The notes under the pieces: generated by a model
The model's input: the letters and a program-made list of their open reading frames with translations, nothing else
What the model was told of the DNA's origin: nothing
Database searches by the model: none
Assembly: GCA_038063815.1 (NCBI GenBank)
Contig: JBBTUJ010000002.1
Location: 6,511 to 70,510 of the forward strand
Direction of reading: 5' to 3'
Source of the DNA: Patescibacteria group bacterium
GTDB taxonomy: Bacteria > Patescibacteriota > Minisyncoccia > Phycocordibacterales > EsbW-18
Length of the DNA: 64,000 bases
Translations under genes and position numbers: made by a program
In this document: in pieces, positions 1-64,000 of the stretch
Position numbering within the stretch: the first letter of the stretch is position 1
Layout of the letters: every line of letters starts with the position of its first letter

Positions 1-1
1 C

Positions 2-103
2 GAGGTCATAAGTGAGGATGAGTATCTCGAAGTCACGCCCAAGAGCGTCCGGTTGCGTAAAAAATATTTGACCGAGAACGAGCGATCAAAAGCAAAGCGG
101 TAA
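2..103 (+). CDS. C-terminal fragment of a translational GTPase (TypA/BipA-like); the 5-prime end is outside the window
   Basis: In-frame tail ...EVTPKSVRLRKKYLTENERSKAKR* ending at the TAA at 101-103. It resembles the conserved BipA C-terminus, but only 33 aa are visible. Confidence 0.35.
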   Translation, partial: EVISEDEYLEVTPKSVRLRKKYLTENERSKAKR

Positions 104-165
104 GGAGTATACAGGGCCTTTGTGTGTAACCTTCCTGGGGGATTTTTTCAGGGTACACTGGTTGT

Positions 166-1389
166 ATGCCTGAACCTCTCGCGGCACACATACGCCCCAA
201 AAACCTCGATGAGTTCGTGGGACAGAACCACCTTGTCGGAAAAGGAAAGCCGCTTCGTGTCGCGATAGAAAAGAAGCATCTCTTCTCATTCATCCTCTGG
301 GGACCTCCGGGGGTAGGAAAGACGACATTGGCGCGGATATATACGAGCGCTCTTCATGCGCGATTCTACGAGCTCTCGGCCGTCTCTGCGGGGAAGGATG
401 ACATCCGGAAGATCGTCGAAGAAGGGAGAGGAAAACTTGATTTCGAAAAGAAACCGAAGGTGCTATTCCTCGATGAGATTCACCGTTTCAATAAATCTCA
501 GCAGGATTTTTTGCTCCCGCACGTTGAGTCAGGGGAGTTGACATTGATTGGCGCAACGACGGAGAATCCGAGTTTTGAGGTTATTGCGCCTCTCTTATCG
601 CGCACGCGGGTCTTTGTCTTAAACGAACTCTCGGAAAAAGAGATGGAAGAGATCATCAAGCGGACGAAGATTTCTATTCCAAAAGATGCTTTAGAGTGGC
701 TTATTGCCGTTGCAAACGGTGACGCACGACAGGCGCTTTCTCTTCTTGACGTGACCTTGAAACTCTACGGAAAGGTCACGATAAAAAATCTGACTGAAGC
801 GCTCCAATCAACACACCTTCGCTACGACAAGAAAGGAGAAGAGCACTACAACACTATTTCGGCATTCATTAAATCGATGCGCGCAAGTCAACCGAACGCG
901 GCACTCTATTACCTTGCGCGGATGATACACGCGGGCGAAGACCCGAAGTTCATTGCGCGGAGGATGGTGATTTTTGCGAGTGAGGATATCGGCATCTCAC
1001 AACCAACAGCGCTTGTTGTCGCAAACGAAGTGTTTCGTGCGGTTGAAACGATCGGATATCCGGAGTGTTCGATCAATCTCGCGCACGGTGTCGTGTATTT
1101 GGCGAATGCACCGAAAGACAGGCGTGTGTATTACGCAATCGGAGCGGCGCTTGCGGATGCACAGAAGCACGGAAATCTACCGGTTCCGATGAGTATCCGG
1201 AATGCGTCAACCAATCTCATGAAAGATCTTGGATACGGTAAGGGATATGAGAAGTACACAGCAAAAGACCTGTTACCCGAGAAGATCAATGGCACCGTGT
1301 ATTTTCCTCCGAAGGCAGAGATTGTGCCCGAAGCCAAAAACGGTGCTTCGAGCCCTAAAAAACCCGAAAAAAGAAAGAAAAAAGCGTGA
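166..1389 (+). CDS. rarA: Replication-associated recombination protein A (AAA+ ATPase, MgsA/RarA family)
   Basis: Walker A GPPGVGKTTLA, DEIHRF box and the RarA C-terminal helical domain. Lys-rich C-terminal tail. Confidence 0.9.
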   Translation: MPEPLAAHIRPKNLDEFVGQNHLVGKGKPLRVAIEKKHLFSFILWGPPGVGKTTLARIYTSALHARFYELSAVSAGKDDIRKIVEEGRGKLDFEKKPKVLFLDEIHRFNKSQQDFLLPHVESGELTLIGATTENPSFEVIAPLLSRTRVFVLNELSEKEMEEIIKRTKISIPKDALEWLIAVANGDARQALSLLDVTLKLYGKVTIKNLTEALQSTHLRYDKKGEEHYNTISAFIKSMRASQPNAALYYLARMIHAGEDPKFIARRMVIFASEDIGISQPTALVVANEVFRAVETIGYPECSINLAHGVVYLANAPKDRRVYYAIGAALADAQKHGNLPVPMSIRNASTNLMKDLGYGKGYEKYTAKDLLPEKINGTVYFPPKAEIVPEAKNGASSPKKPEKRKKKA

Positions 1390-1402
1390 TACCATTACGT
1401 CA

Positions 1403-1897
1403 ATGCTTCGAAAATTTCATGAGTCCGATATCGTCAGGAACGTTGTTTTTGGCGTTGAAGATAGTTTGGTCTCAACCGTTGGCCTTGTCTCGGGTATCGC
1501 AAGTGCTGGGATTGCACGCGAAACGATTCTTATGACGGGTGTTGTTTTGGTTGTTGTTGAAGCGTTCTCAATGGCTGTTGGCGCGCTTCTCTCTGAGAAC
1601 GCCGTTGAAGAAGCGGAAGTCCATCGCGAGGTCTCGCTCAAAGGTTCCGTTGTTGGTGCACTAACCATGTTCTTGTCCTATCTTGTCGCGGGGACCCTTG
1701 TCATAATTCCGTATCTCATTGCCCCCACCGAAACCGCTTTTGTTGCGTCGGTTGTCATTTCTCTCCTCGCACTTTTTCTTTTGGGACTCGTATCAGCGGG
1801 AATATCAAAGATTCATCCGGTGAAGAAGGGAATCATGATGGTTCTCATCGGTGGATGTGCAATCGGCGTCGGTATTCTTGTTGGCCGCGCGTTTTAA
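1403..1897 (+). CDS. VIT1/CCC1-family (DUF125) membrane protein, putative Fe/Mn transporter
   Basis: Start moved to the ATG at 1403, after the rarA stop. Multi-TM protein with the glycine-rich VIT-family helices. The ORF-track start at 1229 overlaps rarA. Confidence 0.65.
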   Translation: MLRKFHESDIVRNVVFGVEDSLVSTVGLVSGIASAGIARETILMTGVVLVVVEAFSMAVGALLSENAVEEAEVHREVSLKGSVVGALTMFLSYLVAGTLVIIPYLIAPTETAFVASVVISLLALFLLGLVSAGISKIHPVKKGIMMVLIGGCAIGVGILVGRAF

Positions 1898-1924
1898 TGA
1901 GGTGGCGCATGATACAATAAAAAC

Positions 1925-2842
1925 ATGCGGCAACTTGTTTCTCTTATTTGCATCATAATCCTCATAAGTGCAGGCGCGCTTGCGTCCGGTTTTTACGTTG
2001 GAACAGGAATGGTGCGTACTGTGGCAGAAAAGATGACGGCCGCTGATGATGATCTCAAAGACCGACTCACACTTATTGAAGAAACATCTCTTCTTGTTGC
2101 AAATGACCTCCATGCGCTTCGTGAGGGTGTGGCACTCGAATCAGAGGCGAATGAGGCAGAGAACTCCGAAGCACGCGCGCTTCTTGACGCAAAACTCTCG
2201 GAGCTTGCGGGAACGCTTGGGGTGCAGGAAACCGCTCTCGGGGCACTCAAAACGGAGACAAACCTGACCGATCTCATTGCATATTGGGACCCTTTTGTGT
2301 ACGACCTTACGTGTAAGTTTAAAAATAATGATGGGAGTACCACTGAATCAAGTGGGTCCGCGGTTTTTGAAGAGACAACGAGTGGTATTCGTTTTGTGAC
2401 AAATAAACATGTTGTCGAAAAAGAGAAAGCGGTTCTCTTGTCGTGTGAGCTCAGTCGTCCGAACGCAAAGGCGTCTTTTCATGTAGAGGGAGACGAGGTT
2501 ACCCTGCGCGACGATGTGGATGTTGCATACGGACCTGTCAACAAGGCGACCCTTGGTCTGCCGTCCGTTAGGCGCTGTACCGAAGACCCAGCGATTGGAG
2601 ACAGGGTGGTGATGCTCGGATATCCGCAAATTGGTGCAAAAGAATCAGTTACGGCTACAGAAGGTATCATCTCAGGATTTGATGAGGACTACTACACGAC
2701 TTCTGCAAAGATTGAAAAGGGGAATTCGGGGGGCGCGGCGGTGCATGTAAAGAAAAACTGTTTTCTTGGGCTTCCGACCCTCGTGTTCGCGGGTCGTATT
2801 GAGTCACTTGCTCGCATTTTGCCTGTGTCAGAAATAGAGTAG
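1925..2842 (+). CDS. Membrane-anchored trypsin-like serine protease (S1/DegP-like fold)
   Basis: N-terminal TM helix, coiled-coil linker, catalytic-Ser motif GNSGGAAV, and the His/Asp region upstream. Confidence 0.65.
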   Translation: MRQLVSLICIIILISAGALASGFYVGTGMVRTVAEKMTAADDDLKDRLTLIEETSLLVANDLHALREGVALESEANEAENSEARALLDAKLSELAGTLGVQETALGALKTETNLTDLIAYWDPFVYDLTCKFKNNDGSTTESSGSAVFEETTSGIRFVTNKHVVEKEKAVLLSCELSRPNAKASFHVEGDEVTLRDDVDVAYGPVNKATLGLPSVRRCTEDPAIGDRVVMLGYPQIGAKESVTATEGIISGFDEDYYTTSAKIEKGNSGGAAVHVKKNCFLGLPTLVFAGRIESLARILPVSEIE

Positions 2843-2883
2843 AATAGACGGGCAGGTCAATCAATTTTTAACTTATCTTTTAT

Positions 2884-3306
2884 ATGCCAAAAAAAACACT
2901 CATCACACTCATTACGCTCGTTGCTATTGTGATTGTCGTACTCGTGGGTATATTCGCGTGGTACAAGCTCTCTCGGAGCGCATTTGAACAGCAAAGCCCA
3001 ACTCTTTCTGAGACAGAAATCGCAGAGATTGTAGGTGCTGTCGGAAAACATATCCGCTTGCCTCAAGACGAAGAGCCACTTATTGCGACGATTGCAGACA
3101 TCGATGCACTGGTAGCAACGCAACCTTTTTACCAAGGTGCCAAAAATGGTGACATTCTTTTAATCTACCAGACGGTTGGGAAAGCAATCCTCTATAGTTC
3201 AAGCGACGACATTCTCATTAATGTGGGGCCTATCGTTCTTGACGAAGAGACAACAACACCTCCGCCTTCCGACGAGACGTCTACAGACGAAACGGTGGAA
3301 CAATAG
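2884..3306 (+). CDS. Hypothetical membrane-anchored protein with an acidic Thr/Pro-rich tail
   Basis: Single N-terminal TM helix. No recognisable domain. Confidence 0.45.
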   Translation: MPKKTLITLITLVAIVIVVLVGIFAWYKLSRSAFEQQSPTLSETEIAEIVGAVGKHIRLPQDEEPLIATIADIDALVATQPFYQGAKNGDILLIYQTVGKAILYSSSDDILINVGPIVLDEETTTPPPSDETSTDETVEQ

Positions 3307-3308
3307 GA

Positions 3309-3578
3309 CTACGACGAAATACCAAGAAGGGAACGCAAGTGTTCCTCATCAAATCCGATGATTATATCTTCGGGGGCACTCTGATTTGCGGCATCTGCGA
3401 CAACAATGACGGGTACGCCCATCTGTCCGCTCTTTTCAATCATGAGCTTTCTCTGCTCGAGGTCGCTTCCCACGTTGTGATCAGTAAATGCGATGTTATG
3501 TGCTGTAAAAAAATCCTTTGCCATGTGGCAGAAGTGGCATGTCGGCGTTGAGTAAACAGTGACTGTTTTTTGTGTCAT
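3309..3578 (-). CDS. Glutaredoxin/NrdH-like redoxin
   Basis: 89 aa with a CxxC active site (TPTCHFCHMAKDFF) and a thioredoxin-fold C-terminal GVPVIVV motif. Confidence 0.7.
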   Translation of the reverse strand: MTQKTVTVYSTPTCHFCHMAKDFFTAHNIAFTDHNVGSDLEQRKLMIEKSGQMGVPVIVVADAANQSAPEDIIIGFDEEHLRSLLGISS

Positions 3579-3639
3579 AGAGTTTCTATTTTACCAGTTA
3601 GCGATTCGGTCTCCAAGGTGATCGAACTTCCGTACTACT

Positions 3640-4797
3640 CTACTCTGTATCCACAAGAGAAAGGGCGACGGGGACAGCTGTTGCGACAATGCCTCCCAAG
3701 ATAAGGAAAAGAAGAGGTAGAGGGAGGAAAAGAAGGAGGAGAGATGAAAAAAGTGGTGCAATAACATATGCGGTTGGCTCAACCATCCGAAATGCACTGT
3801 CGAAGTCGGCCTCCTTCGGTTGGATGTGTTTAAAAAAGTATGTTTCGCTCATGACCTCGATTGTGGAAGCGCCAATGCGCGTTGCAAGGAGCGCAAGTGC
3901 CCACACAACAACCGAAGGGGTTGTGATGAAGGGAAGCACTGCTGTTGCGAGGGCAGTCACACAAAGACCGCCGACGAGCATTTCTTTTTCTCCAAACCGT
4001 TTATCGGCAAGACGTCCGAGCGGCCACTCAAGAACGGCAAACGGAATGAGCATGACGGTGAAAATAATACCGATCTTTCCCCACGCGATACCTTGGTAGA
4101 TGTGAAGATAGAGGGGCATGTAGATGACCATCCATGCGTAGAAGAAGCGAAGCGTGAAATCAATGTAGACGATGCGACGCAGAGCGAGACGCGCGAAGAG
4201 ACGCTTCACGGTGTTTCGAAAGTGAAAATGCGTGTAGCGAGGGTCTTTGAAATGTTTGAATGAGAGCGTAAGAAGTACTACGGCAGGGAGAAGCGCACAT
4301 AGTGAAAAGAGGTAGACACGGCCGTATTCTGTTCCGCTGCCAAGAAGGAACCCAACGACAAGCGGAGAAAGAACAAGAGCAACGCTCGCAACAGTAAGTG
4401 CAATGCCGCGGATAGAGCCCGTGGTGTTCTGTGTTGATGCGGTCTCAAGAAAGATATCGAGGTCTACCCACAAGAGGCGTGTGATGATTGTTTGAAGAAC
4501 AAAGAGAGGGATGATGAACCATGTGTTCAAGGTTATAACGAAAAGACCAGCGACGATGACTTCGGCGCACACAAAGATGAGGGAGGCACGCACATCGCCC
4601 ACGTCACGGAGTAAGCGTGGTGTATAGATGAGTGCCACGATTGCTGCGAGCGAAGCAAGCGCGTAGATAATCCCCACACCTCGCGCGCTCACAATATTCT
4701 CGAGAACGCTTGAGTTCACGTAGACAACAGAGAACGTGTGAAGCGCTATAAAAAAATTGAGAAGGTACGTGACGTGAAGGAGATGTCGCGGTCGCAT
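3640..4797 (-). CDS. MFS-type transporter
   Basis: About 12 predicted TM helices. The GRLADKRFG-type loop between TM2 and TM3 is typical of major-facilitator transporters. Confidence 0.7.
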   Translation of the reverse strand: MRPRHLLHVTYLLNFFIALHTFSVVYVNSSVLENIVSARGVGIIYALASLAAIVALIYTPRLLRDVGDVRASLIFVCAEVIVAGLFVITLNTWFIIPLFVLQTIITRLLWVDLDIFLETASTQNTTGSIRGIALTVASVALVLSPLVVGFLLGSGTEYGRVYLFSLCALLPAVVLLTLSFKHFKDPRYTHFHFRNTVKRLFARLALRRIVYIDFTLRFFYAWMVIYMPLYLHIYQGIAWGKIGIIFTVMLIPFAVLEWPLGRLADKRFGEKEMLVGGLCVTALATAVLPFITTPSVVVWALALLATRIGASTIEVMSETYFFKHIQPKEADFDSAFRMVEPTAYVIAPLFSSLLLLFLPLPLLFLILGGIVATAVPVALSLVDTE

Positions 4798-4805
4798 GTG
4801 CCTTA

Positions 4806-6458
4806 TTATACCCCTATCACCACAGGGATGACGATGGGGGATTTTCCTGTCTTCTGGAAGAGAAAACGTCGCACGTCGTCCGTCACGGTGTTCTTGACGA
4901 TGTCGAAGTTGATGGGATGCATGCCGTGTGCGGTTGACTCAACGACTTTCCCGACTAAGGCACGCGTCGCGTTGATGAGTTCCTGCTGTTCTTTGAGGTA
5001 GACGAATCCGCGGGAGATGATATCGGGTGATTTGCGGAGTTTACCTGTTTTTGGGTTAACTGAGATGACAATGACGCAGATACCATCAGCAGAAAGAGTT
5101 TGTCTATCACGAAGAACTACTTCCTGTTGGCCTCCGACGGAGAACCCGTCAACCATGATGTCATCCGATGGTGCTTTATCTTTTCGAACGCGGATTTTCG
5201 TTCCGTTGTCATAGATTTCGATGATTGATCCGTTGTCTGGTACGACGATGTTGTCTTTCGGTGTCCCTAATGATTGGGCGAGTTCGGAGTGGATCTTCAA
5301 CATGTAGTGGTGACCGTGGAGAGGCACAAAGAATCTGTACTTGATTTGTTGGTGAATCCACCCAAGTTCGTCGCGGTTTCCGTGGCCCGATGCGTGGACA
5401 GTTGTATCAAGATACGTAACAATCTTTGCGTCTTGCCTATAGAGATTGTCTTTGAGTTTCTGAACCGCCATCTCGTTTCCGGGAATGACCGATGAAGAAA
5501 AGAGAATAGTATCCGAGGGCGACAGGGTAATGTATTTGTGGCTCTTGCTCGAGATCCTGTCGAATCCCGCGAACTCTTCTCCTTGTGCTCCTGTTGTCAA
5601 AATGACGATTTTTTGAGGAGGGTGCTCGGTCATTTCTTCGATAGGAATGAGGTTGTCAACGGGCACAAGACCAAGTTGTTTTACGATTTCCAAGTTCGAT
5701 TTCATGCTCCTGCCGTCGATAATAACTTTTTTGTGGTACTTGTTCGCAATCTTGATTATTTCGATGATGCGTTCGACGTTTGAGGCGAACGTTCCGATGA
5801 TGAGCCGCCCAGCAACATCCTTCATAATCTGGTCAATGGTCTCTGTTGCGTGTGACTCGGGGATAGAAAATCCGGGCTTTTCGACTGACGTTGAGTCAAG
5901 TGTAAAGAGAAGGATTTCCTTGTTTTTGAAGAGCTCGTAGTGATCGATTTCTTTTTGTGTCACTTTTCCGCCAACGTGATCCACGCGGACATCTTCAACA
6001 AATGCAACGGTGCCAACCGGCGTCTCGATAAGGAGACCCATCGAATCAGGGATTGCGTGCGAGATAGCAAAAAAGGTGATGGAAAAATTCTTTCCGATCT
6101 GTATACGCTCGTCGCCTCGCACCGTTTTGATATCCAAGGGCTCGGAATTGGGAAATTCGCTTTGGCGTTTTTGAATCATGAGAGACCCGAATTCGCGAGA
6201 ATAAATCGGTGGGTTACCAATCGAGTCCATGACATACGGGATACCGCCGATATGGTCGAGGTGTCCGTGTGTGATGAAGAGCGCCTTCACTTTCTCTTTT
6301 CGCTCTTTGAGATAGGTGATGTCAGGAATAATGAAATCAACTCCTGGTGTCTCAACCTCGCCGAACTGGAGGCCTGCGTCAACGATGATAATCTCATCGC
6401 CGTATTCGATCGCAGTCATGTTCTTACCAATCTCCTCGACACCTCCTAATGGAATCAT
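4806..6458 (-). CDS. rnj: Ribonuclease J (metallo-beta-lactamase/beta-CASP)
   Basis: MIPLGGVEEIGKNMTAIEY, HGHLDHIGG motif and beta-CASP region. Start set at the Met that gives an N-terminus typical of RNase J (550 aa). An AGGAGG lies 11 nt upstream. The ORF track extends another 152 codons (to 6914) through a GC-rich spacer. Confidence 0.8.
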   Translation of the reverse strand: MIPLGGVEEIGKNMTAIEYGDEIIIVDAGLQFGEVETPGVDFIIPDITYLKERKEKVKALFITHGHLDHIGGIPYVMDSIGNPPIYSREFGSLMIQKRQSEFPNSEPLDIKTVRGDERIQIGKNFSITFFAISHAIPDSMGLLIETPVGTVAFVEDVRVDHVGGKVTQKEIDHYELFKNKEILLFTLDSTSVEKPGFSIPESHATETIDQIMKDVAGRLIIGTFASNVERIIEIIKIANKYHKKVIIDGRSMKSNLEIVKQLGLVPVDNLIPIEEMTEHPPQKIVILTTGAQGEEFAGFDRISSKSHKYITLSPSDTILFSSSVIPGNEMAVQKLKDNLYRQDAKIVTYLDTTVHASGHGNRDELGWIHQQIKYRFFVPLHGHHYMLKIHSELAQSLGTPKDNIVVPDNGSIIEIYDNGTKIRVRKDKAPSDDIMVDGFSVGGQQEVVLRDRQTLSADGICVIVISVNPKTGKLRKSPDIISRGFVYLKEQQELINATRALVGKVVESTAHGMHPINFDIVKNTVTDDVRRFLFQKTGKSPIVIPVVIGV

Positions 6459-6943
6459 GCGAAGGACGCCCTCCTCTGGGGGTGGGATGTGGACGCCGTA
6501 CGTTGTCGGCATTGTTGTCTTCGGGTGTGGAATACGATCGCGTCTCTGAAAGCCGCCTCGGCCTCTTCCGCCCCCCCCACGCGATTTATCACCAGAAGGA
6601 CGTTTGGAATGCGTTGGATGTGCGTGGGGATGTCCCAACGGTCGGCTTGGTGGGCGACTCGATGGTCGCGCTTGCTGATGCGGCCGTGCTCCTCGATGAG
6701 GATGTTGGTGGGGTGTCGTGGTGTGGGGCGCGAGAGCGCTGAAGGTGCGTCTCCGCCGCATGCCGGTGTCTCCGGCAACCTGTCCGTTACTTTGTTGAGG
6801 CCTTGGTGTCGGTATGCTCTCGGGTGCACGAAGGACGCGGATGCGTGATCTCTGTTGACCGTCTGCGCCAATATTGCGACGGCCAAGCTGGTGGCGATGT
6901 GAATTGTCTATCATTAACGATGCTTAATTGAGTAAGAAGTGCC

Positions 6944-8668
6944 TTAGTTGTTTTGAAATAGTGAAAGAATGCTTCGGGTCGCTTTGTGCCACGAATAGAC
7001 ATCCATAAAACGTTCACTTGCTTCATCCAGCGGTCCCGCAGAGATTCCTTTGAGGATTTTGGGAACGAGGTAGAGCATTTCCGGAGCGTACAGGAACACT
7101 GCCGGCATGTCGGATTCGATTTCTTCTGCAAGCGAGACGTAGAGTTCTTGCCGTTCGTTTGCGTCAAGGGTGGTCCGAATGTCCTCCAGTATAGCATCGG
7201 TCGTTATGTTTGCATAGAGGGCGATATTGAGGCCCGGGTCGTTTCTTTGTGAAGAATGCCAGAAGGGAAAAAGATCTCCGCCGCGTCCGATGACTTGTCC
7301 GAACAGGAGCGCGTCATATGCACGTGGGCGGATCACTTCTTGGTGGAGCGCTCCGATGTCGAAGAGTTCTATTGTGACCAGTACTCCCAAGTTCTCCCAC
7401 ATGCGCTTCAGAACCTCCGCGGTTCTCTTCAGCTCGGGCGTGTTCGCCGTTGAGAGTGTGAAGGAGAGCGGAGCGTCATCTTTCATAAAAATACCATCCT
7501 CTCCCATCTCCCAACCATCTTCTTCAAGAAGCGCACGTGCTTCCTTGAGGGTCCCTTTGACATGTTCTTTCGAAAAGTTTTCCAACGGCGGAATAACAGG
7601 GCCTGTCACGGGATTTCCGTAGCCATAGAGCACTTCCGTGATGAGTACGTCCGTATCAATAGAGGTTGAGAGTGCTTCACGAATAGTCGCATCGGTGAAA
7701 ATCTCTTTTTCATTTTGATTAAAGAAAACACCAAAGAGACGTGTCAGAGGATAACGGATAATGCGCACATCGTCCTCGAGATCGTGTCCGTATACAGGAT
7801 CGATTCCCTTGACGGTGTCGATGGTGTCACTGAGGAATGCCTCAAGGGCCGCTTCCTCAGTATCATATGTTTTGATACGGAGACCTTGAAGGCGCGGAGC
7901 ACCGAGTGTGAAATTGGTGAAGCGCGTGAGGGCATATTCAGTGGGGATTCCCGATGCGTCACGTGTTACACGGTCTACCTTGAACGGTCCTGATCCAACC
8001 GGTAGTGTATTCAGTCGATGTACTGGAAATGTTTCTGCTGTTGTGTTTTCCCACAAATAACGGGGGAGAATGCCCAATGTCGTGTTTTCCAAAAATGGTG
8101 TATATGGCCGAGGTAATGTAAAGACAACGGTGTGTGTATCTTCCGCCGCGACGGTGATGCCCTCCCATATATATTGAACAGCGCTTCCCATGAACGGATC
8201 TTGGGCGCGCGTGATTGTGAAAACGACATCTTCCGCTGTTACAGGTTGCCCATCGTGGAACGTGGCATCCTTTTTGAGTACGAATGTGTACACGGTGCCG
8301 TCATCTGACACGGTGTACTTCTCTGCCAAGTCCGGCACGAGAGTTCCTTCCGGTGTCGGCCGCATAAGGCCGGAATAGATAAGTGCGGACAAGTCCTTGT
8401 CGATATCCGACTGTGCGAGAAGTGGATTTATGAACCGCGGCGTTCCGACGATGCCTTCCGTGAGAGTGCCTCCCGATGCGGGCACAGTGACGGAGTATTC
8501 TTTCCAAAGGGTCCGAAGCATGATGCCCGTTGAGATGACGAGAACGAGTCCAAGTGTGGAGAGGAGTATCCGTTCAAGGAAAGAGAGACGCGAAAGTCCC
8601 TCGCGAAGCGCGCGAGTGCCGGGAAGTGTGGTCAAGCGTTGTAAATCAGGAGTGTTCACAAAAAACAA
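6944..8668 (-). CDS. ABC-transporter substrate-binding protein, family 5 (oligopeptide/dipeptide-type), membrane anchored, orphan
   Basis: 574 aa with an N-terminal TM anchor and SBP_bac_5-like organisation. No permease or ATPase genes adjacent. Confidence 0.75.
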   Translation of the reverse strand: MFFVNTPDLQRLTTLPGTRALREGLSRLSFLERILLSTLGLVLVISTGIMLRTLWKEYSVTVPASGGTLTEGIVGTPRFINPLLAQSDIDKDLSALIYSGLMRPTPEGTLVPDLAEKYTVSDDGTVYTFVLKKDATFHDGQPVTAEDVVFTITRAQDPFMGSAVQYIWEGITVAAEDTHTVVFTLPRPYTPFLENTTLGILPRYLWENTTAETFPVHRLNTLPVGSGPFKVDRVTRDASGIPTEYALTRFTNFTLGAPRLQGLRIKTYDTEEAALEAFLSDTIDTVKGIDPVYGHDLEDDVRIIRYPLTRLFGVFFNQNEKEIFTDATIREALSTSIDTDVLITEVLYGYGNPVTGPVIPPLENFSKEHVKGTLKEARALLEEDGWEMGEDGIFMKDDAPLSFTLSTANTPELKRTAEVLKRMWENLGVLVTIELFDIGALHQEVIRPRAYDALLFGQVIGRGGDLFPFWHSSQRNDPGLNIALYANITTDAILEDIRTTLDANERQELYVSLAEEIESDMPAVFLYAPEMLYLVPKILKGISAGPLDEASERFMDVYSWHKATRSILSLFQNN

Positions 8669-8689
8669 TCCGAGGGAGCATTCTGCTTC

Positions 8690-8908
8690 CTACGAAAGAA
8701 GGGCTACAAGTGAAGTGATCACGTAGATAATCGCAACAACAATTGTTGCGATAAAAACGACTTTTTCAGGTCCACGGCGCGTTCGTGTGGGTCCTCCGTC
8801 ATCTCCGCCAAATGCCGCACCCATTCCTGCCTCGTTGTTCTGAAGTAGGATAAGGACGACGAGCACCAGAGAGATAATGATCTGAATGATTGAAAACATG
8901 TCTGTCAT
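8690..8908 (-). CDS. secG: Preprotein translocase subunit SecG
   Basis: 72 aa, two TM helices, Gly-rich loop (MFSIIQIIISLVLVVLILLQ...GGDDGG...). Confidence 0.65.
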   Translation of the reverse strand: MTDMFSIIQIIISLVLVVLILLQNNEAGMGAAFGGDDGGPTRTRRGPEKVVFIATIVVAIIYVITSLVALLS

Positions 8909-8973
8909 ACCGTTCCTTCATACTAACACAGGATACGTTTTCCTGTCTAATCCGAGGTATACTACATCAAACT

Positions 8974-10620
8974 ATGGCTCTTACGGATGATATCACGAAG
9001 ATCATTGAGGGTGACGTGTATGCAGATGAGAAAACACGGAACGTGTATTCTCGTGACACATCGCTGTTCAAGGTGATGCCATCTCTTGTTGTGTCACCAA
9101 AAAATACGCACGACATCAAGGTGCTTGTGGAATATGCGGGCACTCATCCGGGCGTAACTCTTACCGCGCGCTCGGGAGGAACAGGAATGGATGGAGGAGC
9201 ACTTTCCGAGTCCGTTGTTCTTGATTTCACAAAGTACTTCAAGACGATACATGGTTTTACAAAAGATACGGCGATACTTGATCCCGGTGCCTATTACCGT
9301 GACTTTGAGAAGGAGACAAAAAAACGGAATCTCCTCATGCCCTCATACCCGGCATCAAAGGAGATATGTACCGTGGGCGGAATGGTCGCGAACAACGCGG
9401 GTGGGGAACTGACGCTCTCGTATGGAAAGACAGCGCGCTATGTACGGGAACTCTCCATGGTTCTCTCTGACGGAAATGAATACGTGTTCCGCGCACTTTC
9501 ACATGAAGACCTCGAAAAAAAACTTCTCGAAGTGGGTTTTGAAGGTGATATATATCGCAAGATGTACACGCTCGTGACAGAGAACAAAGGAACGATCGAC
9601 CGTTTCCGACCGAAGGTCTCAAAGAATTCCGCGGGGTATGCTCTCTGGGATATCTATGACGAGAAGAAAAGGACATTCGATCTCACAAAACTCTTTGTTG
9701 GGTCTCAGGGAACGCTTGGTCTTGTGACGCGGATTACCTTCGATCTCATCCGTCCTCCGCGCTACTCACAAATGATCGTTCTTTTTCTTGACTCGTTTGA
9801 TCGATTGGGAGAGTTGGTAGAAAAAGTTCTTACGCATCGCCCCACAACATTTGAGTCGTATGATGACAAGACGCTTTCGCTTGCGGTTAGATTCTTCGGC
9901 GGGTTCATTCGTCGGCTTGGTCTTTTGAAAATACTCTCGATAGGTTTCCGTGACATCATTCCCGCGTTTTCCGTTCTTCTTCACGGATTTCCGAAACTTG
10001 TTCTCCAGATAACGTTTGACGGGGATGATTTTGAGGTGCTTCGTCGACGTACGTATGCGTGCGCCGTTGCGTGTAGGGAATACAATCCACGATTACTGCG
10101 TTTGACGACATCTTCCGCCGAAGTCGATGAGTATTGGATGGTGCGCCACGAGAGCTTCAATCTTTTGCGGACAAAAGTGAAAGGAAAACAAACAGCACCA
10201 TTTATTGACGATATCGTTGTTCCGCCCGACGTGCTGCCGGAGTTCTTGCCGAAGCTCTACGCGATACTTGATGAATACAAAGATGTGTTAGAGCACAATA
10301 TTGCGGGACATATCGGCAATGGTAACTTCCACATTATTCCTCTGATGAATCTGTCAGACCCGAAAGCGCGGGAAGCAATTCCTGTGATTGCGAGGCGTGT
10401 CTATGACCTCGTTTTCTCATATGGCGGTTCCGCGACGGGGGAACACAACGACGGCATCATCCGGACACCATTTCTTCGTCAGCAATTTGGGGATGAGATG
10501 TACCGACTTTTTGAAGAAACAAAAAAAATATTTGATCCAAAAAATATTTTTAATCCAGGCAAAAAGGTCAATGGGACGATGGAATATGCCGTCGCGCATA
10601 TCTCGGGGTACAACAAATAA
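8974..10620 (+). CDS. FAD-binding oxidoreductase (GlcD/D-lactate dehydrogenase-like, FAD-linked oxidase family)
   Basis: FAD_binding_4-type N-domain (ARSGGTGMDGGA) and C-terminal FAD-oxidase domain. Start moved to the ATG at 8974 (MALTDD...). Confidence 0.8.
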   Translation: MALTDDITKIIEGDVYADEKTRNVYSRDTSLFKVMPSLVVSPKNTHDIKVLVEYAGTHPGVTLTARSGGTGMDGGALSESVVLDFTKYFKTIHGFTKDTAILDPGAYYRDFEKETKKRNLLMPSYPASKEICTVGGMVANNAGGELTLSYGKTARYVRELSMVLSDGNEYVFRALSHEDLEKKLLEVGFEGDIYRKMYTLVTENKGTIDRFRPKVSKNSAGYALWDIYDEKKRTFDLTKLFVGSQGTLGLVTRITFDLIRPPRYSQMIVLFLDSFDRLGELVEKVLTHRPTTFESYDDKTLSLAVRFFGGFIRRLGLLKILSIGFRDIIPAFSVLLHGFPKLVLQITFDGDDFEVLRRRTYACAVACREYNPRLLRLTTSSAEVDEYWMVRHESFNLLRTKVKGKQTAPFIDDIVVPPDVLPEFLPKLYAILDEYKDVLEHNIAGHIGNGNFHIIPLMNLSDPKAREAIPVIARRVYDLVFSYGGSATGEHNDGIIRTPFLRQQFGDEMYRLFEETKKIFDPKNIFNPGKKVNGTMEYAVAHISGYNK

Positions 10621-10690
10621 AAAAATAGCGAAGTGTCAAGTATGCAAGAAGGGCCCGTTCGCGTACAATGGTGCCACTTCAAGGGGTATT

Positions 10691-10708
10691 TGTGGTTTCG
10701 AAACCACA
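10691..10708. promoter_or_regulatory. Perfect 18-bp palindrome TGTGGTTTC|GAAACCACA upstream of groES (not CIRCE)
   Basis: Seen directly, 40 nt upstream of the groES ATG. A TACAAT -10-like hexamer lies at 10654-10659. Confidence 0.3.
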
Positions 10709-10747
10709 TCTCTTTTTATCCACAGCTAACACTTGTGCAAGGTTTTT

Positions 10748-11083
10748 ATGGCGAAATCAAAATCAAAATCGAAATCAAAGAATACAAAAGAACGCATCGC
10801 ACCTCTGGGAGATCGCGTGCTTGTTCGACCCCTCTCACAAGAGGAAGGTATGAAGCGTCCCTCAGGTATCATCATTCCCGATACGATTGATAAGGAACGT
10901 CCGCAGGAAGGAGAAGTCATCGCTGTTGGTCCGGGAAAATATGATGACGGAAAACTTGTTCCACTGTATGTCAAAAAAGGTGACCGCGTCCTTTTCTCGA
11001 AGTATGGATACGACGAAGTGAAAATCGACGGTGTCGAGTATTTTATTTTAAAGGAAGAAAATATCCTTGCAGTTTTAAACTAA
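10748..11083 (+). CDS. groES: Co-chaperonin GroES with an N-terminal (KS)4 extension
   Basis: [13 protein letters not shown] ... GEVIAVGPG ... mobile-loop and roof motifs. The N-terminus [12 protein letters not shown] is encoded by an (AAATCA)4 hexanucleotide repeat. Confidence 0.9.
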
Positions 11084-11130
11084 CCCTAATCGCCAACTTC
11101 TAACCTCCAACATCTAACTCCTATTTCTAT

Positions 11131-12765
11131 ATGACAGCCAAAAAAATCCTTTATGAACGAGATGCGCGCGAAGCACTTGCGCGGGGTATTGAAAAAGTTG
11201 CACGAGCAGTAAAGGTCACACTTGGTCCCCGCGGACGCAACGTTGTTCTCCAAAAGAGTTACGGTGCGCCGACAATCACAAACGACGGCGTGTCGATCGC
11301 AAAAGAGATCGAACTTTCGGACAAATTTGAGAACATGGGCGCGGAGATTGTGAAAGAGGTCGCAGGAAGGACGAACGACAGCGCAGGAGATGGAACAACA
11401 ACAGCAACCGTTCTCATCGAGGCGTTGGTTTTGGAAGGGCTCAAACACACAAGTATGGGTGTGAATGCAATGGCGGTTCGTAGGGGTATGGAAAAAGCGT
11501 CAGAAGATGTTGTGGACGCACTTCGCCAATCTGCAAAACCGATCAAGAACAAGGAAGAAATCAGGCAGGTGGCAACTATTTCTGCCGAGTCAGACGAACT
11601 TGGGAAGATTATCGCAGAAACGATTGAGAAGGTTGGCAAAGATGGTGTTGTGACCGTCGAAGAAGCGCAGACATTTGGTGTTGAGTCAGAAGTCGTCGAA
11701 GGCCTTCAGTTCGATAAAGGATATGTGTCGCCCTACATGGTCACGAATGGAGAACGGATGGAAGCTGAATACCGCGACGTACCGGTCCTCGTGACAGACA
11801 AAAAGATCTCGACAGTGAAAGATATTCTACCTCTTTTGGAAGGTCTTGCGCAGGGAGGCACCAAAGAACTCGCTATTATCGCGGATGATGTCGACGGCGA
11901 AGCACTTGCGACATTTGTTGTGAATAAAATGCGTGGCGGATTCTCTGTCCTTGCCGTCAAAGCACCTGGATTCGGTGATCGAAAGAAAGAGATGCTTCAG
12001 GACATCGCAACACTTGTTGGTGCGACGGTTATCTCTGAAGAAACGGGAATAAAAATTGAGAGCGCGACAGTTGCGATGCTCGGAAAAGCGCGCCGTGTTG
12101 TTGCAACAAAAGATACGACAGTTATCGTCGGCGGAAAGGGAAAGAAGGCGGCGATTGATGAGCGCGTCGCACAACTCCGAACACAACTTGAAAACACAGA
12201 ATCAAAATACGATAAAGAAAAACTCCAGGAACGCATCGGAAAACTCTCTGGTGGTGTTGCGATCATTCGTGTTGGTGCGGCGACGGAAACAGAGATGAAA
12301 TATCTGAAGCTAAAGATTGAAGACGCAGTAAATGCGACAAAGGCAGCAATCGAGGAGGGGATCGTTGCTGGGGGAGGAAGCGCATTGGTAAAAGCCGCAG
12401 GAAAATTGGCAACTAAAAAAATGTCCGTGGAAGCAGAAGCAATTGGATATGCAATCGTTATCAAAGCACTCGAAGCACCACTTCGTCAGATTGCAGCAAA
12501 TGCCGGAAAGGACGACGGGCTCGTTATTGTTGACCAAGTTAAAAAGGGAGGAAAACATTCCGGATACGATGCGGCGAATGATGTGGTCGTGGAGGACATG
12601 CTTGCGGCGGGAATCGTTGATCCAGTGAAAGTGACTCGCACAGCAGTACAGAATGCTGTGTCCGCAGCCGCAATGCTTATAACAACGGAAGTTGCTGTTG
12701 CTGACGAACCAAAGGAAGAGAAGCCAGCAGGGGGTCACAGCCATGGTCCTGAAATGGACTACTAA
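11131..12765 (+). CDS. groEL: Chaperonin GroEL (Hsp60)
   Basis: AKKILYERDAREAL..., GDGTTTATVL, and the ATP-binding and apical domain signatures. 544 aa. Confidence 0.95.
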   Translation: MTAKKILYERDAREALARGIEKVARAVKVTLGPRGRNVVLQKSYGAPTITNDGVSIAKEIELSDKFENMGAEIVKEVAGRTNDSAGDGTTTATVLIEALVLEGLKHTSMGVNAMAVRRGMEKASEDVVDALRQSAKPIKNKEEIRQVATISAESDELGKIIAETIEKVGKDGVVTVEEAQTFGVESEVVEGLQFDKGYVSPYMVTNGERMEAEYRDVPVLVTDKKISTVKDILPLLEGLAQGGTKELAIIADDVDGEALATFVVNKMRGGFSVLAVKAPGFGDRKKEMLQDIATLVGATVISEETGIKIESATVAMLGKARRVVATKDTTVIVGGKGKKAAIDERVAQLRTQLENTESKYDKEKLQERIGKLSGGVAIIRVGAATETEMKYLKLKIEDAVNATKAAIEEGIVAGGGSALVKAAGKLATKKMSVEAEAIGYAIVIKALEAPLRQIAANAGKDDGLVIVDQVKKGGKHSGYDAANDVVVEDMLAAGIVDPVKVTRTAVQNAVSAAAMLITTEVAVADEPKEEKPAGGHSHGPEMDY

Positions 12766-12800
12766 AATAGGTTGCAGGGTATAGCTTTTTTGGGGATAGA

Positions 12801-12838
12801 AAAACACAAGGCAGAGATGCCTTGTGTTTTTCTGTTTC
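12801..12838 (+). terminator. Rho-independent terminator after groEL
   Basis: aaaacacaaggca-gaga-tgccttgtgtttt followed by tctgttt. Confidence 0.6.
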
Positions 12839-12885
12839 CGTTATATAATGTTCGTTAAACCAGTTGCTCTTTCCGGGGGGAAACA

Positions 12886-13023
12886 ATGCCACATGCCCAT
12901 ATTCCGCGTTACAACCGTGAGGACGAGCGGGAAGTAAGCTTCATCGCGGGGAAGTGGGCGGCAATAATCGCTCCACCCCTCACGGCCCTTCTTCTGCTTT
13001 GGGTTTGGTCCTGCACGCACTAG
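12886..13023 (+). CDS. Candidate 45-aa small protein (MPHAHIPRYNREDEREVSFIAGKWAAIIAPPLTALLLLWVWSCTH); the region could instead be an sRNA
   Basis: GGGGGG SD 7 nt upstream of the ATG, and a hydrophobic C-terminal helix. Sits in a terminator-bounded ~220-nt unit with a TATAAT at 12844. Confidence 0.25.
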   Translation: MPHAHIPRYNREDEREVSFIAGKWAAIIAPPLTALLLLWVWSCTH

Positions 13024-13046
13024 TGCGCAAGACCAAATCTACCGCC

Positions 13047-13073
13047 AGCCGCCTTCGGGCGGCTTTCGCTTTT
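13047..13073 (+). terminator. Rho-independent terminator (agccgcc-ttcg-ggcggct + U tract)
   Basis: Hairpin followed by ttcgctttt. Closes the small transcription unit after groEL. Confidence 0.55.
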
Positions 13074-13145
13074 ATGAGAAAATTCAAGTAAAATGTATCT
13101 ACGTTTTTCCTATAACCTACAACCTTAATCCTATAACCTATCCTT

Positions 13146-13703
13146 ATGACACCTCTCTATATCTTTCTTGCGATTCTTGTCTTGTTCATCCTGTGGCTGA
13201 TTGCAACGTATAACAAATTCATACGTCTGGGGGTGAGAACCACCGAAGCGTGGGCAGACATCGATGTTCAGTTAAAGCGCCGCTATGACCTCATTCCAAA
13301 TCTTGTTGAAACAGTAAAAGGATACGCGACGCACGAGAAAGAAGCATTTGAGAACGTGACTCGTGCACGTGCAGCGGCAATGGGCGCACAGACAGTCGAA
13401 GATCACACAAAGGCGGAGAATATGCTTGCAGGGGCACTCAAATCGCTTTTTGCTGTCGCAGAAGCATACCCTGATCTTAAGGCAAACCAGAACTTTCTTG
13501 AACTCCAACGCGAACTTTCTGACACGGAGAACAAGATCCAAGCGGCACGTCGGTTCTACAACTCAAATGTTCGCGATCTTAACACCGCGGTACAGACGTT
13601 CCCGAGCAATGTAATCGCAGGAATATTCAATGTGTCAAAACGAGAATTCTTCGATCTTGATGAGGTAGCCCTCGAGCGCGAGCCAGTGAAAGTCAGTTTC
13701 TAG
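13146..13703 (+). CDS. lemA: LemA family protein
   Basis: N-terminal TM plus a LemA domain (YNKFIRL ... QLKRRYDLIPNLVETVKGYA ... FPSNVIAGIF). Confidence 0.85.
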   Translation: MTPLYIFLAILVLFILWLIATYNKFIRLGVRTTEAWADIDVQLKRRYDLIPNLVETVKGYATHEKEAFENVTRARAAAMGAQTVEDHTKAENMLAGALKSLFAVAEAYPDLKANQNFLELQRELSDTENKIQAARRFYNSNVRDLNTAVQTFPSNVIAGIFNVSKREFFDLDEVALEREPVKVSF

Positions 13704-13722
13704 TTTCGTTAGCTAGTTTTCT

Positions 13723-14196
13723 ATGGCAAACATCGTCTCCACACCAGAGTTGCATCGAATAGTCCCTTCGGTGGCAATTTACCGTGACGATGGTCGTTTT
13801 CTTATCATCAAGCGTGCGTCGAATCTCAAGGTGCATCCAGGTAAGTGGTCAATACCGGGCGGTGGTATGAGTTCCGAAGAGTATACCAACACACCAGTAA
13901 CGTATGGTGATAACGGCTGGTATCTCCCTGTTCATGAGGCATTGAAACGGGAAGTACGTGAAGAAGTTGGTCTTGAAATAGGAGAGCCAAAATATCTCCA
14001 CCACTATACTTTTGTTCGGCCAGATGGCGTGCCTGTTCTGGGGATGGTGTTTTATGCACCACATGTTTCAGGTGATGTCGTTTTGGATGAGGACGCTTCT
14101 GACTTTACATGGATTCTCCCCGAAGAGTTAAGCAACTACGACTGCATTGCAAGCATCCATCGAGAAATAGCTGCTGCCTCCGAACTTCTTAAGTAA
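13723..14196 (+). CDS. NUDIX hydrolase
   Basis: Nudix box GGGMSSEE...HEALKREVREEVGL. Confidence 0.8.
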   Translation: MANIVSTPELHRIVPSVAIYRDDGRFLIIKRASNLKVHPGKWSIPGGGMSSEEYTNTPVTYGDNGWYLPVHEALKREVREEVGLEIGEPKYLHHYTFVRPDGVPVLGMVFYAPHVSGDVVLDEDASDFTWILPEELSNYDCIASIHREIAAASELLK

Positions 14197-14197
14197 T

Positions 14198-14377
14198 ATG
14201 CCAACGATTCACTCCCACGGAAATACAAATGTAAGCAAAATCTGGTTCGTCGTTGTGTTTGCTTTTGTGGTCTTACTTGGCATTTCGTGGAAGGTGTATG
14301 CAAGTCTTGAAGAAATTGCGCTTCACACGAACCACATGACAGACGATCTTCGGGACCTTATGGATGATCCACACTGA
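14198..14377 (+). CDS. Hypothetical 59-aa membrane protein
   Basis: ATG directly after the NUDIX stop, one TM helix, stop 1 nt before the htpX ATG. Below the ORF-track size cutoff. Confidence 0.3.
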   Translation: MPTIHSHGNTNVSKIWFVVVFAFVVLLGISWKVYASLEEIALHTNHMTDDLRDLMDDPH

Positions 14378-14378
14378 A

Positions 14379-15260
14379 ATGGCAACACTCTACACACATC
14401 AAAGCAGTAATGTCGCAAAAACATGGACGCTGATGGCGCTCTTTTTTGCCGGCGTCATTTTTTTGGGATGGGGTGTGAGCTATCTCTACGAAGCACCCGA
14501 AATTCTTTTTATCGCTGTTTTTGTGAGCATCTTCATGAATATTGCGGCGTATTGGTTTTCCGACAAGATTGCACTTTCTGTATCGCGTGCTCGACCAGCA
14601 TCTCGGGAAGAGTTTTTTGACCTCTACACTGTCACAGAGAACCTCGCGATTACCGCTGGGCTTCCCATGCCCCGTATTTACGTGATTGACGATTCTGCGC
14701 CAAATGCGTTTGCGACGGGGCGCAACAAAGAACATGCTGTTGTTGCCGTCACAAAAGGGCTTTTGGAGCGTCTCGATCGCACAGAGCTCGAGGGGGTTAT
14801 TGCGCACGAACTCTCTCACGTCGGGAACCGAGATATCTTACTTTCAACCATCGTCGTCGTTCTTGCTGGGTTTGTGAGTTTGCTCGCTGACTTTTTCTTG
14901 CGGACACACACGTTTGCAGGAAATCGGGATAACAATAAAGCAGGAGGAATCCTTATGCTTATCGGGATTGTTCTCGCGATACTTGCACCAATCGCGGCAA
15001 CGCTCATGCGCCTTGCTATCTCACGGAAGAGGGAATTCCTTGCGGATGCGTCAGGTGCGCTTCTCACACGCTACCCTGAAGGTCTTGCGAGTGCTCTTCA
15101 AAAGATCTCCGCCTATGGCGCGCCCATGAAGCATGCACACAACGCAACGGCACATCTCTTCATTTCAAATCCATTTGGTTCTACTGCAAAAGGATTAAGT
15201 AAGTTATTCATGACCCACCCTCCCGTTGAAGAGCGGATACGGGCCTTACGAGGACAATAA
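14379..15260 (+). CDS. htpX: Zinc metalloprotease HtpX (M48)
   Basis: HELSHV zinc motif, four TM helices. lemA and htpX are commonly adjacent. Confidence 0.85.
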   Translation: MATLYTHQSSNVAKTWTLMALFFAGVIFLGWGVSYLYEAPEILFIAVFVSIFMNIAAYWFSDKIALSVSRARPASREEFFDLYTVTENLAITAGLPMPRIYVIDDSAPNAFATGRNKEHAVVAVTKGLLERLDRTELEGVIAHELSHVGNRDILLSTIVVVLAGFVSLLADFFLRTHTFAGNRDNNKAGGILMLIGIVLAILAPIAATLMRLAISRKREFLADASGALLTRYPEGLASALQKISAYGAPMKHAHNATAHLFISNPFGSTAKGLSKLFMTHPPVEERIRALRGQ

Positions 15261-15262
15261 TC

Positions 15263-15694
15263 ATGACCAAAGACCCGTTATTTGTTTTTAATTCTTGGGC
15301 AGGCGCATCTCTTCTTGATGGGTGGACACTCATCCACTTTCTCGGATGGGCAGCGTTTGGATATGTGTGCAGGATTTTTGGTGTTTCACTTGTGGCAACG
15401 TGCATTATCGGTATTTGTATCGTGGTCGGATGGAAAGTATATGAAAAAGTTGCAAAGATTGATGAGCCATGGACCAACACTATTGTTGACATAGTAATCG
15501 GAATTTCTGCCGTGATTCTGGCCTATGTCCTCATGCCAACGGCCTCTTTTCGAACAGAGATTTCAATTGCACTATTGCTTGCCGTTCTGACATTCGCGCT
15601 TAACGTGTGGGCATGGATTTCATGGAACGGTCTCCCTGGTAGTACAAAGTCGACCCATGACACAAATATCTCAACAAACGAAGAAGGTTCATGA
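15263..15694 (+). CDS. Hypothetical small membrane protein (paralog A)
   Basis: Four TM helices. Shares motifs with the next ORF (LIHFLGWAAFG / IVHTLSGMALACG; DIVIGIS / DIVFGLIG). Confidence 0.5.
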   Translation: MTKDPLFVFNSWAGASLLDGWTLIHFLGWAAFGYVCRIFGVSLVATCIIGICIVVGWKVYEKVAKIDEPWTNTIVDIVIGISAVILAYVLMPTASFRTEISIALLLAVLTFALNVWAWISWNGLPGSTKSTHDTNISTNEEGS

Positions 15695-16095
15695 GAAAAA
15701 TCAAACTTATCGCACCCGACCCAATTCCGCTGATTTCTCTTACATGGAGTGAAGGGCGTATTTTTGATCTCTGGATGATTGTACACACGCTCTCGGGCAT
15801 GGCACTTGCATGCGGGATCTGGCTTTTGCCACTACCCACCACTTTTGATTACCCACTTGTATTGGTTCTTTTGATAGCGTGGGAGATATACGAAATAGCC
15901 GCAGGGCTCACCGAAGAGGTTGAAAACCTAACACTCGATATTGTTTTTGGATTGATTGGATTTTCATTTGTGTACGAAAAAATGCTCACCGATGCAAGCA
16001 CTGGCTACGCATGGGCAATCGGTGTCGCGTTTTTAGCGTGCAACGCACTCCTCAATTTTCTCGGTTGGAGGGCGTATAGGAAGAGGGGAAAATAA
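15691..16095 (+). CDS. Hypothetical small membrane protein (paralog B, overlaps A by 4 nt)
   Basis: Tandem duplicate of the preceding ORF. Confidence 0.5.
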   Translation: MRKIKLIAPDPIPLISLTWSEGRIFDLWMIVHTLSGMALACGIWLLPLPTTFDYPLVLVLLIAWEIYEIAAGLTEEVENLTLDIVFGLIGFSFVYEKMLTDASTGYAWAIGVAFLACNALLNFLGWRAYRKRGK

Positions 16096-16132
16096 ACGGG
16101 TTACAGTTTTTAACGTATGGGCTAACACCCCG

Positions 16133-16969
16133 GTGCTATACTACTGCCATATGGAAGGCCTTAAAAAGAGTGCATATTTGGGAGTGATAAAGGAACTCAA
16201 GGGCGAGATCGAAAATGGAGGATTTCAGTCCGTGGGGAAAAGAGTTTTGGAAGAGTCAAAAATAAAGCCTGTATATACACTAGAGAAAGAAGACCCTCTC
16301 CTCTGCGACGAAAATAGACAAAAATTGAATACCGAGGCAGGTGTCGTTATCGCTAATCATCCAGGATACTTTGACACTTTTTTCATTCTGAACACTCTTA
16401 AGAGAAAGGATGTGAAAATCGTAGTAAGCGGATCCAACTACGAAACGTTTGGCCGTGCTATCGGTGAAGAGTTCCTAATCAAGGCAACACGTGACCCGTC
16501 CGAAGTAGTATCATTCCTACGTTCGATTAAAGATCACATAGAAAGTGGAGGACTCGTTCTTATATATCCAACAGGCGGGGGCCATGATAATGATAAGAAT
16601 CCTCCATTCGAAAATGGATTTTCAGTCATTCTTAAGAGATGTTTGAAACCCACCGATATGGTGTATTCATTTTATATCGATCCAGAAGACTTCGGACCTT
16701 TGGTTGACGAAAAAATCTCAAGGCTTTCGGGGATAGTGTCGGCCGTTACCGTTCACCCGTCCTTTAATGTGAACAGACTAAAAGAAGAGGCAGAAGTAAG
16801 GGTACATGAGCGATATTCAACCGCAGAAGAGTGGCAAGAAGTTTTAGACAGCTCGAATAAAAAAGAAAAGAACCAAAAACTAACAGAACATTTTCTGGGT
16901 AGTTTTCAGGACAAACCTGACACTGAACCTGGGGCGGAGGGTGAGGGATTCGAACCCTCGGTGGTATAA
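16133..16969 (+). CDS. Lysophospholipid (PlsC-like) acyltransferase family protein
   Basis: HX4D motif NHPGYFD and downstream IYPTGGG block. The C-terminal 12 codons overlap tRNA-Ser. AT-rich relative to neighbours. Confidence 0.55.
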   Translation: MLYYCHMEGLKKSAYLGVIKELKGEIENGGFQSVGKRVLEESKIKPVYTLEKEDPLLCDENRQKLNTEAGVVIANHPGYFDTFFILNTLKRKDVKIVVSGSNYETFGRAIGEEFLIKATRDPSEVVSFLRSIKDHIESGGLVLIYPTGGGHDNDKNPPFENGFSVILKRCLKPTDMVYSFYIDPEDFGPLVDEKISRLSGIVSAVTVHPSFNVNRLKEEAEVRVHERYSTAEEWQEVLDSSNKKEKNQKLTEHFLGSFQDKPDTEPGAEGEGFEPSVV

Positions 16970-17019
16970 CCCACACACGCTTTCCAAGCGTGCGCACTAG
17001 ACCGCTATGCGAACCCTCC
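16935..17019 (-). tRNA. tRNA-Ser (anticodon GGA), class II with a long variable arm
   Basis: Folded by hand: acceptor GGAGGGT/ACCCTCC, anticodon stem CACGC/GCGTG with loop TTGGAAA, T-arm GAGGG-TTCGAAT-CCCTC, discriminator G. No encoded CCA. Confidence 0.85.
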
Positions 17020-17052
17020 AAAGGTAAAAGACGGCTTTTTATAGCATGGATT

Positions 17053-17940
17053 CTATGCTTTCAGAAATGTCATGACTTTTTTCTCAATCCTACCCATTTC
17101 TTTTGGATTGAACCATACAATATCTTTATTCTTCTTAAACCATGTCATCTGTCGGCGTGAGTACTGCCAGATTGCTGTTGCAAGCTGTTCGAGGAATTCG
17201 CTTTTTGTGTTTCTTTTTTCAAGCAAGTCCGCAAGGAAGCGATATTCGAGGCCAAGCTCGCGCATGCGTTTGTATGAAAGACCGCGCGCGTGGAGCGTTC
17301 GGGCCTCCGCAACCATACCCTGCTTCATGCGCAGGGCTATGCGTTGTTTGATTTTTAGCCGGAGCTTGTCGGGTGAGAGCATGAGGCCGATATATAAAAC
17401 GTCATCGCGTTTCTGCGTGCTTGATCTCGGCACTTTACCCAATACCTCAATAATCTCTAGTGCACGAATGAGTCGGCGCGGGTTTTTGGAATCAATGGTT
17501 TTGGCACGGGCTGGATCTTTCTTTTTGAGCATCGCAAAGAGCTGTGCGGCGCTTTTCTTTCCAAGTTTTTTGCGAAGCGCGTGGTTTGGCGGCACAGCAG
17601 GGAAGGTGGTGTCTTTTGTAATGGCATCAATATAGAGCCCGGTGCCGCCAACAATAATTGGCACGTGTTTATTCTTATATATCGAACGAATAACTTTCTC
17701 TGCGTGTTTTTGGTAATCAGAAACGGAGAATTGTTTCTTTGGATTTGCGATATCAAGTAGGTGGTGGTGGACACCGTGCATTTCGCGCTTGGGGATTTTA
17801 CCGGTTCCAATATCAAGTCCCGTATACACTTGCCGTGAGTCGGCAGAAATTATTTCTCCGCCGAACTTTTTTGCAAGACATACACCCACATCGCTTTTTC
17901 CTGTTGCGGTAGGGCCAAGGATGACGATTCTCTTATTCAT
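17053..17940 (-). CDS. miaA: tRNA dimethylallyltransferase
   Basis: P-loop GPTATGKS, IISADSRQVYTGLDIGT, IPT family. Confidence 0.9.
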   Translation of the reverse strand: MNKRIVILGPTATGKSDVGVCLAKKFGGEIISADSRQVYTGLDIGTGKIPKREMHGVHHHLLDIANPKKQFSVSDYQKHAEKVIRSIYKNKHVPIIVGGTGLYIDAITKDTTFPAVPPNHALRKKLGKKSAAQLFAMLKKKDPARAKTIDSKNPRRLIRALEIIEVLGKVPRSSTQKRDDVLYIGLMLSPDKLRLKIKQRIALRMKQGMVAEARTLHARGLSYKRMRELGLEYRFLADLLEKRNTKSEFLEQLATAIWQYSRRQMTWFKKNKDIVWFNPKEMGRIEKKVMTFLKA

Positions 17941-18692
17941 ATGAATAAGAGATCAAAAAGAGCGACGATGTCTGTCACATAAAGAACCAAAAGATACTTT
18001 CGGTTTTTTCTCCAAGATGCATTTTCTTTTAAGGATTCTCTAAACTTTCCTGGAATTCTTCCTCGTACAATCTTTTTATAAAATTCCGAAACGATTCGTT
18101 CTAGCCCACCGACTCCAAGGAGGAAAAAGAGCCCCGGAGTGTTTGGAAAAAGAAACACCAAAAGAAGTCCCGACAGCAGAGCAATAACTGGGCTACGCAA
18201 AAACTTTATTGGCTGAAACCCCTCGTACGGAGCATCTTTCATTGCTCCACCGATAGCAACACAAAGACCAACCAAAAGACCAGCGACAATTCCCGAAACA
18301 GTGACCGCTACGTTCCAAAGGACAAAAAATAGAACTAGAACTAAGAATAAAAATACTATTCGACGTGTCAATACATTACACCGAATTCCCAAATCTGATG
18401 GAATTTTGTATTTGCTCTGATCCTCGAGACGCCATAACGCTTTATACATTTCTGTCAAAAGCCGCTCGATTGCGATTGCAGAGAGTGCCACTAATAGGAG
18501 TGGCAAGGAATCATTTAAAAGGTAGAAGAAACAACCTGCCACAAGGCCAAAGACAAGTGAACGAAAAACCTTCTTAACATCAAAGTTTTCTACGAGAAGG
18601 TCGCCATAGAGACCCCACAGAATCATATTACTGACTCCGAGGAAGCTCGAAAAAAGATATAAGACGAGAGCTGAACTATAAATAGGATCCAT
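17937..18692 (-). CDS. Hypothetical polytopic membrane protein
   Basis: Start moved to MDPIYSS (ATG at 18692) because the ORF-track N-terminus is a translation of tRNA-Leu. Overlaps the miaA start by 4 nt. Confidence 0.5.
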   Translation of the reverse strand: MDPIYSSALVLYLFSSFLGVSNMILWGLYGDLLVENFDVKKVFRSLVFGLVAGCFFYLLNDSLPLLLVALSAIAIERLLTEMYKALWRLEDQSKYKIPSDLGIRCNVLTRRIVFLFLVLVLFFVLWNVAVTVSGIVAGLLVGLCVAIGGAMKDAPYEGFQPIKFLRSPVIALLSGLLLVFLFPNTPGLFFLLGVGGLERIVSEFYKKIVRGRIPGKFRESLKENASWRKNRKYLLVLYVTDIVALFDLLFI

Positions 18693-18698
18693 GCTATC

Positions 18699-18782
18699 TG
18701 GTGCCGGGGGAGGGACTCGAACCCTCATCCCTTGCGAGACACGATTTTGAGTCGTGCGCGTATACCATTCCGCCACCCCGGC
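18699..18782 (-). tRNA. tRNA-Leu (anticodon CAA) with encoded CCA
   Basis: Acceptor GCCGGGG/CCCCGGC, anticodon stem CACGA/TCGTG with loop CTCAAAA, long variable arm, T-arm GAGGG-TTCGAGT-CCCTC, 3-prime ACCA. Confidence 0.85.
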
Positions 18783-18880
18783 ATATATGGCAGTGTAGAC
18801 GATTTTTTTGTCCCAATCAATTTTATTTTTATGATACGATATGTTTGTCGTCAGTTGTCGGTCGTTGGTTACATAGGTAT

Positions 18881-19852
18881 ATGGCATTCAAAAATAATTC
18901 AATTTTCTGGGTCGAAGTCGAAAAGGTTGTACCAAATCCGTATCAACCACGACGTTTTTTTGACGAAGGTAAACTCAAGGAGCTTTCTGAATCAATTCGA
19001 CAGTACGGAGTACTTCAACCGCTGGTTGTAACACAACGTGAACATTCACGAGAAGACGGCGGACTGTCTGTACAGTATGAACTCATTGCCGGCGAGCGAC
19101 GATTGCGCGCGTCCAAAATGGCAGGGCTTACGCATATACCCGTAATGATTCGTGACGAGGAACAAAGCGAACAGATTAAACTCGAGATTGCCATCATTGA
19201 GAACCTCCAGCGTGAAGATATTAATGCTATCGAGCGCGCGAAAGCATTTAGCCAACTTGCCGAACAGTTCAAGCTCTCGCACGGAGATATTGCGAAAAAA
19301 GTCGGTCGAAGCCGCGAATATGTTTCAAACACAATCCGCCTCCTCATGCTTACCGCAGAAATGCAGCAAGCACTTGCGGAAGGGAAGATTACCGAAGGGC
19401 ACACGCGGCCACTTCTTATGCTTGTTGATCGACCGGAGGAGCAGCAAACTCTCTACAGAGAAATCATCCTGAAAAAGATCACCGTGCGTGATGCGGAGCA
19501 GATTTCGCGCAGAATCGCAACGGACAAGGTTAGGAAACGCGAACGGATGTATGATCCAGATATTGTCGAGCTCGAGAACCAGGTCTCAGAAGTGCTGGGC
19601 ACGCGTGTTCGTGTTGAACCAACCGGGGTTGGCGGACGAATTCTCATCGATTTCTTCTCACAAGACGATGTGCGCAAGATTCTCCATCTTTTGAACGGCG
19701 AAGAAAAGAATGGCGTTCTCACGACAACAGAAAATTCTACCGAAGCGGAGATCTCTCCTAAAGAAAATAGTGAAGATACCTTACCTGACCAGCAGGCAGG
19801 GAAGTCAGATGCTGACGATGACCTTTACGCGGTGACAAACTTCAGCGTTTAG
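18881..19852 (+). CDS. parB: ParB/Spo0J-family partition protein (no adjacent parA)
   Basis: ParB N-domain GERRLRA box and HTH. Start moved to the ATG at 18881, downstream of the tRNA. Confidence 0.8.
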   Translation: MAFKNNSIFWVEVEKVVPNPYQPRRFFDEGKLKELSESIRQYGVLQPLVVTQREHSREDGGLSVQYELIAGERRLRASKMAGLTHIPVMIRDEEQSEQIKLEIAIIENLQREDINAIERAKAFSQLAEQFKLSHGDIAKKVGRSREYVSNTIRLLMLTAEMQQALAEGKITEGHTRPLLMLVDRPEEQQTLYREIILKKITVRDAEQISRRIATDKVRKRERMYDPDIVELENQVSEVLGTRVRVEPTGVGGRILIDFFSQDDVRKILHLLNGEEKNGVLTTTENSTEAEISPKENSEDTLPDQQAGKSDADDDLYAVTNFSV

Positions 19853-21318
19853 TTCTTAGCATTCTCCAACGCGTTTCGGATCTTCTTTTTTGCCGTATTT
19901 GTTTTTGTCCACTCGAGCCATTTTCGAGACGGTCGGGAATTTTCTTTTGTTTCAATCGTTACGATATCGCCCTGGGAGAGCTTTGTTGAAAGAGCAACGA
20001 ATTTGCCGTTTATGCGTGCCCCGTGTGCGTGGTCGCCAAGATCGGTGTGGATTGCGTACGCAAAATCAATAGGTGTTGCTCCAAGGGGTAGGTCAACCGC
20101 TTCGCCATTTGGTGTAAAGACGATGATTCGGTCGTTGAAAAAGTCACCTTTGAGGTTTTTAATGAATGTTAGGTTCGATCCCCCTTCTTCGTGATCTGCG
20201 AGCTCGTGAAGCCACAAGGGGGGTCCGCTTGTGGGAAGTTTGAGTACATTTCGAAGAGCGCGAAGGTCGTCCTCTTGGTGGGTGCTCTTTTCTTTGTATG
20301 AGACGTGAGATGCGATACCGAATTCTGCGTGGTCATGCATTGCTTGTGTCCGAATTTGGATTTCGACAACCGCACCATCTCCTGTAAATATCGTCGTGTG
20401 CAAGCTCTGGTATCCGTTTACTTTCGGAACAGCAATATAGTCCTTGATACGCCCCGGGAGCGGACGCCACTTTGCGTGGATGAGACCAAGAGCAAGGTAG
20501 CAATCCTCGATGCTCCCAAGAATGATTCTCAGAGCAGCGATATCGTATACCTTTTCAATATTCATCTCTTTTTGTTTGAGCTTTTTGTATAAGCTGTACA
20601 GATGCTTTACGCGGTGGTCCATCGCGTGGACGGTGATATCGTTGTCTTTCAGTATTGTCGCAAGGGCCTGTGTGATATGTGTGAGGTGTACAAATGTTTC
20701 AGCGCTTTTTTCTTCCAAGACACGACGAGTTTCCGCATACTCTTTTGGATACGCAATTTCAAACGCACTGTCTTCGAGGGCGCCTTTTATTTGTCCAATA
20801 CCCAAACGGTGGGCGAGCGGTGCATATATTTCTAACGTCTCAACGGCAATCCGCATCTGTTTTTCACGGGGAAGGGCGCGAATAGTCGAGAGGTTGTGAA
20901 GTCGGTCGGCAAGTTTTATGAGAATGACGCGCGGGTCTTGTGCTGTTGCAATAAAAAGTTTGCGGAGCGTCTTCACGTGTCGCTTAAGGCCCCGGTACTT
21001 CAGTTTTCCGAGTTTGGTGACGCCGTTTACAAGAAATGCAATCTCTGCGCCAAATTCCTTCTCAATTTTGGAAAGGGTTACCCCCGTATCCTCAACGGAG
21101 TCGTGGAGAAGCCCCGCTGCGATTGTTGCAGTATCCCCACCCACCTCGGCGAGTGTTCGGGCAGTTTCTACAAGATGAGAGAAATAGGGATCGCCTGATT
21201 CACGTTTTTGTCCCGCGTGTGCCTTCTCGGCAAAAGTATATGCGCGCAGAAGAATGTCTTGCTCAGCAGGAGATCTGCTTTTGAAATCAGGAAGAAAGGA
21301 GTCAATACCAGTTTCCAT
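19849..21318 (-). CDS. Bifunctional (p)ppGpp synthetase/hydrolase, short Rel/SpoT homolog (HD + synthetase + TGS, no ACT domain)
   Basis: HD motif HDSVED, RelA_SpoT synthetase region, and a C-terminal TGS-like region. 489 aa. Confidence 0.85.
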   Translation of the reverse strand: METGIDSFLPDFKSRSPAEQDILLRAYTFAEKAHAGQKRESGDPYFSHLVETARTLAEVGGDTATIAAGLLHDSVEDTGVTLSKIEKEFGAEIAFLVNGVTKLGKLKYRGLKRHVKTLRKLFIATAQDPRVILIKLADRLHNLSTIRALPREKQMRIAVETLEIYAPLAHRLGIGQIKGALEDSAFEIAYPKEYAETRRVLEEKSAETFVHLTHITQALATILKDNDITVHAMDHRVKHLYSLYKKLKQKEMNIEKVYDIAALRIILGSIEDCYLALGLIHAKWRPLPGRIKDYIAVPKVNGYQSLHTTIFTGDGAVVEIQIRTQAMHDHAEFGIASHVSYKEKSTHQEDDLRALRNVLKLPTSGPPLWLHELADHEEGGSNLTFIKNLKGDFFNDRIIVFTPNGEAVDLPLGATPIDFAYAIHTDLGDHAHGARINGKFVALSTKLSQGDIVTIETKENSRPSRKWLEWTKTNTAKKKIRNALENAKN

Positions 21319-21337
21319 GACTTAGAATACCACAAAA

Positions 21338-23551
21338 TTATTTTTTCTTTTTCCGTGCAAATCGACCACGGCCGACCTTTTTTGGTTCTTTGAGTATTGC
21401 GAGAGCGCGGGGAAGTTCTATGGCATATGCGTCGTCCTCTTTGAGTGAGCGAAAATCACCATCGTGCACGATGTATGGCCCGAAGCGTCCGATATTCGCG
21501 CTTACCATCTTTCCCGTCTCGGGATTTTCTCCGAGTTCTCGGGGGAGTGAGAGATATTTGAGTGCCTCTTCGAGGGTCACCTCTTCGGAATTCTTTTCTT
21601 TGGGAATGCTTGCCCGTCGTGGTTTTGGCACTTTTCCTTTTGCCCCCTTTTCTTTTTTCTGTGCGACACCGAGTTGTACATACGGACCATAGGGACCAGT
21701 GAGAACGAAAATGGGCTCGTTCGTCGCTGGATCGTTTCCGATTGCTTCCGGTGCTTCTATTTCCTTTCCTTCAATTGTTCGCGCACCTGTGCACTCAGGA
21801 AATCGGGCACAACTCATGAACTTCCCGTTTTTTCCCAACTTGATGACCATGTCGCTTCCGCAGGTAGGGCAGGGGAACTCCTTTGGTGCGGGTCCTAAGT
21901 CGGTAATCTTTCCCGCTTCTTTTGTTTTCTTCGCGACCTCTTTTGTGAAGGGGGTGTAAAAGTCCTCAAGCGTTTTTCTGTATCCTCGCTCACCCCGCGC
22001 AATCTCATCGAGTTCGTTCTCCATCTCTGATGTAAATGAGTCACTGATGTATTCCGTAAAATTCTTCTCAAGGAAAGTGCTCACGACATCTCCGGTGTCT
22101 GTGGGTGTAAGTGTTCGTCCTTCTTTTGTGACGTACCCGCGGTCTTCGAGCGTCTTGATAATCGACGCATATGTCGAAGGGCGTCCGATGCCTCGCTTCT
22201 CGAGTTCTTTGATGAGTCCCGCTTCCGAGTAGCGCGATGGTGGTTGTGTTTGTTTTTCTGTATCTTCGAGTTTCAAAAGTGTCAGAAGTTCTTTTGCAGA
22301 AACAGGAGGAAGTTCAACATCTTCGCCCCGTGCCGCTGTGTCCGCCGCAAGCCATCCAGGAAAAAGAACGCGACTTCCAACAACACTGAACGGAGGGACA
22401 ACAGGATTGTCTGTCGCTGTTGTTATTTTTGTTTGCATCAATTTTGCTGGTGTCATCTGGCTCGCGAGAGAGCGCGTGCGGATGAGGCGATATAAACGCT
22501 GTTCATCTTCTGTGGCACCGGCCTCTTCGGTTCCCGGACGTGTAGGACGAACTGCTTCGTGTGCTTCTTGTGCGTTCTTGCTCTTGCTTTTGTATACCGT
22601 TCCTTGCGCATACTCTTTTCCGAATAGTTTTTCAATAACGGAGAGGATCTGTTTCTGTGCCTCTTGTCCGAGATTCGTGCTGTCCGTGCGCATATAGGTG
22701 ATGTGTCCCGCCTCGTACAGTTTCTGTGCCGCGCGCATCGTGCGGAATGGGGAGAATCCAAGACGTGTGCTTGCCGACTGTTGTAATGTGGATGTTGTAA
22801 ATGGTGCGCGCGGGCTACGGGATACCTCTGTCTCTTTTATTTCACCGATGCTCCACGCTGCTTTTTTCCCATGCGAGAGTATCTCGTCAACACGTTTTCG
22901 ATCGCGGGGTTCCTCGCTTGCGGTAACGAGGATTTCCTGGCCGGCCTTTGTTTTTGCGAGTGCGGTTAATATCCAGAATGTTTCCGGATTGAATGCTCGT
23001 ATTTCTCGCTCTCGCTCCATGAGAATGCGGAGCGCAGGGGATTGCACGCGACCTGCAGAGAGGCCGTATCGGACCTTCTTCCAAATGAGTCCGGAGAGGT
23101 CGTATCCCACAAGGCGGTCAAGAACGCGTCGCGCTTCCTGTGCCTGCCGCAAGTCATCATCAATATCGCGTGGATGAGCAACGGCTTCCTCAATCGCCTC
23201 TTTTGTTATCTCGTGAAAAACAATCCGTTTTATTTTTTCTTTCTTTGCATCGAGCCCAAGCGCTTCCACAAGGTGCCATGCGATTGCTTCTCCTTCGCGG
23301 TCGGGGTCGGTTGCGAGGATGACGTCATCCGCTTTTTTGAGTGCGGCTTTGAGGTCTGCGATGACGGCCTTTTTTTCGGGGACGATCTGGTAGTGCGGAA
23401 CAAATCCACCTTCGATGTCGATGGCATTCTTGTTGCTCTTCGGAAGATCGCGCACATGTCCGACAGATGCTTTGACGATATATCTGTCACCGAGATATTT
23501 CTCGATGGTCTTTGCTTTCGCGGGGGACTCGACGATAACAAGTGTAGTCAT
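21338..23551 (-). CDS. topA: DNA topoisomerase I
   Basis: TOPRIM (LVIVESPAKAKTI), catalytic Tyr region, C-terminal Zn-ribbon CPTCG...C. 737 aa. Confidence 0.95.
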   Translation of the reverse strand: MTTLVIVESPAKAKTIEKYLGDRYIVKASVGHVRDLPKSNKNAIDIEGGFVPHYQIVPEKKAVIADLKAALKKADDVILATDPDREGEAIAWHLVEALGLDAKKEKIKRIVFHEITKEAIEEAVAHPRDIDDDLRQAQEARRVLDRLVGYDLSGLIWKKVRYGLSAGRVQSPALRILMEREREIRAFNPETFWILTALAKTKAGQEILVTASEEPRDRKRVDEILSHGKKAAWSIGEIKETEVSRSPRAPFTTSTLQQSASTRLGFSPFRTMRAAQKLYEAGHITYMRTDSTNLGQEAQKQILSVIEKLFGKEYAQGTVYKSKSKNAQEAHEAVRPTRPGTEEAGATEDEQRLYRLIRTRSLASQMTPAKLMQTKITTATDNPVVPPFSVVGSRVLFPGWLAADTAARGEDVELPPVSAKELLTLLKLEDTEKQTQPPSRYSEAGLIKELEKRGIGRPSTYASIIKTLEDRGYVTKEGRTLTPTDTGDVVSTFLEKNFTEYISDSFTSEMENELDEIARGERGYRKTLEDFYTPFTKEVAKKTKEAGKITDLGPAPKEFPCPTCGSDMVIKLGKNGKFMSCARFPECTGARTIEGKEIEAPEAIGNDPATNEPIFVLTGPYGPYVQLGVAQKKEKGAKGKVPKPRRASIPKEKNSEEVTLEEALKYLSLPRELGENPETGKMVSANIGRFGPYIVHDGDFRSLKEDDAYAIELPRALAILKEPKKVGRGRFARKKKK

Positions 23552-23680
23552 GCTGTCAGTAGATACTACACATACGTTTCTTTTGCAAATTTTCGTATCT
23601 CATAACCCAGAAAAATTTTATATGACGCACGAACGCCCCGGGGTCACCGGAGCGCGAGGGAACAAAGACGACCCGTGTGG

Positions 23681-23959
23681 TCAAGCCCGTTTGCACGGGG
23701 GACATTTTGGACCAGCAACAAACCATGTCCCGCATGCAGCACACTTTCGCTGTTTGCCGTCGTGGGCGCAAAGGCCCGTTATAAGCAGGCCCACGACGGC
23801 CGCTCCCCAGAAAGTGCCGTTCCAGACACTTTGGGGGTGTCCGAAAATCAGATGGGAGATTCCCCCGATCACGGACCCAACGAGTCCGCCAAAGATTCCG
23901 CTGGCCAGCAGAATGACAAAGAGGCCTCTTACGGTTCTTGCTATGCCGCGAAACGTCAT
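23681..23959 (-). CDS. Hypothetical small membrane protein with a C-terminal CxxC...CxxC zinc ribbon (GC-rich insert gene)
   Basis: AGGGGGA SD 7 nt upstream, three TM helices, C-terminal CAACGTWFVAGPKCPPC. GC-rich codons unlike the flanking topA and dprA. Confidence 0.4.
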   Translation of the reverse strand: MTFRGIARTVRGLFVILLASGIFGGLVGSVIGGISHLIFGHPQSVWNGTFWGAAVVGLLITGLCAHDGKQRKCAACGTWFVAGPKCPPCKRA

Positions 23960-24039
23960 CTGGGTTCCCCCTGAGGTAGAAGTGCGTGGTGTGCAACCTA
24001 TTCCCTTTATATGCTTACTAAACTACGAAGTCAATTTCG

Positions 24040-24912
24040 TCACGCACGTTCCATTTTTCCGAGGCGCTCAGTGAGGATTCCTTTTATTTCCATCGTTGAA
24101 ATGACAATTTGTGCTTGTGAGAGTGGCATTCCTGATACTCGAACAACTTCATCTCGTGTCATCGGCTCTGTAAGTAATTTAAAAATCTTTTGCTCCTCGT
24201 CCGTTATGTCTTTTCTCTGCACATCGTTCATTGTTTCTTGTTCGTCTATCTTGATTTTAAGTACCTCTAGGATATGTTTACTTTCGCACACGGCCTGTGC
24301 TCCTTCGCGCAAGAGCGCATTTGAACCGTTTGCGGAATCCGAAAGGACAGACCCCGGAACGACAAGAACGTCGCGGTTGTACTCCATCCCGAGACGCGCG
24401 GTTATAAGCGTTCCTGATTTTTCTGATGCCTCGATAATAAGGATGGCGTGGGACATTCCCGCCATGAGGCGATTACGTTCGGGGAAACTCCACACCCCCG
24501 CTTTTTGCTCAGAATCATATTCAGAGAGGAGTGTGCCGCCCTCGCGAACGATGCGTCGCGCAAGTCCGACATGTGCTCGAGGATACAAAATATTTTCACT
24601 AAGGCCCGACCCCGGGACGGCGATTGTTGGTAATCCGGCAGAAATCGCGGCCTCATGCGCGATGCCATCAATTCCCAAAGCAAGCCCGGATACAATCGCG
24701 ACGGGGTATCCGGAAAGTCCTCGTATCAATCGTTCGCAAACATTTTTTCCATATGGTGAATAACGTCTCGAGCCGACGACACAAAGGTATTTTGTTTCGG
24801 GCGGTGGAAGCGCACCTTGTATAAAAAGGCGCTTCGGCGGGTCCGTGATCTCACGAAGAAGGGGAGGAAAGCCGCTTTGGGGAATGGAACGGATATCCAT
24901 AGCGGTATCCAT
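24040..24912 (-). CDS. dprA: DNA processing protein DprA (Smf)
   Basis: Rossmann-like DprA domain (GLALGIDGIAHEAA, SGTLITA) plus a C-terminal winged-helix extension. dprA upstream of topA is a conserved linkage. Confidence 0.85.
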   Translation of the reverse strand: MDTAMDIRSIPQSGFPPLLREITDPPKRLFIQGALPPPETKYLCVVGSRRYSPYGKNVCERLIRGLSGYPVAIVSGLALGIDGIAHEAAISAGLPTIAVPGSGLSENILYPRAHVGLARRIVREGGTLLSEYDSEQKAGVWSFPERNRLMAGMSHAILIIEASEKSGTLITARLGMEYNRDVLVVPGSVLSDSANGSNALLREGAQAVCESKHILEVLKIKIDEQETMNDVQRKDITDEEQKIFKLLTEPMTRDEVVRVSGMPLSQAQIVISTMEIKGILTERLGKMERA

Positions 24913-24953
24913 GCGGCATACTATATACTAGGGCGCATAAAGCCCGTCTCAAT

Positions 24954-26231
24954 ATGCTTGATATACATTTTATCCGTGAGAACAAAGACGTTATCCGCGA
25001 AGCGGCGCGCAAAAAGAATGTGACGCTGAATTTGGACGCGCTTCTCACGCTCGACGATACCCGCCGCGAACTTACCCAGAGTGTTGAGAAAATGCGCGCG
25101 GAACAGAACGTCGTGTCTGACAAAATCGGCGGCGGTGATGTAAACAAAGACGCTCTCGTGAGCGAGATGCGTCGTCTCAAAGAAGAACTCGAAAAAGAAG
25201 AAGAAAAACTCAAAAAGGTGCTTGTTGAGTGGCGCGAGATGATGCTTCAGGTTCCGAATGTGCCTGACCCCTCTGTTCCGGAAGGAAAGAGTGACGCGGA
25301 GAATCAAGAAATAAAAGTGTGGGGGGAAAAACCGCAATTCAACTTTACTCCACGGAGCCATATCGATGTCATGAAAGATCTCGACATGGTTGACTTTGAA
25401 CGTGGAACGAAAGTGCATGGTTTCCGCGGATACTTTCTCAAGAATGACGGCGCACTTCTTTCGTTCGCGATTTGGCAGTACGCAATTGATTTTTTTCTTC
25501 CAAAAGGGTTTGAATTTATGATTGCACCTGCCGTTGTTAAAAAGGCGAATCTGTATGGCACGGGGCATTTACCAAACGATGTCGAAGATATCTATAAAAC
25601 ACAAGATGATGATTATCTTGCCGGAACCGCGGAAGTTCCTGTCATGGGATATTTTGCAGACGAAGTGCTTGCAAAAGAGGTATTGCCAAAAAAGGTTCTT
25701 GCATTCTCGCCGTGCTTTCGTCGTGAAGCGGGAAGCCACGGAAAAGACACGAAAGGGCTCATCCGCGTTAACGAGTTCTATAAACTTGAGCAGGTAATAC
25801 TCTCCGAAGCAAGTCATGAAGAATCGGTGAAGTGGCATGAGTGGTTGAACAGGAACACGGAAGAGTTTATTGAGTCGCTCAAAATTCCGTACCATACGGT
25901 CATCAACTGTGCGGGTGATTTGGGTTTGGGGCAGGTAAAGAAATATGATGTCGAACTCTGGGTACCACTTGAAGAAAAGTATCGTGAGATAAGTTCTGCA
26001 TCCTATTTTCACGATTTTCAAACGCGTCGCTTCAATATCAAATATACAGACGGAGATGGAACGCGTCGCTTCACGCATTCTCTGAATTCCACGGCAATTC
26101 CGACACCGCGTATCCTTGTTTCTTTGATCGAGAACTATCAAGAAGAAGATGGGTCAGTTCGCATTCCTGAAGTGCTTCGCCCATACATGAGAGGAAAAGA
26201 GAGGATCACTAAAAAAGTTACAAGTTCATAA
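24954..26231 (+). CDS. serS: Seryl-tRNA synthetase
   Basis: N-terminal coiled-coil arm and class II motifs (FRRE, GLGQVKKYDVELW, TRRFTHSLNSTAIPTPRILV). Confidence 0.95.
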   Translation: MLDIHFIRENKDVIREAARKKNVTLNLDALLTLDDTRRELTQSVEKMRAEQNVVSDKIGGGDVNKDALVSEMRRLKEELEKEEEKLKKVLVEWREMMLQVPNVPDPSVPEGKSDAENQEIKVWGEKPQFNFTPRSHIDVMKDLDMVDFERGTKVHGFRGYFLKNDGALLSFAIWQYAIDFFLPKGFEFMIAPAVVKKANLYGTGHLPNDVEDIYKTQDDDYLAGTAEVPVMGYFADEVLAKEVLPKKVLAFSPCFRREAGSHGKDTKGLIRVNEFYKLEQVILSEASHEESVKWHEWLNRNTEEFIESLKIPYHTVINCAGDLGLGQVKKYDVELWVPLEEKYREISSASYFHDFQTRRFNIKYTDGDGTRRFTHSLNSTAIPTPRILVSLIENYQEEDGSVRIPEVLRPYMRGKERITKKVTSS

Positions 26232-26305
26232 GGTTATAAGGTTCATCAAGAAAGCCGTCTGCTTCTTTATAACTTTATAAACTTTAAACTTGATACACTA
26301 GGTCC

Positions 26306-27184
26306 ATGCGTCCTCGCCGATTCAGGACAGAGCGCGTAGCCGTTGAGCACCGTAAACGCGTACGGGTCAATGTGGTCCTTTATGGTGTGCTCGGGGTGAG
26401 CATCTGTCTTGTGATTCTCGCATTTTCATGGAGTCCGCTTCTTGCGATAGACCGTATTCTTGTCGTTGGCAAAACAGGAGTACCAAAGGAAGCACTGTTC
26501 GACGTGGTTGAAAAAAAGAGCACTGGCCGTACGTTCTTTCTTTTTTCAAAACGGAACATACTGTTTCTTCAAAAAAATCACATTCGAGAAGAACTGCACG
26601 CGTCATTCCCGCGCCTTGGGTCTGTTGAGATAGAACGCGATGGTCTACACCGCATCGTTGTTTCTGTTTCTGATCGTGTGGCGGAGGGTATGTGGTGTCC
26701 GCCTTGGCCGACGCCAGTCGAGGCAGGTCCGCCCGAGGAAGCAGAAAAAACAACTGATTGTTATTTCATTGATGAGGTAGGATTTGCATTTGATAAGGCA
26801 CCGCGCATCACCGGCGAAGTGTTCATGGTGTATCGCCGTGAGATGCCGGACGAGCCGCTTGCGCGCCACATCACGGGAATCCAAGAATTCGAAGCGCTCC
26901 ACGCCCTTACACAAGAACTGCAAACACTCGCGATTTCTGTCTCAAGTGTTCTGTGGAGAGAAGATGCGCTGGTTTTGAGTGGCCGGTACACAACGCCAAA
27001 GATTTCTGGTGACATAGAACTTCTTATACCGCCGCGTCCACCATACGAAACTGCTCTCCAAAATCTTCTTTCACTCCTCGAATCCTCTGACACAGAGTAT
27101 GTCGAACGTGTTATGACAACGAGCGAGTATATTGACCTTCGGTTCGAAAACAGGATTTTTTATAAAAAAGAAGGTGGGGAATAG
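26306..27184 (+). CDS. FtsQ/DivIB-like cell-division protein (POTRA domain), isolated from other division genes
   Basis: Basic N-terminus, one TM helix, POTRA-like region, then a beta domain. Assigned by architecture only. Confidence 0.55.
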   Translation: MRPRRFRTERVAVEHRKRVRVNVVLYGVLGVSICLVILAFSWSPLLAIDRILVVGKTGVPKEALFDVVEKKSTGRTFFLFSKRNILFLQKNHIREELHASFPRLGSVEIERDGLHRIVVSVSDRVAEGMWCPPWPTPVEAGPPEEAEKTTDCYFIDEVGFAFDKAPRITGEVFMVYRREMPDEPLARHITGIQEFEALHALTQELQTLAISVSSVLWREDALVLSGRYTTPKISGDIELLIPPRPPYETALQNLLSLLESSDTEYVERVMTTSEYIDLRFENRIFYKKEGGE

Positions 27185-27228
27185 GAAACGGGCGGGGGAT
27201 GAGCCCCGCCCGCGTCCAGGAGGAAGGT

Positions 27229-27378
27229 CTAGAGCACCAAACTCGGCACCAGCCGCTTCGCATGCGTGGCGTGACCCCCATTGAGGGCCTTTCTTGCGGC
27301 TTTCTGTTGTCGGCGGCGAGCTTTCTTCTGCGCGGCCCTTCTCAGCCGTTCACTGAGGGGACGCTTGTTGATCGCCAT
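27229..27378 (-). CDS. Hypothetical 49-aa highly basic protein (MAINKRPLSERLRRAAQKKARRRQQKAARKAL...)
   Basis: AGGAGGAG SD 8 nt upstream of the ATG. GC-rich insert. Not assignable to a ribosomal protein family by eye. Confidence 0.3.
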   Translation of the reverse strand: MAINKRPLSERLRRAAQKKARRRQQKAARKALNGGHATHAKRLVPSLVL

Positions 27379-27472
27379 GCGTGTCGCTCCTCCTGGTTGT
27401 GGCCTTGGTAGGCCGGGTCCACTAAAAAATGTAACATTTGAGCCATTCTGGGGCAAGTGATATGGTTGTCAT

Positions 27473-28435
27473 GTGGAAAACTCTTTTTGGAAAAAACTCA
27501 AGAAACCATTTTTCTGTCTCGCACCTCTTGCCGATGTTACTGATCCTGCGTTTCGCCGCATTATCGCAAAGTATGGAAAGCCCGACGTGCTCTGGACCGA
27601 ATTTGTTTCCGCGGACGGTTTGTTCCGTGGTGGCTACGATGCGCTCATAGGAGATCTCGACTATACAGAGGAGGAGCGACCGATTCTTGCTCAGTTTTTC
27701 AGCCGTGAGCCGGAATATATGGTGAAGGCGGCGGAACTCGCGATATCCATGGGATTTGACGGTATTGATATCAACATGGGGTGTCCGGATGAAAATGTAT
27801 GCAAGCAGGGCGCAGGCGCAGCGATTATAAAAGATCCAGAACGTGCGAAGGAAATAATCCGCGCGACACAAGAAGCGATCTCAAAATCAAAACGGCCGAT
27901 TCCTCTTTCTATAAAAACACGCATCGGATACAACACGAATGAGATTGAGACATGGCTCCCGGCCTTGCTTCAAACAAAACCATCAGCAATAACTGTTCAC
28001 GGACGAACGAAGAAAGAGATGTCAAAAGTGCCAGCGCGCTGGGATGTTATTGCGCGCGCAGTTGAGATACGAAATGAAATAGCGCCCGAGGTTCTCATCA
28101 TCGGTAACGGGGATGTAAAGGATCTTGATGATGCGCACGCGAAAGTCAAAGAATCAAAATGCGACGGCATCATGTTGGGGCGTGCGATATTTGGGAACCC
28201 CTGGCTTTTTGGAGGAGTGCCGCGACCTGATCTACCAGAACGTCTTCGAGTTCTTGTGGAACACATCATGCTTTTTGACGAACTCCTCTCAAAACGAAAA
28301 TCATTTGCGACTATGAAAAAGCATTTCAAATCCTATGTTCATGGTGAGGGTGGTAACAAGTCGCTTGTAATGGCACTTATGGAAACAAAGACACCCGCAG
28401 AGGCCTTGGAAGTAATTAAAAACTTTCCAAAATAA
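27473..28435 (+). CDS. tRNA-dihydrouridine synthase
   Basis: Dus TIM-barrel motifs (LAPLADVTD, DINMGCP, catalytic-Cys region). Confidence 0.85.
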   Translation: MENSFWKKLKKPFFCLAPLADVTDPAFRRIIAKYGKPDVLWTEFVSADGLFRGGYDALIGDLDYTEEERPILAQFFSREPEYMVKAAELAISMGFDGIDINMGCPDENVCKQGAGAAIIKDPERAKEIIRATQEAISKSKRPIPLSIKTRIGYNTNEIETWLPALLQTKPSAITVHGRTKKEMSKVPARWDVIARAVEIRNEIAPEVLIIGNGDVKDLDDAHAKVKESKCDGIMLGRAIFGNPWLFGGVPRPDLPERLRVLVEHIMLFDELLSKRKSFATMKKHFKSYVHGEGGNKSLVMALMETKTPAEALEVIKNFPK

Positions 28436-28441
28436 AACAAG

Positions 28442-28467
28442 CGGCCGTCGCGGGAACGCGACGGCCG
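28442..28467. terminator. Perfect 11-bp stem hairpin (cggccgtcgcg-ggaa-cgcgacggccg); bidirectional terminator candidate
   Basis: Lies between the convergent dus and 28490..29086 genes. U-rich run on the minus-strand side. Confidence 0.5.
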
Positions 28468-28489
28468 AGGCGGTACTCCTCTTCCGGTG

Positions 28490-29086
28490 TTACTGGTTGA
28501 GGAGGAGAAGATCTTCGATCTCGATAGAGCGGACGACTGCCTTCACTGCTTCATAGCGCGCTCGTGCGCGCTCATGAATGTGTCGCACCGTTCTGCCAAG
28601 CCCGAGGTACACTTCCTCGCCGGCACCAAGAACTTCTTGCAGGACCACATCTGTAGCGGGAAGGGCGGGACCTGATGGTACCCGCATCTCTCCCATGCGT
28701 TGTAGAAGTTCGAGGAGGGAGACCGTTGTCGTCTCCAGGGTAGCAACGTGCTCCCTTTCCTTCACGACGACGATACACCACTCGCCGTCAACAGTGAACC
28801 CGTAGAACCACTGGTCGACTCCGGTGGGCGCGTTCTCTAGTAGTGCCCAGGCCCTGCTAAAGAGTCGAAAGTGTCCGTACAGATTCCACCTCTTGTCGTC
28901 GACATGTTTGGTGCCTTTGTTTCCTGGCACCTGTGAATACACGTCGGTGAATTTCGTTGGTGTGAATGTTGCAAACAGCACAAAGAGCGTTTTGGCGCGC
29001 CGCTCGATGAGGCGCACCCACTTTTCTGGGCTTGTGACTCTCTGACTGCACATCCGCACGACAGGATTTCCCCTCAGATTGCTCAT
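28490..29086 (-). CDS. Hypothetical protein, 198 aa, GC-rich codon usage
   Basis: GAAGGAG SD 6 nt upstream of the ATG at 29086. No recognisable domain. GC3-rich codons unlike the flanking dus and dnaX. Confidence 0.5.
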   Translation of the reverse strand: MSNLRGNPVVRMCSQRVTSPEKWVRLIERRAKTLFVLFATFTPTKFTDVYSQVPGNKGTKHVDDKRWNLYGHFRLFSRAWALLENAPTGVDQWFYGFTVDGEWCIVVVKEREHVATLETTTVSLLELLQRMGEMRVPSGPALPATDVVLQEVLGAGEEVYLGLGRTVRHIHERARARYEAVKAVVRSIEIEDLLLLNQ

Positions 29087-29236
29087 CCTCTACTCCTTCT
29101 CTCCGGCTGGCGCACCTGCCGGTTGTATTGAGGGGCGCACCCCTCGGTCCGGAAGGAGTATGCCTTACATATCATTCTCGGGTCAATGAATACAACGTAC
29201 AAAAGAGTGTAATCAAGGCATGGTATACTCGTTCAT

Positions 29237-30277
29237 ATGAGTGGTGCCTTGTATCGAAAATACCGCCCCGCAGATTGGAAAAGCGTCAAAGGACAGAGCC
29301 ACATCGTTGCGGTTCTTGAAAAAGCGCTCAAAAACAGGAACATTTCGCACGCATATCTTTTTACCGGAAGCCGCGGAACAGGGAAGACAACTGTTGCGCG
29401 AATCGTTGCGCGAGAAATCGGCACGACGGAGAGAGATCTTTATGAACTTGATGCGGCATCGAACCGAGGCATTGATGATGTTCGTGCGCTTCGTGAAGCG
29501 GTTTATACACTCCCATTCGAATCAAAGTACAAGGTTTACATTATCGACGAGGTGCACATGCTCACCAAAGAAGCGTTCAATGCGCTTTTGAAGACGCTCG
29601 AAGAACCACCGGAGCACGTCGTGTTCATTCTTGCGACAACGGAAATTGAAAAACTTCCTGAGACGATTGTATCGCGTTGCGAAGTGCATACATTCAAACA
29701 ACCGTCGCGCGACATTCTCCGCGAGCATATGGAAGAGATTGCAAAAGAAGAAGGGTATCAACTTGAACCAGCCGCGGCAGATCTCATCGCGCTTCTTGCT
29801 GAAGGATCATTTCGTGACGCGCATGGTGTTCTCCAAAAGATTCTGAATGCGTCATCGGGGAAAAAAGTAAGTGTTGATGATGTAGCTCTTCTCACCGGAG
29901 CACCAAAAGGAACGCTTGTGAACGGGATTATCTCTGCGATTGAGAAGGGAAGCACAGACGAGGCCCTCTCGCATGTTGCGGACGCGTCAAAAGCAAATAT
30001 TGATATGCGCGTGTTTGTAAAACTCATCCTTGAAAAGATGCGCGCAGTGCTTCTTTTGCGTTTTGCCGAGGCACACCTCTTGAAATCACTTGAAGGAGAA
30101 TACACAGAAGAAGACCTCGCGTTCTTAAAAGAATGTGCAAAGAATACTCAACCAAAGATTACTTCATCAGCACTTTCTCGATTTTTAGACGCGTACAGCG
30201 AAACATCTCGTGCAACAATTCCGTCCCTCCCTCTCGAACTTGCGATACTCGATGTGATAGGGAATACTGGCCAGTGA
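29237..30277 (+). CDS. dnaX: DNA polymerase III subunit gamma (short DnaX, no tau extension)
   Basis: YRKYRP, Walker A GSRGTGKTT, DEVHML, SRC motif. Confidence 0.9.
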   Translation: MSGALYRKYRPADWKSVKGQSHIVAVLEKALKNRNISHAYLFTGSRGTGKTTVARIVAREIGTTERDLYELDAASNRGIDDVRALREAVYTLPFESKYKVYIIDEVHMLTKEAFNALLKTLEEPPEHVVFILATTEIEKLPETIVSRCEVHTFKQPSRDILREHMEEIAKEEGYQLEPAAADLIALLAEGSFRDAHGVLQKILNASSGKKVSVDDVALLTGAPKGTLVNGIISAIEKGSTDEALSHVADASKANIDMRVFVKLILEKMRAVLLLRFAEAHLLKSLEGEYTEEDLAFLKECAKNTQPKITSSALSRFLDAYSETSRATIPSLPLELAILDVIGNTGQ

Positions 30278-30291
30278 TACGAGAAGAACAC

Positions 30292-30362
30292 TGCCGGATC
30301 GTCTAATGGTAGGACACCGCCCTTTGGAGGCGGGTATCTTGGTTCGAATCCAAGTCCGGCAA
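30292..30362 (+). tRNA. tRNA-Gln (anticodon TTG)
   Basis: U1-A72 acceptor TGCCGGA/TCCGGCA, anticodon stem CCGCC/GGCGG with loop CTTTGGA, T-arm CTTGG-TTCGAAT-CCAAG. No encoded CCA. Confidence 0.8.
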
Positions 30363-30380
30363 TAACCTTAAAAAAGAAAC

Positions 30381-30902
30381 GTGAAAGTATTACTCACTGG
30401 CGTAGCAGGAACAGGAAAATCGACCCTTACGAAAGCTTTGGCGGCAAGGGGACTTACGGCTATAGATCTCCACGATGTGCCTGAACTCTGTTTCTGGCAA
30501 GATAAGAAAACCAAAGAGAGGGTCGAATATGTTCCTACCACCTCACGGGAGTGGTTCGATACTGTAGACCGTCTTTGCGACATTCACCGGCTGAAAGAGT
30601 TACTTAACCAACAGGACGATATTATTGTGGCTGGCACGGCAGGTGAAAGTCAGAAGGACTATCTTCCGTTGTTCGATAAGGTCATACTCTTACAATGCAG
30701 TTCTAGAGCTGTCATCCATCGCATGCAGACAAGAACAAATAAGTCTGGATACGGAAAAACAAAAGCAGAACAAGACGATAACATCGAATGGCAAAAGGGG
30801 TTTGACCACGATCTCCTTGCGCACGGTGCCATTCCATTGAATACGGAGGGCAGTATTGATGAGACGGTGGATAAAATTGTTGAGATAACAAGGGCGGGTT
30901 AG
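30381..30902 (+). CDS. Small P-loop NTPase, putative nucleoside/nucleotide kinase-like (AAA_33-like)
   Basis: Walker A GVAGTGKST in a 173-aa protein. Sole occupant of the segment between tRNA-Gln and the repeat of its 3-prime end. Confidence 0.55.
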   Translation: MKVLLTGVAGTGKSTLTKALAARGLTAIDLHDVPELCFWQDKKTKERVEYVPTTSREWFDTVDRLCDIHRLKELLNQQDDIIVAGTAGESQKDYLPLFDKVILLQCSSRAVIHRMQTRTNKSGYGKTKAEQDDNIEWQKGFDHDLLAHGAIPLNTEGSIDETVDKIVEITRAG

Positions 30903-30943
30903 TTCGAATCCCTGCCTGCGACAGGCAGGCAAGTCCGGCAATA
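30902..30943 (+). repeat. Direct repeat of the tRNA-Gln 3-prime end (gttcgaatcc + aagtccggcaata), interrupted by a 19-nt palindromic insert; att-like scar
   Basis: Matches 30342-30364 exactly (10 + 13 nt). The insert ctgcctgcgacaggcaggc is self-complementary. Confidence 0.6.
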
Positions 30944-30981
30944 CTCTGGTTTAGTATCGAGATTATAACTATTAATTCCAT

Positions 30982-31479
30982 ATGAACGACTTTGAAAAAG
31001 GAAACCAAAACAACGACCCCAAAACAGGCGCTTCAGCAAAGTTGCATGAAAGGCTTGTTGAGGCGACGAGCAATATTACACGCGATGTTCCGAAGGTGAA
31101 ACGGGAGAACGACTTTTTTGATACCTTAGGTGACAACCTCAAGCGAACGGTTGGCGAAGTTCCGGACACCGAACGCTTGCAAGCTGCTCTCGATAGGGAT
31201 ATGGAGTATATGAGGGACACTGTAAGGCGGTCGGTAAAGAATGCATCTGAAGCACCACTACTCCAAGAAACTGAAATGCTTTCCCTTCAGATAAAGGTCG
31301 GGAAAGAAGCTGTGGCGATGGAGGTACCTATCGGAACGAGTGAGGATGACATAGAAAGAATCGTTCTAGAAAACGAGGCCGTCAAGGCGCTCGTAGGTGG
31401 AAAAAGCATTAAAAAGTTCTATCTCAAGAAGCGTTTGAAAGAAGGCACGGTGCACATCTTTTTAAGTGAAACTGAATAA
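30982..31479 (+). CDS. Hypothetical protein, 165 aa
   Basis: Charged and soluble. No recognisable domain. Confidence 0.45.
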   Translation: MNDFEKGNQNNDPKTGASAKLHERLVEATSNITRDVPKVKRENDFFDTLGDNLKRTVGEVPDTERLQAALDRDMEYMRDTVRRSVKNASEAPLLQETEMLSLQIKVGKEAVAMEVPIGTSEDDIERIVLENEAVKALVGGKSIKKFYLKKRLKEGTVHIFLSETE

Positions 31480-31518
31480 AAGTTGTTCCAACATCGTCTC
31501 CTCACAGCCAACTAATAT

Positions 31519-32127
31519 ATGAATAACGAAGCAGACTTAAAATCAATCTTCAACTTCCTAAAAACTGCGCGCGAACTACAGCATGTGGAAAGGGCTACAC
31601 CGCATCCAAATGGAAGACAGGAGAACGACGCTGAACATTCTTGGGCGGTCGCACTTGCGTGTGTCCTTGTGGCATCAAGACTTTCAAAAGAATTCGGCGT
31701 GGCTTTAGATCAGACAAAAATGCTCAAAATGGCACTTATTCATGACTTGGCCGAGGTAGGAACGGGTGACACAAAAACGTGGGATGACGCATCAAGGGTA
31801 AACAAAGAAGAAAAAGAGCGCGAGGTAATGCAAAACATGATCAAATCTTTACCCCAAGACGTCGCCGATGAAATATCTTCGCTTTGGGAAGAGTGCGAGA
31901 AGAAAGAAACTCTCGAGGCACAAATAGTCAAATCTATTGATCGGTTTGATCCCGTCATTCACCGTACTGCGTTTGGGGTGGGGTGGAAAGGGATAGACGA
32001 AGAACATGCATCAATAACGGCGGTGGACTCACGCCAAGAGCCGAGGCACTCTTTCTCAAAGACCTTGACGAGACTGTATGAGATTATTCGTCTCGAAGCG
32101 GATTCAAAAGGGGTATTTAAAGCATAA
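31519..32127 (+). CDS. HD-domain phosphohydrolase, YfbR-like 5-prime-deoxynucleotidase family
   Basis: H...HD...D metal ligands (AEHSWAVA ... LIHDLAEVGTGD ... D). Confidence 0.7.
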   Translation: MNNEADLKSIFNFLKTARELQHVERATPHPNGRQENDAEHSWAVALACVLVASRLSKEFGVALDQTKMLKMALIHDLAEVGTGDTKTWDDASRVNKEEKEREVMQNMIKSLPQDVADEISSLWEECEKKETLEAQIVKSIDRFDPVIHRTAFGVGWKGIDEEHASITAVDSRQEPRHSFSKTLTRLYEIIRLEADSKGVFKA

Positions 32128-32173
32128 TCCTGTTCCAGCATCGTCTCACACAGTCAATACCAACTGAGTAATC

Positions 32174-32899
32174 ATGAATGACTTATATAAAAACGACTTT
32201 GAATTTTTTCTTGCTCACACAAGCGAAAAGCAAATTTTGGGTGAAGAAATCTTGAAAGATATACAGAGATTTAACGTAGAATCGCTACTTGATATAGGAG
32301 CGGGAAACGGATTGCTAAGCATACCGCTTTCAAAAAGTGTAAAAAGATATCTCGCTGTTGAACCTACGGAGAAGTTCGCGGGTCGCCTTAAGAAGGCGGG
32401 GTTGGAGGTAATCTGCAGTACATTTCCGGTCCGTATAGACGGTCAGTTTGACATGGTGCTTTCCTCCCATGTTATTTCCTATCGTCAAAAGTATTTTAGA
32501 TCTTTTATACGAAGGGCTTGGAAATTGGTAAAACCAGGAGGCGTTTTCCTCCTTGTCACTTTCCGTGGGCAGGGTGACGACTGGGATACTTTCACCAAAT
32601 CACTAGGTGAAGATCGCTCAGTTAAACGTCAAGGTAGATTGGATGATATTCTTGAATTACTCCGGTCTCTTGGAGAGGTACAGATTCGCAAGGTGGTAAC
32701 GCATGTTAGGTCTAAGAGTCTTGACGACATGATTACCGCCCTCTCATTCGTCTATAGCAACGGTTTTGCTGAAGACAAGAACTCTTTTATGAAGAAATCG
32801 GAGACAGTTAAAAATATACTTACATCGAAGTACAAATCGGGTACGCAATACGTTTTTCCCTTCCAGCACCTTTTTGTATATGGCTTAAAGAAAGGGTAG
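32174..32899 (+). CDS. Class I SAM-dependent methyltransferase
   Basis: Motif I LDIGAGNG and motif post-I acidic residue. Confidence 0.7.
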   Translation: MNDLYKNDFEFFLAHTSEKQILGEEILKDIQRFNVESLLDIGAGNGLLSIPLSKSVKRYLAVEPTEKFAGRLKKAGLEVICSTFPVRIDGQFDMVLSSHVISYRQKYFRSFIRRAWKLVKPGGVFLLVTFRGQGDDWDTFTKSLGEDRSVKRQGRLDDILELLRSLGEVQIRKVVTHVRSKSLDDMITALSFVYSNGFAEDKNSFMKKSETVKNILTSKYKSGTQYVFPFQHLFVYGLKKG

Positions 32900-32978
32900 G
32901 AGGGAACGGGGTTAGGTTGTGGTGATTCCTCCTTGGGGCGCTCTTGACTCATTTTAATTTGTGCTAAAATAGGAGGAT

Positions 32979-33863
32979 ATGAAAAAAATAATCATTGCAG
33001 TTATTGTCATTATTCTAATCGGTCTTGGTATTTACGTTATGAGCACCCGTACGGCGGACGCACCTGCTGATAAGGCAACAACAACGCCCGTAACAACAAC
33101 GGTGGCTACCACTACGGTTTCTGACGAAACATCAATTGGTCTGTCAAAAGAAGGGCGTAAGATCGAGATTGCTCACTACGGCGAAGGAGACAAAGAGGTG
33201 CTTTTTGTCGGAGGTATTCACGGTGGCTACGAGTGGAACACAGTGCTCGTTGCGTATGAGCTGATGGATTTCTTGGAAGACAATCCAAACGAAATTCCTG
33301 CGGGCGTGAAAGTGTCGGTGATTCCAGTTTTGAACCCTGACGGCTTGAACAAAGTTGTCGGCACATCGGGTCGCTTCGAAGCATCCGATGTTCCTTCGGA
33401 CGCAAAGGCAACAGTTCCAGGCCGGTTTAATGCAAACAACGTTGACCTTAATCGCAATTTCGACTGCGATTGGCAGGCATCGGGCGTGTGGCAACAGACA
33501 ACTGTTAGTGGTGGTGCGTCGGCATTCTCCGAGCCGGAGAGTCAGGCAATGCGAGATTACGTTACCAAGAATGACCCAGATGCGGTTGTTGTTTGGTACA
33601 GTGCGGCAGGTGGTGTATTTGCATCAAGCTGTCACGATGGCGTTTTGCCAGCAACACTCAACCTTACCAACACATACGCACAGGCATCTGGCTATCCTGC
33701 ATATGAAGAATTTGATTTTTACGAGATCACTGGTGACATGGTCAACTGGCTCGCAAAAGAAAAGATTCCTGCAATCAGCGTACTTCTCACCAATCACACA
33801 AGCACCGAATGGGAAAAGAACTGGAAGGGTATTGATGCGCTCTTGGAATCAATCGTAGAGTAA
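32979..33863 (+). CDS. M14-family zinc carboxypeptidase (gamma-D-Glu-mDAP peptidase-like), membrane anchored, paralog 1
   Basis: Zinc ligands HGGYEWN, NPDG, DLNRNF, SFSEPES and C-terminal H. N-terminal TM plus Thr-rich linker. Confidence 0.7.
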   Translation: MKKIIIAVIVIILIGLGIYVMSTRTADAPADKATTTPVTTTVATTTVSDETSIGLSKEGRKIEIAHYGEGDKEVLFVGGIHGGYEWNTVLVAYELMDFLEDNPNEIPAGVKVSVIPVLNPDGLNKVVGTSGRFEASDVPSDAKATVPGRFNANNVDLNRNFDCDWQASGVWQQTTVSGGASAFSEPESQAMRDYVTKNDPDAVVVWYSAAGGVFASSCHDGVLPATLNLTNTYAQASGYPAYEEFDFYEITGDMVNWLAKEKIPAISVLLTNHTSTEWEKNWKGIDALLESIVE

Positions 33864-34726
33864 TGCGACCGTTTCTCAAAAAGATCCTTTTTGGAGTCGT
33901 CGTACTCTGTGTCGTCGCTCTCGGCGTGTTCTTTGTCTTGCGCAAAGATACAGAAATACCTGTGCCAGTGGACACCACTGTGCCCGAGTTCACATCAGTC
34001 GTAATCGGCACATCGGTACAGGGCCGTTCGATTGAGGCAATATCGTACGGCACGGGGGACACACACCTCCTGTTTGTCGGAGGCATTCACGGCGGATACG
34101 AGTGGAACAGCGTTCTGCTTGCGTATGAAATGATGGATTATCTTGAGCTTCATCCCGAACTCATTCCAGAAAATCTCACCGTAACGATTGTTCCATCTGC
34201 AAATCCAGACGGCGTATTCAAGGTTGTTGGCAAAGAGGGAAGATTTGCGCGCGCGGATGTTCCAGATGGAGATGATTCTCCCGGGCGATTTAACGCAAAC
34301 AATGTAGACCTTAATCGCAATTTTGATTGCAAGTGGAAGCCCGAGAGCATGTGGCGTGGTGATGTTGTTTCGGCGGGAACATCCGCATTCTCCGAGCCAG
34401 AGGCGCGCGCACTTCGCGACTTTGTGTTGGCAAATGACCCAGCCATTGTTGTCTTTTGGCATAGCCAATCAAACGCTGTCTATGCATCTGAATGCAAGGG
34501 TGGGATTTTGCCAGAGACACGCACGCTCATGAACCTCTATGCAAGTTCAGCCGGATATTCTGCGGTCGACACGTTCGACAGCTACGAAATCACTGGGGAC
34601 GCCGAAGGATGGCTCGCGTCCATCAACATTCCTGCAATTACCGTTGAGCTCTCGACACACGAAACAACAGAGTGGGAGAAAAATCTTGCGGGCATGAAGG
34701 CGCTTCTTACTCAATACGCAAGATAA
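33863..34726 (+). CDS. M14-family zinc carboxypeptidase, paralog 2 (start overlaps the previous stop)
   Basis: Same motif set (HGGYEWN, NPDG, DLNRNF, SFSEPEA). Tandem duplicate. Confidence 0.7.
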   Translation: MRPFLKKILFGVVVLCVVALGVFFVLRKDTEIPVPVDTTVPEFTSVVIGTSVQGRSIEAISYGTGDTHLLFVGGIHGGYEWNSVLLAYEMMDYLELHPELIPENLTVTIVPSANPDGVFKVVGKEGRFARADVPDGDDSPGRFNANNVDLNRNFDCKWKPESMWRGDVVSAGTSAFSEPEARALRDFVLANDPAIVVFWHSQSNAVYASECKGGILPETRTLMNLYASSAGYSAVDTFDSYEITGDAEGWLASINIPAITVELSTHETTEWEKNLAGMKALLTQYAR

Positions 34727-34753
34727 TTCTCTGGTACTATAGAACCTATACAT

Positions 34754-35641
34754 ATGAGCGAACCACATCTTACGAATAAAAAAGGTAGTGTGAGTGCGCC
34801 TCTTGTTGTTGCGCTTGTGATTGTTGGCGTCGCTGGGGCTGGGATTTTGTTCTTCCAATTAACCAACACAAAGTCGGCGCTTTCTCAGGCAGTAAAAAGC
34901 AAAAACGAGCTCCAGACGCAGTTTTCGGCCAAAGAAGAAGAAAATCGCGTTCTATCGGAGGCACTGTATTCTGAACAGCAAAAAAACAAAGATTTGGAAG
35001 AAGATCTTGACGATGTTGAGGATGAGGTCAACATGTTTGAGAAATTGAGCCGGCTCGACCCCGAGCTTCTCCAAAAATATTCAAAAGTATTTTTTTTGAA
35101 CGAACACTATAAGCCGGCAGATTTTACAGTAATTGATTCAAAATATCGCTACCCTGAAGACGAAGCGCTCTCCGTCCACAAACGGGTCTGGCCTTTTTTG
35201 GAAGATCTTCTTGAGGAAGCAAAGGATGACAAAATTGATCTCCGGATTGCTTCGGCGTTTCGTTCGTTTTCCGAGCAGACATCGCTCAAGTCGCAATATT
35301 CGGTGGTATACGGAGCAGGAAGCGCAAATCAATTCTCTGCCGATCAGGGATATTCTGAACACCAGTTGGGAACGACGGTTGACTTCACCACGGTTGCAAC
35401 AGGAGGCGCGCTTGACGGGTTTAACACAACACCAACGTACAAATGGCTTCTTTCTAACGCGTATAAATATGGATTTGTACTCTCATATCCAGAAGGCAAT
35501 GCATACTATGTGTTTGAACCATGGCACTGGCGCTTTGTGGGGAAAGATCTTGCGGCAGACCTGCGCAAAAAGAAAATTGGGTTTTACGATATGGACCAGC
35601 GCGACATAGATGAATATCTGATTAGTATCTTTGATAAATAG
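34754..35641 (+). CDS. D-alanyl-D-alanine carboxypeptidase, VanY/M15B family, with TM anchor and coiled-coil stalk
   Basis: SAFRSFSEQ, SEHQLGTTVD, EPWHWRFVG. Confidence 0.75.
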   Translation: MSEPHLTNKKGSVSAPLVVALVIVGVAGAGILFFQLTNTKSALSQAVKSKNELQTQFSAKEEENRVLSEALYSEQQKNKDLEEDLDDVEDEVNMFEKLSRLDPELLQKYSKVFFLNEHYKPADFTVIDSKYRYPEDEALSVHKRVWPFLEDLLEEAKDDKIDLRIASAFRSFSEQTSLKSQYSVVYGAGSANQFSADQGYSEHQLGTTVDFTTVATGGALDGFNTTPTYKWLLSNAYKYGFVLSYPEGNAYYVFEPWHWRFVGKDLAADLRKKKIGFYDMDQRDIDEYLISIFDK

Positions 35642-35727
35642 TAAAAAGATTTGGATTCCAGAATAACAGTTCCAACCTCACGGATTCAGAGTTCAAAACG
35701 AGAGGATTATTTTGCTATACTTCAGTC

Positions 35728-36642
35728 ATGATTCCTCAGTTTGTAGAAATTAAAACAGGAGATGGACTGGCACTTCCCGGACTTCTTTACACCTCTTCAA
35801 AATCAAAGTCACTTGCTATCTTTTTGCACGGTAATGGTAGTACTTCAGTTTTCTACGATGGAAATGAAAATCGTATATTTGCGGATGCATTAGCGAAGAA
35901 AGGAATCTCTACGCTCTTCTTCAACAATCGAGGTGCACACATTATCAAGAAACTCAATGTGCAGAAGGGAAAAAAGAAAGATCGCAAAGCATTTGGAATG
36001 GCTCATGAGAAGATCAGGGGGTGTATAGAAGATATCGACGGTGCGGTAGCATTTGGAAAGAAGCGGGGATTCAAAAGTTTTTACCTCATTGGGCTCTCAA
36101 CTGGGGCTAACAAAATTTGTGTTTATAACTACTACAAACCACGAAATCAGATACGTAAATACGCAATCATTTGTGGAAGTGATGACACGGGTATTTATTA
36201 TCACCAGCTTGGGAAGGCAAAATTTTGGAAATTACTCAAATTGTCAAAACAACGAATTGTTCTAAAAAAGGGTGACGAGTTGATGCCCGAACTTTTACCT
36301 AACGAAATATTTTCGAATACTGGCTTCCGTGATATTGCCAATCCAGACGGTGACTACAACGTTTTTCCATTTTATGAGGTACTGCAGAAAGTGAAACTAT
36401 CGAAGAAGCCGCTTTTTCGACACTTTAAGTCGATTAAAAAACCCTCTTTGGTGGTATACGGAGGTAAAGATGAATACGCGTGGGGTGATGTTTCTAAGGT
36501 GGTTGAGATTCTGAAATCAAAACAACCCAATTTCGAATATAAAATAATCAAAGGAGCCAACCATGGTTTTGTTGGATACGAACATTCTTTGGCAACAACA
36601 ATAGCAAGTTGGTTGAGTCAACTACAATTAAGATCCAAGTAG
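35728..36642 (+). CDS. Alpha/beta-hydrolase-fold protein
   Basis: GLSTG nucleophile elbow and a C-terminal His. Markedly AT-rich (~38% GC) compared with neighbours. Confidence 0.6.
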   Translation: MIPQFVEIKTGDGLALPGLLYTSSKSKSLAIFLHGNGSTSVFYDGNENRIFADALAKKGISTLFFNNRGAHIIKKLNVQKGKKKDRKAFGMAHEKIRGCIEDIDGAVAFGKKRGFKSFYLIGLSTGANKICVYNYYKPRNQIRKYAIICGSDDTGIYYHQLGKAKFWKLLKLSKQRIVLKKGDELMPELLPNEIFSNTGFRDIANPDGDYNVFPFYEVLQKVKLSKKPLFRHFKSIKKPSLVVYGGKDEYAWGDVSKVVEILKSKQPNFEYKIIKGANHGFVGYEHSLATTIASWLSQLQLRSK

Positions 36643-36674
36643 AGAGATGCTGTTTTGGTCCCAAAAAGGGATAC

Positions 36675-39299
36675 ATGCAAAACGATATGCTTACCAAAGA
36701 AATACAAAATCGACCGTTCTGGTCTTTGTCTCTCGAGGACACTGCATTGATGCTCCGCACGGACCCGAAACGGGGACTTTCCGAAAAAGAGGCAACTGCG
36801 CGTCTTTTGATCTTCGATGAGAATGTTATCGAACGTGCAAAGGTAACGCCATGGGTCCGCATACTTCTCAACCAATTCAAGAGTCCGCTCATCATACTTC
36901 TTGTCGTTGCGGGTGGTGTCACACTTTTTATACATCACGTTCGTGACGCGGGGTTCATCTTTGCCGCGGTTATCGTTAACGCGGCACTTGGTTTCTATCA
37001 GGAGCATAAGGCCGAACGAGCGCTCGCTGAATTGAGAACGTATCTCCGACAGCGTGCCCGTGTCGTCCGAGATGGAGTCGAGCGTGAGATTGATGCGGCG
37101 CATCTTGTTCCCGGTGACGTGATACGCCTGTCACAAGGCGATCGTGTTCCTGCGGACGGACGTCTGGTCTATGTGAACGATGTGCAGATTGACGAATCCA
37201 TTCTGACGGGTGAGTCACTCCCTGTTTCAAAGACGCACGATCCCGTTGTTCCGGACGCTGTTCTTGGTGATCAGAGGTCTATTACGCTCGCGGGAACACT
37301 GGTCACTCAGGGTGTCGCCACCGCGCTCGTCTGCCGCACGGGGTTTGCGACTGAATTGGGAAAGATTGCGGAGTTGGTTAGTGCCGCGCAGCGCGAAGAA
37401 ACACCGCTTCAGGGCGCTATCAGACGTTTTAGCATGCATGCCGGCATCGTACTTGGCGTGCTCACAATCATTATTTTTGGTGTCGGTGTGTCGTTCGGCT
37501 ATTCACACGCCGAGATGTTCCTCATGGCTGTCGCAATCGCTGTGTCGGCTGTGCCGGAAGGACTGCCTGTGGCGATGACGGTCATCTTGGCAATCGGAGT
37601 TGAACGCATGGCAAAGCGTAAGGGCGTTGTGAGAAGGCTCGTAGCTGCCGAAGCGCTTGGAGATACGACGCTCATTCTCACGGACAAGACGGGGACTCTG
37701 ACGATGGGACAGATGGAACTTCGCTCGCTCATGCCTGCCTCCGGGACGAGCGAGGAGGAACTTCTTTCACTCGCGCTCATGAATACGAATGTGAACGTCG
37801 AGAATCCGAATGATCCGCCGCAGGAATGGCGCATGACGGGACGCACGCTTGAACTGTCACTTGTCCGCTCAGCGGGGGTGCGTGGTGTGCGAGTTGGAGA
37901 TGTCAAAGAGGGTGTGTCTATTGTCCGGTCCTTGCCGTTTAACGCGGTCAATAAGTTTTCTGCGTCTCTTGTGGATGAGAATGGAGAACACACGCTCATA
38001 TTCCTGGGCGCGCCCGACGTGCTCATCAAGCGCTCGACACTCTCCACCGAGAAGCGTGATGCAATGCTCGCGTCGGTTGACGCGCTCGCGCGCTCGGGCG
38101 AACTTGTCCTCGGTGTTGCGGAAAAAAAGATTGGGAAGAAAAAAGATTTTGATTTTACAAAGGACCTCATGTTCGATGATGTGGTGATGCGTGGTGTTCT
38201 CACGCTCCGCGACACTGTTCGTCCAAGTGTAAAGGATGCAATCGCAAAGGTCAGATCGGCGGGGATACGGGTTGTCATCATGTCGGGAGATCATCGTGGG
38301 ACGGTCGAGGCCGTAGCGCGTGAGGTTGGTATTGAAGTCGGCACGGAAAGCGTCCTCGATGCCTCTGAATTGCAGGCGCTTCCTGACAAAGGGCTCCGTG
38401 CGCGATTGTCAGCACTCTCCGTTATTTCACGGGTGTCTCCTCTCGATAAATTGCGAGTTCTCACGGCGTTCCAGGAAGCGGGAGAGATTGTTGCGATGAC
38501 AGGGGACGGGGTCAATGACGCACCGAGCGTGAGACAAGCCGATGTCGGCATTGCCATGGGATCGGGAACAGAAGTGACACGCGATGTTGCTGACCTTGTT
38601 TTGCTCGATGACAACTTCGAGACAATTGCTGCCGCCGTTGAAGAGGGTAGGCAGATTTTGGGGAATATTCGCAAGGTCCTTGTGTATCTCCTCTCGGGTG
38701 TTCTTGATGGACTTATCCTTATCGGCGGGGCGCTCTTGACTGGGACTGCGCTTCCTTTGAATGCGCTCCAGATTCTCTGGGTCAACTTCTTCTCGGACAG
38801 TTTTCCCGCGATTGCGTTCGCGTTCGAGAAAGACGGCAGCGTGTCGCTGGTGAGGCACGCACGCGGCCGCATTGAGCTCTTCAGCCCGGTCATGAGATAT
38901 CTCATCCTTTTTATCGGTATCTCGACAAGCGTGCTTCTCTTTGCGCTCTATTGGTTTCTTCTCCGCGCGGGATTTTCAGAGGGTTTGGTTCGGACATTCA
39001 CCTTTGCGAGTTTTGGGACGTATTCGCTCTTTCTCGCATTTGCTGTGAGGAGTTTGGAGAAAAGCATTTTTGAATATCCTCTTTTTTCGAATAGATATCT
39101 CGTTTCCGGCGTGGGTATTGGTATTGTTCTCATGCTTGCGGCGGTATATGTTCCGTTCCTCCAAACGCTCTTTGACACGGTACCATTGCCTCTCCCGTGG
39201 CTTCTCGGCGTTGTCGGTGTTGGTATTTTAAATATCGTTCTCATCGAGAGTGGGAAGTGGCTTTTCCGGCGCAGAGATCGTTTGGCGCCGAGCCTTTAG
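36675..39299 (+). CDS. Cation-transporting P-type ATPase (P2-type, Ca2+/Mg2+-like)
   Basis: TGES, DKTGTLT, TGDGVNDAPS and about 10 TM helices. Start moved to the ATG at 36675 (MQNDML). Confidence 0.85.
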   Translation: MQNDMLTKEIQNRPFWSLSLEDTALMLRTDPKRGLSEKEATARLLIFDENVIERAKVTPWVRILLNQFKSPLIILLVVAGGVTLFIHHVRDAGFIFAAVIVNAALGFYQEHKAERALAELRTYLRQRARVVRDGVEREIDAAHLVPGDVIRLSQGDRVPADGRLVYVNDVQIDESILTGESLPVSKTHDPVVPDAVLGDQRSITLAGTLVTQGVATALVCRTGFATELGKIAELVSAAQREETPLQGAIRRFSMHAGIVLGVLTIIIFGVGVSFGYSHAEMFLMAVAIAVSAVPEGLPVAMTVILAIGVERMAKRKGVVRRLVAAEALGDTTLILTDKTGTLTMGQMELRSLMPASGTSEEELLSLALMNTNVNVENPNDPPQEWRMTGRTLELSLVRSAGVRGVRVGDVKEGVSIVRSLPFNAVNKFSASLVDENGEHTLIFLGAPDVLIKRSTLSTEKRDAMLASVDALARSGELVLGVAEKKIGKKKDFDFTKDLMFDDVVMRGVLTLRDTVRPSVKDAIAKVRSAGIRVVIMSGDHRGTVEAVAREVGIEVGTESVLDASELQALPDKGLRARLSALSVISRVSPLDKLRVLTAFQEAGEIVAMTGDGVNDAPSVRQADVGIAMGSGTEVTRDVADLVLLDDNFETIAAAVEEGRQILGNIRKVLVYLLSGVLDGLILIGGALLTGTALPLNALQILWVNFFSDSFPAIAFAFEKDGSVSLVRHARGRIELFSPVMRYLILFIGISTSVLLFALYWFLLRAGFSEGLVRTFTFASFGTYSLFLAFAVRSLEKSIFEYPLFSNRYLVSGVGIGIVLMLAAVYVPFLQTLFDTVPLPLPWLLGVVGVGILNIVLIESGKWLFRRRDRLAPSL

Positions 39300-39343
39300 T
39301 GGGGTGATATTATAGAAAGCACGAATGAAATCTCACACATACT

Positions 39344-40060
39344 ATGCTACAGGGTAAAACTGTATTGATTTCAGGCTCTTCACGGGGAATTGGAGCTGCT
39401 ACTGCACGTTTAGCAAAAGAATACGGGGCAGAGGTTATTCTTCATGGGAAAACCGAAAGCCCTGAACTTGTATCTCTTGGTAAAGAACTCGGTGCTTCGT
39501 ACATACTGTGCGATGTTGCAAATGAGAGCGAAGTGTCTGAGGCGTTCAGGAAAATCTCTCACCTGGACGTATTGGTGAATTGTGCGGGAATCACCAATCC
39601 AAAGTCCTTTGCGGAAAGTACCGAAGAAGATTGGCTTAACGTATTTCGGATAAATGTTCTTGGAACAGTTAATTTTTGCAAAGCAGCATTACCACTGTTT
39701 CAAAAACAAGGTACTGGACGTATTGTAAACATCGCCTCTATTCGCGGGTATGGAATTATTTCTGGCCGTGCCGCCTATTCAACCTCGAAAGCCGCTATTA
39801 TCAATCTTACGTGTACACTTGCAAAAGAGTATGCGCCCGCTATTGCTGTAAATGCGATAGCCCCAGGTTTTACCAATACCGATATGGCCAAGACATGGGA
39901 TGAGGGAGTGTGGAAGCAAGTTCGATCAGCATTGCTTGAGCGTATCGGGGAACCCAAAGAGATCGCGGAAGCCATTTGTTTTTTGGGTAGTGAGAAAGCC
40001 AGCTTTATCACCGGCCAAACCCTTTTGGTAGATGGGGGCTACAGTATTGCAGGTAAATAG
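39344..40060 (+). CDS. SDR-family oxidoreductase (FabG-like)
   Basis: GSSRGIG cofactor motif, NCAG, catalytic YSTSKAA. Confidence 0.8.
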   Translation: MLQGKTVLISGSSRGIGAATARLAKEYGAEVILHGKTESPELVSLGKELGASYILCDVANESEVSEAFRKISHLDVLVNCAGITNPKSFAESTEEDWLNVFRINVLGTVNFCKAALPLFQKQGTGRIVNIASIRGYGIISGRAAYSTSKAAIINLTCTLAKEYAPAIAVNAIAPGFTNTDMAKTWDEGVWKQVRSALLERIGEPKEIAEAICFLGSEKASFITGQTLLVDGGYSIAGK

Positions 40061-40090
40061 GTTCCAATATCGCCCCACGCAACTAACAAT

Positions 40091-40645
40091 ATGAAATCTC
40101 ACACATATTACGTTCATCGTCTGATACGAGACCTCTGGGTCGTCCTCCTCTCAATCGTGCTCGCGGTCATTCTGGTGCGAACGGGAGCGCTTCAGACGCT
40201 TATCAATGCTGCGGAAGGGGCGCATATCCTTGGGAGTTTTCTTGCAGGTATCTTTTTTACGAGCGGGTTCACGATAGCACCGGCATCGGTCGCTCTTCTT
40301 GAGATTGCAAAGACAACGCCGCCACTCCTGGTTGCCTTGTGGGGTGCTATCGGTGCAACAGTGGGGGATCTCATCATATTCTTCTTTATACGTGATGCAT
40401 TTGTTGATGACCTCGTGGGGGCATTCAAGACATCACATACAGTCGCGGGTATCCTTTCCCACCTCCACTTCGCACTTTTGCGCTGGGTACTTCCCATCAT
40501 TGGAGCGATTATCATCGCGTCACCTCTTCCCGACGAACTCGGTCTCGCGTGTCTTGGGGTATCAAAGATACGGATTCGCTACCTCATCCCTCTTGCGTTT
40601 GTTTTTAATTTTATCGGTATCATTGTGATCACGCTTTTTGTGTAG
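40091..40645 (+). CDS. Hypothetical polytopic membrane protein
   Basis: Five to six TM helices. The first 17 nt duplicate the leader upstream of the SDR gene. Confidence 0.5.
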   Translation: MKSHTYYVHRLIRDLWVVLLSIVLAVILVRTGALQTLINAAEGAHILGSFLAGIFFTSGFTIAPASVALLEIAKTTPPLLVALWGAIGATVGDLIIFFFIRDAFVDDLVGAFKTSHTVAGILSHLHFALLRWVLPIIGAIIIASPLPDELGLACLGVSKIRIRYLIPLAFVFNFIGIIVITLFV

Positions 40646-40770
40646 CGCATGAATCCCGTTAAAAGCCGCGGTCGCGATACGTTAATTAAGAAACCACGTG
40701 ACATTCAGAACATTAACAAAAAGTAACTTGCAGATGAGCAGAAGAGAGACCGCGACCTGCTTCTAACGGG

Positions 40771-41088
40771 ATGAAAACATTCAGTGAACGCGTTGTAGAG
40801 ATTGCACTTTCGATACCGCCCGGTAAGGTAACGACATACGGCCGAATCGCGATCGCGGCTGGTGGAGGAGGAATGGCCGCACAAAGCATCACCACGATTC
40901 TTTCCAAAGCATACGATGCGGGGGCACACGCAATCCCTTTTCATAGGATTGTCTACGCGGATGGCCACATCTGGATTGATACAAAACACCGCAAAGAGCG
41001 GATGAAGATGTATACAAAAGAGGGAATTGAGATAGACAAAAACGATAGAATCACAAATTTCAGAGACGTTTTATTGGAGTTTGCGTAG
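40771..41088 (+). CDS. Alkyltransferase-like protein (MGMT DNA-binding fold lacking the catalytic Cys)
   Basis: YGRIA HTH, with IPFHRIV where MGMT has PCHRV. Phe replaces the acceptor Cys, as in ATL proteins. Confidence 0.6.
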   Translation: MKTFSERVVEIALSIPPGKVTTYGRIAIAAGGGGMAAQSITTILSKAYDAGAHAIPFHRIVYADGHIWIDTKHRKERMKMYTKEGIEIDKNDRITNFRDVLLEFA

Positions 41089-41131
41089 AACAAAAAAGAC
41101 AAGACCTTGATTGCTCTGTTATACTCTTTGT

Positions 41132-41386
41132 ATGGATACCCTTTTAAAAGCGGACATCTTCTTTGTCGTCGCGACAGTTGCGCTCGTGGTGATTGCGATT
41201 GTGCTTTGTGTGGCCCTTTTGTATCTTATTCGCATCTTGCGAACCGCAGCGTTCCTTTCAGAAAGGATAAAAGAACAGGCACTTCATATTGAAGAGACAC
41301 TTGCTCGTCAGCCGATTATCCGATTGTTCATGAAGTCGCCCCGAAAGAAATCCACAGGGACAAAGAAAAAGGAGGAAACAAAGTAA
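41132..41386 (+). CDS. Hypothetical small membrane protein with a Lys-rich tail
   Basis: One TM helix. Internal Met chosen as start (MDTLLKADIFFVV...). Confidence 0.35.
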   Translation: MDTLLKADIFFVVATVALVVIAIVLCVALLYLIRILRTAAFLSERIKEQALHIEETLARQPIIRLFMKSPRKKSTGTKKKEETK

Positions 41387-41442
41387 TTCCTTTGTGTAGG
41401 TCAGAAGTTCATTTTTAACCATACGTAACACATAAAAGATAT

Positions 41443-41865
41443 ATGACGAAAAAAGCATCTTCGAGTAATAAGGCAGAGAAGACCCTGGCGATAAGCGCAG
41501 GTGTTGCGGCTTTGGCAGCTGCTTCATACTACCTCTTTGGTCCCCACGGGAAACAACACCGAAAGAAGGCACAGGGGTGGATGATTAAAATGAAAGGAGA
41601 AGTGATTGAGCAGTTAGAGAATCTCAAAGAAGTGAGCGAGCCGGTGTACCGCGACATTGTTGAGTCGGTTGCGGCGCGATATGTAAAAAACGGGAAAATC
41701 TCCCGAGCCGAAGTAAACGTGCTCGCAAAAGATTTGAAGGGAATGTGGCGTGGAATCGCCTCAAAGCAAAAAAGGTCGGCAGGGGTGAAAAAGGTTAAGC
41801 GAGCCATTAAACGGGCGGTGCGCACATCAGGGCGTTCACCTCAACGACGAGCAGCCTCGAAATAA
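41443..41865 (+). CDS. Hypothetical YtxH-like protein (N-terminal TM, basic C-terminus)
   Basis: Architecture only. Confidence 0.4.
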   Translation: MTKKASSSNKAEKTLAISAGVAALAAASYYLFGPHGKQHRKKAQGWMIKMKGEVIEQLENLKEVSEPVYRDIVESVAARYVKNGKISRAEVNVLAKDLKGMWRGIASKQKRSAGVKKVKRAIKRAVRTSGRSPQRRAASK

Positions 41866-41888
41866 TACTTACCAGTAACGTCCTCTTT

Positions 41889-42041
41889 ATGCTTACCACA
41901 ATCGGTGTTATTCTAATTGTACTGTGGCTTTTGGGAGTTGTTGGTGTCTTTACAATAGGCAATTTCATCCACATACTTCTTGTTGTCGCAGTTGTCATGT
42001 TTCTTATTCGCATTATTCAGGGGAAAAACCCATTAAAATAA
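41889..42041 (+). CDS. Lmo0937-family small membrane protein (50 aa)
   Basis: MLTTIGVILIVLWLLGVVGVFTIGNFIHILLVVAVVMFLIRIIQGKNPLK matches the Lmo0937 family pattern. Below the ORF-track cutoff. Confidence 0.45.
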   Translation: MLTTIGVILIVLWLLGVVGVFTIGNFIHILLVVAVVMFLIRIIQGKNPLK

Positions 42042-42056
42042 AATTAGACATTCTCT

Positions 42057-42242
42057 ATGCAAGAACAAACAAGCAACACAAACACGATTCTTATCGTCAT
42101 TGTGCTCATTCTCATCGTTGGATTTGGCGTTTGGTGGTACCAGAAGTCAAACAACACTGACACTGTGCCGGAGGACAATGGAGGCGGTATCAACATCGAT
42201 ATCGACGGAGGGGACGACGCAGCTCCTGCGCCAACAAACTAA
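42057..42242 (+). CDS. Hypothetical small membrane protein
   Basis: One TM helix, acidic Gly/Asp-rich tail. Confidence 0.35.
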   Translation: MQEQTSNTNTILIVIVLILIVGFGVWWYQKSNNTDTVPEDNGGGINIDIDGGDDAAPAPTN

Positions 42243-42261
42243 TCAGGTACACGGAAGATAC

Positions 42262-42298
42262 AAACAAACACCTCGCTACGTCGAGGTGTTTGTTTTGT
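42262..42298 (+). terminator. Rho-independent terminator (aaacaaacacctcg...cgaggtgtttgtttt)
   Basis: 13-bp stem plus a T-run. Confidence 0.55.
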
Positions 42299-42309
42299 TA
42301 TAGTGGTGT

Positions 42310-42975
42310 ATGGATGAAACCTCTGTTCCCCCTCTGTCACGGCGCACGATGCATTCAGCGCTTCTCGGGATTGCGATTCTCTCTGCACTTGTTGCGGTGA
42401 ATACGCTCTACATCTCGCTTTCGTCTGAACGATATCTGTATACCGACGTAAATACGGTCCCTGAATATGCGGCAGGACTTCTTCTGGGAACATCGCGCCG
42501 ATCAATCGGTGGAGAGTTGAGTCAGTTCTTCGATAATCGTATCAATGCGGCCGTGGCGCTCTACAGGGCAGGGAAGATTAAGGAAATCGTTGTGAGCGGA
42601 GACAACAGCACAAAGTACTACAACGAGCCCGTTGCCATGCAAAAAACGCTTCTTGAGCGCGGCATTCCCGAGGAGGACATACATCTTGATTATGCAGGAT
42701 TCAATACATACGACTCAATTGCGCGAATGTACCACATTTTCGGTCAAACAGAGTTCTTGATTATCTCGCAGAGATTCCATAGTGAACGCGCCGTTTTCAT
42801 TGCTCATTCGCTCGAACTTCCTGCGGCCGCGTTTACTGCAACACCGGTCGAAGGCATGATAGGATTTAGAGCAAACGTCAGAGAAATCGGGGCGCGTATC
42901 AAGATGTGGTTTGACGTCTTTCCGCGTCGTGAGCCGAAGTTTTTGGGCGAAACAATCGATATTGAAGCACAATGA
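42310..42975 (+). CDS. SanA/YdcF (DUF218) family protein
   Basis: N-terminal TM, with VVSGDNSTKYYNEP and ISQRFHSERA regions typical of DUF218. Confidence 0.75.
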   Translation: MDETSVPPLSRRTMHSALLGIAILSALVAVNTLYISLSSERYLYTDVNTVPEYAAGLLLGTSRRSIGGELSQFFDNRINAAVALYRAGKIKEIVVSGDNSTKYYNEPVAMQKTLLERGIPEEDIHLDYAGFNTYDSIARMYHIFGQTEFLIISQRFHSERAVFIAHSLELPAAAFTATPVEGMIGFRANVREIGARIKMWFDVFPRREPKFLGETIDIEAQ

Positions 42976-43436
42976 ACTACCTACAGCATCTTCTTTATTT
43001 TTGCGTACTCGGCGTCGTTGCGTTCCTTTTTCATTTCGTATGGGAATCGTCCCACGTCACGGCTCTGTATGGTGGATATGAGAACCTCGGCGGGGGAGTG
43101 CCTATCACGCTCTGGGCCGCATTTGGGGATGTCCTCTACACATTTCTTGCTGTGGGGATAGTGTCTCTTTGTGCTCGCGGCATATCGTGGGTGCGGAATA
43201 TCTCTCTCGCTTCATTTCTCGGTCTCGCGCTCATGGGACTCCTCATTTCTCTTTGTGTTGAATACCGAGCACTCGCACTTCACCGTTGGTTCTACCTTCC
43301 CGCGATGCCGATCATTCCGTATTTCAAAGTCGGCCTCTCTCCGGTCTTACAGATGATACTTTTACTTCCTTTAAGCATCCTTATAGCGAATCATGTTTAT
43401 AAGGTGATATGCAGGAAACAGGAAGTAGGTCTATAA
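42972..43436 (+). CDS. Hypothetical membrane protein
   Basis: Four TM helices. Confidence 0.45.
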   Translation: MNYLQHLLYFCVLGVVAFLFHFVWESSHVTALYGGYENLGGGVPITLWAAFGDVLYTFLAVGIVSLCARGISWVRNISLASFLGLALMGLLISLCVEYRALALHRWFYLPAMPIIPYFKVGLSPVLQMILLLPLSILIANHVYKVICRKQEVGL

Positions 43437-43448
43437 TTAGCTGTCAAT

Positions 43449-43628
43449 ATGGATCAAGAGATTAAAACACAAGAAATACAGGTGGACAAAAAATCTCACG
43501 TACTCCTCTGGGTCTTTTTTCTTATTGTGTTAATTTCTGGTGTTTGTATTATCTGGCGATTTCTTGTGGCAAAACAATATACAGTTATTGAGGACCCCGC
43601 GGACATGTCCACTTCTATCGAGGAGTAA
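43449..43628 (+). CDS. Hypothetical 59-aa membrane protein
   Basis: ATG start, one TM helix. Below the ORF-track cutoff. Confidence 0.3.
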   Translation: MDQEIKTQEIQVDKKSHVLLWVFFLIVLISGVCIIWRFLVAKQYTVIEDPADMSTSIEE

Positions 43629-43683
43629 TTATTGTGCCAGACTTTTTTCGTGCTGTACTAATAAACAGAAAGGGAGAGTTCTT

Positions 43684-44277
43684 ATGAATATATACGCAAC
43701 ACTAGGGATTGTCGCAGGAGCTCTGACGATTATTGAGTATGTCTACTACGGCTGGACGATCGTGAAGGGAGAAACCAAACCTTCACGTGCGACATGGTTC
43801 ATTTGGGCGGCTCTTACCATTCTCATCGCTTTTTCATATGATGCGGCGGGGGGAGAGGAAACCGTTTGGGTTCCATACGCAGCAGCCATAGGAACTTTTC
43901 TCATTGCAATCCTTAGTGTTCGCTATGGAGTCGGAGGATGGCAACCTATCGACAAAGTAGCAATAGTGATTGCTTTTCTTTGCCTTCCACTTTGGTTTCT
44001 CGCCGGGCCGGCCTGGGTACTTCTTGTCACGCTTGTGGTTGATGTGGCAGGCATCGTCCCCACTCTTTACAAGACCTATCAGCATCCAACACAAGAAAGT
44101 GGTATTGCGTGGGGGATGAACTTGGTGGGGTCGTTTCTTAACATTGCAGCTCTGGGAGCCATTGCAACATGGAGCTTTAGCGAAGCCCTGTATCCTTTCT
44201 ACATGCTCCTCATCAACGGGGCGGTTTTCTTCTTGATTGTCCGGCGAGATGTTTTGCCCACCCGGCTGCGTTTTTGA
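43684..44277 (+). CDS. Hypothetical polytopic membrane protein
   Basis: AGGGAGAG SD. Start moved to the ATG at 43684 (MNIYATLG...). Six TM helices. Confidence 0.5.
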   Translation: MNIYATLGIVAGALTIIEYVYYGWTIVKGETKPSRATWFIWAALTILIAFSYDAAGGEETVWVPYAAAIGTFLIAILSVRYGVGGWQPIDKVAIVIAFLCLPLWFLAGPAWVLLVTLVVDVAGIVPTLYKTYQHPTQESGIAWGMNLVGSFLNIAALGAIATWSFSEALYPFYMLLINGAVFFLIVRRDVLPTRLRF

Positions 44278-44687
44278 GAAGTCTTTTTTGGTTCCCGGAG
44301 TGCTGACTTTGTGTAACCCAAACGTTTAAAATAGGTGTTATCAAATTCGTTATAATTACAAAACAGTTCTTCACCGAGCTGAATATCTCGCATCGCGATA
44401 TCACGTTGCGGAGTTGACTTGATGTTTCGATGTTTAAAAGAGTGGTTTATGAATCGCTGGTCATCAGAAGGTAAAATGAGTTTTTTTAGTTTCTTATCGT
44501 AATATGCATACCATAATATTTGTCGTTGGCCGTGAGAGGACATTTTGGCCAAGTCTTTCTCGGTGTATCCAATGTCAAACTTTGGGTCATATTGCCACGT
44601 AACAGTACCCTTCGGAACAAACTGATCAGCAAACAGACCTACACCATGAACACCACTGGGACCAAGTTTTGCCTTTATACGTAACAT
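44199..44687 (-). CDS. SET-domain protein (paralog 1, degenerate NHS motif)
   Basis: GVHGVGLFA ... INHSFKHRN ... GEELFCNYNEF. The 3-prime end overlaps the convergent membrane gene by 79 nt. Confidence 0.6.
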   Translation of the reverse strand: MLRIKAKLGPSGVHGVGLFADQFVPKGTVTWQYDPKFDIGYTEKDLAKMSSHGQRQILWYAYYDKKLKKLILPSDDQRFINHSFKHRNIKSTPQRDIAMRDIQLGEELFCNYNEFDNTYFKRLGYTKSALREPKKTSQKRSRVGKTSRRTIKKKTAPLMRSM

Positions 44688-44744
44688 GCAGAATTTTTAA
44701 CTAGTGCTATAGTTAATACTATAACATTTCTTACGGATATATCT

Positions 44745-46409
44745 ATGCTTCCTGCAATTTGTGATTTTGAAGGTGCCCATTGGTTGCTGTTTTCTGGCAA
44801 CGTTCCACCGCTTGTCTACTATTCTCACTTCTCAGTTCTGATTTTGTCCCTTGCCCTTGCTGTTTTTATATACATGAGCAATAAGGCTCGACTACAGAAT
44901 AAGATTTTTGCAGGAACTCTTGTTTTATTTGCCGCATGGGTATTTTTGGACTCTATTTTTTGGGCGACAAATCGAAGCGATGTGATTATGTTCGCGTGGG
45001 CAACGATTATTTTAATCGAACCACTTATTTATGCGGGTTCAGTATATTTCTTATATGTAGCAAGCCACGGGATAGATATGCCACTAAGAGGAAAGATTTT
45101 TATTGCCGTACTTCTTCTTCCGATCATGCTCGCGGCCTCAACGGATTACACACTTTCAGGGTTTAACCTAACAACCTGTCTAAGTGAAGAAGGTTTTTTT
45201 GCCGTTCAGTACATTTATCCCCTCGAACTCATCCTTACTCTCACGGCTATAGTTATTGGGTTGGGAGCAGCAAAAAGAGCGAAAGATCCTGCAGATAAAA
45301 AACGAGTTCGCTTGTTAACAGTGGGGATTTTCTGCTTCCTCCTTGCATTTGGATGGGGGAATATTACGGGCAGTTTTACTGAAAACTGGCAACTAGGTCA
45401 GTTTGGTCTGATCGGAATGCCCATTGCTGCTATTTTCCTCGCATATGCAATTGTGCAATATCAAGCATTTCAAATAAAAGTTGCTGCTACGAACATACTT
45501 GTTGCGGCGTTATGGATACTTCTTTTATCTCTTCTCTTCATCAATAACCTTTCTATAATGCGTGTCATTGTGGCAGTGACATTTTTTGCGTCGCTGCCCC
45601 TCGGGGTTCTTTTGGTGAGGAGTGTTAAAAGGGTTCATCAACAAGCAGAAGAGTTGCAGGTTGCGAACGAGAAGCTTCAGGAGGAGGAAAAATTCCAATC
45701 AGAACTTCTTTCGGTCGCATCGCACCAGCTCAAAGGTCCTCTTGCGAATGTCATCGGATACAGCCAGAGTATTCTTGATGGTGATACTGGAGAGGTTCTC
45801 CCTGATACACAAAAGGCCGTTCACATCTCTCTCACAGCGGCGACAGGGGCTGTTTCGATGGTTGATGAATTCTTGAGTTTGGGACGCATCAAGCGGGGGG
45901 CGATGTTTTATGAGATGCAGGAGTGCGATACGAAGAAAATTGTCACCCAGACGCTCTTTGAGTTGCAGTTGGTTGCGGAAGTAAGGGGATTGAAGCTTTC
46001 CTCAAAGATTTCTGAAACGGATAATTTGAAGGTCGTTGCGGACGCATCCCGTCTGAAACAAGTTTTCTATATCCTTGTTGATAATGCAATCAAATACACG
46101 CCTACCGGATCAATCGAGGTGTCTCTCTCGCGAACACAAGATGCGATTGTATTTTCCGTGAAAGATACAGGGGTCGGTATCAATGATGAGGACAAGAAAC
46201 GTCTCTTTACCAAATTCGGTCGTGGAAAGGAATCATTCAAGACGAACGTGGCATCGAGCGGTCTTGGATTGTATCTCGCGAAAGAATTTGTTGCTGCACA
46301 TGGTGGCGACATCGGCGTTGAATCAGAAGGACAGCCGGGGAAGGGCTCGACGTTTTACGTAAAGATCCCGACGAATATACAGCCGGGAACAATTGGAAAC
46401 AAGGGATAA
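44745..46409 (+). CDS. Sensor histidine kinase with a 7-8-TM N-terminal sensor
   Basis: HisKA H-box SVASHQLKGPL, HATPase_c N, G1 and G2 boxes (DNAIKYT, DTGVGI, GLGL). Confidence 0.85.
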   Translation: MLPAICDFEGAHWLLFSGNVPPLVYYSHFSVLILSLALAVFIYMSNKARLQNKIFAGTLVLFAAWVFLDSIFWATNRSDVIMFAWATIILIEPLIYAGSVYFLYVASHGIDMPLRGKIFIAVLLLPIMLAASTDYTLSGFNLTTCLSEEGFFAVQYIYPLELILTLTAIVIGLGAAKRAKDPADKKRVRLLTVGIFCFLLAFGWGNITGSFTENWQLGQFGLIGMPIAAIFLAYAIVQYQAFQIKVAATNILVAALWILLLSLLFINNLSIMRVIVAVTFFASLPLGVLLVRSVKRVHQQAEELQVANEKLQEEEKFQSELLSVASHQLKGPLANVIGYSQSILDGDTGEVLPDTQKAVHISLTAATGAVSMVDEFLSLGRIKRGAMFYEMQECDTKKIVTQTLFELQLVAEVRGLKLSSKISETDNLKVVADASRLKQVFYILVDNAIKYTPTGSIEVSLSRTQDAIVFSVKDTGVGINDEDKKRLFTKFGRGKESFKTNVASSGLGLYLAKEFVAAHGGDIGVESEGQPGKGSTFYVKIPTNIQPGTIGNKG

Positions 46410-46411
46410 AT

Positions 46412-46816
46412 ATGACCCAGGATAAAAGCACTTCTTTTGTAGAAGTTAGAATCAGTAAGAAACATGGTAATGGATTGTTTGTCTTAAAAGATTTCTCGTC
46501 AGGGGAGAGGGTGTACTCTTTTTCTAAAGGTAGAATCGTTGGTCAAGGCGGGCTTAAAGATTTGTCTGCGGAGGAAAAAATGTACCTTGATAAAATAGGA
46601 GAAAATACATACGAAATTATCGAACCACCCGCACGTTACACCAACCACTCCTGTGAACCGAATATTCAAGAAAAAGAGAGGACAGGATACGCCTTGCGAG
46701 ATATTAAGATAGGTGAAGAACTTACCATCAATTATGATGAAGTTGCATATCTCGAAAAACCATTTAAATGCAGATGTGACTCCAGGAGGTGCAGAGGACT
46801 AGTTCGGGGAAAATAA
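46412..46816 (+). CDS. SET-domain protein-lysine methyltransferase-like (paralog 2, canonical motifs plus a Cys-rich post-SET)
   Basis: HGNGLFV, YTNHSCEPN, GEELTINYD, CRCDSRRCRG. Begins 2 nt after the kinase stop. Confidence 0.75.
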   Translation: MTQDKSTSFVEVRISKKHGNGLFVLKDFSSGERVYSFSKGRIVGQGGLKDLSAEEKMYLDKIGENTYEIIEPPARYTNHSCEPNIQEKERTGYALRDIKIGEELTINYDEVAYLEKPFKCRCDSRRCRGLVRGK

Positions 46817-46817
46817 T

Positions 46818-47219
46818 TTATTTCTTCGTGCCACTCTCAAGGAGGTCAAATATCTCCTCCATTACTTCTGATGGGACATGCGTTGCTTTGATGATGTATC
46901 GGTCAATCGGATACTCGCGTGATTTCTCGATATAGGTGGGATCGCTTTTATTCGTCAAAAAGACCACATATGCGTGTTCGGTGAGGCCGCGCTTTTTCAA
47001 TTCTTCGACGAGTTCAAACCCGTTCATCCCAGGCATATCGATATCAAGAACAAATGTGTCCGGTTTATATCCAGTATCAATCTTTGCCAAAGCGGCCTGC
47101 GCACTCGTCACCGTTTCAACATCAATGTTGTAGCGTTTCGCTTTTTGGGCGTAGAGATTAAGAAAAAACTGGTCGTCGTCAACGAAAAGGAGAGTGTGGC
47201 GTTTTCCTGAAGGAGGCAT
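46818..47219 (-). CDS. Single-domain response regulator (CheY-like receiver)
   Basis: LFVDDD, DIDMPGMNG and a conserved-Lys region. No output domain. Confidence 0.75.
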   Translation of the reverse strand: MPPSGKRHTLLFVDDDQFFLNLYAQKAKRYNIDVETVTSAQAALAKIDTGYKPDTFVLDIDMPGMNGFELVEELKKRGLTEHAYVVFLTNKSDPTYIEKSREYPIDRYIIKATHVPSEVMEEIFDLLESGTKK

Positions 47220-47375
47220 GGAGACAGATGTTAGGTTATAGCTTTTAGGTGATAGGTCTTGGAACAAGCAAATATAGAGAAAAGTATATCATACGGCTAT
47301 CCTTTGCACTTACAGCGATTGCTCTCTATACTATTTCTATACACCGAAAGCTACAAGCTATAACCTAGTTTTTAC

Positions 47376-48017
47376 ATGCACATAATGAAACAGGCACGTT
47401 TGGATCAGCTTGCAGACGGCATCTTCGCAATCGTCATGACGCTTTTGGCGATTGAGATTCACGTGCCGTTTCTCACTGGCACGATTACCAATGGGACTCT
47501 CTTACAATCTCTTTTTTCTCTGACGCCTCTTTTTTTGAGTTACGCACTTTCGTTTCTCCTCCTCTTTACCTATTGGCGAGGGCATCACTATATCGCGTCG
47601 GTTCTTGCGCAGAGTATCGACAACCGCCTGACGACCATAAACGCATTCTTTTTTCTGTCAGTCGGCCTTATCCCGTTCTCAACACTTCTTCTCGGACGAT
47701 ACTTCTTTACGCAAACGGCGATCGTTGCATATGGTATCAACATCATTGTAACGGGACTCCTTTTGTATTGGATGCGCCAGTACATCCTTTCTGCCCCGAC
47801 CATTGTGAATCAAGAATTAACACCGACGCTCCTGCAACATGGAACAATCCGGATTCTTTTTCCCGTGGCAGCAGCGATTGTCGCAATCGTCTTGAGTTTT
47901 GTGAGCATACAACTCTCACTCGTTCTCTTCACGCTCTGCATCCTTTTTAATCTTTCAAGCAGAAGCACGACACTCTTCCTTCGATTTTTCCCCAACAGTT
48001 TTCTTCGCAATCTGTAA
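47376..48017 (+). CDS. TMEM175/DUF1211-family membrane protein (putative K+ channel)
   Basis: RLDQLADGIFAIVMTLLAIEI signature helix and six TM helices. Confidence 0.6.
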   Translation: MHIMKQARLDQLADGIFAIVMTLLAIEIHVPFLTGTITNGTLLQSLFSLTPLFLSYALSFLLLFTYWRGHHYIASVLAQSIDNRLTTINAFFFLSVGLIPFSTLLLGRYFFTQTAIVAYGINIIVTGLLLYWMRQYILSAPTIVNQELTPTLLQHGTIRILFPVAAAIVAIVLSFVSIQLSLVLFTLCILFNLSSRSTTLFLRFFPNSFLRNL

Positions 48018-48490
48018 TGGAGACGCGAGCAATGTTTGGTGCCGGTTGTTTCTGGGGAGTCGAAGAAGTATTCCGTGTGTTTCCGGGTGTTGTAAAGACA
48101 CGTGTTGGATTTTCGGGTGGCACTGTCAAAGATCCTTCATATGCAAAAGTGTGCGAAGGGAACACGGGACATGCTGAAGTTGTTGAAATAATCTACGACC
48201 CTGGGCAAACAACCTACGAAAAATTACTGGACAGATTCTTTGAGATACACGATCCGACGCAAGTAAATCGACAAGGACCCGATGTGGGGGATCAGTATCG
48301 TTCTGTTATTTTTTACTACACCGCGGAACAAAAAGAGTCCGCAGAGAAATCAAAAGATACTCTTGCGGCATCAGGAAAGTGGCATAACCCTATTGCAACA
48401 GAGATTGCGCCCGCAGGAGAATTCTACGAAGCCGAAGAATATCATCAGCACTATTTTCTGAAAAACGGTGGCGGGACATGTCATGTCTGA
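48017..48490 (+). CDS. msrA: Peptide methionine sulfoxide reductase MsrA
   Basis: GAGCFWGVEEVF active-site motif. Confidence 0.9.
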   Translation: METRAMFGAGCFWGVEEVFRVFPGVVKTRVGFSGGTVKDPSYAKVCEGNTGHAEVVEIIYDPGQTTYEKLLDRFFEIHDPTQVNRQGPDVGDQYRSVIFYYTAEQKESAEKSKDTLAASGKWHNPIATEIAPAGEFYEAEEYHQHYFLKNGGGTCHV

Positions 48491-48577
48491 CCAACAACGA
48501 ACAACGAACAACGAACAACAGATAAGACAATAAAAACCTTCTTTGTGCAATAAAATAAGCCAGAAAAGGGTGCTATA

Positions 48578-50026
48578 ATGGCATTTCCTATGAAATTTTT
48601 AACGTGGATAAAAGCACATAAAATCCTTTCTATCCTTGCTGGTCTGCTTATTATCATCATTGGAGCAGGTCTTATTTTTGCTCGTGGAGGCGGAGGGGAC
48701 GAAGAAATTGTTCTCGTGGAAAGGCGAGATGTTATTGAGACCGTTCGGGTGTCAGGAACCGTTGAGGCGGAAATAGTATCCGATGTTGGATTCGAAGCAT
48801 CGGGTGTCATCCGAAACGTATATGTGAAAGTGAACGATACGGTACGACGGGGGACACGGCTCGCTGATCTTGGTATGGGCACGCTTCCCGCACAACTGCA
48901 ATCGGCTGAAGCTGCTCTTGCCATCAAGCGTGCGGAGAGCGCGAACACATCAATCAACTTGAGTGCGATAGAGGAAAAACACGATACGTTTGTGGCGAAC
49001 GCAGAGAGCGAACTCCTTTCCGATGATCTTATCGCAGAGGCGCACAGTAGCACCTATACCATGACACCACCTGTGATAAGTGGGCGTTACGAAGGTCCGC
49101 GGGGGACATACAAGATTCGCATCGACCGGGGCGTTTCAAATGAATATGATCTGTATGTGTTTGACATGGAAAATGTAGAGCCGGTTGAGATTAACAAAAC
49201 CGGTTCGACACCTCTTGGTGAACGTGGGCTTTTTATCAGTTTTCCCGACGGAATTTCGAGCTACGATGACACGACATGGTACATTACGACTCCTAATAAA
49301 AAAGGCAGCTCATATTCAGTGAACGTAAGTGCTTGGGAAGACGCTTTGGCTGAGCGAGAACGTGCACTTAAATCCGCAGAAGAAGAGATTCGTGCCCAAG
49401 GCGCAGGTAGCTCAATCGCTGAAGCACAGCTTCTTCAAGCAGAAGCAGAAGTCGCTCGCATACGGGCTCTCATGGCAGAACGTACGCTTGTAGCACCCTT
49501 CGACGGTATCGTAACTGCGGTTGAGATCGATCCGGGAGAAACAGCCGGCGTTGGCGATTCCGCGATGTCTCTTATCTCCACGACTGGTTTTGGGGTGGAA
49601 GTGGACCTTCCTGAGGTTGATAGTATTCGCGTCAGGTCTGGTAACCCTGCCGAGGTTGTTCTCGACGCTCTTCCTTCCGAACCATTCAGCGCGACAGTCG
49701 TTTCGGTGAACCGAACCGAGACAATCGTCGACGGTGTCTCGGTCTATGAAGCGCGTCTTGCGTTTGGTCTTGAAGATGAGCGGATTATTTCCGGTATGAC
49801 CGCAGATGTTACGATTACTGCGAACAAGAAAGAAAATGTACTCGCACTTCCTGCGCGAGCACTCAAACTCAGTCCCGATGGATCATTCTTTGTGAATGTA
49901 TACAACGGCGATACAAAAGAAATAACCGAAACGCCTGTTACGACCGGTCTTCGTGGAGGAGATGGGTTTGTCGAAATAATCGCGGGACTTGGCGAAGGGG
50001 TGCGGATAGTGGTATCCCACGAATAA
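48578..50026 (+). CDS. Efflux periplasmic adaptor (HlyD/MacA-like membrane fusion protein)
   Basis: N-terminal TM, coiled-coil hairpin, beta-barrel and lipoyl-like segments. Confidence 0.7.
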   Translation: MAFPMKFLTWIKAHKILSILAGLLIIIIGAGLIFARGGGGDEEIVLVERRDVIETVRVSGTVEAEIVSDVGFEASGVIRNVYVKVNDTVRRGTRLADLGMGTLPAQLQSAEAALAIKRAESANTSINLSAIEEKHDTFVANAESELLSDDLIAEAHSSTYTMTPPVISGRYEGPRGTYKIRIDRGVSNEYDLYVFDMENVEPVEINKTGSTPLGERGLFISFPDGISSYDDTTWYITTPNKKGSSYSVNVSAWEDALAERERALKSAEEEIRAQGAGSSIAEAQLLQAEAEVARIRALMAERTLVAPFDGIVTAVEIDPGETAGVGDSAMSLISTTGFGVEVDLPEVDSIRVRSGNPAEVVLDALPSEPFSATVVSVNRTETIVDGVSVYEARLAFGLEDERIISGMTADVTITANKKENVLALPARALKLSPDGSFFVNVYNGDTKEITETPVTTGLRGGDGFVEIIAGLGEGVRIVVSHE

Positions 50027-50029
50027 TTT

Positions 50030-51292
50030 TTGTATATGAAAGACGCACTGCGTGTAGGGCTCATGCTCGGCTGGAAACAGCTACGGCACGCGAGTATCTG
50101 GACGACGATGCTCATCACCTTCGTCATGATGTTGACGTTTTTGAACCTGGTTGCCGTCTCCGGTATTCTCGTCGGACTCATCGAGGGGTCGGTCAAGGCA
50201 TACAGCGATCAGTTCACGGGAGATATTTTTATTACGACGCTTCAGGGTGAGAAGCACATCGAGAAGTCGGGTGATTTGCTCTCGACGATGGCGACCATCC
50301 CCGGCGTTGATGCTTACACAGCCCGCTACACTGAAGGGGTAACAATTGAAGCAAATTATCGCGAACGCCGCGATCCAAAAGCACTCCGCGACACTGTTGG
50401 TACCACAATCGTAGGGCTTGATCCCGAGGCAGAAGAGGTGGTGACGAATCTCTCGCGGCATCTTGTTGAGGGAGAATATCTCACTCCAAATGACGCAAGC
50501 TACGTCATGCTCGGGGCAACACTGCTTGAACAGTACTCACCACTCGGGCAAGGGGATGATGTCGGATTCCCGACGCTCTCGGATGTTCATCCAGGGACAC
50601 GGGTTCGTGTCACTGTGGGAGACGCAACGAAGGAATATATTGTGAAGGGGATTCTAAAGACGAAGGTGGATGAGATTTCGCGTCGTATTTTTGTTACCGA
50701 CAGCGAATTTGTTCGTCTTGCGGGACGCACGAATTTGAACGTGAACGAGATGGCGATTCGTGTTGAAAAGGACACTCCCGCTTCACGGGTTAAACAATCA
50801 CTCATCGCGAGTGGTGCTTCTGAATATGCGCTCGTCCGCCTTTCCCGCGAAGGTCTGCCAAAGTTCTTAATCGATGTCATGAATACATTCGCGCTCCTCG
50901 GGAACGGCATTAGCTCGATTGGTCTCGTTGTCTCATCGATTACGATTTTTATCGTTGTGTTCGTGAATGCGATCACGAGGCGGAAGTACATCGGAATCCT
51001 GAAAGGTATTGGTGTACGTGCGTCCGCGATCGAACTCTCATATGTCTTTCAGTCGCTTCTCTATGTTCTCGCCGGCTCCGCTCTCGCGCTTATCATTATT
51101 TATGGGCTCCTTGTTCCTTTTTTCAATTCGCACCCCATCGATTTCCCATTTTCTGATGGCATTCTGGTGGCACCGCTTGGAAGTACTCTCATCAAACTCG
51201 TAATCCTCATTGTTGCAACGGTCATCGCTGGGTACATTCCTGCGTGGATGATTATCAAACGCAATACGCTTGACTCGATTTTAGGACGCTAA
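50030..51292 (+). CDS. ABC transporter permease, FtsX/MacB-like
   Basis: TM helix, large periplasmic domain, then three C-terminal TM helices. Confidence 0.75.
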   Translation: MYMKDALRVGLMLGWKQLRHASIWTTMLITFVMMLTFLNLVAVSGILVGLIEGSVKAYSDQFTGDIFITTLQGEKHIEKSGDLLSTMATIPGVDAYTARYTEGVTIEANYRERRDPKALRDTVGTTIVGLDPEAEEVVTNLSRHLVEGEYLTPNDASYVMLGATLLEQYSPLGQGDDVGFPTLSDVHPGTRVRVTVGDATKEYIVKGILKTKVDEISRRIFVTDSEFVRLAGRTNLNVNEMAIRVEKDTPASRVKQSLIASGASEYALVRLSREGLPKFLIDVMNTFALLGNGISSIGLVVSSITIFIVVFVNAITRRKYIGILKGIGVRASAIELSYVFQSLLYVLAGSALALIIIYGLLVPFFNSHPIDFPFSDGILVAPLGSTLIKLVILIVATVIAGYIPAWMIIKRNTLDSILGR

Positions 51293-51296
51293 CTCT

Positions 51297-51995
51297 ATGA
51301 TCGAAGTAAAAAATCTTGTAAAGAATTATGGAAAAGGAGACGTGGTGACGCACGTTCTCCGCAACATAAACCTCCGTATCAAAGCCGGGGAATTCGTTGC
51401 AATCATGGGAAAATCGGGTGCAGGCAAATCGACGCTCATGTACCAAATGAGTTTACTTGATGTACCAACATCAGGGACGGTGACATTGGATGGTATTGAG
51501 ACCGCAGGGCTCTCCGAGGCAGATCGAACACTTTTTCGCTTAAACCGCCTCGGATACATCTTCCAGGACTACGCTCTTTTGCCGGAACTTTCTGCTGCTG
51601 AAAATGTTATGGTGCCACTTCTTATGACAGGAATGTCGCGCGCAGAAGGAATGACAAAAGCAATGAGGGCGCTTGATGCGGTTGGGCTTGGCCATCGTCT
51701 CGACAATCGTCCTGCACAACTCTCCGGTGGCGAACAGCAAAGGGTCTCGATTGCGCGCGCGATCGCGGAGAAGCCGGACATCCTTTTTGCCGACGAGCCA
51801 ACGGCGAACCTGGATTCCGTCTCCGGCGAAGCGGTCATAAAAGTTATGCAGGAGTTGCATCAAAAACAAGGACAGACGATCGTTATGGTCACCCATGAAG
51901 ATGAATATGCCGCAGCTGCGGACCGCATCATCCACCTTGAAGATGGTGTCATTGTGAGCGATACAACGGTCAATGGGCGCGAGGGAGCGAAATAG
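51297..51995 (+). CDS. ABC transporter ATP-binding protein (MacB/LolD-type)
   Basis: Walker A GKSGAGKST, signature LSGGEQQR, Walker B ILFADEPT. Confidence 0.85.
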   Translation: MIEVKNLVKNYGKGDVVTHVLRNINLRIKAGEFVAIMGKSGAGKSTLMYQMSLLDVPTSGTVTLDGIETAGLSEADRTLFRLNRLGYIFQDYALLPELSAAENVMVPLLMTGMSRAEGMTKAMRALDAVGLGHRLDNRPAQLSGGEQQRVSIARAIAEKPDILFADEPTANLDSVSGEAVIKVMQELHQKQGQTIVMVTHEDEYAAAADRIIHLEDGVIVSDTTVNGREGAK

Positions 51996-52695
51996 TCACT
52001 TTTGTCCCAACGCCCGGTTTACTTGCAAGTGTTAGCCGTCCGTTATGTTGTTGTGCGATAGCTGCTGCAATTGGAAGTCCCAGTCCTGAGCCCGGGATGG
52101 TGTATCGGACCATCTCGCTCCGATATAAGGGCTCGAGAACCCTTTTGTGTTCGTGTGAGGGAATACCGATACCATTGTCTTCAACAACAACCACACACCG
52201 TTGTGGTGTAGCGGAGAGCGTAAGCGCAATCATGCGATTTCCCGCCTGCTGATGCATATATTTAATACTGTTCTCGACGAGCGTCATCAAAAGTTCTTCA
52301 ATCTGATGCGGTACGGCGCATATCATTACATTCGGTGTTGTATGAACCGTAACGCTTATGCCGTGTGTGAGCGCTTCATCTTGGATATACCGCGATACAT
52401 TTTTTACGATACAGCTCGCACACACTTTTTTTCGCGTCTGTTTTTCTTTTTCATCTACAAGTCGCCGGAGACGCAGTGCGTCATAGACAAGCAAGGACAT
52501 ATTCTCAAGAACACTCTCGCATACGATGAGACGTTCCTGATTAGGAACGTCTTTCTTTAAAAGTGAAATCTCACCTTTGACGATGGTGAGCGGTGTTTGC
52601 AAACTATGCGCGATCGTCCCAAGAACAACAGCGCACTCTTTGCACATGCATGCATTCGAAGTCGTGGTTGGCTGTGTCTCCGAAGCGTCTCTCAT
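51970..52695 (-). CDS. Cytoplasmic sensor histidine kinase (no TM segments)
   Basis: H-box AHSLQTPLT, HATPase_c motifs (ENSIKY, DNGIGI, GSGLGL). The 3-prime end overlaps the convergent ABC ATPase by 26 nt. Confidence 0.75.
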   Translation of the reverse strand: MRDASETQPTTTSNACMCKECAVVLGTIAHSLQTPLTIVKGEISLLKKDVPNQERLIVCESVLENMSLLVYDALRLRRLVDEKEKQTRKKVCASCIVKNVSRYIQDEALTHGISVTVHTTPNVMICAVPHQIEELLMTLVENSIKYMHQQAGNRMIALTLSATPQRCVVVVEDNGIGIPSHEHKRVLEPLYRSEMVRYTIPGSGLGLPIAAAIAQQHNGRLTLASKPGVGTKVTISLPRAH

Positions 52696-52700
52696 GGTGG

Positions 52701-53375
52701 TTATGGTACTGCCGCTATCTTATATCCTGATCCTGGTACGGTATGAATGAGCTTGCGTGTTCGGGTACGTTCGATTTTCCGTCGCAAGGTCATCACGTGT
52801 GCTTCGATCGTATTTGAGAACGGATCAACTGACATGTCCCACACGTGCTCCAAGATCTTTGCGCGGGAAACGACCGCATCTCTATTTCGCATAAGATATT
52901 CAAGGAGCATATATTCTTTCTTCGTGAGCAAAATACGTTTTCCAGCACGCTCCACCTTTTGTTCACGTGTCGAAAGAGTAAGATCGTCAATCGAAAGTGT
53001 GTCACCTTGAATCCCGTGTGGACGACGCAAAAGCGCACGTGCTCGTGCGCGAACTTCGTCGAGACAAAACGGCTTTGTGAGGTAGTCATCAGCACCAGCA
53101 TTCAAAAGGTTGATCTTTGTTGTTGTATCGCCACGGACGGAGAGAGACAAGATGGGTGTCATCGTTCCATGTGCGCGGATATCCTTACACACAAAAAGGC
53201 CCTCCTTTTTGGGGAGGACGTTATCAAGGATGATAAGGTCGTATTCGTTGGTCTTGGCGAGAAAGGCACCTCGCTCGCCATCTTCGGCGGTTTCGACTAT
53301 GAGACACTCGCATTCGAGGCCTTTTTTGAGGACTTCTGCGATGTCTGGGTTATCTTCTATAACGAGTGCGCGCAT
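52701..53375 (-). CDS. OmpR-family response regulator
   Basis: Receiver (ALVIEDN ... LILDNVLP) plus a winged-helix C-terminus (GYKI). Start set at MRALVIEDN. Confidence 0.85.
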   Translation of the reverse strand: MRALVIEDNPDIAEVLKKGLECECLIVETAEDGERGAFLAKTNEYDLIILDNVLPKKEGLFVCKDIRAHGTMTPILSLSVRGDTTTKINLLNAGADDYLTKPFCLDEVRARARALLRRPHGIQGDTLSIDDLTLSTREQKVERAGKRILLTKKEYMLLEYLMRNRDAVVSRAKILEHVWDMSVDPFSNTIEAHVMTLRRKIERTRTRKLIHTVPGSGYKIAAVP

Positions 53376-53495
53376 ATCCCTTTGTGCGGTCTTTATACTC
53401 CTCGTTTTTTGACTTGTAAAGGACGACTTCATAAAGATTTTATCTTGGGTTTTGAGATGGCTCTGCCCTCAAATGCAGGTTAAAATGAAGGCGTA

Positions 53496-54773
53496 ATGGC
53501 TGAAAAAACAAAAAAGCACCACGTGATCATTGTCGGTATGGGTTTTGCAGGGTACCAAGCGTATCGGACGCTCCATGATCTTTTGCGGGAAGAAGACAAT
53601 GTTGAAATCACCGCGATCGACAGCAGTGATTCATTTGTGTTCATCCCGATGATCCACGAAGTTGCAACAGGGCTTTTGATGCCTGACTCAATCACGCACC
53701 ACCTTCGAGATACACCCCAACGGTTTGCACGAGACATAATCGAGGGCAAGGTTCTTTCTCTTGATGCTGATGCAAAAACACTTACGATCGCGCGGGCGGA
53801 AGGATTTACCGACACCCTTTCCTACGACACGCTTGTCCTTGCGATGGGGTCCCGGATTAATTTCTTCGGTGTTCCTGGAGCAGAGGAACACGCGTTTCCT
53901 CTGAACACACTTCCTGATGCGAAGAAAATAAAGAATCGCTTGATTGAGATGTTTGATATGGCGGATGCAACAACGGATCCTGCGGAGAGGAAAGAACTAC
54001 TTCGGTTTGTTGTTGTCGGTGCAGGTGCAACGGGAGTTGAGCTTACGGGGGAAATTGCGGACGCACTTTCAAAGGAATTGCGGGATCTTTTTCCTCATCT
54101 CCACGAGCACGCGGAAGTGGTGCTTATTGATCGCGGGACACAACTTCTTTCTCAAATGGACGAATGGTTTGGAGAGAAGGTGATGCGCATTCTTGAGAAA
54201 AAAAAGAACGTGAAGATCATTCTCGAAGCGGGGGCAGAAAAAATCATTCCCGAAGGAATTACAACAAACAAGGGGTTTTTTGCATCGCGTACTGTTCTGT
54301 GGTGCGCAGGTATTGTTTCTACCTCTCTCCCCATGTCTTCTGCCCAAACGATTCCTATAGATGAACGGACAAAACGAATTATTGTGACCCCCGAACTTTT
54401 TGTAGAAACCAAACCAGATATCTTTGTTGTTGGAGACCAAGCAGAGATTGTGAATCCCAAAACAGGGAAGCCATACGGCATGCGTGCCCAGTTTGCCGTT
54501 CGCGAGGGACGAACTGCGGCGAGGAACATTATTGCGCGACTTCGAGGAAAACGGCTCTCGTCGTTCTCGTGGCAAGAGCACGGAATCATTTTGTCACTTG
54601 GGCGAGGCGGTGCGCTCGCAAAAGTCTTTGGGTTCAAATTCTCTGGATTTATTGCATGGCTCATATTTCACACCGCATACCTGACCGCGCTTGTCGGCGT
54701 TCGTGCAAAATGTCGCACCGCGCTTGAATGGGTGCTTGACCTTTTCTCTCCGCGTGATTTTTCGAAGGTGTAA
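53496..54773 (+). CDS. ndh: Type II NADH dehydrogenase (NDH-2)-like FAD/NAD(P)-binding oxidoreductase
   Basis: Two Rossmann motifs (VIIVGMGFAG, VVGAGATGVE) and a C-terminal membrane-association segment. Confidence 0.8.
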   Translation: MAEKTKKHHVIIVGMGFAGYQAYRTLHDLLREEDNVEITAIDSSDSFVFIPMIHEVATGLLMPDSITHHLRDTPQRFARDIIEGKVLSLDADAKTLTIARAEGFTDTLSYDTLVLAMGSRINFFGVPGAEEHAFPLNTLPDAKKIKNRLIEMFDMADATTDPAERKELLRFVVVGAGATGVELTGEIADALSKELRDLFPHLHEHAEVVLIDRGTQLLSQMDEWFGEKVMRILEKKKNVKIILEAGAEKIIPEGITTNKGFFASRTVLWCAGIVSTSLPMSSAQTIPIDERTKRIIVTPELFVETKPDIFVVGDQAEIVNPKTGKPYGMRAQFAVREGRTAARNIIARLRGKRLSSFSWQEHGIILSLGRGGALAKVFGFKFSGFIAWLIFHTAYLTALVGVRAKCRTALEWVLDLFSPRDFSKV

Positions 54774-54829
54774 GAGGGCAATTTTTGTGGTAAAATCTTT
54801 GCAGAGCAGTTTTTCGAAGGAGGTTGCTT

Positions 54830-55186
54830 GTGACGACTCGAATACGGAAGTATCGCTGGTTCGTGGGGACTTCGCATCCCGAAGCGAACCGACACATCGG
54901 TAATGAGCTTGCTGCACAGGGTCTCGTTGTACAGTCGGAGATGCGCGAGACGCTGTGCGCCGACAGTATCCGACGCGATCTGTGGGAGATCGCATCGTAC
55001 AAGCTCGTTGTCGCGTTTCAACGGGGACCACTGGGTCGAACGATGGAGGTTTTTCGCGCTGAGGGAGGTGGCCGTCCTGCCGCGTGGCCTCCCGTAGCTC
55101 GTACGATTGGAGGATCGGTGCGGGCCAATCTTCCGCCCGTTCATCGTGGGACCTCACATCTTCCTCCCCCTCGTCCTCGGGGCTAA
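54830..55186 (+). CDS. Hypothetical protein (118 aa) in a GC-rich insert, GTG start
   Basis: GAAGGAGG SD 6 nt upstream of the GTG, followed by a strong terminator. No domain recognised. Confidence 0.4.
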   Translation: MTTRIRKYRWFVGTSHPEANRHIGNELAAQGLVVQSEMRETLCADSIRRDLWEIASYKLVVAFQRGPLGRTMEVFRAEGGGRPAAWPPVARTIGGSVRANLPPVHRGTSHLPPPRPRG

Positions 55187-55199
55187 ACGCCCCTCATGT

Positions 55200-55238
55200 G
55201 GGCCGGCGCGTGTTGCGCCGGCCCGCTTTTCTTTTCTG
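55200..55238 (+). terminator. Rho-independent terminator (gggccggcgc-gtgtt-gcgccggccc + gcttttcttttctg)
   Basis: 10-bp GC stem plus a U tract. Confidence 0.55.
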
Positions 55239-55241
55239 TGT

Positions 55242-55279
55242 ACCCGGGCACTAATTCTCCAAAAAGTTAGTGCCCGGGT
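55242..55279. promoter_or_regulatory. Perfect 13-bp inverted repeat ACCCGGGCACTAA-N12-TTAGTGCCCGGGT, 12 nt upstream of the uvrB ATG
   Basis: Seen directly. Operator-like. It is not a CTGT-N8-ACAG or GAAC-N4-GTTC LexA box. Confidence 0.35.
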
Positions 55280-55290
55280 ATACTACGCAT

Positions 55291-57336
55291 ATGTCAGTTT
55301 TTAACCTCAAGAGCGAGTTTGAACCCGCGGGTGATCAACCCAAGGCGATCGAGGCCTTGACCACAGGACTTCAAGCAGGGAAGCGTCATCAAACGCTCGT
55401 GGGTGTCACGGGTTCTGGTAAGACGTTTACTGCGGCGCACGTGATCGCGAATACGGATAAACCGACGCTTGTTATCGCACACAACAAAACACTTGCGGCA
55501 CAACTAGCACAGGAGTACCGAGAGTTCTTTCCTGACGCGGCGGTACACTATTTTGTCTCATACTACGACTACTATCAGCCGGAAGCATACGTTCCTGTTA
55601 CGGACACGTATATCGAAAAAGAAGCGCAGATCAACGAAGAGATCGATCGTCTGCGCCACGCGGCAACGCAGGCACTTCTGACCAGAAAAGACGTTATCGT
55701 TGTCGCGTCGGTTTCATGTATCTACGGTTTGGGTTCTCCTGAAGAATATGAAAAAGTGCATTTGAAACTTGCGGTGGGTGATACAAAGGGTCGTGCCGAT
55801 CTTATTCGTGAACTCATCCGTATCTACTTTGAGAGAAGTACAACAGATCTCTCGCCGGGACAGTTCCGCGCCGTGGGGAGTGTCGTTGAGATTATGCCGG
55901 TCAACGAACGGGTGGTGTATCGGATCGATTGTACGAATGACACCATCACAAATATCCAGGTTCTTGATCCTGTCTCGTTCATGATTAAAAAAGAAGTCGA
56001 GACGCTTTTCATGTTTCCCGCAAAACACTTCGTTTCAAGCGACGAGCAGATCAAGAGCGCCCTTGTTTCGATCAAAGAAGAAATGGAGAAACAAATCGAG
56101 AAACTGAAGAGGGAAGGGAAGGAACTTGAGGCAGAACGTCTGAAACGCCGTACGACATATGACCTCGCGATGATCCGCGAAGTCGGATACGTGACGGGAA
56201 TCGAGAATTACTCGCGCCATTTCGACGGACGTGCGCCGGGAGAGCCACCGTACACACTCCTTGACTACTTTCCGAAGAAAAAAGATGGTACACCTGATTT
56301 TTTGACGGTTATTGACGAGTCGCACGTGACAATCCCCCAGATTGGCGGTATGTATGCGGGCGATCGCTCACGAAAAGAAACGCTTGTTGATCACGGATTT
56401 CGTCTTCCCTCGGCGATCGACAACAGACCACTTATGTTCGAAGAATTCGAAGCACGAGTGGGACAGGTCGTCTACACAACAGCAACACCTGGGCCATATG
56501 AACTCGAGAAAAGTAAGGCAGAAAAAGAAGGAGTATTGGTCGAACAAATCATCCGTCCCACAGGGCTCATCGACCCTGAGGTCATCGTGCGGCCAATCAT
56601 GAGCACTGCGGAATATGAAGGGCAGGTGCAGGATTTCATAAAAGAATCGGAAATGGTTATCAAGCGTGGCGGGCGCGTTCTTGCGACAACACTCACCAAA
56701 CGGATGGCGGAGGATCTTGCAGAGTTTCTCATTGCTCGTGGTGTGAAGGCGGTCTATCTTCACAGTGACATCAAGACAATCGAACGCATCGAAATCCTGA
56801 CGAATTTCCGAAAAGGCGAATTCGATATGATTGTCGGCGTGAACCTCCTACGTGAAGGACTCGATCTCCCTGAAGTCGAACTCATTGGTATTCTTGACGC
56901 TGACAAGGAAGGATTTCTCCGTTCCGAAACAGCTCTCATCCAGACGATCGGCCGCGCAGCGCGCAATATCCTCGGGCGTGTCATTCTCTACGCCGATGTT
57001 ATGACCGGTTCGATGGAGAGGGCAATCGGGGAGACGAATCGACGTCGCGCAATCCAGGTCGCACACAACACGAAGCACGGAATCACGCCGCAGACGATCA
57101 AAAAGAAGATCTCCGACATCACCGACCAACTCATGAAAGATCATGACAAGGCGGTCGAACTCGATCTCTCAATGGTCCTCGCAAACGGAAAGAAACCTGC
57201 TGATATAAAACGAGTCATTAAAATAAAAGAAGGGGAAATGAGCGCGGCGGTCAAGGTTCTTGATTTCGAAACTGCAGCGATAATCCGCGACGAAATTAAA
57301 AAACTCGAAGGGATGCTTACGAAGAAAAAGGAATAG
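55291..57336 (+). CDS. uvrB: Excinuclease ABC subunit B
   Basis: Helicase motifs GVTGSGKT, DESHVT, beta-hairpin region, C-terminal UVR domain. Start set at MSVFNLKSEF. Confidence 0.95.
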   Translation: MSVFNLKSEFEPAGDQPKAIEALTTGLQAGKRHQTLVGVTGSGKTFTAAHVIANTDKPTLVIAHNKTLAAQLAQEYREFFPDAAVHYFVSYYDYYQPEAYVPVTDTYIEKEAQINEEIDRLRHAATQALLTRKDVIVVASVSCIYGLGSPEEYEKVHLKLAVGDTKGRADLIRELIRIYFERSTTDLSPGQFRAVGSVVEIMPVNERVVYRIDCTNDTITNIQVLDPVSFMIKKEVETLFMFPAKHFVSSDEQIKSALVSIKEEMEKQIEKLKREGKELEAERLKRRTTYDLAMIREVGYVTGIENYSRHFDGRAPGEPPYTLLDYFPKKKDGTPDFLTVIDESHVTIPQIGGMYAGDRSRKETLVDHGFRLPSAIDNRPLMFEEFEARVGQVVYTTATPGPYELEKSKAEKEGVLVEQIIRPTGLIDPEVIVRPIMSTAEYEGQVQDFIKESEMVIKRGGRVLATTLTKRMAEDLAEFLIARGVKAVYLHSDIKTIERIEILTNFRKGEFDMIVGVNLLREGLDLPEVELIGILDADKEGFLRSETALIQTIGRAARNILGRVILYADVMTGSMERAIGETNRRRAIQVAHNTKHGITPQTIKKKISDITDQLMKDHDKAVELDLSMVLANGKKPADIKRVIKIKEGEMSAAVKVLDFETAAIIRDEIKKLEGMLTKKKE

Positions 57337-57348
57337 AAAATCAAAACC

Positions 57349-57388
57349 CCCGTCCTGCCGATCTAAAATAGCATCGGTTGAGGACGGG
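57349..57388. terminator. Hairpin cccgtcct...aggacggg with a U-rich run on the minus strand; terminator for the 57456..57881 gene
   Basis: Seen directly. Confidence 0.45.
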
Positions 57389-57455
57389 AGCGCTTCACAC
57401 AAGCCCGAGGGTTCAAGGATTCGAAAATCCGAGAGAACCGAGGGCTCAGGTGAAG

Positions 57456-57881
57456 TTACTGCAGCTCGAGGCGGACGAGCCGAAAGTACCGGCCGAAGGC
57501 GCGGCCGAGCCAGAAGAACTTGAGGTACCACGCGCCGCAGCCCCAGATGAGACACGTGACGCGTCGGCCGCTGTCCTCCGGACGCCGCCAGATTGTTCCC
57601 GTGAAGACGAGCGCGAACTGGCGGTATTCCTCCGGTATGTCCTTCTGCTGGCCGAGCAGTTGCTCGGCGTGGCGCTGACCCGTGGTGCCGTCGAGCGCCG
57701 TGGCTCGCGTCACCATCTCCTCGCCGCCGACGTACTCCTCGCCGTCGCGGAGGAACTCCGCGAGCGTGAGAACGGGCTCACCGACGAGCGGTTCGTCCTC
57801 GAGCAACTCCCATCCTTCTTTGCGCTTGTCGTTGGCGAACCCGGTCAGGGGCGTCAACTTAACTGTTGGATACGTCTGCAT
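57456..57881 (-). CDS. Hypothetical protein (141 aa) with strongly GC3-biased codons
   Basis: AAGGAGAAG SD 5 nt upstream of the ATG (MQTYPTVK...). Codons ctc/gag/gac/ggc dominate, unlike the flanking uvrB and uvrA. Confidence 0.5.
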   Translation of the reverse strand: MQTYPTVKLTPLTGFANDKRKEGWELLEDEPLVGEPVLTLAEFLRDGEEYVGGEEMVTRATALDGTTGQRHAEQLLGQQKDIPEEYRQFALVFTGTIWRRPEDSGRRVTCLIWGCGAWYLKFFWLGRAFGRYFRLVRLELQ

Positions 57882-57926
57882 GGTCTTCTCCTTGGTCAGA
57901 AAGCAGTTTTTGTGCTTCAAAATCGG

Positions 57927-57977
57927 AAATCCCAGCCCTTAACATGTCTTAGATTGACATCCTAAGGGCTGGAATTT
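57927..57977. promoter_or_regulatory. Perfect 15-bp inverted repeat AAATCCCAGCCCTTA-N21-TAAGGGCTGGGATTT in the divergent region between the GC-rich gene and uvrA
   Basis: Seen directly. The spacer contains TTGACA. Confidence 0.3.
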
Positions 57978-58119
57978 CTTTGAGTAACTTCACAATGTGT
58001 TAAAGAACGTATGAATATATTATAGCATACCTTGTGCATGAAGGTCAAGGGTGTTGAGGGAGAGGTGTGTTATGCTGTCTCTACACCCCCCGCACAAAAA
58101 GCGTGGGGCACATTCTCGT

Positions 58120-60816
58120 ATGTCAAAGCAAAGAAAACGAATACAAAATGACAAAGAAAATGACCTTTTGATCGTCAAGGGAGCGCGGACGCATAACTTG
58201 AAGAACATCACTGTGGAGATGCCCCGCAACGCGATGGTTGTGATCACCGGTCTTTCTGGTTCAGGCAAATCATCCCTGGCATTCGATACTATTTTTGCTG
58301 AAGGACAACGTCGCTATGTCGAATCGCTCTCTGCATATGCGCGGCAGTTCATAAGCCAGATGCCAAAGCCAGACGTTGATGAGATCATCGGTCTTTCGCC
58401 TGCAATCTCGATCGACCAGAAATCACGCTCCAACAATCCTCGTTCAACCGTTGCAACAATCACCGAGATCTACGACTACCTCCGTATTCTCTACGCTCGC
58501 ATCGGTACCCCGCACTGTCTCATGTGTGGTGAACCAATAACGCGTCTCACAACAGAGGAGATCCAAGGATTTATCATGGGCAAAGTGAAGGCGGCGAGCA
58601 AACACCTGAAGCCCGGGAAAGATAAAAATCTTTCTGAAGCGGTTAAGGATGCACGGGACACAAAAGAAACGCTCGAGATCTATGCGCCCGTTGTCCGCGG
58701 CCGAAAGGGCGAATACTACCAACTTCTCTACGACGCTCTCGGAAAGGGATTCTCAGAGGTCCTTGTTGATGGCGAGAGAAAGATGCTCCGCGAGCAAATC
58801 ATTCTTGAAAAAAACAAAAAACACGACATCGATATCCTCGCTGACAGGATCTTTTTAAGTGAGTTCATTGATAGCCCTGATAGCGCAAAGGAGCGCCTCC
58901 GTGAAGCGGTTGAACGTTCTCTCCACGAAGCACATGGGCTTGTTCGTATCGTCATTCCCAAGACAGACATATTTGTCAAAAAAGGAACAAATGAGATCGG
59001 TGTTGTGATGTCAGCAAAATTCTCATGTCCCAATGACGGATATTCGTATCCTGAGATTGAGCCACGCCTCTTTTCATTCAACAGCCCGTACGGTGCGTGT
59101 CCGGAGTGCAACGGTTTGGGAACGCGGCACTTTTTTGGTGGCGAGGCATGTCATTTGTGTAAAGGTGCACGATTGCGCCAGGAGGCACTGAACGTCCGTC
59201 TTGGTGGAAAGAATAAAAAGGGAGGTATGAACGTTGTTGAACTTACGGCACTTTCAGTTGACGATGCGCGGAAGTTCTTCGACGACCTCACGCTCACGCC
59301 AAAAGAAAAAGAGATATCAAATGTTATCGTGCGTGAGATTGGCGAGCGTCTTACGTTCATGCAGAACGTCGGCATCGGGTATCTCACGCTTGATCGTCGT
59401 GCTCATACGCTCTCAGGTGGGGAAGCGCAGCGCATCCGTCTTGCGTCTCAACTCGGGTCCGGCCTCGTTGGGGCACTCTATGTTCTTGATGAACCGACAA
59501 TCGGACTCCACGCCCGCGATAACGAGCGTCTCGTTAAAACACTCCTGAACCTCCGTGATCTTGGAAATACCATCATTGTTGTTGAGCACGACGAAGACAC
59601 CATATTCTCATCCGACTATATCGTTGATATCGGGCCGGGAGCAGGTGTGCACGGTGGACATGTCGTTGTGTCGGGATATCTCGATGAGCTCCTCACGGCT
59701 CCGAAGAATACATCAAAGTCACTTACGCTTTCGTATCTGCGTGGAGAAAACCAAATCCCTCTTCCCGAACAACGTCGCACAAGCGATAAAGGGTCAATAA
59801 AGATTCGCGGCGGGAATGCGTTCAATGTGAAGAACCTGAATGTGGACATTCCCCTTGGAAAGAACATCGTCGTGACGGGCGTTTCAGGGTCTGGAAAATC
59901 GACATTTATGTATGAGATTCTCTACAAAAATCTCCAGGCGCGATTCGAAAAAAGGTATCGTTCAGCACAAACCTTTAATGTCGGATCGATTACGGGCCTT
60001 GAATATCTTTCTCGAGCGATTCTCATAGACCAATCCCCGATCGGACGTACATCGCGTTCGAACCCTGCAACATACACGGGCGCATTCACGCACATCCGTG
60101 ATATGTTCGCCGCAACGGCCGAAGCACGGGCGCGCGGTTGGAAGGCAAATCGATTCTCATTCAACGTTAAAGGTGGACGATGTGAGGCGTGCGAAGGAAA
60201 AGGAGAGATCGCCGTTGAGATGCATTTCTTGCCGACGGTCTATGTCACGTGTGATGTGTGTCACGGAAAACGTTTTATGCGCGAGACACTTGAGGTCGAA
60301 TACAAAGGGAAAGATATCCATCAGGTTCTTTCAATGACGGTTGAAGAATCACTCGCATTTTTTGAAGACATTCCGGCAATTTCAGATCGACTCAAAACAC
60401 TGAACGATGTGGGGCTCGGATATTTGCAATTGGGGCAATCAGCAACAACGCTCTCAGGTGGGGAAGCACAACGCGTGAAGATCTCGTCGGAACTGTACCG
60501 CCCACATCTCCAAAAAACAATCTATCTCCTCGACGAGCCGACCATTGGACTCCACTACGAAGATGTACGGAAGTTGATTGAAATTCTCGAGACATTGGTT
60601 GCGAAGGGAAGTACGGTTATTTTAATTGAGCACAACATGGATATCATCAAAAACGCTGACCACATCATTGATATCGGACCCGAAGGGGGTGTTCTTGGTG
60701 GAAAAGTCGTTGCGACAGGAACACCTGAAGAGATCGCAGAAACAGACACGCATACCGGTTTTTACCTCCGCAAGGCACTCAAAAATAGCAAGAAAAAACA
60801 GAAGGGAGCATACTAG
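58120..60816 (+). CDS. uvrA: Excinuclease ABC subunit A
   Basis: Two ABC modules ([18 protein letters not shown], two LSGGE signatures) and Zn-finger Cys clusters. Start set at MSKQRKR. Confidence 0.95.
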
Positions 60817-60836
60817 AGACAAATTAGTACAGAACC

Positions 60837-61766
60837 ATGCGTTCTCCCTCTGATAATCCATTCCTTGCAAATAAGTCCGCTCTTCGAAAAGAGGCGGAAG
60901 ATGATACGCGTCTTGCGCGCGAACGACAGCGTGCGGAAGAAGACACGCGCAAACGTCAACGCAAAACGGTTCTTCAGGCAGAGCTGACACATCTCAAGGG
61001 CGACCTTACTCGAAAAGAGAGGGAAAAAGATGTGCTTCTTCGTGAAAAAAACACACACCTGCATACACAGGATCGTTTGCGTGCGACCGTTCGTGTGCCA
61101 ACCGCGGGGACTCATGAACAATCTGAAAAAGAGCGAGCGGTTAAAACGCTACAAGCGGAACTTGACCGAATCCATCATGAAAAAGATGCACTGACCCGTG
61201 AAGAGGGCTCCCTTGATCGAGTTTTGAGAGATTTTGCAAATAAACAAGACACCTCCTCTTCACATGCTGTTTCTCACGGAGACCTCGACCTCAAGGATGC
61301 AGAACAGGCGGTTGCAACACTTGAAAAAGAATTAAAAGAACTCGAGAGGGAGCACTTAGCAAAAGAGCATGAACTCTCTCTTGCGCGTGCGACTCTCGCG
61401 CGCGCAACACGCGAGGAAGAATCAGCACTACGTCATGAAAAAGAAGGTGAAAAGTCGCAACATCTTGAAGAGGGAAAAGAAAAGCGAACACAAGTCGCGC
61501 GAGAACAACTTGCGCACGCCCTTATACGCCTTGCGGGAGAAGAGCGGGTACTCCTTGAAAAAATTGCAGCGGCAAAAAGAGAAGTGGAAGAATATGCACG
61601 TACGCTCAAAGACGCAGAGCGAACAAAGAGCAAGGCAACAGAAGAAGAACGGCACGAATCAATTGTTCTTGGGCAGGAAGAACGAAAGGAAGAGATACTT
61701 ACACGAGAAATCACTGATATAAAAAATAGAATCGCTGAGATCGAGAGAGAAGTGAGATCTCTATAA
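60837..61766 (+). CDS. Hypothetical E/R/K-rich coiled-coil protein
   Basis: Continuous heptad-like charged sequence. No domain recognised. Confidence 0.5.
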   Translation: MRSPSDNPFLANKSALRKEAEDDTRLARERQRAEEDTRKRQRKTVLQAELTHLKGDLTRKEREKDVLLREKNTHLHTQDRLRATVRVPTAGTHEQSEKERAVKTLQAELDRIHHEKDALTREEGSLDRVLRDFANKQDTSSSHAVSHGDLDLKDAEQAVATLEKELKELEREHLAKEHELSLARATLARATREEESALRHEKEGEKSQHLEEGKEKRTQVAREQLAHALIRLAGEERVLLEKIAAAKREVEEYARTLKDAERTKSKATEEERHESIVLGQEERKEEILTREITDIKNRIAEIEREVRSL

Positions 61767-61817
61767 TTGGTAACGCCGCCCCGAAGCTACGGGGCGGCGC
61801 AAAACCGCGAGACGGAC

Positions 61818-62006
61818 TCAGCCCTTCAAGATGCCCGCCTCGCGCCACCGCCGGAGCGTGCGTTGGTCGGGAGTGAGTTCACCCCTGTACAGCACTTCCT
61901 GCTTGGTGGTGGGGCTCTTGGGAAGCTGTCGGTATGCCCCATTGATCGCCTGCAGCGTCTTGTCGAGTTCGGTGTCGACGATTGGCTCTCCCGTAGCGGC
62001 CATCGC
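61818..62006 (-). CDS. Hypothetical 62-aa protein in a GC-rich insert (C-terminus HTH-like: TPDQRTLRRWREAGIL)
   Basis: AAGGAGAG SD 6 nt upstream of the ATG. GC3-rich codons. Confidence 0.35.
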   Translation of the reverse strand, partial: AMAATGEPIVDTELDKTLQAINGAYRQLPKSPTTKQEVLYRGELTPDQRTLRRWREAGILKG

Positions 62007-62081
62007 CCTCTCCTTCGCAAGATTCATCGTCCACCTCGCTTGGTTGGTCCTGCATCTGCAAATCATGTTAAAATATTTTCA

Positions 62082-63320
62082 ATGCTCCGTCAAGATTTCG
62101 ATAAAATAAAACTACCCGACACGCCGGGCGTGTACTTGTTTCGGCAGGGTCGCGATGTTTTGTACATCGGGAAGGCAACCTCACTTGCAGACCGCGTGAA
62201 GAGTTACTTTGCTCCTGACCTTATCCTTACCCGCGGACAAAGGCTTGTGAAGATGCTCGCAGAGGCATCGCGTGTTACGTTTGAAGAAACAGACTCTGTT
62301 CTTGAGGCGCTTATACGCGAAGCGGCGCTTATTAAGAAGTATCAGCCGGTTTACAACTCGCGTGAAAAAGATGACAAAAGTTTTAATTACGTTGTTATCA
62401 CAAAAGAAGAATATCCACGTGTCTTTACGATGCGCGAGAGAGAGCTACTCACGATCAAAAAAACATCATTTGAGGCAATGTACGGTCCTTTTCCGAATGG
62501 AGGGCAACTCCGCGATGCTTTGAAGATCATACGAAAAATATTCCCGTATCGTGGAAAAACAGATGCTCCACTTGCGACGGCAAAACGTCGCGCGTCACGC
62601 TTATATGAAGAAATCGGTCTTGCTCCAAAAAGTAAGGCGATTCTTGCCGATGCGGGACTCTACAAAAAGACAATCCGAAACGTGAAATTATTTTTCGAAG
62701 GAAAAAAGAAAGCACTTTTAAAAACTCTCGAAAAAGATATGCGCGCGTATGCTCGCGCGCACGAATTCGAAAAAGCGGCGGAAATAAAACGACAACTCTT
62801 TGCGCTTCAACACATAAACGATATCGCGCTCATCAAAAGAGGAACAAAAAACAATGAACAAGGAACAAAGGAAGAACGAATCGAGGGGTATGATGTCGCG
62901 CACACAAGCGGTGCGCACGCAGTCGGAGTTATGACGGTTGTGTATGGAAGTGAGCCAGCACGATCGGACTATCGGATGTTCAATATCAAAGGTCTCGGGG
63001 AGAAAGGCAGGATTGTGGACGATACGAAGGCCTTGTCTGAAATCCTCGATCGTCGGTTCGGACACCCCGAATGGCCTCTACCACGTTGTATCGTCGTAGA
63101 CGGCTCTACGGCACAAAAACGAGCCGCTGAGAGGGTTTTATTGCGTTTGGGACTCCTTATCCCTGTGGTGGCTGTCGTCAAAGACGAGCGACACCGACCG
63201 CAACGTTTGCTCGGAGATGCTCGTCTCACTCACACCCACGCCTCGGCTATCATTACTGTGAACGCAGAGGCACACAGGTTTGCACTTTCGTTTCATCGCA
63301 AAAAGAGGCGGTTCGCGTAA
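62082..63320 (+). CDS. uvrC: Excinuclease ABC subunit C, short form (GIY-YIG + UVR + RNase H-like; no C-terminal HhH)
   Basis: GVYLFRQGRDVLYIGKA (GIY-YIG), UVR helix-hairpin AAEIKRQLFALQ, EGYDVAHTSG. Start set at the ATG at 62082. Confidence 0.8.
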   Translation: MLRQDFDKIKLPDTPGVYLFRQGRDVLYIGKATSLADRVKSYFAPDLILTRGQRLVKMLAEASRVTFEETDSVLEALIREAALIKKYQPVYNSREKDDKSFNYVVITKEEYPRVFTMRERELLTIKKTSFEAMYGPFPNGGQLRDALKIIRKIFPYRGKTDAPLATAKRRASRLYEEIGLAPKSKAILADAGLYKKTIRNVKLFFEGKKKALLKTLEKDMRAYARAHEFEKAAEIKRQLFALQHINDIALIKRGTKNNEQGTKEERIEGYDVAHTSGAHAVGVMTVVYGSEPARSDYRMFNIKGLGEKGRIVDDTKALSEILDRRFGHPEWPLPRCIVVDGSTAQKRAAERVLLRLGLLIPVVAVVKDERHRPQRLLGDARLTHTHASAIITVNAEAHRFALSFHRKKRRFA

Positions 63321-63343
63321 GCTTTTTACGATATACTATTCTT

Positions 63344-64000
63344 ATGCAAAAACTTCGAGTTGGCGTTCTTCGCGGCGGACCATCAAGCGAATACGAGGTC
63401 TCTCTGAAAAGTGGCGCGTCGGTTCTCAAAAATCTCTCACAGGAAAAATATATTCCCGTTGATATCTTTATTGATAGGGAAGGAGAGTGGCACATAGGAG
63501 GAACTCCTATCACGGGGCGCAATCTTCACGGAAGCGTCGATGTGGTTTTTAATGCTCTTCATGGCGAATATGGAGAGGATGGTACCGTGCAACAACTACT
63601 TGATGCTCTTTCAATTCCATACACGGGCTCGGGTACGCTCGCCTCTGCTCTCGGAATGCATAAGAAAAAAGCAAAAGATATTTTCGAACGAGAAGGACTG
63701 AGAACACCGCATGCCGTTGCTGTTGACGTCTCGGTTCACACTGCGGACAATCTTAAAGAAATATTTCGAACTGTACCGCATCCGGTTATGGTAAAACCCA
63801 TTGCGTCAGGGTCCTCTGTTGGTGTTTCTATTGCGAGTTCGTATGACGAATTGTTTCGAGCTGTTGCGACGGCAAGCGATACCTCGCCTCACGTGCTTAT
63901 CGAGGCACGCATTCAAGGAAGAGAGGCAAGTGTTCCTGTGTGCGATGATTTTCGAGGAGAAGAATATTATGCGTTTCCCCCTATTGAAATCATCCCACCC
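63344..64000 (+). CDS. ddl: D-alanine--D-alanine ligase, 5-prime part; continues beyond the window
   Basis: VGVLRGGPSSEYEVSLKSG N-domain and ATP-grasp central domain. No stop before the window end. Confidence 0.85.
   Translation, partial: MQKLRVGVLRGGPSSEYEVSLKSGASVLKNLSQEKYIPVDIFIDREGEWHIGGTPITGRNLHGSVDVVFNALHGEYGEDGTVQQLLDALSIPYTGSGTLASALGMHKKKAKDIFEREGLRTPHAVAVDVSVHTADNLKEIFRTVPHPVMVKPIASGSSVGVSIASSYDELFRAVATASDTSPHVLIEARIQGREASVPVCDDFRGEEYYAFPPIEIIPP

Follow-up and report, generated by a model that had tools for sequence, protein, structure and literature searches.

Horizontal-transfer hotspots and islets lie between core genes in bacterial chromosomes, and newly acquired and orphan bacterial genes are usually AT-richer than their host. 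Genomes of Patescibacteria are very small and streamlined, and a life attached to other cells is presumed for these bacteria; the few sites at which they accept new genes, and the genes found there, bear on their adaptation to hosts. In diversity-generating retroelements (DGRs), a reverse transcriptase (RT) copies a template repeat (TR), randomizes its adenines, and writes the copy into a C-terminal variable region (VR). C-type-lectin-fold DGR variable proteins have been described from Bordetella phage (Mtd), Treponema denticola (TvpA), and Nanoarchaeota (AvpA) (PMC5006420, PMC5758913).

We analyzed a stretch of 64,000 nucleotides (the window) from the genome of a groundwater member of the Patescibacteria (Parcubacteria/Paceibacteria-like) that carries seven GC-rich patches. 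The explanation we favor, and consider reasonably probable, is that these patches are a mixed set: small accessory genes in slots between core genes, one of them (o141) related to DGRs, and one patch in the RNase J gene. Like transfer hotspots, the locus has conserved core flanks, content that varies among close relatives, and compositionally atypical cargo consisting mostly of unknown small genes. However, the cargo here exceeds the host GC by 8 to 15 points, the slots are occupied by single small genes with no integrase, tRNA, or phage genes, and one genome pair retained the promoter and leader while the open reading frame (ORF) was swapped from the start codon onward. The locus shows accessory genes confined to a handful of fixed gaps among housekeeping genes, and their being GC-richer than the genome is a small anomaly, the reverse of the usual trend for acquired bacterial genes.

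The GC content of the whole window is 0.482. Its genes of at least 150 amino acids, which served as the host baseline, have a GC content of 0.484 ± 0.033 and a third-position GC content (GC3) of 0.481 ± 0.055. The initial annotation had described seven GC-rich patches in DNA of about 48% GC, and this description held: patch GC ranges from 0.528 to 0.601 (Table 1), and a blind scan with 300-nucleotide windows and a cutoff of at least 0.08 above the median (0.483) returned all seven, one extra stretch, and nothing else. The extra stretch (37051 to 38600), absent from the earlier list, is the interior of a P-type cation ATPase gene. Sliding-window GC sets the patches apart from the average, and four of the ORFs show coding periodicity, with a GC3 of 0.62 to 0.85. 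We found that the GC excess has two sources. In patches 1 and 5, and partly in patch 2, it comes from amino acid makeup (Arg, Pro, Gly, and Ala), with GC3 near that of the host (0.52 to 0.58). In patches 3, 4, 6, and 7 it lies at the third codon position (GC3 of 0.62 to 0.85), which would mark a GC-rich accessory pool and not the host mutational regime.

Table 1. Features of the seven GC-rich patches, with window coordinates
Patch	Feature	Coordinates	Strand	Patch GC	GC by codon position	Comment
1	First ~150 codons (~152) of the 702-aa RNase J ORF	6458..6914	-	0.598	0.70/0.62/0.52 (RNase J frame)	Arg/Pro/Gly/His-rich
2	o92, 92 aa	23681..23959	-	0.528 (core 23601-24000, 0.573)	0.58/0.56/0.58	Between dprA and topA; from sequence and translation
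2	Terminator-like hairpin of o92	23687-23670	-			Terminator scan
3	o49, 49 aa	27229..27378	-	0.601	0.64/0.50/0.70	Highly basic; between an unknown 292-aa gene and dus
3	Terminator of o49	27213-27188	-			Terminator scan; 10 pairs, 9/10 G-C
4	o198, 198 aa	28490..29086	-	0.560	0.63/0.41/0.62	Orphan; between dus and dnaX
4	Terminator of o198	28467-28442	-			Terminator scan
5	o118, 118 aa	54830..55186	+	0.579	0.71/0.56/0.55	Between an NDH-2-like gene and uvrB
5	Terminator of o118	55198-55226	+			Terminator scan; 13 pairs
6	o141, 141 aa	57456..57881	-	0.594	GC3 0.85	C-type-lectin-fold DGR variable-protein homologue (predicted); between uvrB and uvrA
6	VR-equivalent of o141, last 46 codons	57459..57596	-			Aligns to the 131-nt VR of L083/L093; scaffold residues kept
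6	Promoter-like site and leader hairpin upstream of o141	57926..58048	-			
6	3' region of o141	57345..57455	-			Small hairpin, long GC-rich hairpin, then T-run
7	o61, 61 aa	61818..62003	-	0.601	0.63/0.48/0.77	Between a 309-aa coiled-coil gene and uvrC

Six of the patches are independent small genes, made up of a promoter-like site, a Shine-Dalgarno (SD) sequence, an ORF, and a terminator or hairpin. The six SD-led ORFs that had been listed are all present, with AGGAGG/GGAGG-type sites 6 to 9 nucleotides upstream (AGGAGG for o49 and for o118, which has a GTG start; GGGGGA for o92; AAGGAGAGGG for o61). The strong hairpins noted at the patch edges were also found, and four of them are strong intrinsic terminators in the same orientation as the small ORF; the hairpins of o141 and of o61 (61774 to 61799) do not fit the rules of the terminator scan. 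A second hairpin 3' of o118 (55238 to 55283) overlies the uvrB promoter, and there is a promoter-like site upstream of o198 at 29186 to 29157. Pfam matches confirmed that the neighbors are conserved genes, but the placement of patch 7 directly after uvrA was wrong, because the 309-aa coiled-coil gene intervenes.

None of the encoded proteins had been thought recognizable. This fails for o141, which has homologues, and otherwise largely describes the set: four ORFs outside patches 1 and 6 are orphans. No family match was obtained for o92, o49, or o61, and neither o92 nor o61 matched anything in the protein collection or, together with o118, in a plasmid search. For o49, Rfam gave subthreshold matches only, all on its terminator. 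A viral-contig search with the o141 family, o198, and o118 likewise gave no match. The o118 protein is NCBI MEK7579046.1, a hypothetical protein in a singleton cluster. In public gene calls o198 has 187 aa and starts at Met12; among 5.8 billion proteins it matched only itself, a full HMMER search returned itself and two short matches to repeat proteins, and its single-sequence structure model was uninformative (pLDDT of 37). From its sequence, o92 would have two hydrophobic helices and, at the C terminus, a CxxC...CxxC motif. Short, without homologues, and left uncalled by public pipelines, o92, o49, and o61 could be nonfunctional. No donor was found for the patch genes.

The missing gene calls would also fit a suggestion of the initial annotation that the patches are GC-rich structured RNAs. 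The patches would then be noncoding RNA genes, with the ORFs as by-products of GC-rich sequence with few stop codons. Several frames are open simultaneously in patches 1, 5, and 6. In addition, tiles of patches 2 to 7 fold more stably than shuffled sequences on both strands (mean minimum free energy z about -2.4; most tiles from -1 to -5, one positive), while twelve control tiles, the GC-rich ATPase gene included, average a z of 0. However, with the excess present on both strands, inverted repeats at the DNA level and terminators are indicated rather than a single RNA. Rfam 15 at the gathering score found three tRNAs only in the whole window, and the scan of each patch at an E value of ≤1 found no family, with nothing beyond subthreshold terminator-like matches. 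Four ORFs follow the coding pattern GC3 > GC1 > GC2, each ORF has a correctly spaced SD and most have a same-strand terminator or hairpin, homologous proteins exist for o141 and its fold is predicted with confidence, and no DNA-level conservation of the patches was seen in sister genomes. We therefore give the RNA reading very little credence.

Another suggestion had been that the patches form a family of selfish genes, which would make them copies of one small mobile element (MITE-like, integron-cassette-like, or homing). They are discrete, compositionally foreign, and situated between conserved genes with hairpins at their edges; a perfect 11-nucleotide inverted repeat brackets the o141 unit (57450 to 57460 and 57983 to 57993; about 0.07 expected by chance); and in the sister genomes L095 and L096 cargo was exchanged behind a conserved leader. 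However, all-against-all blastn of the seven patches with a word size of 7, the comparison that had been proposed, gave chance matches only, and there was no protein similarity between patches. Since they have neither DNA nor protein similarity to each other, they are not one family. Nor do they have in common any terminal repeat, target duplication, or recombination site (TIR, TSD, attC-like); their hairpins differ in sequence and resemble ordinary terminators, and each patch is single-copy within the window. None of the small ORFs resembles a transposase or integrase or matched any other family, no RT is present in the window, and no recombinase, transposase, or integrase occurs among the Pfam-matched gene calls of window positions 1 to 17 kb and 18.5 to 39 kb (about half the window) or among the tested neighbors. 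A selfish family is thus highly unlikely. The alternative wording, independently acquired small genes, agrees with what we observed: the ORFs are mutually unrelated, the units are self-contained, and other GC-rich genes occupy the same junctions in sister genomes.

We compared the slots of the sister genomes across three junctions. In L094, L095, and L096, UvrB is 77 to 78% identical to that of the window and synteny is the same. All three, and the P0006 locus as well, retain the arrangement ndh-uvrB-uvrA-(about 310 aa)-uvrC, and the small ORFs in the gaps differ. The uvrB-uvrA gap reaches a GC content of 0.57 to 0.62 in the three sister genomes, versus 0.48 to 0.51, as does the gap before uvrC in L094 and L096, and the real cargo genes of these genomes have a GC3 of 0.69 to 0.87. 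In more distant relatives the junctions are compact or not GC-rich. Thus, syntenic core flanks enclose content that varies between close relatives, which is what defines an accessory-gene slot. In the pair L095 and L096, UvrB is 90% identical and a 139-nucleotide promoter and leader, reaching to the start codon, is 76% identical, but the cargo proteins are unrelated (Smith-Waterman z of -0.4). Unrelated cargo next to UvrB that is 90% identical indicates replacement and not divergence. The gaps between housekeeping genes may thus serve as slots for replaceable accessory genes, and the exchange of cargo would most likely occur by recombination through the conserved flanks. The GC-richness of the cargo and its excess folding stability are features that stand outside this accessory-slot model.

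Replacement also bears on whether the ORFs are native genes, either fast evolving or newborn in the lineage, that owe their GC content to amino acid makeup and local sequence and not to transfer. Such an origin would suit patches 1, 5, and 2, where the excess lies at codon positions 1 and 2, and o198, which has no relative anywhere searched. It would also suit the ndh-uvrB slot, whose ORFs retain traces of homology (z of 6.0 for L094 versus L096; a weak z of 2.3 for o118 versus the L095 ORF at that position). However, the GC3 of o49, o61, o141, and the sister-genome cargo (0.70 to 0.87) is 4 to 7 standard deviations above that of host genes, L095 and L096, with UvrB 90% identical, carry unrelated cargo, and homologues of o141 occur in distant Patescibacteria contexts. 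We consider a native origin unlikely.

The o141 gene of patch 6 is the cargo whose kinship can be traced. It belongs to a small Patescibacteria family with homologues that are 40 to 56% identical; P0002 and P0003 are 55 to 56% identical to it, and the family alignment shows scaffold positions kept and template-Asn positions varied. The structure model of o141 (pLDDT of 85, pTM of 0.83) resembles proteins with a C-type-lectin fold, TvpA and Mtd among them. Two relatives, L083 and L093, lie in complete DGR cassettes with RT, Avd, and a 131-nucleotide TR/VR pair (561-691/1067-1197 in L083 and 6277-6407/6749-6879 in L093). TR and VR are 84 to 86% identical in these cassettes, and in L083, 20 of the 25 differences are at TR adenines, with the remainder at the boundaries. 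The coding-strand adenine fraction of the o141 VR-equivalent is 0.11, compared with 0.07 to 0.13 in active VRs and 0.22 in the rest of o141. Homology and predicted fold together show o141 to be a minimal C-type-lectin-fold protein, kin of DGR variable proteins, and its role would likely be ligand or surface binding.

Compared with Mtd, TvpA, and AvpA, o141 is very small, and it falls outside every Pfam and NCBIfam family. It also has no TR, RT, or Avd within 69 kb. In the window, a 60-nucleotide sliding comparison in all strand combinations found no adenine-differing TR/VR pair, the family HMM found no TR-encoded peptide, and tblastn with the L083 proteins found no RT or Avd; gene calls up to 5 kb beyond the window start contain neither of the two. 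Since o141 stands alone, it would be either a target on which a distant retroelement of this genome acts or a target that has been orphaned. A second, independent assembly has the identical VR, another difference from the described proteins, and DGR activity on o141 is for this reason only putative. The 3' end of the gene is GC-rich (CGGCTCGTCCGCCTCGAG) with hairpins downstream, but without a TR an IMH is indistinguishable from an IMH*, and the 3' alignment is weak; in that weak alignment, the short motifs CCTTGG/CCCTCGG are common to the 3' regions of family members. Upstream, the promoter-like site (58048 to 58019; 11/12 matches, with TG) is followed by a leader hairpin with 23-nucleotide arms (57978 to 57926). 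These results give a better annotation to one hypothetical protein family, a previously unannotated minimal C-type-lectin protein.

A further difference from Mtd, TvpA, and AvpA is that the whole gene in the o141 family, and not the VR alone, has about 60% GC in hosts of 0.35 to 0.48 GC, even where relatives adjoin their own AT-rich RT and Avd genes (GC of 0.40 to 0.43). Because this holds in low-GC hosts, GC-richness may be a maintained property and not a trace of recent transfer. A bolder generalization, which we regard as quite unlikely, is that slots at set positions (ndh|uvrB, uvrB|uvrA, uvrA-309aa|uvrC, perhaps also the dus flanks and dprA|topA) are maintained throughout a clade of Paceibacteria-like groundwater bacteria, and that unrelated genes of very high GC3 are swapped into them precisely from the start codon onward, at least one slot having a conserved promoter and structured leader. 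The GC-rich accessory pool supplying these genes would include stand-alone DGR variable proteins, and its GC-richness and excess structure would be no donor relic, being actively maintained by a process tied to the making or exchange of cargo genes.

Patch 1 differs from the others. It had been described as intergenic, and it lies within an ORF (4806..6914, minus strand) that is publicly called as a 702-aa RNase J. Its GC excess is at codon positions 1 and 2, with a host-like GC3. The match to the RNase J profile TIGR00649 begins at residue 151-152, and solved RNase J chains align to the ORF from a start at about residue 142 to 151 onward. Patch 1 is probably a basic disordered N-terminal extension of RNase J; the alternative is a GC-rich leader. 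A competing +1-frame ORF runs from 6886 to 6455, and its TGA overlaps the ATG of Met153. Start candidates are Met1, Met135, and Met153, and the choice is ambiguous. Because Met1 has no SD while Met153 is preceded by a strong one (GGAGG), the extension is putative and its translation is in doubt. The RNase J of Helicobacter pylori is similar by length and alignment start: in its chain 8cgl_A (705 aa), alignment to the core starts no earlier than residue 144, and the 702-aa ORF likewise has about 150 residues ahead of the conserved core. The Arg/Pro/Gly/His-rich makeup of the extension and its start without an SD set the ORF apart from the H. pylori protein. The result for patch 1 is a caution on the annotated RNase J start site.

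The GC-rich patches described in the initial annotation are real. A blind scan with 300-nt windows and a threshold of at least the median + 0.08 recovered precisely these seven plus one further stretch, against a window GC content of 0.482. For the 49 ORFs with 150 aa or more, GC content is 0.484 ± 0.033 and GC3 is 0.481 ± 0.055; the GC content of the patches is 0.53 to 0.60, with 300-nt peaks of 0.58 to 0.68. We computed GC by codon position for each ORF, and this sorted the patches into two classes (table). In patches 1, 5, and 2, the excess lies in codon positions 1 and 2 and GC3 is near the host value, which reflects proteins rich in Arg, Pro, Gly, Ala, and His. The small ORFs o141, o61, o49, and o198 (numbers give the length in amino acids) show the pattern across codon positions that is typical of GC-rich coding genes, with GC3 2.5 to 7 standard deviations above that of host genes. 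Orphan genes are usually AT rich, but the cargo here is GC rich instead. We infer that the GC3-rich genes came by transfer. The further stretch, absent from the first list, lies inside a P-type cation ATPase gene. It is a milder outlier than the patches (GC 0.56, peaks 0.59, gene GC3 0.56) and was possibly also acquired.

The six small ORFs of patches 2 to 7 are present where they had been placed, each behind a Shine-Dalgarno sequence of the AGGAGG/GGAGG type at normal spacing, and they are presumably translated. The flanking hairpins proposed for the patches were also borne out: four ORFs are followed immediately, on their own strand, by the strongest hairpins of the terminator type in the scanned regions. 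Upstream of o141 are a near-consensus promoter and a leader hairpin. Pfam searches confirmed the neighbors that had been named, namely, RNase J and an SBP_bac_5 gene, topA and dprA, dus and dnaX, and, in the uvr region, an NDH-2-like oxidoreductase, uvrB, uvrA, and uvrC. The exact flanks of two patches needed small corrections; patch 3 lies between a 292-aa gene of unknown kind and dus, and patch 7 lies between a conserved coiled-coil gene and uvrC. The latter gene, located between uvrA and uvrC, encodes a coiled-coil-like protein that is rich in Glu, Lys, and Arg and lacks Pfam domains; sister genomes have a counterpart of 304 to 311 aa in the same position. A mechanical ORF list makes two genes too long: the probable start of uvrB is ATG 55303, not GTG 55270, and that of uvrC is ATG 62082 (MLRQDFDKIKLPDTPGVYLF), not TTG 61767, a start that would make uvrC overlap o61.

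Features of the window, sister-genome loci (L094 to L096), and loci with o141 relatives (L083 and L093)
Feature	Sequence	Position	Strand	Properties
RNase J gene call	window	4806-6914	-	702 aa
Patch 1, RNase J frame	window	6459-6943	-	GC1 0.70, GC2 0.62, GC3 0.52
+1-frame ORF in patch 1	window	6455-6886	-	143 codons; GC by codon position 0.64/0.52/0.69
Patch 2, o92	window	23560-24040 (ORF 23681-23959)	-	GC1 0.58, GC2 0.56, GC3 0.58
Hairpin after o92	window	23687-23670	-	terminator scan
Patch 3, o49	window	27185-27470 (ORF 27229-27378)	-	GC1 0.64, GC2 0.50, GC3 0.70
Hairpin after o49	window	27213-27188	-	terminator scan
Patch 4, o198	window	28440-29236 (ORF 28490-29086)	-	GC1 0.63, GC2 0.41, GC3 0.62
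Hairpin after o198	window	28467-28442	-	terminator scan
ATPase gene	window	36609-39299 (peak 37051-38600)
Patch 5, o118	window	54775-55270 (ORF 54830-55186)	+	GC1 0.71, GC2 0.56, GC3 0.55
Hairpin after o118	window	55198-55226	+	terminator scan
Patch 6, o141	window	57340-57985 (ORF 57456-57881)		GC1 0.67, GC2 0.44, GC3 0.85
o141 leader hairpin	window			23-nt arms
o141 promoter	window	58048-58019		near-consensus, 11/12 matches plus TG motif
11-nt inverted repeat	window	57450-57460 / 57983-57993		perfect
Coiled-coil gene	window	60837-61766		309 aa
Patch 7, o61	window	61770-62080 (ORF 61818-62006)		GC1 0.63, GC2 0.48, GC3 0.77
uvrB-uvrA gap gene	L094	12140-12613		157 aa, GC3 0.69
GC peaks	L094			uvrB-uvrA gap 0.60; before uvrC 0.60; background median 0.51
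uvrB-uvrA gap gene	L095	12520-13287		255 aa, GC3 0.82
GC peaks	L095			uvrB-uvrA gap 0.60; before uvrC none; background median 0.48
uvrB-uvrA gap gene	L096	12499-13440		313 aa, GC3 0.87
GC peaks	L096			uvrB-uvrA gap 0.62; before uvrC 0.57; background median 0.50
Conserved promoter and leader	L095	12391-12525		before unrelated GC3-rich gene
Conserved promoter and leader	L096	12368-12499		before unrelated GC3-rich gene
o141 homologue	L083	255-686		followed by 131-nt repeat of its 3' end, bAvd gene, RVT_1 reverse transcriptase
Repeat pair	L083	561-691 / 1067-1197		84% identity, 25 differences
118-nt inverted repeat	L083	686-803 / 2595-2712		97% complementary
VR / TR	L093 (72-kb contig)	6277-6407 / 6749-6879		with Avd and RT; arrangement as in L083

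Patch 1 had been counted as an intergenic insert like the others. Public gene calls place it inside a single RNase J gene, and whichever start is used, it is not the same kind of intergenic insert. One alternative is that translation does not include the full N-terminal extension of this RNase J. Met1 has no Shine-Dalgarno sequence, Met153 has GGAGG 11 nt upstream, and a +1-frame ORF without a Met codon ends in a TGA that overlaps the ATG of Met153 (ATGA; window 6456-6458). The match to the RNase J profile TIGR00649 begins at residue 151-152, and alignments with solved RNase J chains begin near residue 142-151; the Helicobacter pylori chain has an extension of its own of ~140 residues and aligns only from its residue 144. 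However, the motif VLRMIPLGG upstream of Met153 continues the conserved first strand, and a start upstream of Met153 is therefore favored. Patch 1 could instead be modeled as coding for the +1-frame ORF.

The patches are unrelated to one another. When every patch was compared with every other by blastn (word size 7) and blastp, the matches were at chance level only, we found no second copy of any patch elsewhere in the window, and the patches share no terminal repeats besides the hairpins. Their sole common property is composition. Thus, the suggestion of one family was wrong, and six of the seven patches are best described as small genes that were acquired independently. That none of the products is recognizable held in family searches for o92, o49, o61, o118, and o198, with nothing above chance in Pfam, PHROGs, NCBIfam, or PADLOC; it did not hold for o141, which likewise drew no hit above chance in these collections but falls in a family of targets of diversity-generating retroelements (DGRs). 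Searches of plasmids by tblastn with o118, o92, and o61 gave no match, nor did a scan of viral contigs for the o141 family, o198, and o118. A word-indexed search of 5.8 billion proteins with o198 returned only itself, and full HMMER against 1.84 billion representatives added two short matches (residues ~61-108). We discounted these as relatives, one of the proteins resembling a translated tandem repeat. The single-sequence structure model of o198 has a pLDDT of 37. In NCBI, o118 is a hypothetical protein in a singleton cluster, and o92, o49, and o61 with these boundaries are absent from the protein collection. Judged from its sequence, o92 may encode a membrane peptide that has two helices and, at its C terminus, a CxxC...CxxC motif; the predicted o49 product is a very basic peptide.

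The other reading offered for the patches was that they are GC-rich structured RNAs. In its favor, tiles of patches 2 to 7 fold more stably than dinucleotide shuffles, with z mostly between -1 and -5 on both strands; at 57340-57769 and 28440-28969, for example, the minimum-free-energy z reaches -3 to -5 for either strand. The mean z of twelve control tiles, among them the GC-rich ATPase gene, is 0, and the folding energy of patch 1 is the same as that of shuffled controls. However, the only Rfam hits at gathering score in the window are three tRNAs, and E-value searches over all patches returned nothing meaningful. The stable folding stems in part from the terminators and leader hairpins, and the excess also occurs in ORF interiors, including the o141 and o198 tiles. 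Because it is present on both strands and without DNA conservation in relatives, this folding does not point to any particular RNA gene, and the structured-RNA reading is unsupported. We take the excess self-complementarity to be a property of the cargo.

We propose that patches 2 to 7 are accessory genes in replaceable slots between core genes, with the cargo exchanged via the conserved flanks, presumably by recombination, and that one occupant, o141, is a minimal C-type-lectin DGR variable protein. We examined the uvr-region junctions of three sister genomes, whose UvrB proteins are 77 to 78% identical to that of the window (L095 and L096, 90% to each other). All three keep the gene order response regulator-ndh-uvrB-uvrA-(about 310 aa)-uvrC. 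The genes in their uvrB-uvrA gaps have no Pfam domains and no similarity to o141 or to one another (Smith-Waterman z of -1.6 to 0.1). L095 and L096 have in common a 139-nt stretch (76% identity) with a promoter of the form TTGACA/TATAAT and a hairpin in the leader (ACGTACGTCTTGG...CCAAGACGTAC, loop variable). The similarity runs through the start codon and ends just past a common ATGCA; therefore, the cargo was replaced and did not diverge. This leader was not found in the window. ORFs in the ndh-uvrB gap carry traces of homology (L094 versus L096, z = 6.0; o118 versus L095, z = 2.3), and this slot may hold one fast-evolving gene. In a further relative (P0006; 79% identical), three small minus-strand ORFs separate uvrB from uvrA and two lie ahead of uvrC, and in a 75% relative ndh directly adjoins uvrB. 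Among Parcubacteria further removed, the junctions are compact or are occupied by ordinary genes with host-like GC.

The closest relatives of the window's UvrB (55303-57336) come from metagenome-assembled genomes of Patescibacteria, Parcubacteria, and Paceibacterota, with 68 to 69% identity among species representatives and 76 to 79% among all public proteins. Parts of contig CAYHBV010000001.1 (GCA_964355065.1, 178.6 kb) are identical to the window, and Hainich groundwater (ENA) and Logan assembly contigs are 99.9 to 100% identical to it. Since the patch junctions are present in independent Logan, ENA, and NCBI assemblies, they are not chimeric, and an assembly chimera was ruled out as the cause of the patches. 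As to population variation, all other assemblies of this genome are 99.9 to 100% identical, too close for dN/dS analysis.

In NCBI, o141 is "hypothetical protein AAB460_00740." It has three homologues among 5.8 billion proteins, at 40 to 56% identity, and two more from JGI metagenomes. Two relatives lie in complete DGR cassettes, in L083 and L093, which contain a template repeat (TR), a variable region (VR), the accessory protein Avd, and a reverse transcriptase (RT). In L083, 20 of the 25 differences between the repeats are at adenines of the second copy, which codes for an Asn-rich peptide, and the remainder are at the boundaries. These are the defining marks of a DGR (PMC5758913). An inverted repeat in L083 encloses the TR-Avd-RT module, with its first arm starting from the stop codon of the target and its second at the contig end; this arrangement reflects either a module that can invert or an artifact of assembly. 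In another locus, L082, which adjoins a topA gene of 74% GC and looks chimeric, this target protein recurs with the RT oriented the other way.

The alignment places o141 within this DGR-target family: its last 46 codons, at 57459-57596 on the minus strand, line up with the VRs and preserve the scaffold residues W, L, G, and RLVR. The adenine fraction of the VR-equivalent coding strand is 0.11, compared with 0.07 to 0.13 in active VRs and 0.22 in the rest of the gene. We sought whole-gene depletion of adenine as a trace of retro-copying and found it in the o141 VR only; elsewhere, the coding strand is depleted in T. The structure model of o141 has the C-type-lectin fold, and the FGE/EgtB group is named alongside; in Foldseek comparisons with PDB and viral structures, C-type lectins ranked at the top, below significance. 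A role in ligand binding is likely. No DGR RT or Avd was found in the window by tblastn, an adenine-specific TR/VR scan in all strand combinations found no TR there, and the 5 kb beyond the window start contain no RT, Avd, or TR. A family HMM run on the window and 97 loci, translated in six frames, returned only known members and their TRs, with no TR from the window. An independent Logan assembly carries the o141 VR without a single difference. Family membership without a partner retroelement in the window therefore means that o141 either is acted on by a retroelement located elsewhere in the genome or has ceased to be diversified.

Five family members have a GC content of about 0.54 to 0.60 and a non-VR GC3 of 0.60 to 0.83, and the local GC of their hosts is 0.35 to 0.48. 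In L083 and L093, the RT and Avd genes adjoining the target are at 0.37 to 0.43 GC. A GC-rich target beside AT-rich partners in one cassette is hard to reconcile with simple recent transfer. Around o141, the 11-nt inverted repeat (GTGAAGTTACT / AGTAACTTCAC) encloses the whole unit, from the stop codon to beyond the leader hairpin; ~0.07 such pairs are expected by chance in a stretch like this one. The o141 cargo lies on the strand opposite to that of the sister-genome cargo.

Follow-up and report, generated by a model that had tools for sequence, protein, structure and literature searches.

A partial tRNA-Gln copy behind a single kinase gene suggests a tRNA-anchored array of small gene inserts in a groundwater Paceibacterota genome

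A degenerate direct copy of the 3' portion of tRNA-Gln was found at the end of a single P-loop kinase gene, which itself follows the intact tRNA gene in a groundwater Paceibacterota (CPR) genome. The locus was studied within a 64-kb stretch of DNA (the window) and compared with related loci and genomes, labelled L001–L247. On balance, we favour reading the distal sequence as a partial tRNA of attR type, now decayed, and the kinase gene as the tRNA-proximal member of an additive array anchored at tRNA-Gln. Similar scars in related genomes, together with a shared spacer motif, suggest that tRNA-Gln anchors an array of single-gene inserts. To our knowledge, almost nothing is known about accessory gene gain and exchange in CPR/Patescibacteria, whose genomes are tiny and apparently contain few mobile elements. 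The array, if real, would represent a concrete route for gene flux within the CPR radiation, and one that can be tested; the exact junction sequences are given here for searching of metagenomic reads; if the repeat is merely an old scar, the locus would be an ordinary island remnant.

The tRNA-Gln gene (anticodon UUG; 30292–30362, + strand) is intact, with an A73 discriminator and no encoded CCA (ARAGORN; Rfam RF00005, 63.7 bits). A73 was also found in the closest relative, L247, and G73 in more distant relatives. The proximal, attL-like repeat copy GGCGGGTATCTTGGTTCGAATCCAAGTCCGGCAATA (30329–30364, + strand) begins with the anticodon-stem 3' strand and runs 2 nt beyond the tRNA end. The distal, attR-like copy (30893–30943, + strand) is composed of GGCGGGT / TAGTTCGAATCC / palindrome / AAGTCCGGCAATA and reproduces the tRNA from the anticodon-stem 3' strand through 3 nt past its 3' end, with a 4-nt deletion, one mismatch and an inserted 19-nt palindrome. 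Exact matches of GTTCGAATCC are located at 30342–30351 and 30902–30911, and of AAGTCCGGCAATA at 30352–30364 and 30931–30943, in the same order and on the same strand in both copies, with 19 nt between them in the distal one. The 13-mer AAGTCCGGCAATA has just two exact occurrences in the 64 kb, and GGCGGGT-N(0–6)-GTTCGAATCC is present only at the tRNA (30329–30351) and at 30893–30911; the copy therefore spans approximately 36 nt of the tRNA. These two-site exact matches, along with the score of 33 reached when the tRNA 3' end was locally aligned, with gaps, to the downstream region (shuffle maximum 24, n = 200), ruled out a chance origin, and an assembly artefact was ruled out since the repeat region is identical in five independent assemblies (L081–L085). 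The downstream duplicate reported in the initial annotation is consequently non-random, and it is longer than stated there. The direct repeats lie about 560 bp apart, start to start, and delimit an element of 526–579 bp with an intact tRNA at one end and a degenerate direct 3' repeat at the other, the arrangement of a tRNA-targeting element. A direct partial copy ending just past the tRNA end is the signature left by site-specific integration into tRNA genes. A tRNA-Gln profile was also tried with nhmmer on 3' fragments, and proved too weak because acceptor stems are species-specific.

The palindrome that splits the distal copy, CCTGCCTGCGACAGGCAGG (30911–30929, no strand assigned), has the structure CCTGCCTG-CGA-CAGGCAGG and is self-complementary as first described, forming a hairpin with an 8-bp stem (−13.7 kcal/mol, z −3.2). 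It is unique within the window and belongs to a family of the form CCTGCCTGC(N0-2)GCAGGCAGG, with members in L008, L003, L106 and L247. In L247, the same palindrome is located between the head and tail of the boundary motif described below, with an uninterrupted twin copy 550 nt away, and the split of the distal copy in the window is therefore a secondary insertion.

According to the ORF listing, the segment between the repeats contains the kinase gene alone, as originally noted. The gene (30381–30902, + strand) encodes a 173-aa P-loop protein of the NMP-kinase family (Pfam AAA_18, 50.7 bits, cut-off 29.4), and its AF2 model (pLDDT 83.8) was most similar to the folds of AK6/hCINAP and Fap7 (TM 0.65, Foldseek); from these two matches, it is predicted to have the P-loop and fold of NMP-kinase-like P-loop kinases. 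The last three codons and the stop codon (AGG GCG GGT TAG) lie within the distal tRNA copy, while the GTG start is separated from the proximal repeat by a 16-nt spacer, ACCTTAAAAAAGAAAC (30365–30380, + strand), in which neither a Shine-Dalgarno sequence nor a promoter-like site was detected by inspection and promoter scan. In L087, L099 and L101, by contrast, the spacer before the orthologous gene is approximately 90 nt long and includes a TATAAT box. That the ORF fits almost exactly between the copies, with 16 nt before it and an overlap after it, would be surprising if a large element had decayed at random. Kinase homologues were found in more than 120 clusters at 58–71% identity, and those with a named source are from Paceibacterota/Patescibacteria. 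In at least 12 of about 25 loci, the orthologue is downstream of and co-oriented with tRNA-Gln (UUG or CUG), with 0–5 unrelated genes in between and differing upstream contexts. Kinase divergence broadly tracks that of DnaX (r = 0.84, a value driven by a single outgroup), and this would be consistent with vertical inheritance of tRNA-Gln and kinase as an old pair. As cargo, the kinase is no oddity, being a member of a widespread Paceibacterota family that is habitually linked to tRNA-Gln.

Degenerate copies of the tRNA-Gln 3' end were also identified after the kinase gene in L087 and L101 (19/25 and 17/24 ungapped identities, respectively), 48 and 70 nt past the stop codon, and each scored above all 300 shuffles (p < 0.003). 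The L087 copy matches the lineage-specific acceptor strand of its own genome plus two flanking nucleotides, CGGGCAGCTC, and in L101 a kinase-only unit is enclosed between tRNA-Gln and the partial copy. The relatives keep dus–dnaX–tRNA-Gln, and the genes following the tRNA are entirely different, making this a hypervariable region in which the gene content between boundaries varies among genomes. L098 and L099 are 99.985% identical over 6.6 kb from the last 4 nt of tRNA-Gln and unrelated upstream, and the breakpoint therefore lies exactly at the tRNA 3' end. The region has the make-up of a flexible island beside a specific tRNA, with partial tRNAs inside. All five same-species contigs are occupied, kinase-less tRNA-Gln loci being found only in the distant species L001–L008, and neither an empty site nor a circular junction was seen among the same-species contigs and related loci compared. 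A weak TerS-like protein was observed in L098.

No integrase or recombinase was found within about 30 kb of the locus: there was none between the repeats or among the Pfam-annotated genes of 20381–40902, and elsewhere in the window none was recognisable when the larger ORFs were read by eye (≥150 aa in 1–26500; ≥140 aa in 39000–64000). The same was true of the Pfam-annotated related loci and of the ORFs, read by eye, of the relatives with dus–dnaX–tRNA-Gln. Tycheposon hallmark genes (tyrosine recombinase, replication/packaging) are absent from the window, L155, L158, L161 and L247, and the window contains no IntI integrase with an adjacent attI. A wider search of viral contigs for a viral attP, using the tRNA core and hairpin junction, returned 0 matches, and a search of 28–35 kb with Rfam (E up to 1) found only the tRNA. 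The initial reading of the repeat as an att scar can accordingly be retained in part: the direct partial tRNA 3' copy, the degenerate copies in L087 and L101 and the hypervariable downstream region speak for it, whereas the lack of an integrase in the 64-kb window and of an attP-like match in viral contigs speaks against it.

We infer that the repeat was made by an integrase. Site-specific recombination at tRNA-Gln would have displaced the 3' portion of the tRNA, from the anticodon-stem 3' strand to the discriminator plus 3 nt, and the kinase gene would be all the DNA that is left between the intact tRNA (attL) and attR. A 4-nt deletion and, at a later stage, insertion of the small dispersed palindrome would have disabled the scar. 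Since no recombinase is encoded nearby, the unit is probably fixed, or mobile only with a recombinase supplied in trans. Judging from the 16-nt spacer and the GTG start, the kinase would most likely be expressed by read-through from the tRNA-Gln promoter.

Beyond the distal copy, the genes are arranged in the order 165-aa ORF, HD and methyltransferase, and not with the HD gene first, as originally described. The 165-aa ORFan (30982–31479, + strand) gave no Pfam, PADLOC or PHROG match and has only four remote relatives among 1.84 billion representatives. Its N-terminus is helical in a low-confidence model, and its C-terminal domain (residues 99–161) resembles the C-terminal domain of bacterial LeuRS (Foldseek E 1e-4, 66 columns, rmsd 2.1 Å), with sub-threshold sequence matches at LeuRS residues 822–869; the LeuRS C-terminal domain binds tRNA. 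The following gene (31519–32127, + strand) encodes a 202-aa HD_3/YfbR-like phosphohydrolase (Pfam HD_3 3.3e-36, YfbR-like 2.3e-18), whose homologues, up to 66% identical and mostly from Patescibacteria where the source is named, occur in unrelated contexts. The last gene (32174–32899, + strand) encodes a 241-aa class I SAM-dependent methyltransferase (Pfam Methyltransf_11/12/23/25), for which all NCBIfam matches were far under the cut-offs. All four genes, including the kinase gene, are co-oriented and lack Shine-Dalgarno sequences, and the GC content of the region (0.42–0.47) is slightly below that of the flanks (0.48–0.53). The right limit of the Shine-Dalgarno-less array, as read from the sequence, is formed by TTGACT, 15 nt and TG-n-TAAAAT, then AGGAGG (32944–32976, + strand), the latter preceding the first M14 peptidase gene. 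A promoter scan of the + strand (29000–34000) reported no promoter-like site, the one at 32944–32976 being absent from its output because the spacer is 15 nt.

A conserved motif of approximately 30 nt is located 0–5 nt after the stop codons of the 165-aa gene, the HD gene and an SDR gene 9 kb downstream, and is common to four other genomes; in the sample searched, six genomes carry it. Copy 1 (GTTCCAACATCGTCTCC...CAGCCAA/CTAATAT, followed by the HD ATG; 31480–31517, + strand) has its head 5 nt after the stop of the 165-aa gene, and its tail, GCCAACTAATATATG, is identical to the L247 tRNA-Gln 3' end plus flank and ATG, except at the degenerate position 2 (GCC vs GGC). The pattern GSCAACTAATATATG, representing this L247 3' end, flank and start codon, matches the window once, at the motif before the HD gene. 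The heads of copy 2 (GTTCCAGCATCGTCTCACACAGTCAATACC; 32130–32163, + strand) and copy 3 (GGTTCCAATATCGCCCCACGCAACTAACAAT, then ATG; 40056–40091, + strand) lie 4 nt after the HD stop codon and 0 nt from the SDR stop codon, respectively. Copy 3 reached a PWM score of 27.1, with zero matches in five shuffled windows; its match to model R1 (24.4 bits, E 1.4e-5) is by construction, because it is one of the 10 sequences from which R1 was built. For 9 of the 12 copies, the motif head lies −1 to 8 nt from the end of an ORF on the same strand that is 60 codons or longer. The head is conserved between genomes whose proteins are only 60–70% identical. The tail with a 7-nt leader and ATG is also conserved, and the tails carry CAA in both A73 tRNA-Gln genomes and mostly CAG in G73 genomes. 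The similarity of the whole motif to a diverged tRNA 3' end was not significant (p 0.01–0.8), and therefore only the identity of the tail is claimed. The motif alignment showed no internal complementarity of the kind seen in attC-like imperfect inverted repeats. Viral contigs gave 80 motif matches, largely to a single, unrelated conserved sequence that is present in many of them and was taken to be phage coding sequence; the remaining matches were scattered and without extended similarity to the motif.

The four genes are promoterless, co-oriented single ORFs, three of which are followed by a boundary element starting 0–5 nt beyond the stop codon, the methyltransferase gene having none. Under the decayed-attR explanation, the additive array would comprise these small genes, with neither Shine-Dalgarno sequences nor promoters of their own, and would be bounded by the tRNA copy after the kinase gene and by the motif, its tail imitating the tRNA-Gln 3' end and flank, after the 165-aa and HD genes.

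A rival explanation is that the units are active integron-like cassettes, i.e. promoterless ORFs with a 3' site (tRNA-like head, optional hairpin, tail) that are expressed from the tRNA promoter and that a recombinase encoded at another locus inserts at, and excises from, the 3' end of tRNA-Gln. The size of the kinase unit, just 579 bp and trimmed to its ORF, would agree with this, as would the kinase-only unit in L101, the attachment of boundary elements to stop codons with varying gene content between them, the parallel between CAA/CAG tails and A73/G73 tRNA-Gln, and the L098/L099 breakpoint at the tRNA end. However, neither a recombinase nor any circular or empty junction was found, the motif is devoid of attC-like inverted-repeat symmetry and is not significantly similar to tRNA overall, it occurs in only six genomes of the sample, and the site in the window is damaged by two indels, all of which makes active cassettes unlikely. 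Similarly unlikely, if marginally less so, is a previously undescribed cassette system of Paceibacterota (CPR), comparable in function to integrons but with a tRNA gene as its basis. Its units would be single ORFs, each with a 3' recombination site in which a T-loop-like head is joined to a tRNA-3'-end-like tail, and a trans-acting recombinase would move them in and out of the 3' end of tRNA-Gln; a separate mobile palindrome of 18–20 nt would pepper these sites as well as coding genes.

It is rather improbable that the elements are functional RNAs, with the pseudo-tRNA piece and hairpin serving as a 3' processing, stabilising or termination signal of a tRNA-Gln–kinase co-transcript and the 30-nt motif directing the processing or translation of Shine-Dalgarno-less genes. 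The strong hairpin at the stop codon, the conserved stop-relative position, the conserved motif head, the conserved tail, leader and ATG, and the lack of Shine-Dalgarno sequences in the array all point in this direction, but the hairpin is a dispersed insertion found also inside ORFs, there is no 5' acceptor strand for a tRNA-like helix, and no Rfam family matches. A conserved secondary structure was looked for in the post-kinase elements of L087, L101 and L108, and the predicted folds were inconsistent; likewise, no intrinsic terminator was predicted at the hairpin, which is not followed by a U-tract. Tandem duplication of the tRNA 3' part and kinase gene, not site-specific and with subsequent loss of the second kinase, would account for close direct repeats and the absence of an integrase. 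It would nevertheless need a deletion that stopped precisely 3 nt beyond the end of the tRNA, no remnant of a second kinase was found, and both L087 and L101 also have, after the kinase, partial copies with the same end position; we therefore regard it as improbable. Least credible, and in our judgement very unlikely, is a functional module for repair, modification or defence of nucleic acids (tRNA/RNA), made up of a kinase, a tRNA-binding protein, an HD phosphoesterase and a methyltransferase and placed beside the tRNA for a functional reason, akin to the nucleotide-pool or defence module initially proposed. The LeuRS-like domain of the 165-aa protein, whose L246 homologue also comes after a P-loop kinase-like gene, and the PADLOC matches of the methyltransferase to mad2 (2.5e-15) and of the kinase to VakA (3.5e-5) could be taken to favour it. 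On the other hand, the VakA match is weak, and that to mad2 covers only profile positions 277–421 of 492, read as the methyltransferase domain; neither the 165-aa nor the HD protein has a PADLOC match, PADLOC, PHROGs and NCBIfam returned nothing specific for the array proteins, and these proteins lack significant matches to the models of any one PADLOC system. Moreover, none of 69 metagenome kinase loci has an HD, methyltransferase or 165-aa gene nearby, the HD homologues are found in unrelated contexts, and the kinase fold is that of a generic NMP kinase. RNA end-healing and repair modules (Pnkp/Hen1, HD-Pnk) unite kinase, phosphoesterase and methyltransferase with a ligase; here there is no ligase, and the genes are unlinked in other genomes.

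Among known systems, classical tRNA-integrating prophages and islands (Campbell-type attL/attR) have the same direct repeat, which begins on the anticodon stem/loop side and stops just beyond the 3' end of the tRNA, and likewise regenerate an intact tRNA; such elements have reportedly been divided into sublocation classes (Williams, in 2002). The present locus differs from them in having no integrase, a length of only 526–579 bp, an attR broken by indels, and as cargo a lineage-wide conserved gene that is not obviously foreign. With integron cassette arrays (attI/attC), it shares promoterless, co-oriented single-ORF units, site-like elements after ORFs and a presumed single upstream promoter, and some boundary elements have a hairpin; in contrast, there is no IntI, the motif lacks the R''/L''–L'/R' architecture, and the anchor is a tRNA gene instead of attI. 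The explanation favoured here matches a published model in which islands seeded at tRNAs grow additively and have partial tRNAs scattered through them, namely the tycheposon-driven islands of Prochlorococcus (Hackl et al., bioRxiv 10.1101/2020.12.28.424599). In both cases, a streamlined genome has a full-length tRNA at the proximal end and partial 3' copies inside, later insertions push accessory genes away from the tRNA, variability peaks beside the tRNA, and the island material is mostly without integrases. The loci examined here differ in lacking tyrosine-recombinase and replication hallmark genes, in having single genes of 0.5–0.7 kb as units and a conserved, non-tRNA-like 'head' motif after ORFs, and in their CPR host and tRNA-Gln target. 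A literature search for tRNA-anchored islands in CPR found no paper.

The palindrome family was observed beyond the tRNA-Gln locus. Members occupy non-coding DNA and other boundary elements, and are inserted in-frame in dnaX and one other ORF. A literature search for this palindrome found no paper, and its 25 matches in viral contigs, mostly of high GC, were uninformative. Rickettsia palindromic elements are small palindromic elements that likewise insert in-frame into genes; the present palindrome is about 10-fold shorter, is a perfect palindrome and has no known transposase. Its in-frame presence in essential genes such as dnaX is a second lead, possibly to a mobile or repair-associated process not yet described. 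In L008, it forms a six-codon insertion in DnaX, and the 18–20-nt sequence contains no stop codon in any frame on either strand.

The tRNA-Gln(UUG) gene at 30292–30362 was called by ARAGORN and Rfam alike, and the broken second copy of its 3' portion beyond the kinase gene, noticed in the initial annotation, was confirmed and extended. The two repeat blocks are exact (GTTCGAATCC at 30342 and 30902, AAGTCCGGCAATA at 30352 and 30931) and, as had been claimed, 19 nt lie between them in the distal copy. The 13-mer has no further exact copy within the 64 kb, and gapped local alignment of the repeat scored 33, whereas none of 200 shuffles exceeded 24. The repeat had been described as the last 23 nt of the tRNA, but the distal copy proved longer: in a pattern search of the window, GGCGGGT-N(0-6)-GTTCGAATCC was found solely at the tRNA and at 30893–30911, and the copy (30893–30943) therefore begins with the 3' strand of the anticodon stem and extends 3 nt beyond the tRNA 3' end. 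Apart from the 19-nt insert, it departs from tRNA-Gln by one mismatch and a deletion of 4 nt, and the final three codons and stop of the kinase gene (AGG GCG GGT TAG) are encoded by this pseudo-tRNA piece. The tRNA-Gln genes of the window (30362) and of its closest relative, L247 (1023), have the discriminator A73, while G73 is found in every other Paceibacterota tRNA-Gln gene examined.

Five independent assemblies agree in every base of the 54-nt distal stretch. The window matches contig CAYHBV010000001.1 of the Patescibacteria/Paceibacterota MAG GCA_964355065.1 without a difference, and the same locus occurs in four more assemblies, two from ENA (labelled 'Hain_H41', which we take to be Hainich groundwater) and two from Logan; samples carrying the species are ERZ1292619, ERZ1292633, ERR3858121 and SRR32696710. 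Four independent assemblies of the locus (L082–L085) begin inside tRNA-Gln (positions 5–32), which limits population-level inference from contigs. These breaks likely reflect a tRNA 5' half common to co-occurring species.

The insert in the distal copy (30911–30929) is a perfect palindrome, CCTGCCTGC(N0-2)GCAGGCAGG, that was found again in other Paceibacterota loci: L008 (3466–3483, 10867–10884 and ~6266), L003 (~3680), L106 (318–335) and L247 (1927–1946 and ~4542). In the DnaX of L008 it forms an exact 18-nt, six-codon (LPAQAG) in-frame insertion relative to L003, and in L003 as in L008 it lies within a second ORF. A tRNA-Gln-like 5' fragment is split by the palindrome in L106, and in L247 a 20-nt version sits inside one boundary-motif copy, with an uninterrupted copy of that motif 550 nt away; a shorter variant lies behind the L247 kinase gene. 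By reading, the 18-mer has no stop codon in any frame of either strand. These occurrences mark the 19 nt as a separate element, and the distal tRNA copy must therefore once have been contiguous. The "split duplicate" of the initial annotation thus keeps its 19-nt insert, but the split is not original. The palindrome was not found by sequence in the literature.

Relatives whose DnaX is 50–60% identical keep the order dus-dnaX-tRNA-Gln and share no common gene downstream of the tRNA. The kinase gene is nonetheless strongly linked to tRNA-Gln: it follows a tRNA-Gln (UUG or CUG) on the same strand in the window and in the related loci L086, L087, L095, L099, L101, L155, L158, L161, L247 and L251, and it adjoins a tRNA-Gln fragment in L096; zero to five unrelated genes intervene, and the upstream contexts differ among loci. 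When the sequence after the kinase was scanned without gaps using each genome's own tRNA 3' end, with 300 shuffles as the null, copies exceeding all shuffles were found in L087 (GGTTCTAACTCAAGACGGGCAGCTC, 19/25) and L101 (GGTTCTAGCTCGAGTCGGCCAGCC, 17/24), the former fitting its own lineage-specific acceptor strand and two flank bases; the same scan gave no copy in seven other genomes. Furthermore, the metagenome contigs L098 and L099 are 99.985% identical over 6.6 kb starting from the last 4 nt of tRNA-Gln (L098 2019, L099 5907) and unrelated upstream, so that a rearrangement breakpoint coincides exactly with the tRNA 3' end. Where L099 has dnaX...tRNA-Gln, L098 carries a P-type ATPase and a weak TerS-like HTH protein. 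Partial tRNA-Gln 5' fragments were seen just upstream of the intact gene in L001 (11046–11074), L005 (15685–15702), L155 (2195–2211) and L106 (9–46), the fragment and tRNA of L155 bracketing a LAGLIDADG homing-endonuclease gene.

A second recurring sequence, a motif of ~30 nt (GGTTCCAACATCGTYCC...CA(A/G)C), makes up the entire 165-aa/HD (31480–31517) and HD/methyltransferase (32130–32163) spacers as well as the spacer after the SDR gene (40056–40091). It is present in six Paceibacterota genomes including the window, with three copies in L086 (5946–5983, 6535–6571 and 7125–7160), two on the minus strand of L087 (1440–1473 and 660–693), single copies in L003 (14326–14361) and L103 (1024–1061), and two plus degenerate copies in L247 (~1358 and ~1911). 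In 9 of the 12 copies, the motif head lies -1 to 8 nt from the end of an ORF that has at least 60 codons and the same strand; spacing to the following start codon is variable, and the kinase stop codon stands in the same positional relation to the distal tRNA copy. The motif holds a direct repeat, GTTCC-N6-GTTCC. The first window copy ends GCCAA-CTAATAT-ATG and the tRNA-Gln(CUG) of L247 ends GGCAA-CTAATAT-ATG, and a pattern built from the L247 sequence matches the window at this copy alone; motif tails are CAA in the window and L247, the genomes with the unusual A73 tRNA-Gln, and mostly CAG in G73 genomes. Taken as a whole, the motif is not significantly similar to the tRNA 3' end, and a tRNA relationship is therefore claimed for the tail only. 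Possible roles for the motif are those of recombination site, processing signal and regulator-binding site; together with the palindrome it possibly represents two new, unexplained sequence families.

The locus is probably a tRNA-anchored island remnant, and the most economical reading, towards which we lean somewhat, is that of a tRNA-seeded additive region. Recombination at the tRNA-Gln 3' portion would have inserted DNA and pushed the old 3' end away, leaving the kinase gene as the sole remainder of the proximal unit, and the 4-nt deletion and the palindrome would have damaged the scar later. Regions of this kind, with scattered partial tRNAs, have been described in Prochlorococcus islands (bioRxiv 10.1101/2020.12.28.424599). 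The att-scar interpretation proposed initially is partly supported, in that tRNA 3'-end copies also follow the L087 and L101 kinases and the L098/L099 breakpoint falls at the tRNA; against it, and against any mobility, neither a recombinase nor an empty site or circular junction turned up in the data examined. Neither the window nor the Pfam-annotated related loci showed a recognisable integrase, the ORFs in most of the window and in some related loci being judged by eye, and the attB core had no match in viral contigs. An empty site is predicted to join tRNA-Gln ...GGCAATA to CTCTGGTTTAGTATCG, and a circle would join ...CAAGTCCGGCAATA to ACCTTAAAAAAGAAACGTG.

The tight fit of the kinase ORF between the tRNA copies, the kinase-only unit in L101 and the attachment of the boundary motif to stop codons would also suit an integron-like cassette system with a recombinase acting in trans, which we consider unlikely. 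The kinase could also be an old resident, as its identities go along with those of DnaX (r 0.84), a correlation driven by one outgroup. That the distal element serves as a functional RNA processing or termination element is less well supported than a scar and seems improbable, and a tandem duplication followed by deletion, which also falls short of the scar in support, seems less probable again.

The gene order is kinase, 165-aa ORF, HD and methyltransferase, and not the one first annotated, with HD ahead of the 165-aa ORF. The four genes from the tRNA to 32899 lack Shine-Dalgarno sequences and promoter-like sites and are slightly lower in GC; the next gene, encoding an M14 peptidase, is preceded by AGGAGG and by an extended -10 promoter close to consensus. 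It belongs to an ordinary cell-wall gene cluster of tandem paralogous M14 carboxypeptidase genes (32979–34726; DNA blocks ~78% identical), followed by a VanY-type carboxypeptidase. In kinase orthologues (L087, L099 and L101; L091 and L141), a CGCACGAGACGCGT-like motif is accompanied by a TATAAT box 6–10 nt before the ATG, a spacing that points to leaderless transcripts; the window has no such region, its tRNA lying right against the kinase gene.

The kinase belongs to the AAA_18 P-loop proteins and has a generic NMP-kinase fold, its model best matching AK6/hCINAP and Fap7 (TM 0.65); its homologues form >120 clusters (58–71% identity), the few with a named source being Paceibacterota or other Patescibacteria. 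The 165-aa protein (30982–31479) is an ORFan: among 1.84 billion representatives, just four remote relatives turned up. The C-terminal domain, which is well modelled, is similar to that of bacterial LeuRS (Foldseek E 1e-4, 66 columns, 2.1 Å), a domain that binds the tRNA elbow, and sub-threshold sequence matches land on the same LeuRS residues. The HD protein is HD_3/YfbR-like, and the methyltransferase is a class I SAM enzyme to which searches assigned no specificity.

The proposed kinase/HD/methyltransferase module, serving the nucleotide pool or nucleic-acid modification and possibly defence-related, found no support, because 69 metagenome loci carrying kinase homologues all lacked the HD, methyltransferase and 165-aa genes and HD homologues were found in unrelated gene contexts; PADLOC matches were weak (kinase to VakA) or partial (methyltransferase to mad2, profile positions 277–421 of 492). 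The only hint of a module is the sole traceable 165-aa homologue, in L246, which likewise follows a P-loop kinase-like gene, though of a different family (the two genes at 47–628 and 725–1192); that contig begins with the motif-tail-like GACGGCTAACAAATA. Elsewhere, Pfam-annotated defence- or addiction-type genes (Trypco2, KwaB, HicA and APH) lie close downstream of tRNA-Gln in L158 and L160, and ORFs read by eye near tRNA-Gln comprise a DNA methyltransferase with a possible restriction partner in L002 (7513–8983) and a possible toxin-antitoxin pair in L086 (4504–5034).

Follow-up and report, generated by a model that had tools for sequence, protein, structure and literature searches.

The locus analysed here carries two genes for SET-domain methyltransferases (SET1 and SET2) on either side of a gene for a multi-TM histidine kinase. 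It raises the question of which neighbouring genes are true partners of the kinase. The window is the whole stretch of patescibacterial DNA under analysis, 64,000 nucleotides in length, from a member of the candidate phyla radiation. A sequence-only reading had regarded the two SET proteins, the kinase, a receiver and a TMEM175-type channel as one module, in which protein methylation is wired to a two-component phosphorelay. All five genes lie at the coordinates given in that reading and were confirmed by Pfam. This reading missed a conserved gene for a 197-residue membrane protein (TM197) at 43684-44277 on the plus strand. Judged from conservation, SET1 and TM197, and not SET2, are the conserved partners of the kinase.

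SET1 (44199..44687, minus strand) is a protein of 162 residues with a Pfam SET score of 39.2 bits, above the cut-off of 22.4 bits in the Pfam scan. It had been considered degenerate; however, the GxGLFA, RFINH and GEELxC(D/N)Y motifs, including the Tyr residue, are invariant across the SET1 family. The sole element that SET1 does not have is the Cys-rich post-SET region, and its C-terminus is a basic, lineage-specific tail of ~35 residues. The AlphaFold2 model of SET1 has a pLDDT of 87.5, and a Foldseek search with this model retrieved SETD8, MLL1, EZH1, NSD1 and LegAS4, all with a probability of 1.00. The motifs and the model indicate that the SET fold and the cofactor and catalytic motifs are intact. 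Both by structure and by sequence, SET1 matches protein-lysine methyltransferases best. SET1 and SET2 are paralogues, as had been proposed, but distant ones, with 28% identity across 101 residues (E = 3e-8).

The kinase (44745..46409, plus strand; 554 residues) has a hydrophobic N-terminal region of ~295 residues, followed by the HisKA (33.6 bits) and HATPase_c (95.6 bits) domains. The sensor region contains ~9 hydrophobic segments rather than the 7-8 TM helices counted earlier. The predicted topology is N-out, so that the two invariant Cys residues lie on the extracytoplasmic side. Conservation of the sensor region equals that of the catalytic core; Cys6, His28, Trp65, Trp73, Cys145, Glu149 and Glu161 are invariant. 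His327, Asn447, Asp474, Gly476 and Gly478 are also invariant in the family, so that the kinase has its complete set of catalytic residues. At full length, the family comprises more than 258 members, almost all of them from Patescibacteria or unnamed organisms. The HisKA_7TM model (PF16927) matched three of the 24 family members searched (best E = 5.6e-8) and did not match the window kinase itself; the sensor might be distantly of the HisKA_7TM type.

SET1 lies divergently upstream of the kinase, as had been read from the sequence. The intergenic spacer between them (44688..44744) is 57 bp in length and AT-rich (26% GC), and presumably carries back-to-back promoters. In 15 other lineages, the corresponding spacers measure 16-87 bp and are AT-rich, with TATA-like elements; no operator-like motif common to them was found. 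A promoter scan gave a signal no higher than expected from shuffled sequences.

TM197 (43684..44277, plus strand) is encoded convergently with SET1, and the two genes overlap by 79 nt. No Pfam model matched TM197, including those for MtN3 and PQ-loop proteins. Seven helices are predicted, in a low-confidence, unreliable 3D model. A profile of 58 TM197-family sequences matched the SemiSWEET structure 4RNG over the first three helices (E = 1.5e-4), a single PDB hit that is the basis of the link to SemiSWEET. In addition, the N- and C-terminal halves of TM197 align with each other (hhalign 91.7%, E = 8e-7). The layout is that of two homologous three-helix units flanking a linker helix (3+1+3), similar to that of SWEET and PQ-loop proteins. 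The PQ motif itself is missing, the dipeptide being replaced.

The three genes are kept together in many lineages, despite altered gene orders and flanking genes. The SET1 survey comprised 80 metagenome loci, the window and three loci found from the kinase side (L035, L036 and L039), which gave 77 lineages after de-duplication. Close lineages were those with SET1 identity of at least 45%; seven of these were unassessable, many contigs being short. A kinase of the same family is adjacent to SET1 in 19 of the 24 assessable close lineages, and TM197 adjoins SET1 in 21 of 23. By the strict criterion, 19 close lineages have the kinase and none is demonstrably without it, whereas 12 of the distant SET1-like proteins are demonstrably without the kinase and five have it. 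The kinase-SET neighbourhood that had been anticipated is therefore conserved for SET1; it is not for SET2, as described below.

The arrangement of the three genes varies considerably. At the loci of kinase orthologues with 87%, 46% and 44% identity, the gene divergently upstream is of the SET1 type and TM197 lies beyond it, while the flanking genes vary (NUDIX/receiver, LCAT-like and Pif1 helicase genes). At a kinase orthologue with 35% identity, a TM197-like gene, a canonical SET gene and the kinase follow each other in one direction. The kinase is on the far side of TM197 in L052, and a TM197-like gene separates the kinase and SET1 in L066, L067 and L072. The three genes form a co-directional operon in L096 and L122, and a PrmA-like methyltransferase is added to them in L063 and L064. 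In other lineages, a TM197 relative and a methyltransferase are joined in a single polypeptide: with SET in P0436 and P0439 (34% identity, co-linear over 331 residues), and with a PrmA-like methyltransferase in P0317. In L066, L096 and L122, the gene immediately 3' of the TM197-like one encodes the SET subtype that is present in the SET fusions. In two lineages, with kinases of 40% and 32% identity, neither SET nor TM197 is present; an EamA transporter gene lies directly upstream of the kinase instead. This means that the SET partner is not strictly needed by the kinase.

Taken together, TM197, SET1 and the ~9-TM kinase probably constitute a conserved module of Patescibacteria, in which a SET enzyme, a membrane protein and a sensor are coupled; we put the probability of this reading at roughly 0.6. 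No description of this module, or of any wiring of a SET enzyme to a kinase, was found in the literature searched, in agreement with the earlier statement that no such bacterial system was known as a characterised unit. The idea that a SET methyltransferase is tied by gene order to a two-component sensor kinase is supported more firmly than the sequence alone could have shown, and the trio has not been described before.

In such a module, the SET enzyme would dock at the cytoplasmic face of TM197. Since a fused C-terminal enzyme would be cytoplasmic, the C-terminus of TM197 and its two conserved basic loops are likely to face the cytoplasm. The large and highly conserved TM sensor would enable the kinase to read the membrane or transport process of TM197, and the output of the kinase would go to the single-domain receiver at 46818-47219. 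Methylation of TM197, the kinase or the receiver might then tune or record the activity of the unit. The link of methylation to the phosphorelay is our inference. No lysine is conserved specifically in the SET-associated kinases and none is invariant in the TM197 family, and hence there is no specific residue to propose as the acceptor site. For the methyl acceptor, the leading candidate is one of the module's own proteins, at somewhat under even odds; a small molecule handled by TM197 comes second, and something else is a lesser possibility.

A different function is conceivable for the same three genes, although we consider it rather unlikely as a whole. TM197 might be a SWEET/PQ-loop transporter, for example of cationic or other amino acids, whose solute is methylated by the SET or PrmA-like enzyme while the kinase co-senses the flux. 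The similarity to SemiSWEET and the 3+1+3 repeat agree with this, and PQ-loop relatives carry cystine, lysine or arginine (PMC5972207, PMC4649669). Methyltransferases of two unrelated folds are fused or adjacent to TM197. Further fusions, with the C-terminal lysyl-PG synthase domain of MprF and with an ArgRS-like region, involve amino-acid chemistry; each fusion is, however, a single observation, and some, such as those to a transposase or to TsaE, have the look of chance events. The EamA protein directly upstream of the two SET-less kinases is another transporter. Finally, the SET enzyme BurB methylates free methionine (PMC12542666) and is matched by the SET2-family profile (E = 1.6e-10). However, BurB was absent among the matches of the SET1 profile, SET1 and the SET2 family both match protein-lysine methyltransferases best, and TM197 does not have the PQ motif.

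It is very improbable that SET2 is the central enzyme, methylating the kinase or the receiver in a unit completed by SET1, the receiver and the TMEM175 channel. SET2 (46412..46816, plus strand) is a minimal canonical SET protein of 134 residues (Pfam SET, 46.5 bits). Its motif set is complete, as had been noted: NHSCEPN, GEELTINYD and the Cys residues of a CxCx4C post-SET are all found. The SET2-family profile matches KMT2, ASH1L, NSD and SETD2 with E values of 1e-15 to 1e-12. The SET2 ATG lies 2 nt past the kinase stop codon and no terminator-like site was found between the two genes; therefore, the proposed co-transcription of SET2 with the kinase is probable in the window genome. A second, canonical SET gene also occurs inside the modules of L066, L096 and L122, but its SET subfamily is not that of SET2. 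Against this, none of 34 SET2-family loci has a kinase, TM197 or EamA gene within ~6 kb, while the positive control worked. The neighbours of SET2 orthologues are genes for SecA, SecD, CutA, NUDIX or epimerase proteins. In the sister locus L035 (kinase 87% identical, DNA ~76%), a NUDIX gene occupies the slot of SET2, and the homology between the two loci stops exactly at the kinase stop and resumes at the receiver stop. SET2 is thus a recent lineage-specific cassette outside the conserved module, and the model centred on it is largely refuted by this missing conservation.

The other two genes differ in their ties to the module. The TMEM175-family gene (47376..48017, plus strand; 213 residues, 72.2 bits) accompanies the kinase only in L035 among the ~24 kinase-bearing lineages of loci L035-L119, and TMEM175 is missing from the Pfam listings of L120-L125. 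It is a neighbour only, with no conserved tie. The receiver (46818..47219, minus strand; 133 residues) is a single CheY-like domain (Response_reg, 66.5 bits) for which Pfam gave no output domain. Its open reading frame was called as 46818-47267, and translation likely starts at the ATG at 47219 (MPPSGKRH...). Receivers are near the kinase in few lineages: the one in L035 is syntenic with that of the window, two similar single-domain receivers adjoin the module in L042, and one directly follows the kinase orthologue in L124. The receiver and the kinase are probably cognate partners. A second receiver of the window (52701-53432) adjoins a second kinase. Of the module originally proposed, the genomic link between a SET enzyme and the kinase stands, for SET1; SET2 and TMEM175 are not conserved parts of it, and a receiver lies near the kinase in few lineages.

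Mere inherited synteny in one clade of small, gene-dense genomes, with fusions as gene-calling artefacts, would suit an association concentrated in one SET1 clade and weaker in distant relatives, fusions seen once each and compact genomes whose neighbours are often unrelated, but it is the least probable account, because the trio persists beside varying flanks, in at least five gene orders or orientations, with two SET subfamilies and with kinase identity down to 35%, and because the two TM197-SET fusions, although divergent, align co-linearly through the TM197 part and the SET part and carry the SET subtype that follows TM197-like genes elsewhere. Shared ancestry inside one Patescibacteria class could still account for part of the conservation.

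Minimal SET lysine methyltransferases include Go1-SET of Methanosarcina mazei, NUE/cpnSET of Chlamydia and vSET of chlorella virus. These and Legionella LegAS4/RomA are, like the proteins here, single-domain enzymes of ~120-160 residues with the GxG, NH and ELxxxY motifs; a canonical post-SET that binds Zn is present in the SET2 family, whereas SET1 has none. Bacterial and archaeal SET proteins have been described as modifiers of chromatin proteins or as secreted effectors acting on host histones. Unlike SET1, none of the known minimal enzymes is known to have a membrane partner of its own or a sensor kinase, and the standard review does not mention kinases or operons (PMC3980110). BurB of Burkholderia (PDB 9l4t), a methionine S-methyltransferase, is a stand-alone bacterial SET enzyme of ~180 residues that is related in sequence to the SET2 family, and it demonstrates that free amino acids can be substrates of SET enzymes; it serves DMSP/malleicyprol biosynthesis, whereas SET1 is in a kinase/membrane-protein module.

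TM197 shares with eukaryotic SWEETs and PQ-loop carriers (MtN3-like clan) the two three-helix repeats around a linker helix. Seven-TM bacterial members are reported but rare (PMC5972207), and the papers found mention no methyltransferase fused or adjacent to such proteins (PMC4649669, PMC5972207). HisKA_7TM kinases resemble the window kinase in having a multi-TM N-terminal sensor straight onto HisKA and HATPase_c; the window kinase differs in its ~9 hydrophobic segments and its family-specific invariant extracytoplasmic Cys pair.

Sensor kinases that co-sense with a transporter are exemplified by BceAB-BceS, DcuB-DcuS and UhpC-UhpB. As in these pairs, the kinase here is embedded in the membrane, has no large extracytoplasmic domain and is encoded beside a transporter-like protein; in the SET-less kinase lineages, the EamA transporter fills this position. 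We know of no methyltransferase in such a pair. To our knowledge, chemotaxis is the one well-known case of protein methylation wired to a histidine-kinase phosphorelay. CheR and CheB control the methylation of receptors that regulate CheA, single-domain receivers take part, and the methylation is reversible. CheR is a class-I methyltransferase that targets glutamates of MCPs. The domain scan found no CheR, CheB, MCP, CheA or CheW domain at the locus. Enzymes and chemistry are unrelated in the two systems: methylation would be the task of a SET enzyme at this locus, and the membrane sensor is the kinase itself.

The genes named in the sequence-only reading of this locus, which is from a Patescibacteria (CPR) genome, are all present, and the ORF listing and the profile scans agree on each of them. 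In the sensor kinase (44745-46409, plus strand; 554 aa), an N-terminal hydrophobic stretch of about 295 aa precedes the HisKA and HATPase_c domains. SET1 (44199-44687, minus strand; 162 aa) lies divergently upstream, and the start codon of SET2 (46412-46816, plus strand; 134 aa) is located 2 nt past the kinase stop in the sequence, as had been stated. Both SET proteins score above the gathering cut-off of the Pfam SET profile (PF00856; 22.4 bits), SET1 with 39.2 bits and SET2 with 46.5 bits. They are 28% identical (E = 3e-8) and, judging from this similarity, are distant paralogues. The minus strand also encodes a receiver-only protein (46818-47267), which probably starts with the ATG at 47219 and then has 133 aa. 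A TMEM175-family protein, assigned by profile scan, is encoded at 47376-48017 on the plus strand. In addition, and not noted in the sequence-only reading, the gene for TM197 (43684-44277, plus strand), a membrane protein of 197 aa with seven predicted helices and without a Pfam match, converges on SET1.

Comparison of gene neighborhoods robustly supports a module of SET1, TM197 and the kinase, for which a mechanism can only be inferred. In the contexts of three kinase orthologues (87%, 46%, and 44% identity), a SET gene encoding 133-162 aa is divergent upstream of the kinase, 51-68 bp away, and a gene for a membrane protein of about 197 aa converges on it. The outer flanks of the three loci differ: NUDIX, receiver and TMEM175 genes in one, an LCAT-like gene in another, and a Pif1 helicase gene in the third. 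A metagenome scan with the SET1 alignment gave 80 loci. When the SET1 proteins, with those of the window and of the kinase-side loci L035, L036, and L039 among them, were clustered at 90% identity, 77 lineages resulted. SET1 of 26 lineages is at least 45% identical to that of the window, and the upstream sequence was sufficient in 24 of these. The kinase family is encoded near SET1 in 19 of the 24 assessable lineages: immediately divergent in 16 (gaps of 16-90 bp), with one gene between in two, and beyond TM197 in one. Under a strict rule, in which profile HMMs were used and absence was called only with at least 2.5 kb on both sides, the kinase was present in 19 of the 26 close lineages, demonstrably absent from none, and not assessable in seven; the corresponding numbers for TM197 were 21, two, and three. 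Among SET1-like proteins below 45% identity, the kinase was present in five and demonstrably absent in 12. This means that the kinase link is a trait of one SET1 clade. The conserved kinase-SET neighborhood expected from the sequence-only reading thus holds for SET1.

The three genes keep together through rearranged gene order and change of the SET subfamily. In L052 the order is SET1, TM197, kinase, and in L067 and L072 the kinase and a TM197-like gene are on one strand, with SET1 divergent. L066 has an operon of a TM197-like gene, a canonical SET gene and the kinase, with SET1 again divergent. The genes for a TM197-like protein, a canonical SET protein, a SET1-like protein and the kinase are co-directional in L096; in L122/L123, which have no SET1, the co-directional order is TM197-like gene, canonical SET gene, 45-aa ORF and a kinase 35% identical to that of the window. 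A class-I methyltransferase of 319-321 aa (PrmA/PRMT-like; PrmA 28.8 bits) is encoded between the kinase and SET1 in L063 and L064. L048 and L063 possess a second, paralogous multi-TM kinase, and the two kinase copies flank the SET1-TM197 pair (L063, 2329-7968). SET and TM197 are both missing from two kinase lineages (40% and 32% identity), in which an EamA-type transporter is encoded directly upstream of the kinase instead. In one of these SET-less lineages, the kinase gene is directly followed by a receiver gene, and the sensor domain additionally occurs as a separate copy. A second SET gene is located less than 2 kb from the SET1-family gene in 11 of the 77 lineages; two SET genes per locus are therefore recurrent, with the SET2 subfamily involved in the window only. 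Tandem SET1-like and canonical SET genes were also seen in L080 (5001-5905), L087, L088, L071, and L109; L080, with long flanks, has no kinase or TM197 near the pair, and the other four are on short contigs. These tandem pairs suggest that SET paralogues may act as pairs.

The catalytic machinery of SET1 is intact. G15, G17-L-F-A, N81-H82 (RFINH), E107, and Y112 (GEELxC[D/N]Y) are invariant in 34 homologues, and the cofactor and catalytic motifs (GxG, NH, and ELxxxY with the catalytic Tyr) are all present. AlphaFold2 modelled SET1 with a mean pLDDT of 87.5, and the values in the core exceed 90. Foldseek with this model gave 238 PDB SET-domain matches at E <= 0.001, the top ones, with a probability of 1.00, being SETD8, MLL1, EZH1, NSD1, and LegAS4. 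In the sequence-only reading, the NHSF motif of SET1 was called degenerate; with its invariant motifs and confident SET fold, SET1 is not degenerate. The Cys-rich Zn-binding post-SET region is absent from SET1 and from its entire family. This region is a hallmark of the canonical SET1/SET2/SUV39-type subgroup, not of all SET proteins. SET1 thus belongs to the SET superfamily, but not to the subgroup bearing post-SET, and Ser-Phe follows Asn-His because the Zn-ligand Cys is absent.

The SET1 family is well conserved, its members sharing 50-62% identity across about 130 aa. A basic C-terminal extension of about 35 aa (KKTSQKRSRVGKTSRRTIKKK...) is present only in SET1 of the window and in that of its closest relative. 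This tail leads to the 79-nt convergent overlap of TM197 and SET1 (44199-44277), in which both reading frames are conserved in the window and the closest relative; elsewhere, the TM197-SET1 spacing ranges from -86 to +189 nt. SET1 homologues P0263, P0284, and P0288 are annotated in cyanobacteria (Spirulina, Nostoc), where close homologues are 47-62% identical, and the close metagenome loci L046 and L051 have no kinase or TM197 within the available flanks. This means that the SET1 clade is not limited to Patescibacteria or to the module.

The kinase is likewise intact: it has the H-box and the N, G1, and G2 boxes, and H327, N447, D474, G476, G478, G506, and G508 are invariant in 24 homologues. 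The full-length family comprises more than 258 clusters at 32-47% identity across both the sensor and the core, with relatives annotated as Zambryskibacteria, Nomurabacteria, Taylorbacteria, and Paceibacterota. The sensor, which is as conserved as the catalytic core, has about nine hydrophobic segments and a predicted topology with the N-terminus outside. The invariant C6 and C145 are both predicted to lie outside the cytoplasm, C6 in the N-terminal tail and C145 in the loop between TM4 and TM5; H28, E149, and E161 are also invariant. The two cysteines could be joined by a disulfide, or this part of the sensor could bind a metal or a ligand. The window kinase gave no match to HisKA_7TM (PF16927) at E <= 0.1, and this profile matched three of the 24 full-length homologues (best E = 5.6e-8). 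K117, K245, and K450 were considered as methyl-acceptor candidates by differential conservation; they are the only lysines conserved in SET-associated kinases, but are largely conserved in the EamA-associated ones too, and no lysine specific to SET-associated kinases was found in this comparison.

The receiver-only gene is one gene away from the kinase in the window and in L035, the sister locus whose kinase is 87% identical. A receiver lies directly 3' of the kinase in L124, and L042 has two single-domain copies; in most lineages the receiver is not adjacent to the kinase. In L124 (3008-7041), and also in L125, a multi-TM sensor domain of 344 aa without a kinase core is encoded upstream of an EamA transporter, which is followed by the full kinase and a 133-aa receiver. 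The stand-alone sensor of L124 matches PF16927 weakly and appears to be a sensor-only paralogue, possibly modulating the kinase.

TM197 seems to be related to the SWEET/PQ-loop proteins. A Pfam scan of 16 family members matched no family, and a profile of 16 sequences found nothing in the PDB. A profile of 58 sequences matched SemiSWEET 4RNG at E = 1.5e-4, spanning the whole SemiSWEET, and the N-terminal half aligned with 4RNG at an hhalign probability of 63%. Residues 13-80 and 118-187, in the N- and C-terminal halves, matched each other with a probability of 91.7% (hhalign, E = 8e-7). The homologous halves, the seven helices and the 4RNG match together indicate a SWEET/PQ-loop-like (3+1+3) architecture, in which a linker helix connects two repeats of three helices. 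The helices are predicted from a single-sequence model of low confidence (pLDDT 51), with which Foldseek was uninformative. The PQ motif is not kept: repeat 2 has the near-invariant P126-T127 at the Pro-Gln position of 4RNG, and repeat 1 has no Pro equivalent to that of the motif. The family, with 2,610 representative clusters at E <= 1e-3, has no invariant Lys, and profile-profile comparison revealed no relationship of TM197 to the kinase sensor. Heliorhodopsin was set aside on sequence grounds as an identity for TM197, which has only 197 aa and no conserved Lys in its last helix.

Fusions connect TM197 directly to methyltransferases. P0436 and P0439, longer TM197 relatives that are 34% identical and co-linear over 331 aa, have a C-terminal canonical SET domain of the subtype encoded directly after the TM197-like gene in L066, L096, and L122. 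Another relative, P0317, is fused to a PrmA-like methyltransferase. A cytoplasmic enzyme at the C-terminus implies that this end of TM197, together with both conserved basic loops (TKPxRATW and PTxxKxYxxPxxE), faces the cytoplasm. Further fusion partners are an MprF-type lysyl-PG synthase domain, an ArgRS-like region, STAS, and TPR. The MprF-type and ArgRS-like fusions hint, by analogy, at a role of TM197 with aminoacylated lipids or basic amino acids. In these fusions (P0327, P0323), the MprF-type partner is the C-terminal domain of the lysyl-phosphatidylglycerol synthase, and one protein has the arginyl-tRNA-synthetase-like region; the arrangement is reminiscent of the MprF/LysX architecture.

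On our preferred reading, which goes beyond the observed gene coupling, fusions and intact catalytic residues, SET1 would act at the cytoplasmic face of TM197, and the kinase would sense the membrane or transport process of TM197 and might signal via the single-domain receiver. Since the receiver has no DNA-binding output, the response is probably a protein-protein one. Methylation would alter a component of this unit. On a bolder, sensory-unit reading, to which we give a probability of roughly 0.3, the SET methyltransferase would be a built-in part of a bacterial sensory unit, docked on or, in some lineages, fused to a TM197-type protein. The substrate may be the TM197-type protein, the kinase or receiver, or a carried cationic amino acid, and lysine or amine methylation would then serve as an adaptation, memory, or substrate-trapping step in a two-component pathway.

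The main rival explanation takes TM197 to be a transporter and the transported solute to be what the methyltransferase modifies. Transport of cystine, lysine, or arginine by PQ-loop carriers is documented (PMC5972207; PMC4649669). Furthermore, BurB, a bacterial SET enzyme and a detectable relative of the SET2 family, methylates free methionine (PMC12542666). The replacement of TM197 and SET by EamA transporters in some kinase lineages also fits this explanation. The candidate substrates that can be listed are the loops of TM197, the cytoplasmic domain of the kinase, the receiver, and Lys, Arg, or Met as free amino acids; SET1, TM197, and the kinase are all small and would be amenable to expression.

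What had drawn attention in the sequence-only reading was SET2 downstream of the kinase, with TMEM175 nearby. SET2 and its relatives form a tight subfamily of some 20 sequence clusters (50-65% identity) with the full canonical set of motifs: GxGLF, NHSCEPN, GEELTIDYD, and the CxCx4C post-SET. In 20 sequences G19, G21, N78, H79, E103, and Y108 are invariant or nearly so; the Zn-ligand Cys residues of post-SET (C81 together with C120, C122, and C127) are present, and the family profile matches KMT2 SET domains (E = 3e-15). Six orthologues on longer contigs lie between SecA and SecD or by cupin, CutA, NUDIX, GNAT, HAD, or epimerase genes, with no kinase beside SET2. A scan of one genome per species gave 24 further loci, mostly from Patescibacteria, with some from Methanosarcinales and Woesearchaeota. 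The window kinase core, and later profile HMMs, served as queries across all 34 loci; as a positive control, the core did recover the second kinase of the window. No kinase, TM197, or EamA gene was found within about 6 kb of the SET2-family gene in any of the 34 loci. L035 is syntenic with the window from the DUF218 gene to past the downstream ABC transporter. The DNA homology ends exactly at the kinase stop (46408) and restarts exactly at the receiver stop (46819); the slot between them is occupied by SET2 in the window and by an unrelated NUDIX gene in L035. SET2 is therefore considered to have entered a variable slot recently, as a cassette. Co-transcription with the kinase is probable in this genome, but nothing speaks for a conserved functional tie, and the position of SET2 3' of the kinase with TMEM175 nearby is judged incidental. 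An ancestral SET2-NUDIX block 3' of the kinase, with differential loss, is unsupported, as the window has no NUDIX homologue; the L035 NUDIX gene is only distantly related to those near SET2 orthologues (E ~1e-5 to 1e-6).

Several features of the surroundings should be added. A promoter and terminator scan gave counts equal to the shuffle expectation, and no shared operator was seen in the SET1-kinase spacer across the loci compared. TM197, SET1, SET2, the receiver, and TMEM175 have no match among the PADLOC defence-system models, and the kinase matches only PDC-M43B, a generic ATPase-type candidate model. In an Rfam scan of the window, three tRNA genes (16935-17019, 18702-18782, and 30292-30362) exceeded the threshold, and other RNA families did not. 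The TMEM175 gene ends at 48017, where the MsrA/PMSR (methionine sulfoxide reductase) gene (48017-48490) starts; this 1-nt overlap suggests translational coupling, and the two genes are adjacent in L035 too. Downstream of the module, a classic efflux-plus-regulator block (48578-53432) contains a membrane-fusion protein (48578-50026), an FtsX-type permease (50030-51292), and an ABC ATPase (51297-51995). It also contains, on the strand opposite to the ABC genes, a short histidine kinase (51970-52695), whose gene overlaps that of the ATPase convergently by about 26 nt, and beside it, on the same strand, a response regulator of 243 aa (52701-53432). L035 has the whole block in synteny, with a regulator of the OmpR type.

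SET-domain enzymes are best known as eukaryotic histone methyltransferases. To our knowledge, the bacterial ones have been discussed almost only as host-targeting effectors or modifiers of chromatin proteins. The retention of SET beside a sensor kinase in many lineages, together with the repeated fusion to a membrane protein, suggests that SET has a native function at the membrane in prokaryotes, and the module bears on an old problem, the function of SET domains before chromatin. The genomes of Patescibacteria are tiny and encode very few signalling proteins, so that a conserved kinase module likely governs something central to the episymbiotic lifestyle. In addition, TM197 gives access to a large and so far uncharacterised family, which comprises about 2,600 representative clusters and appears to be related to SWEET/PQ-loop transporters.

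Methylation wired to a phosphorelay has its known precedent in chemotaxis, by way of enzymes unrelated to SET. Methylation and phosphorelay would be common to both systems; in contrast to chemotaxis, the present locus has a SET enzyme and none of the chemotaxis components. No CheR, CheB, MCP, CheA, or CheW domain was found in the proteins encoded at 42310-48490, CheB appearing only as a weak receiver-domain match. A literature search found nothing that links SET domains to two-component systems or histidine kinases, to CPR, or to SWEET/PQ-loop proteins, and the standard review of bacterial SET proteins mentions neither kinases nor operons (PMC3980110). If the sensory-unit reading is true, the module would be a SET-based counterpart of CheR-type methylation, and possibly reflect an ancestral non-chromatin role of SET enzymes in prokaryotes. 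The combination is previously undescribed in the literature found, and its components are all of known kinds: a SET methyltransferase, a sensor kinase, a receiver, and a SWEET/PQ-loop-like membrane protein.
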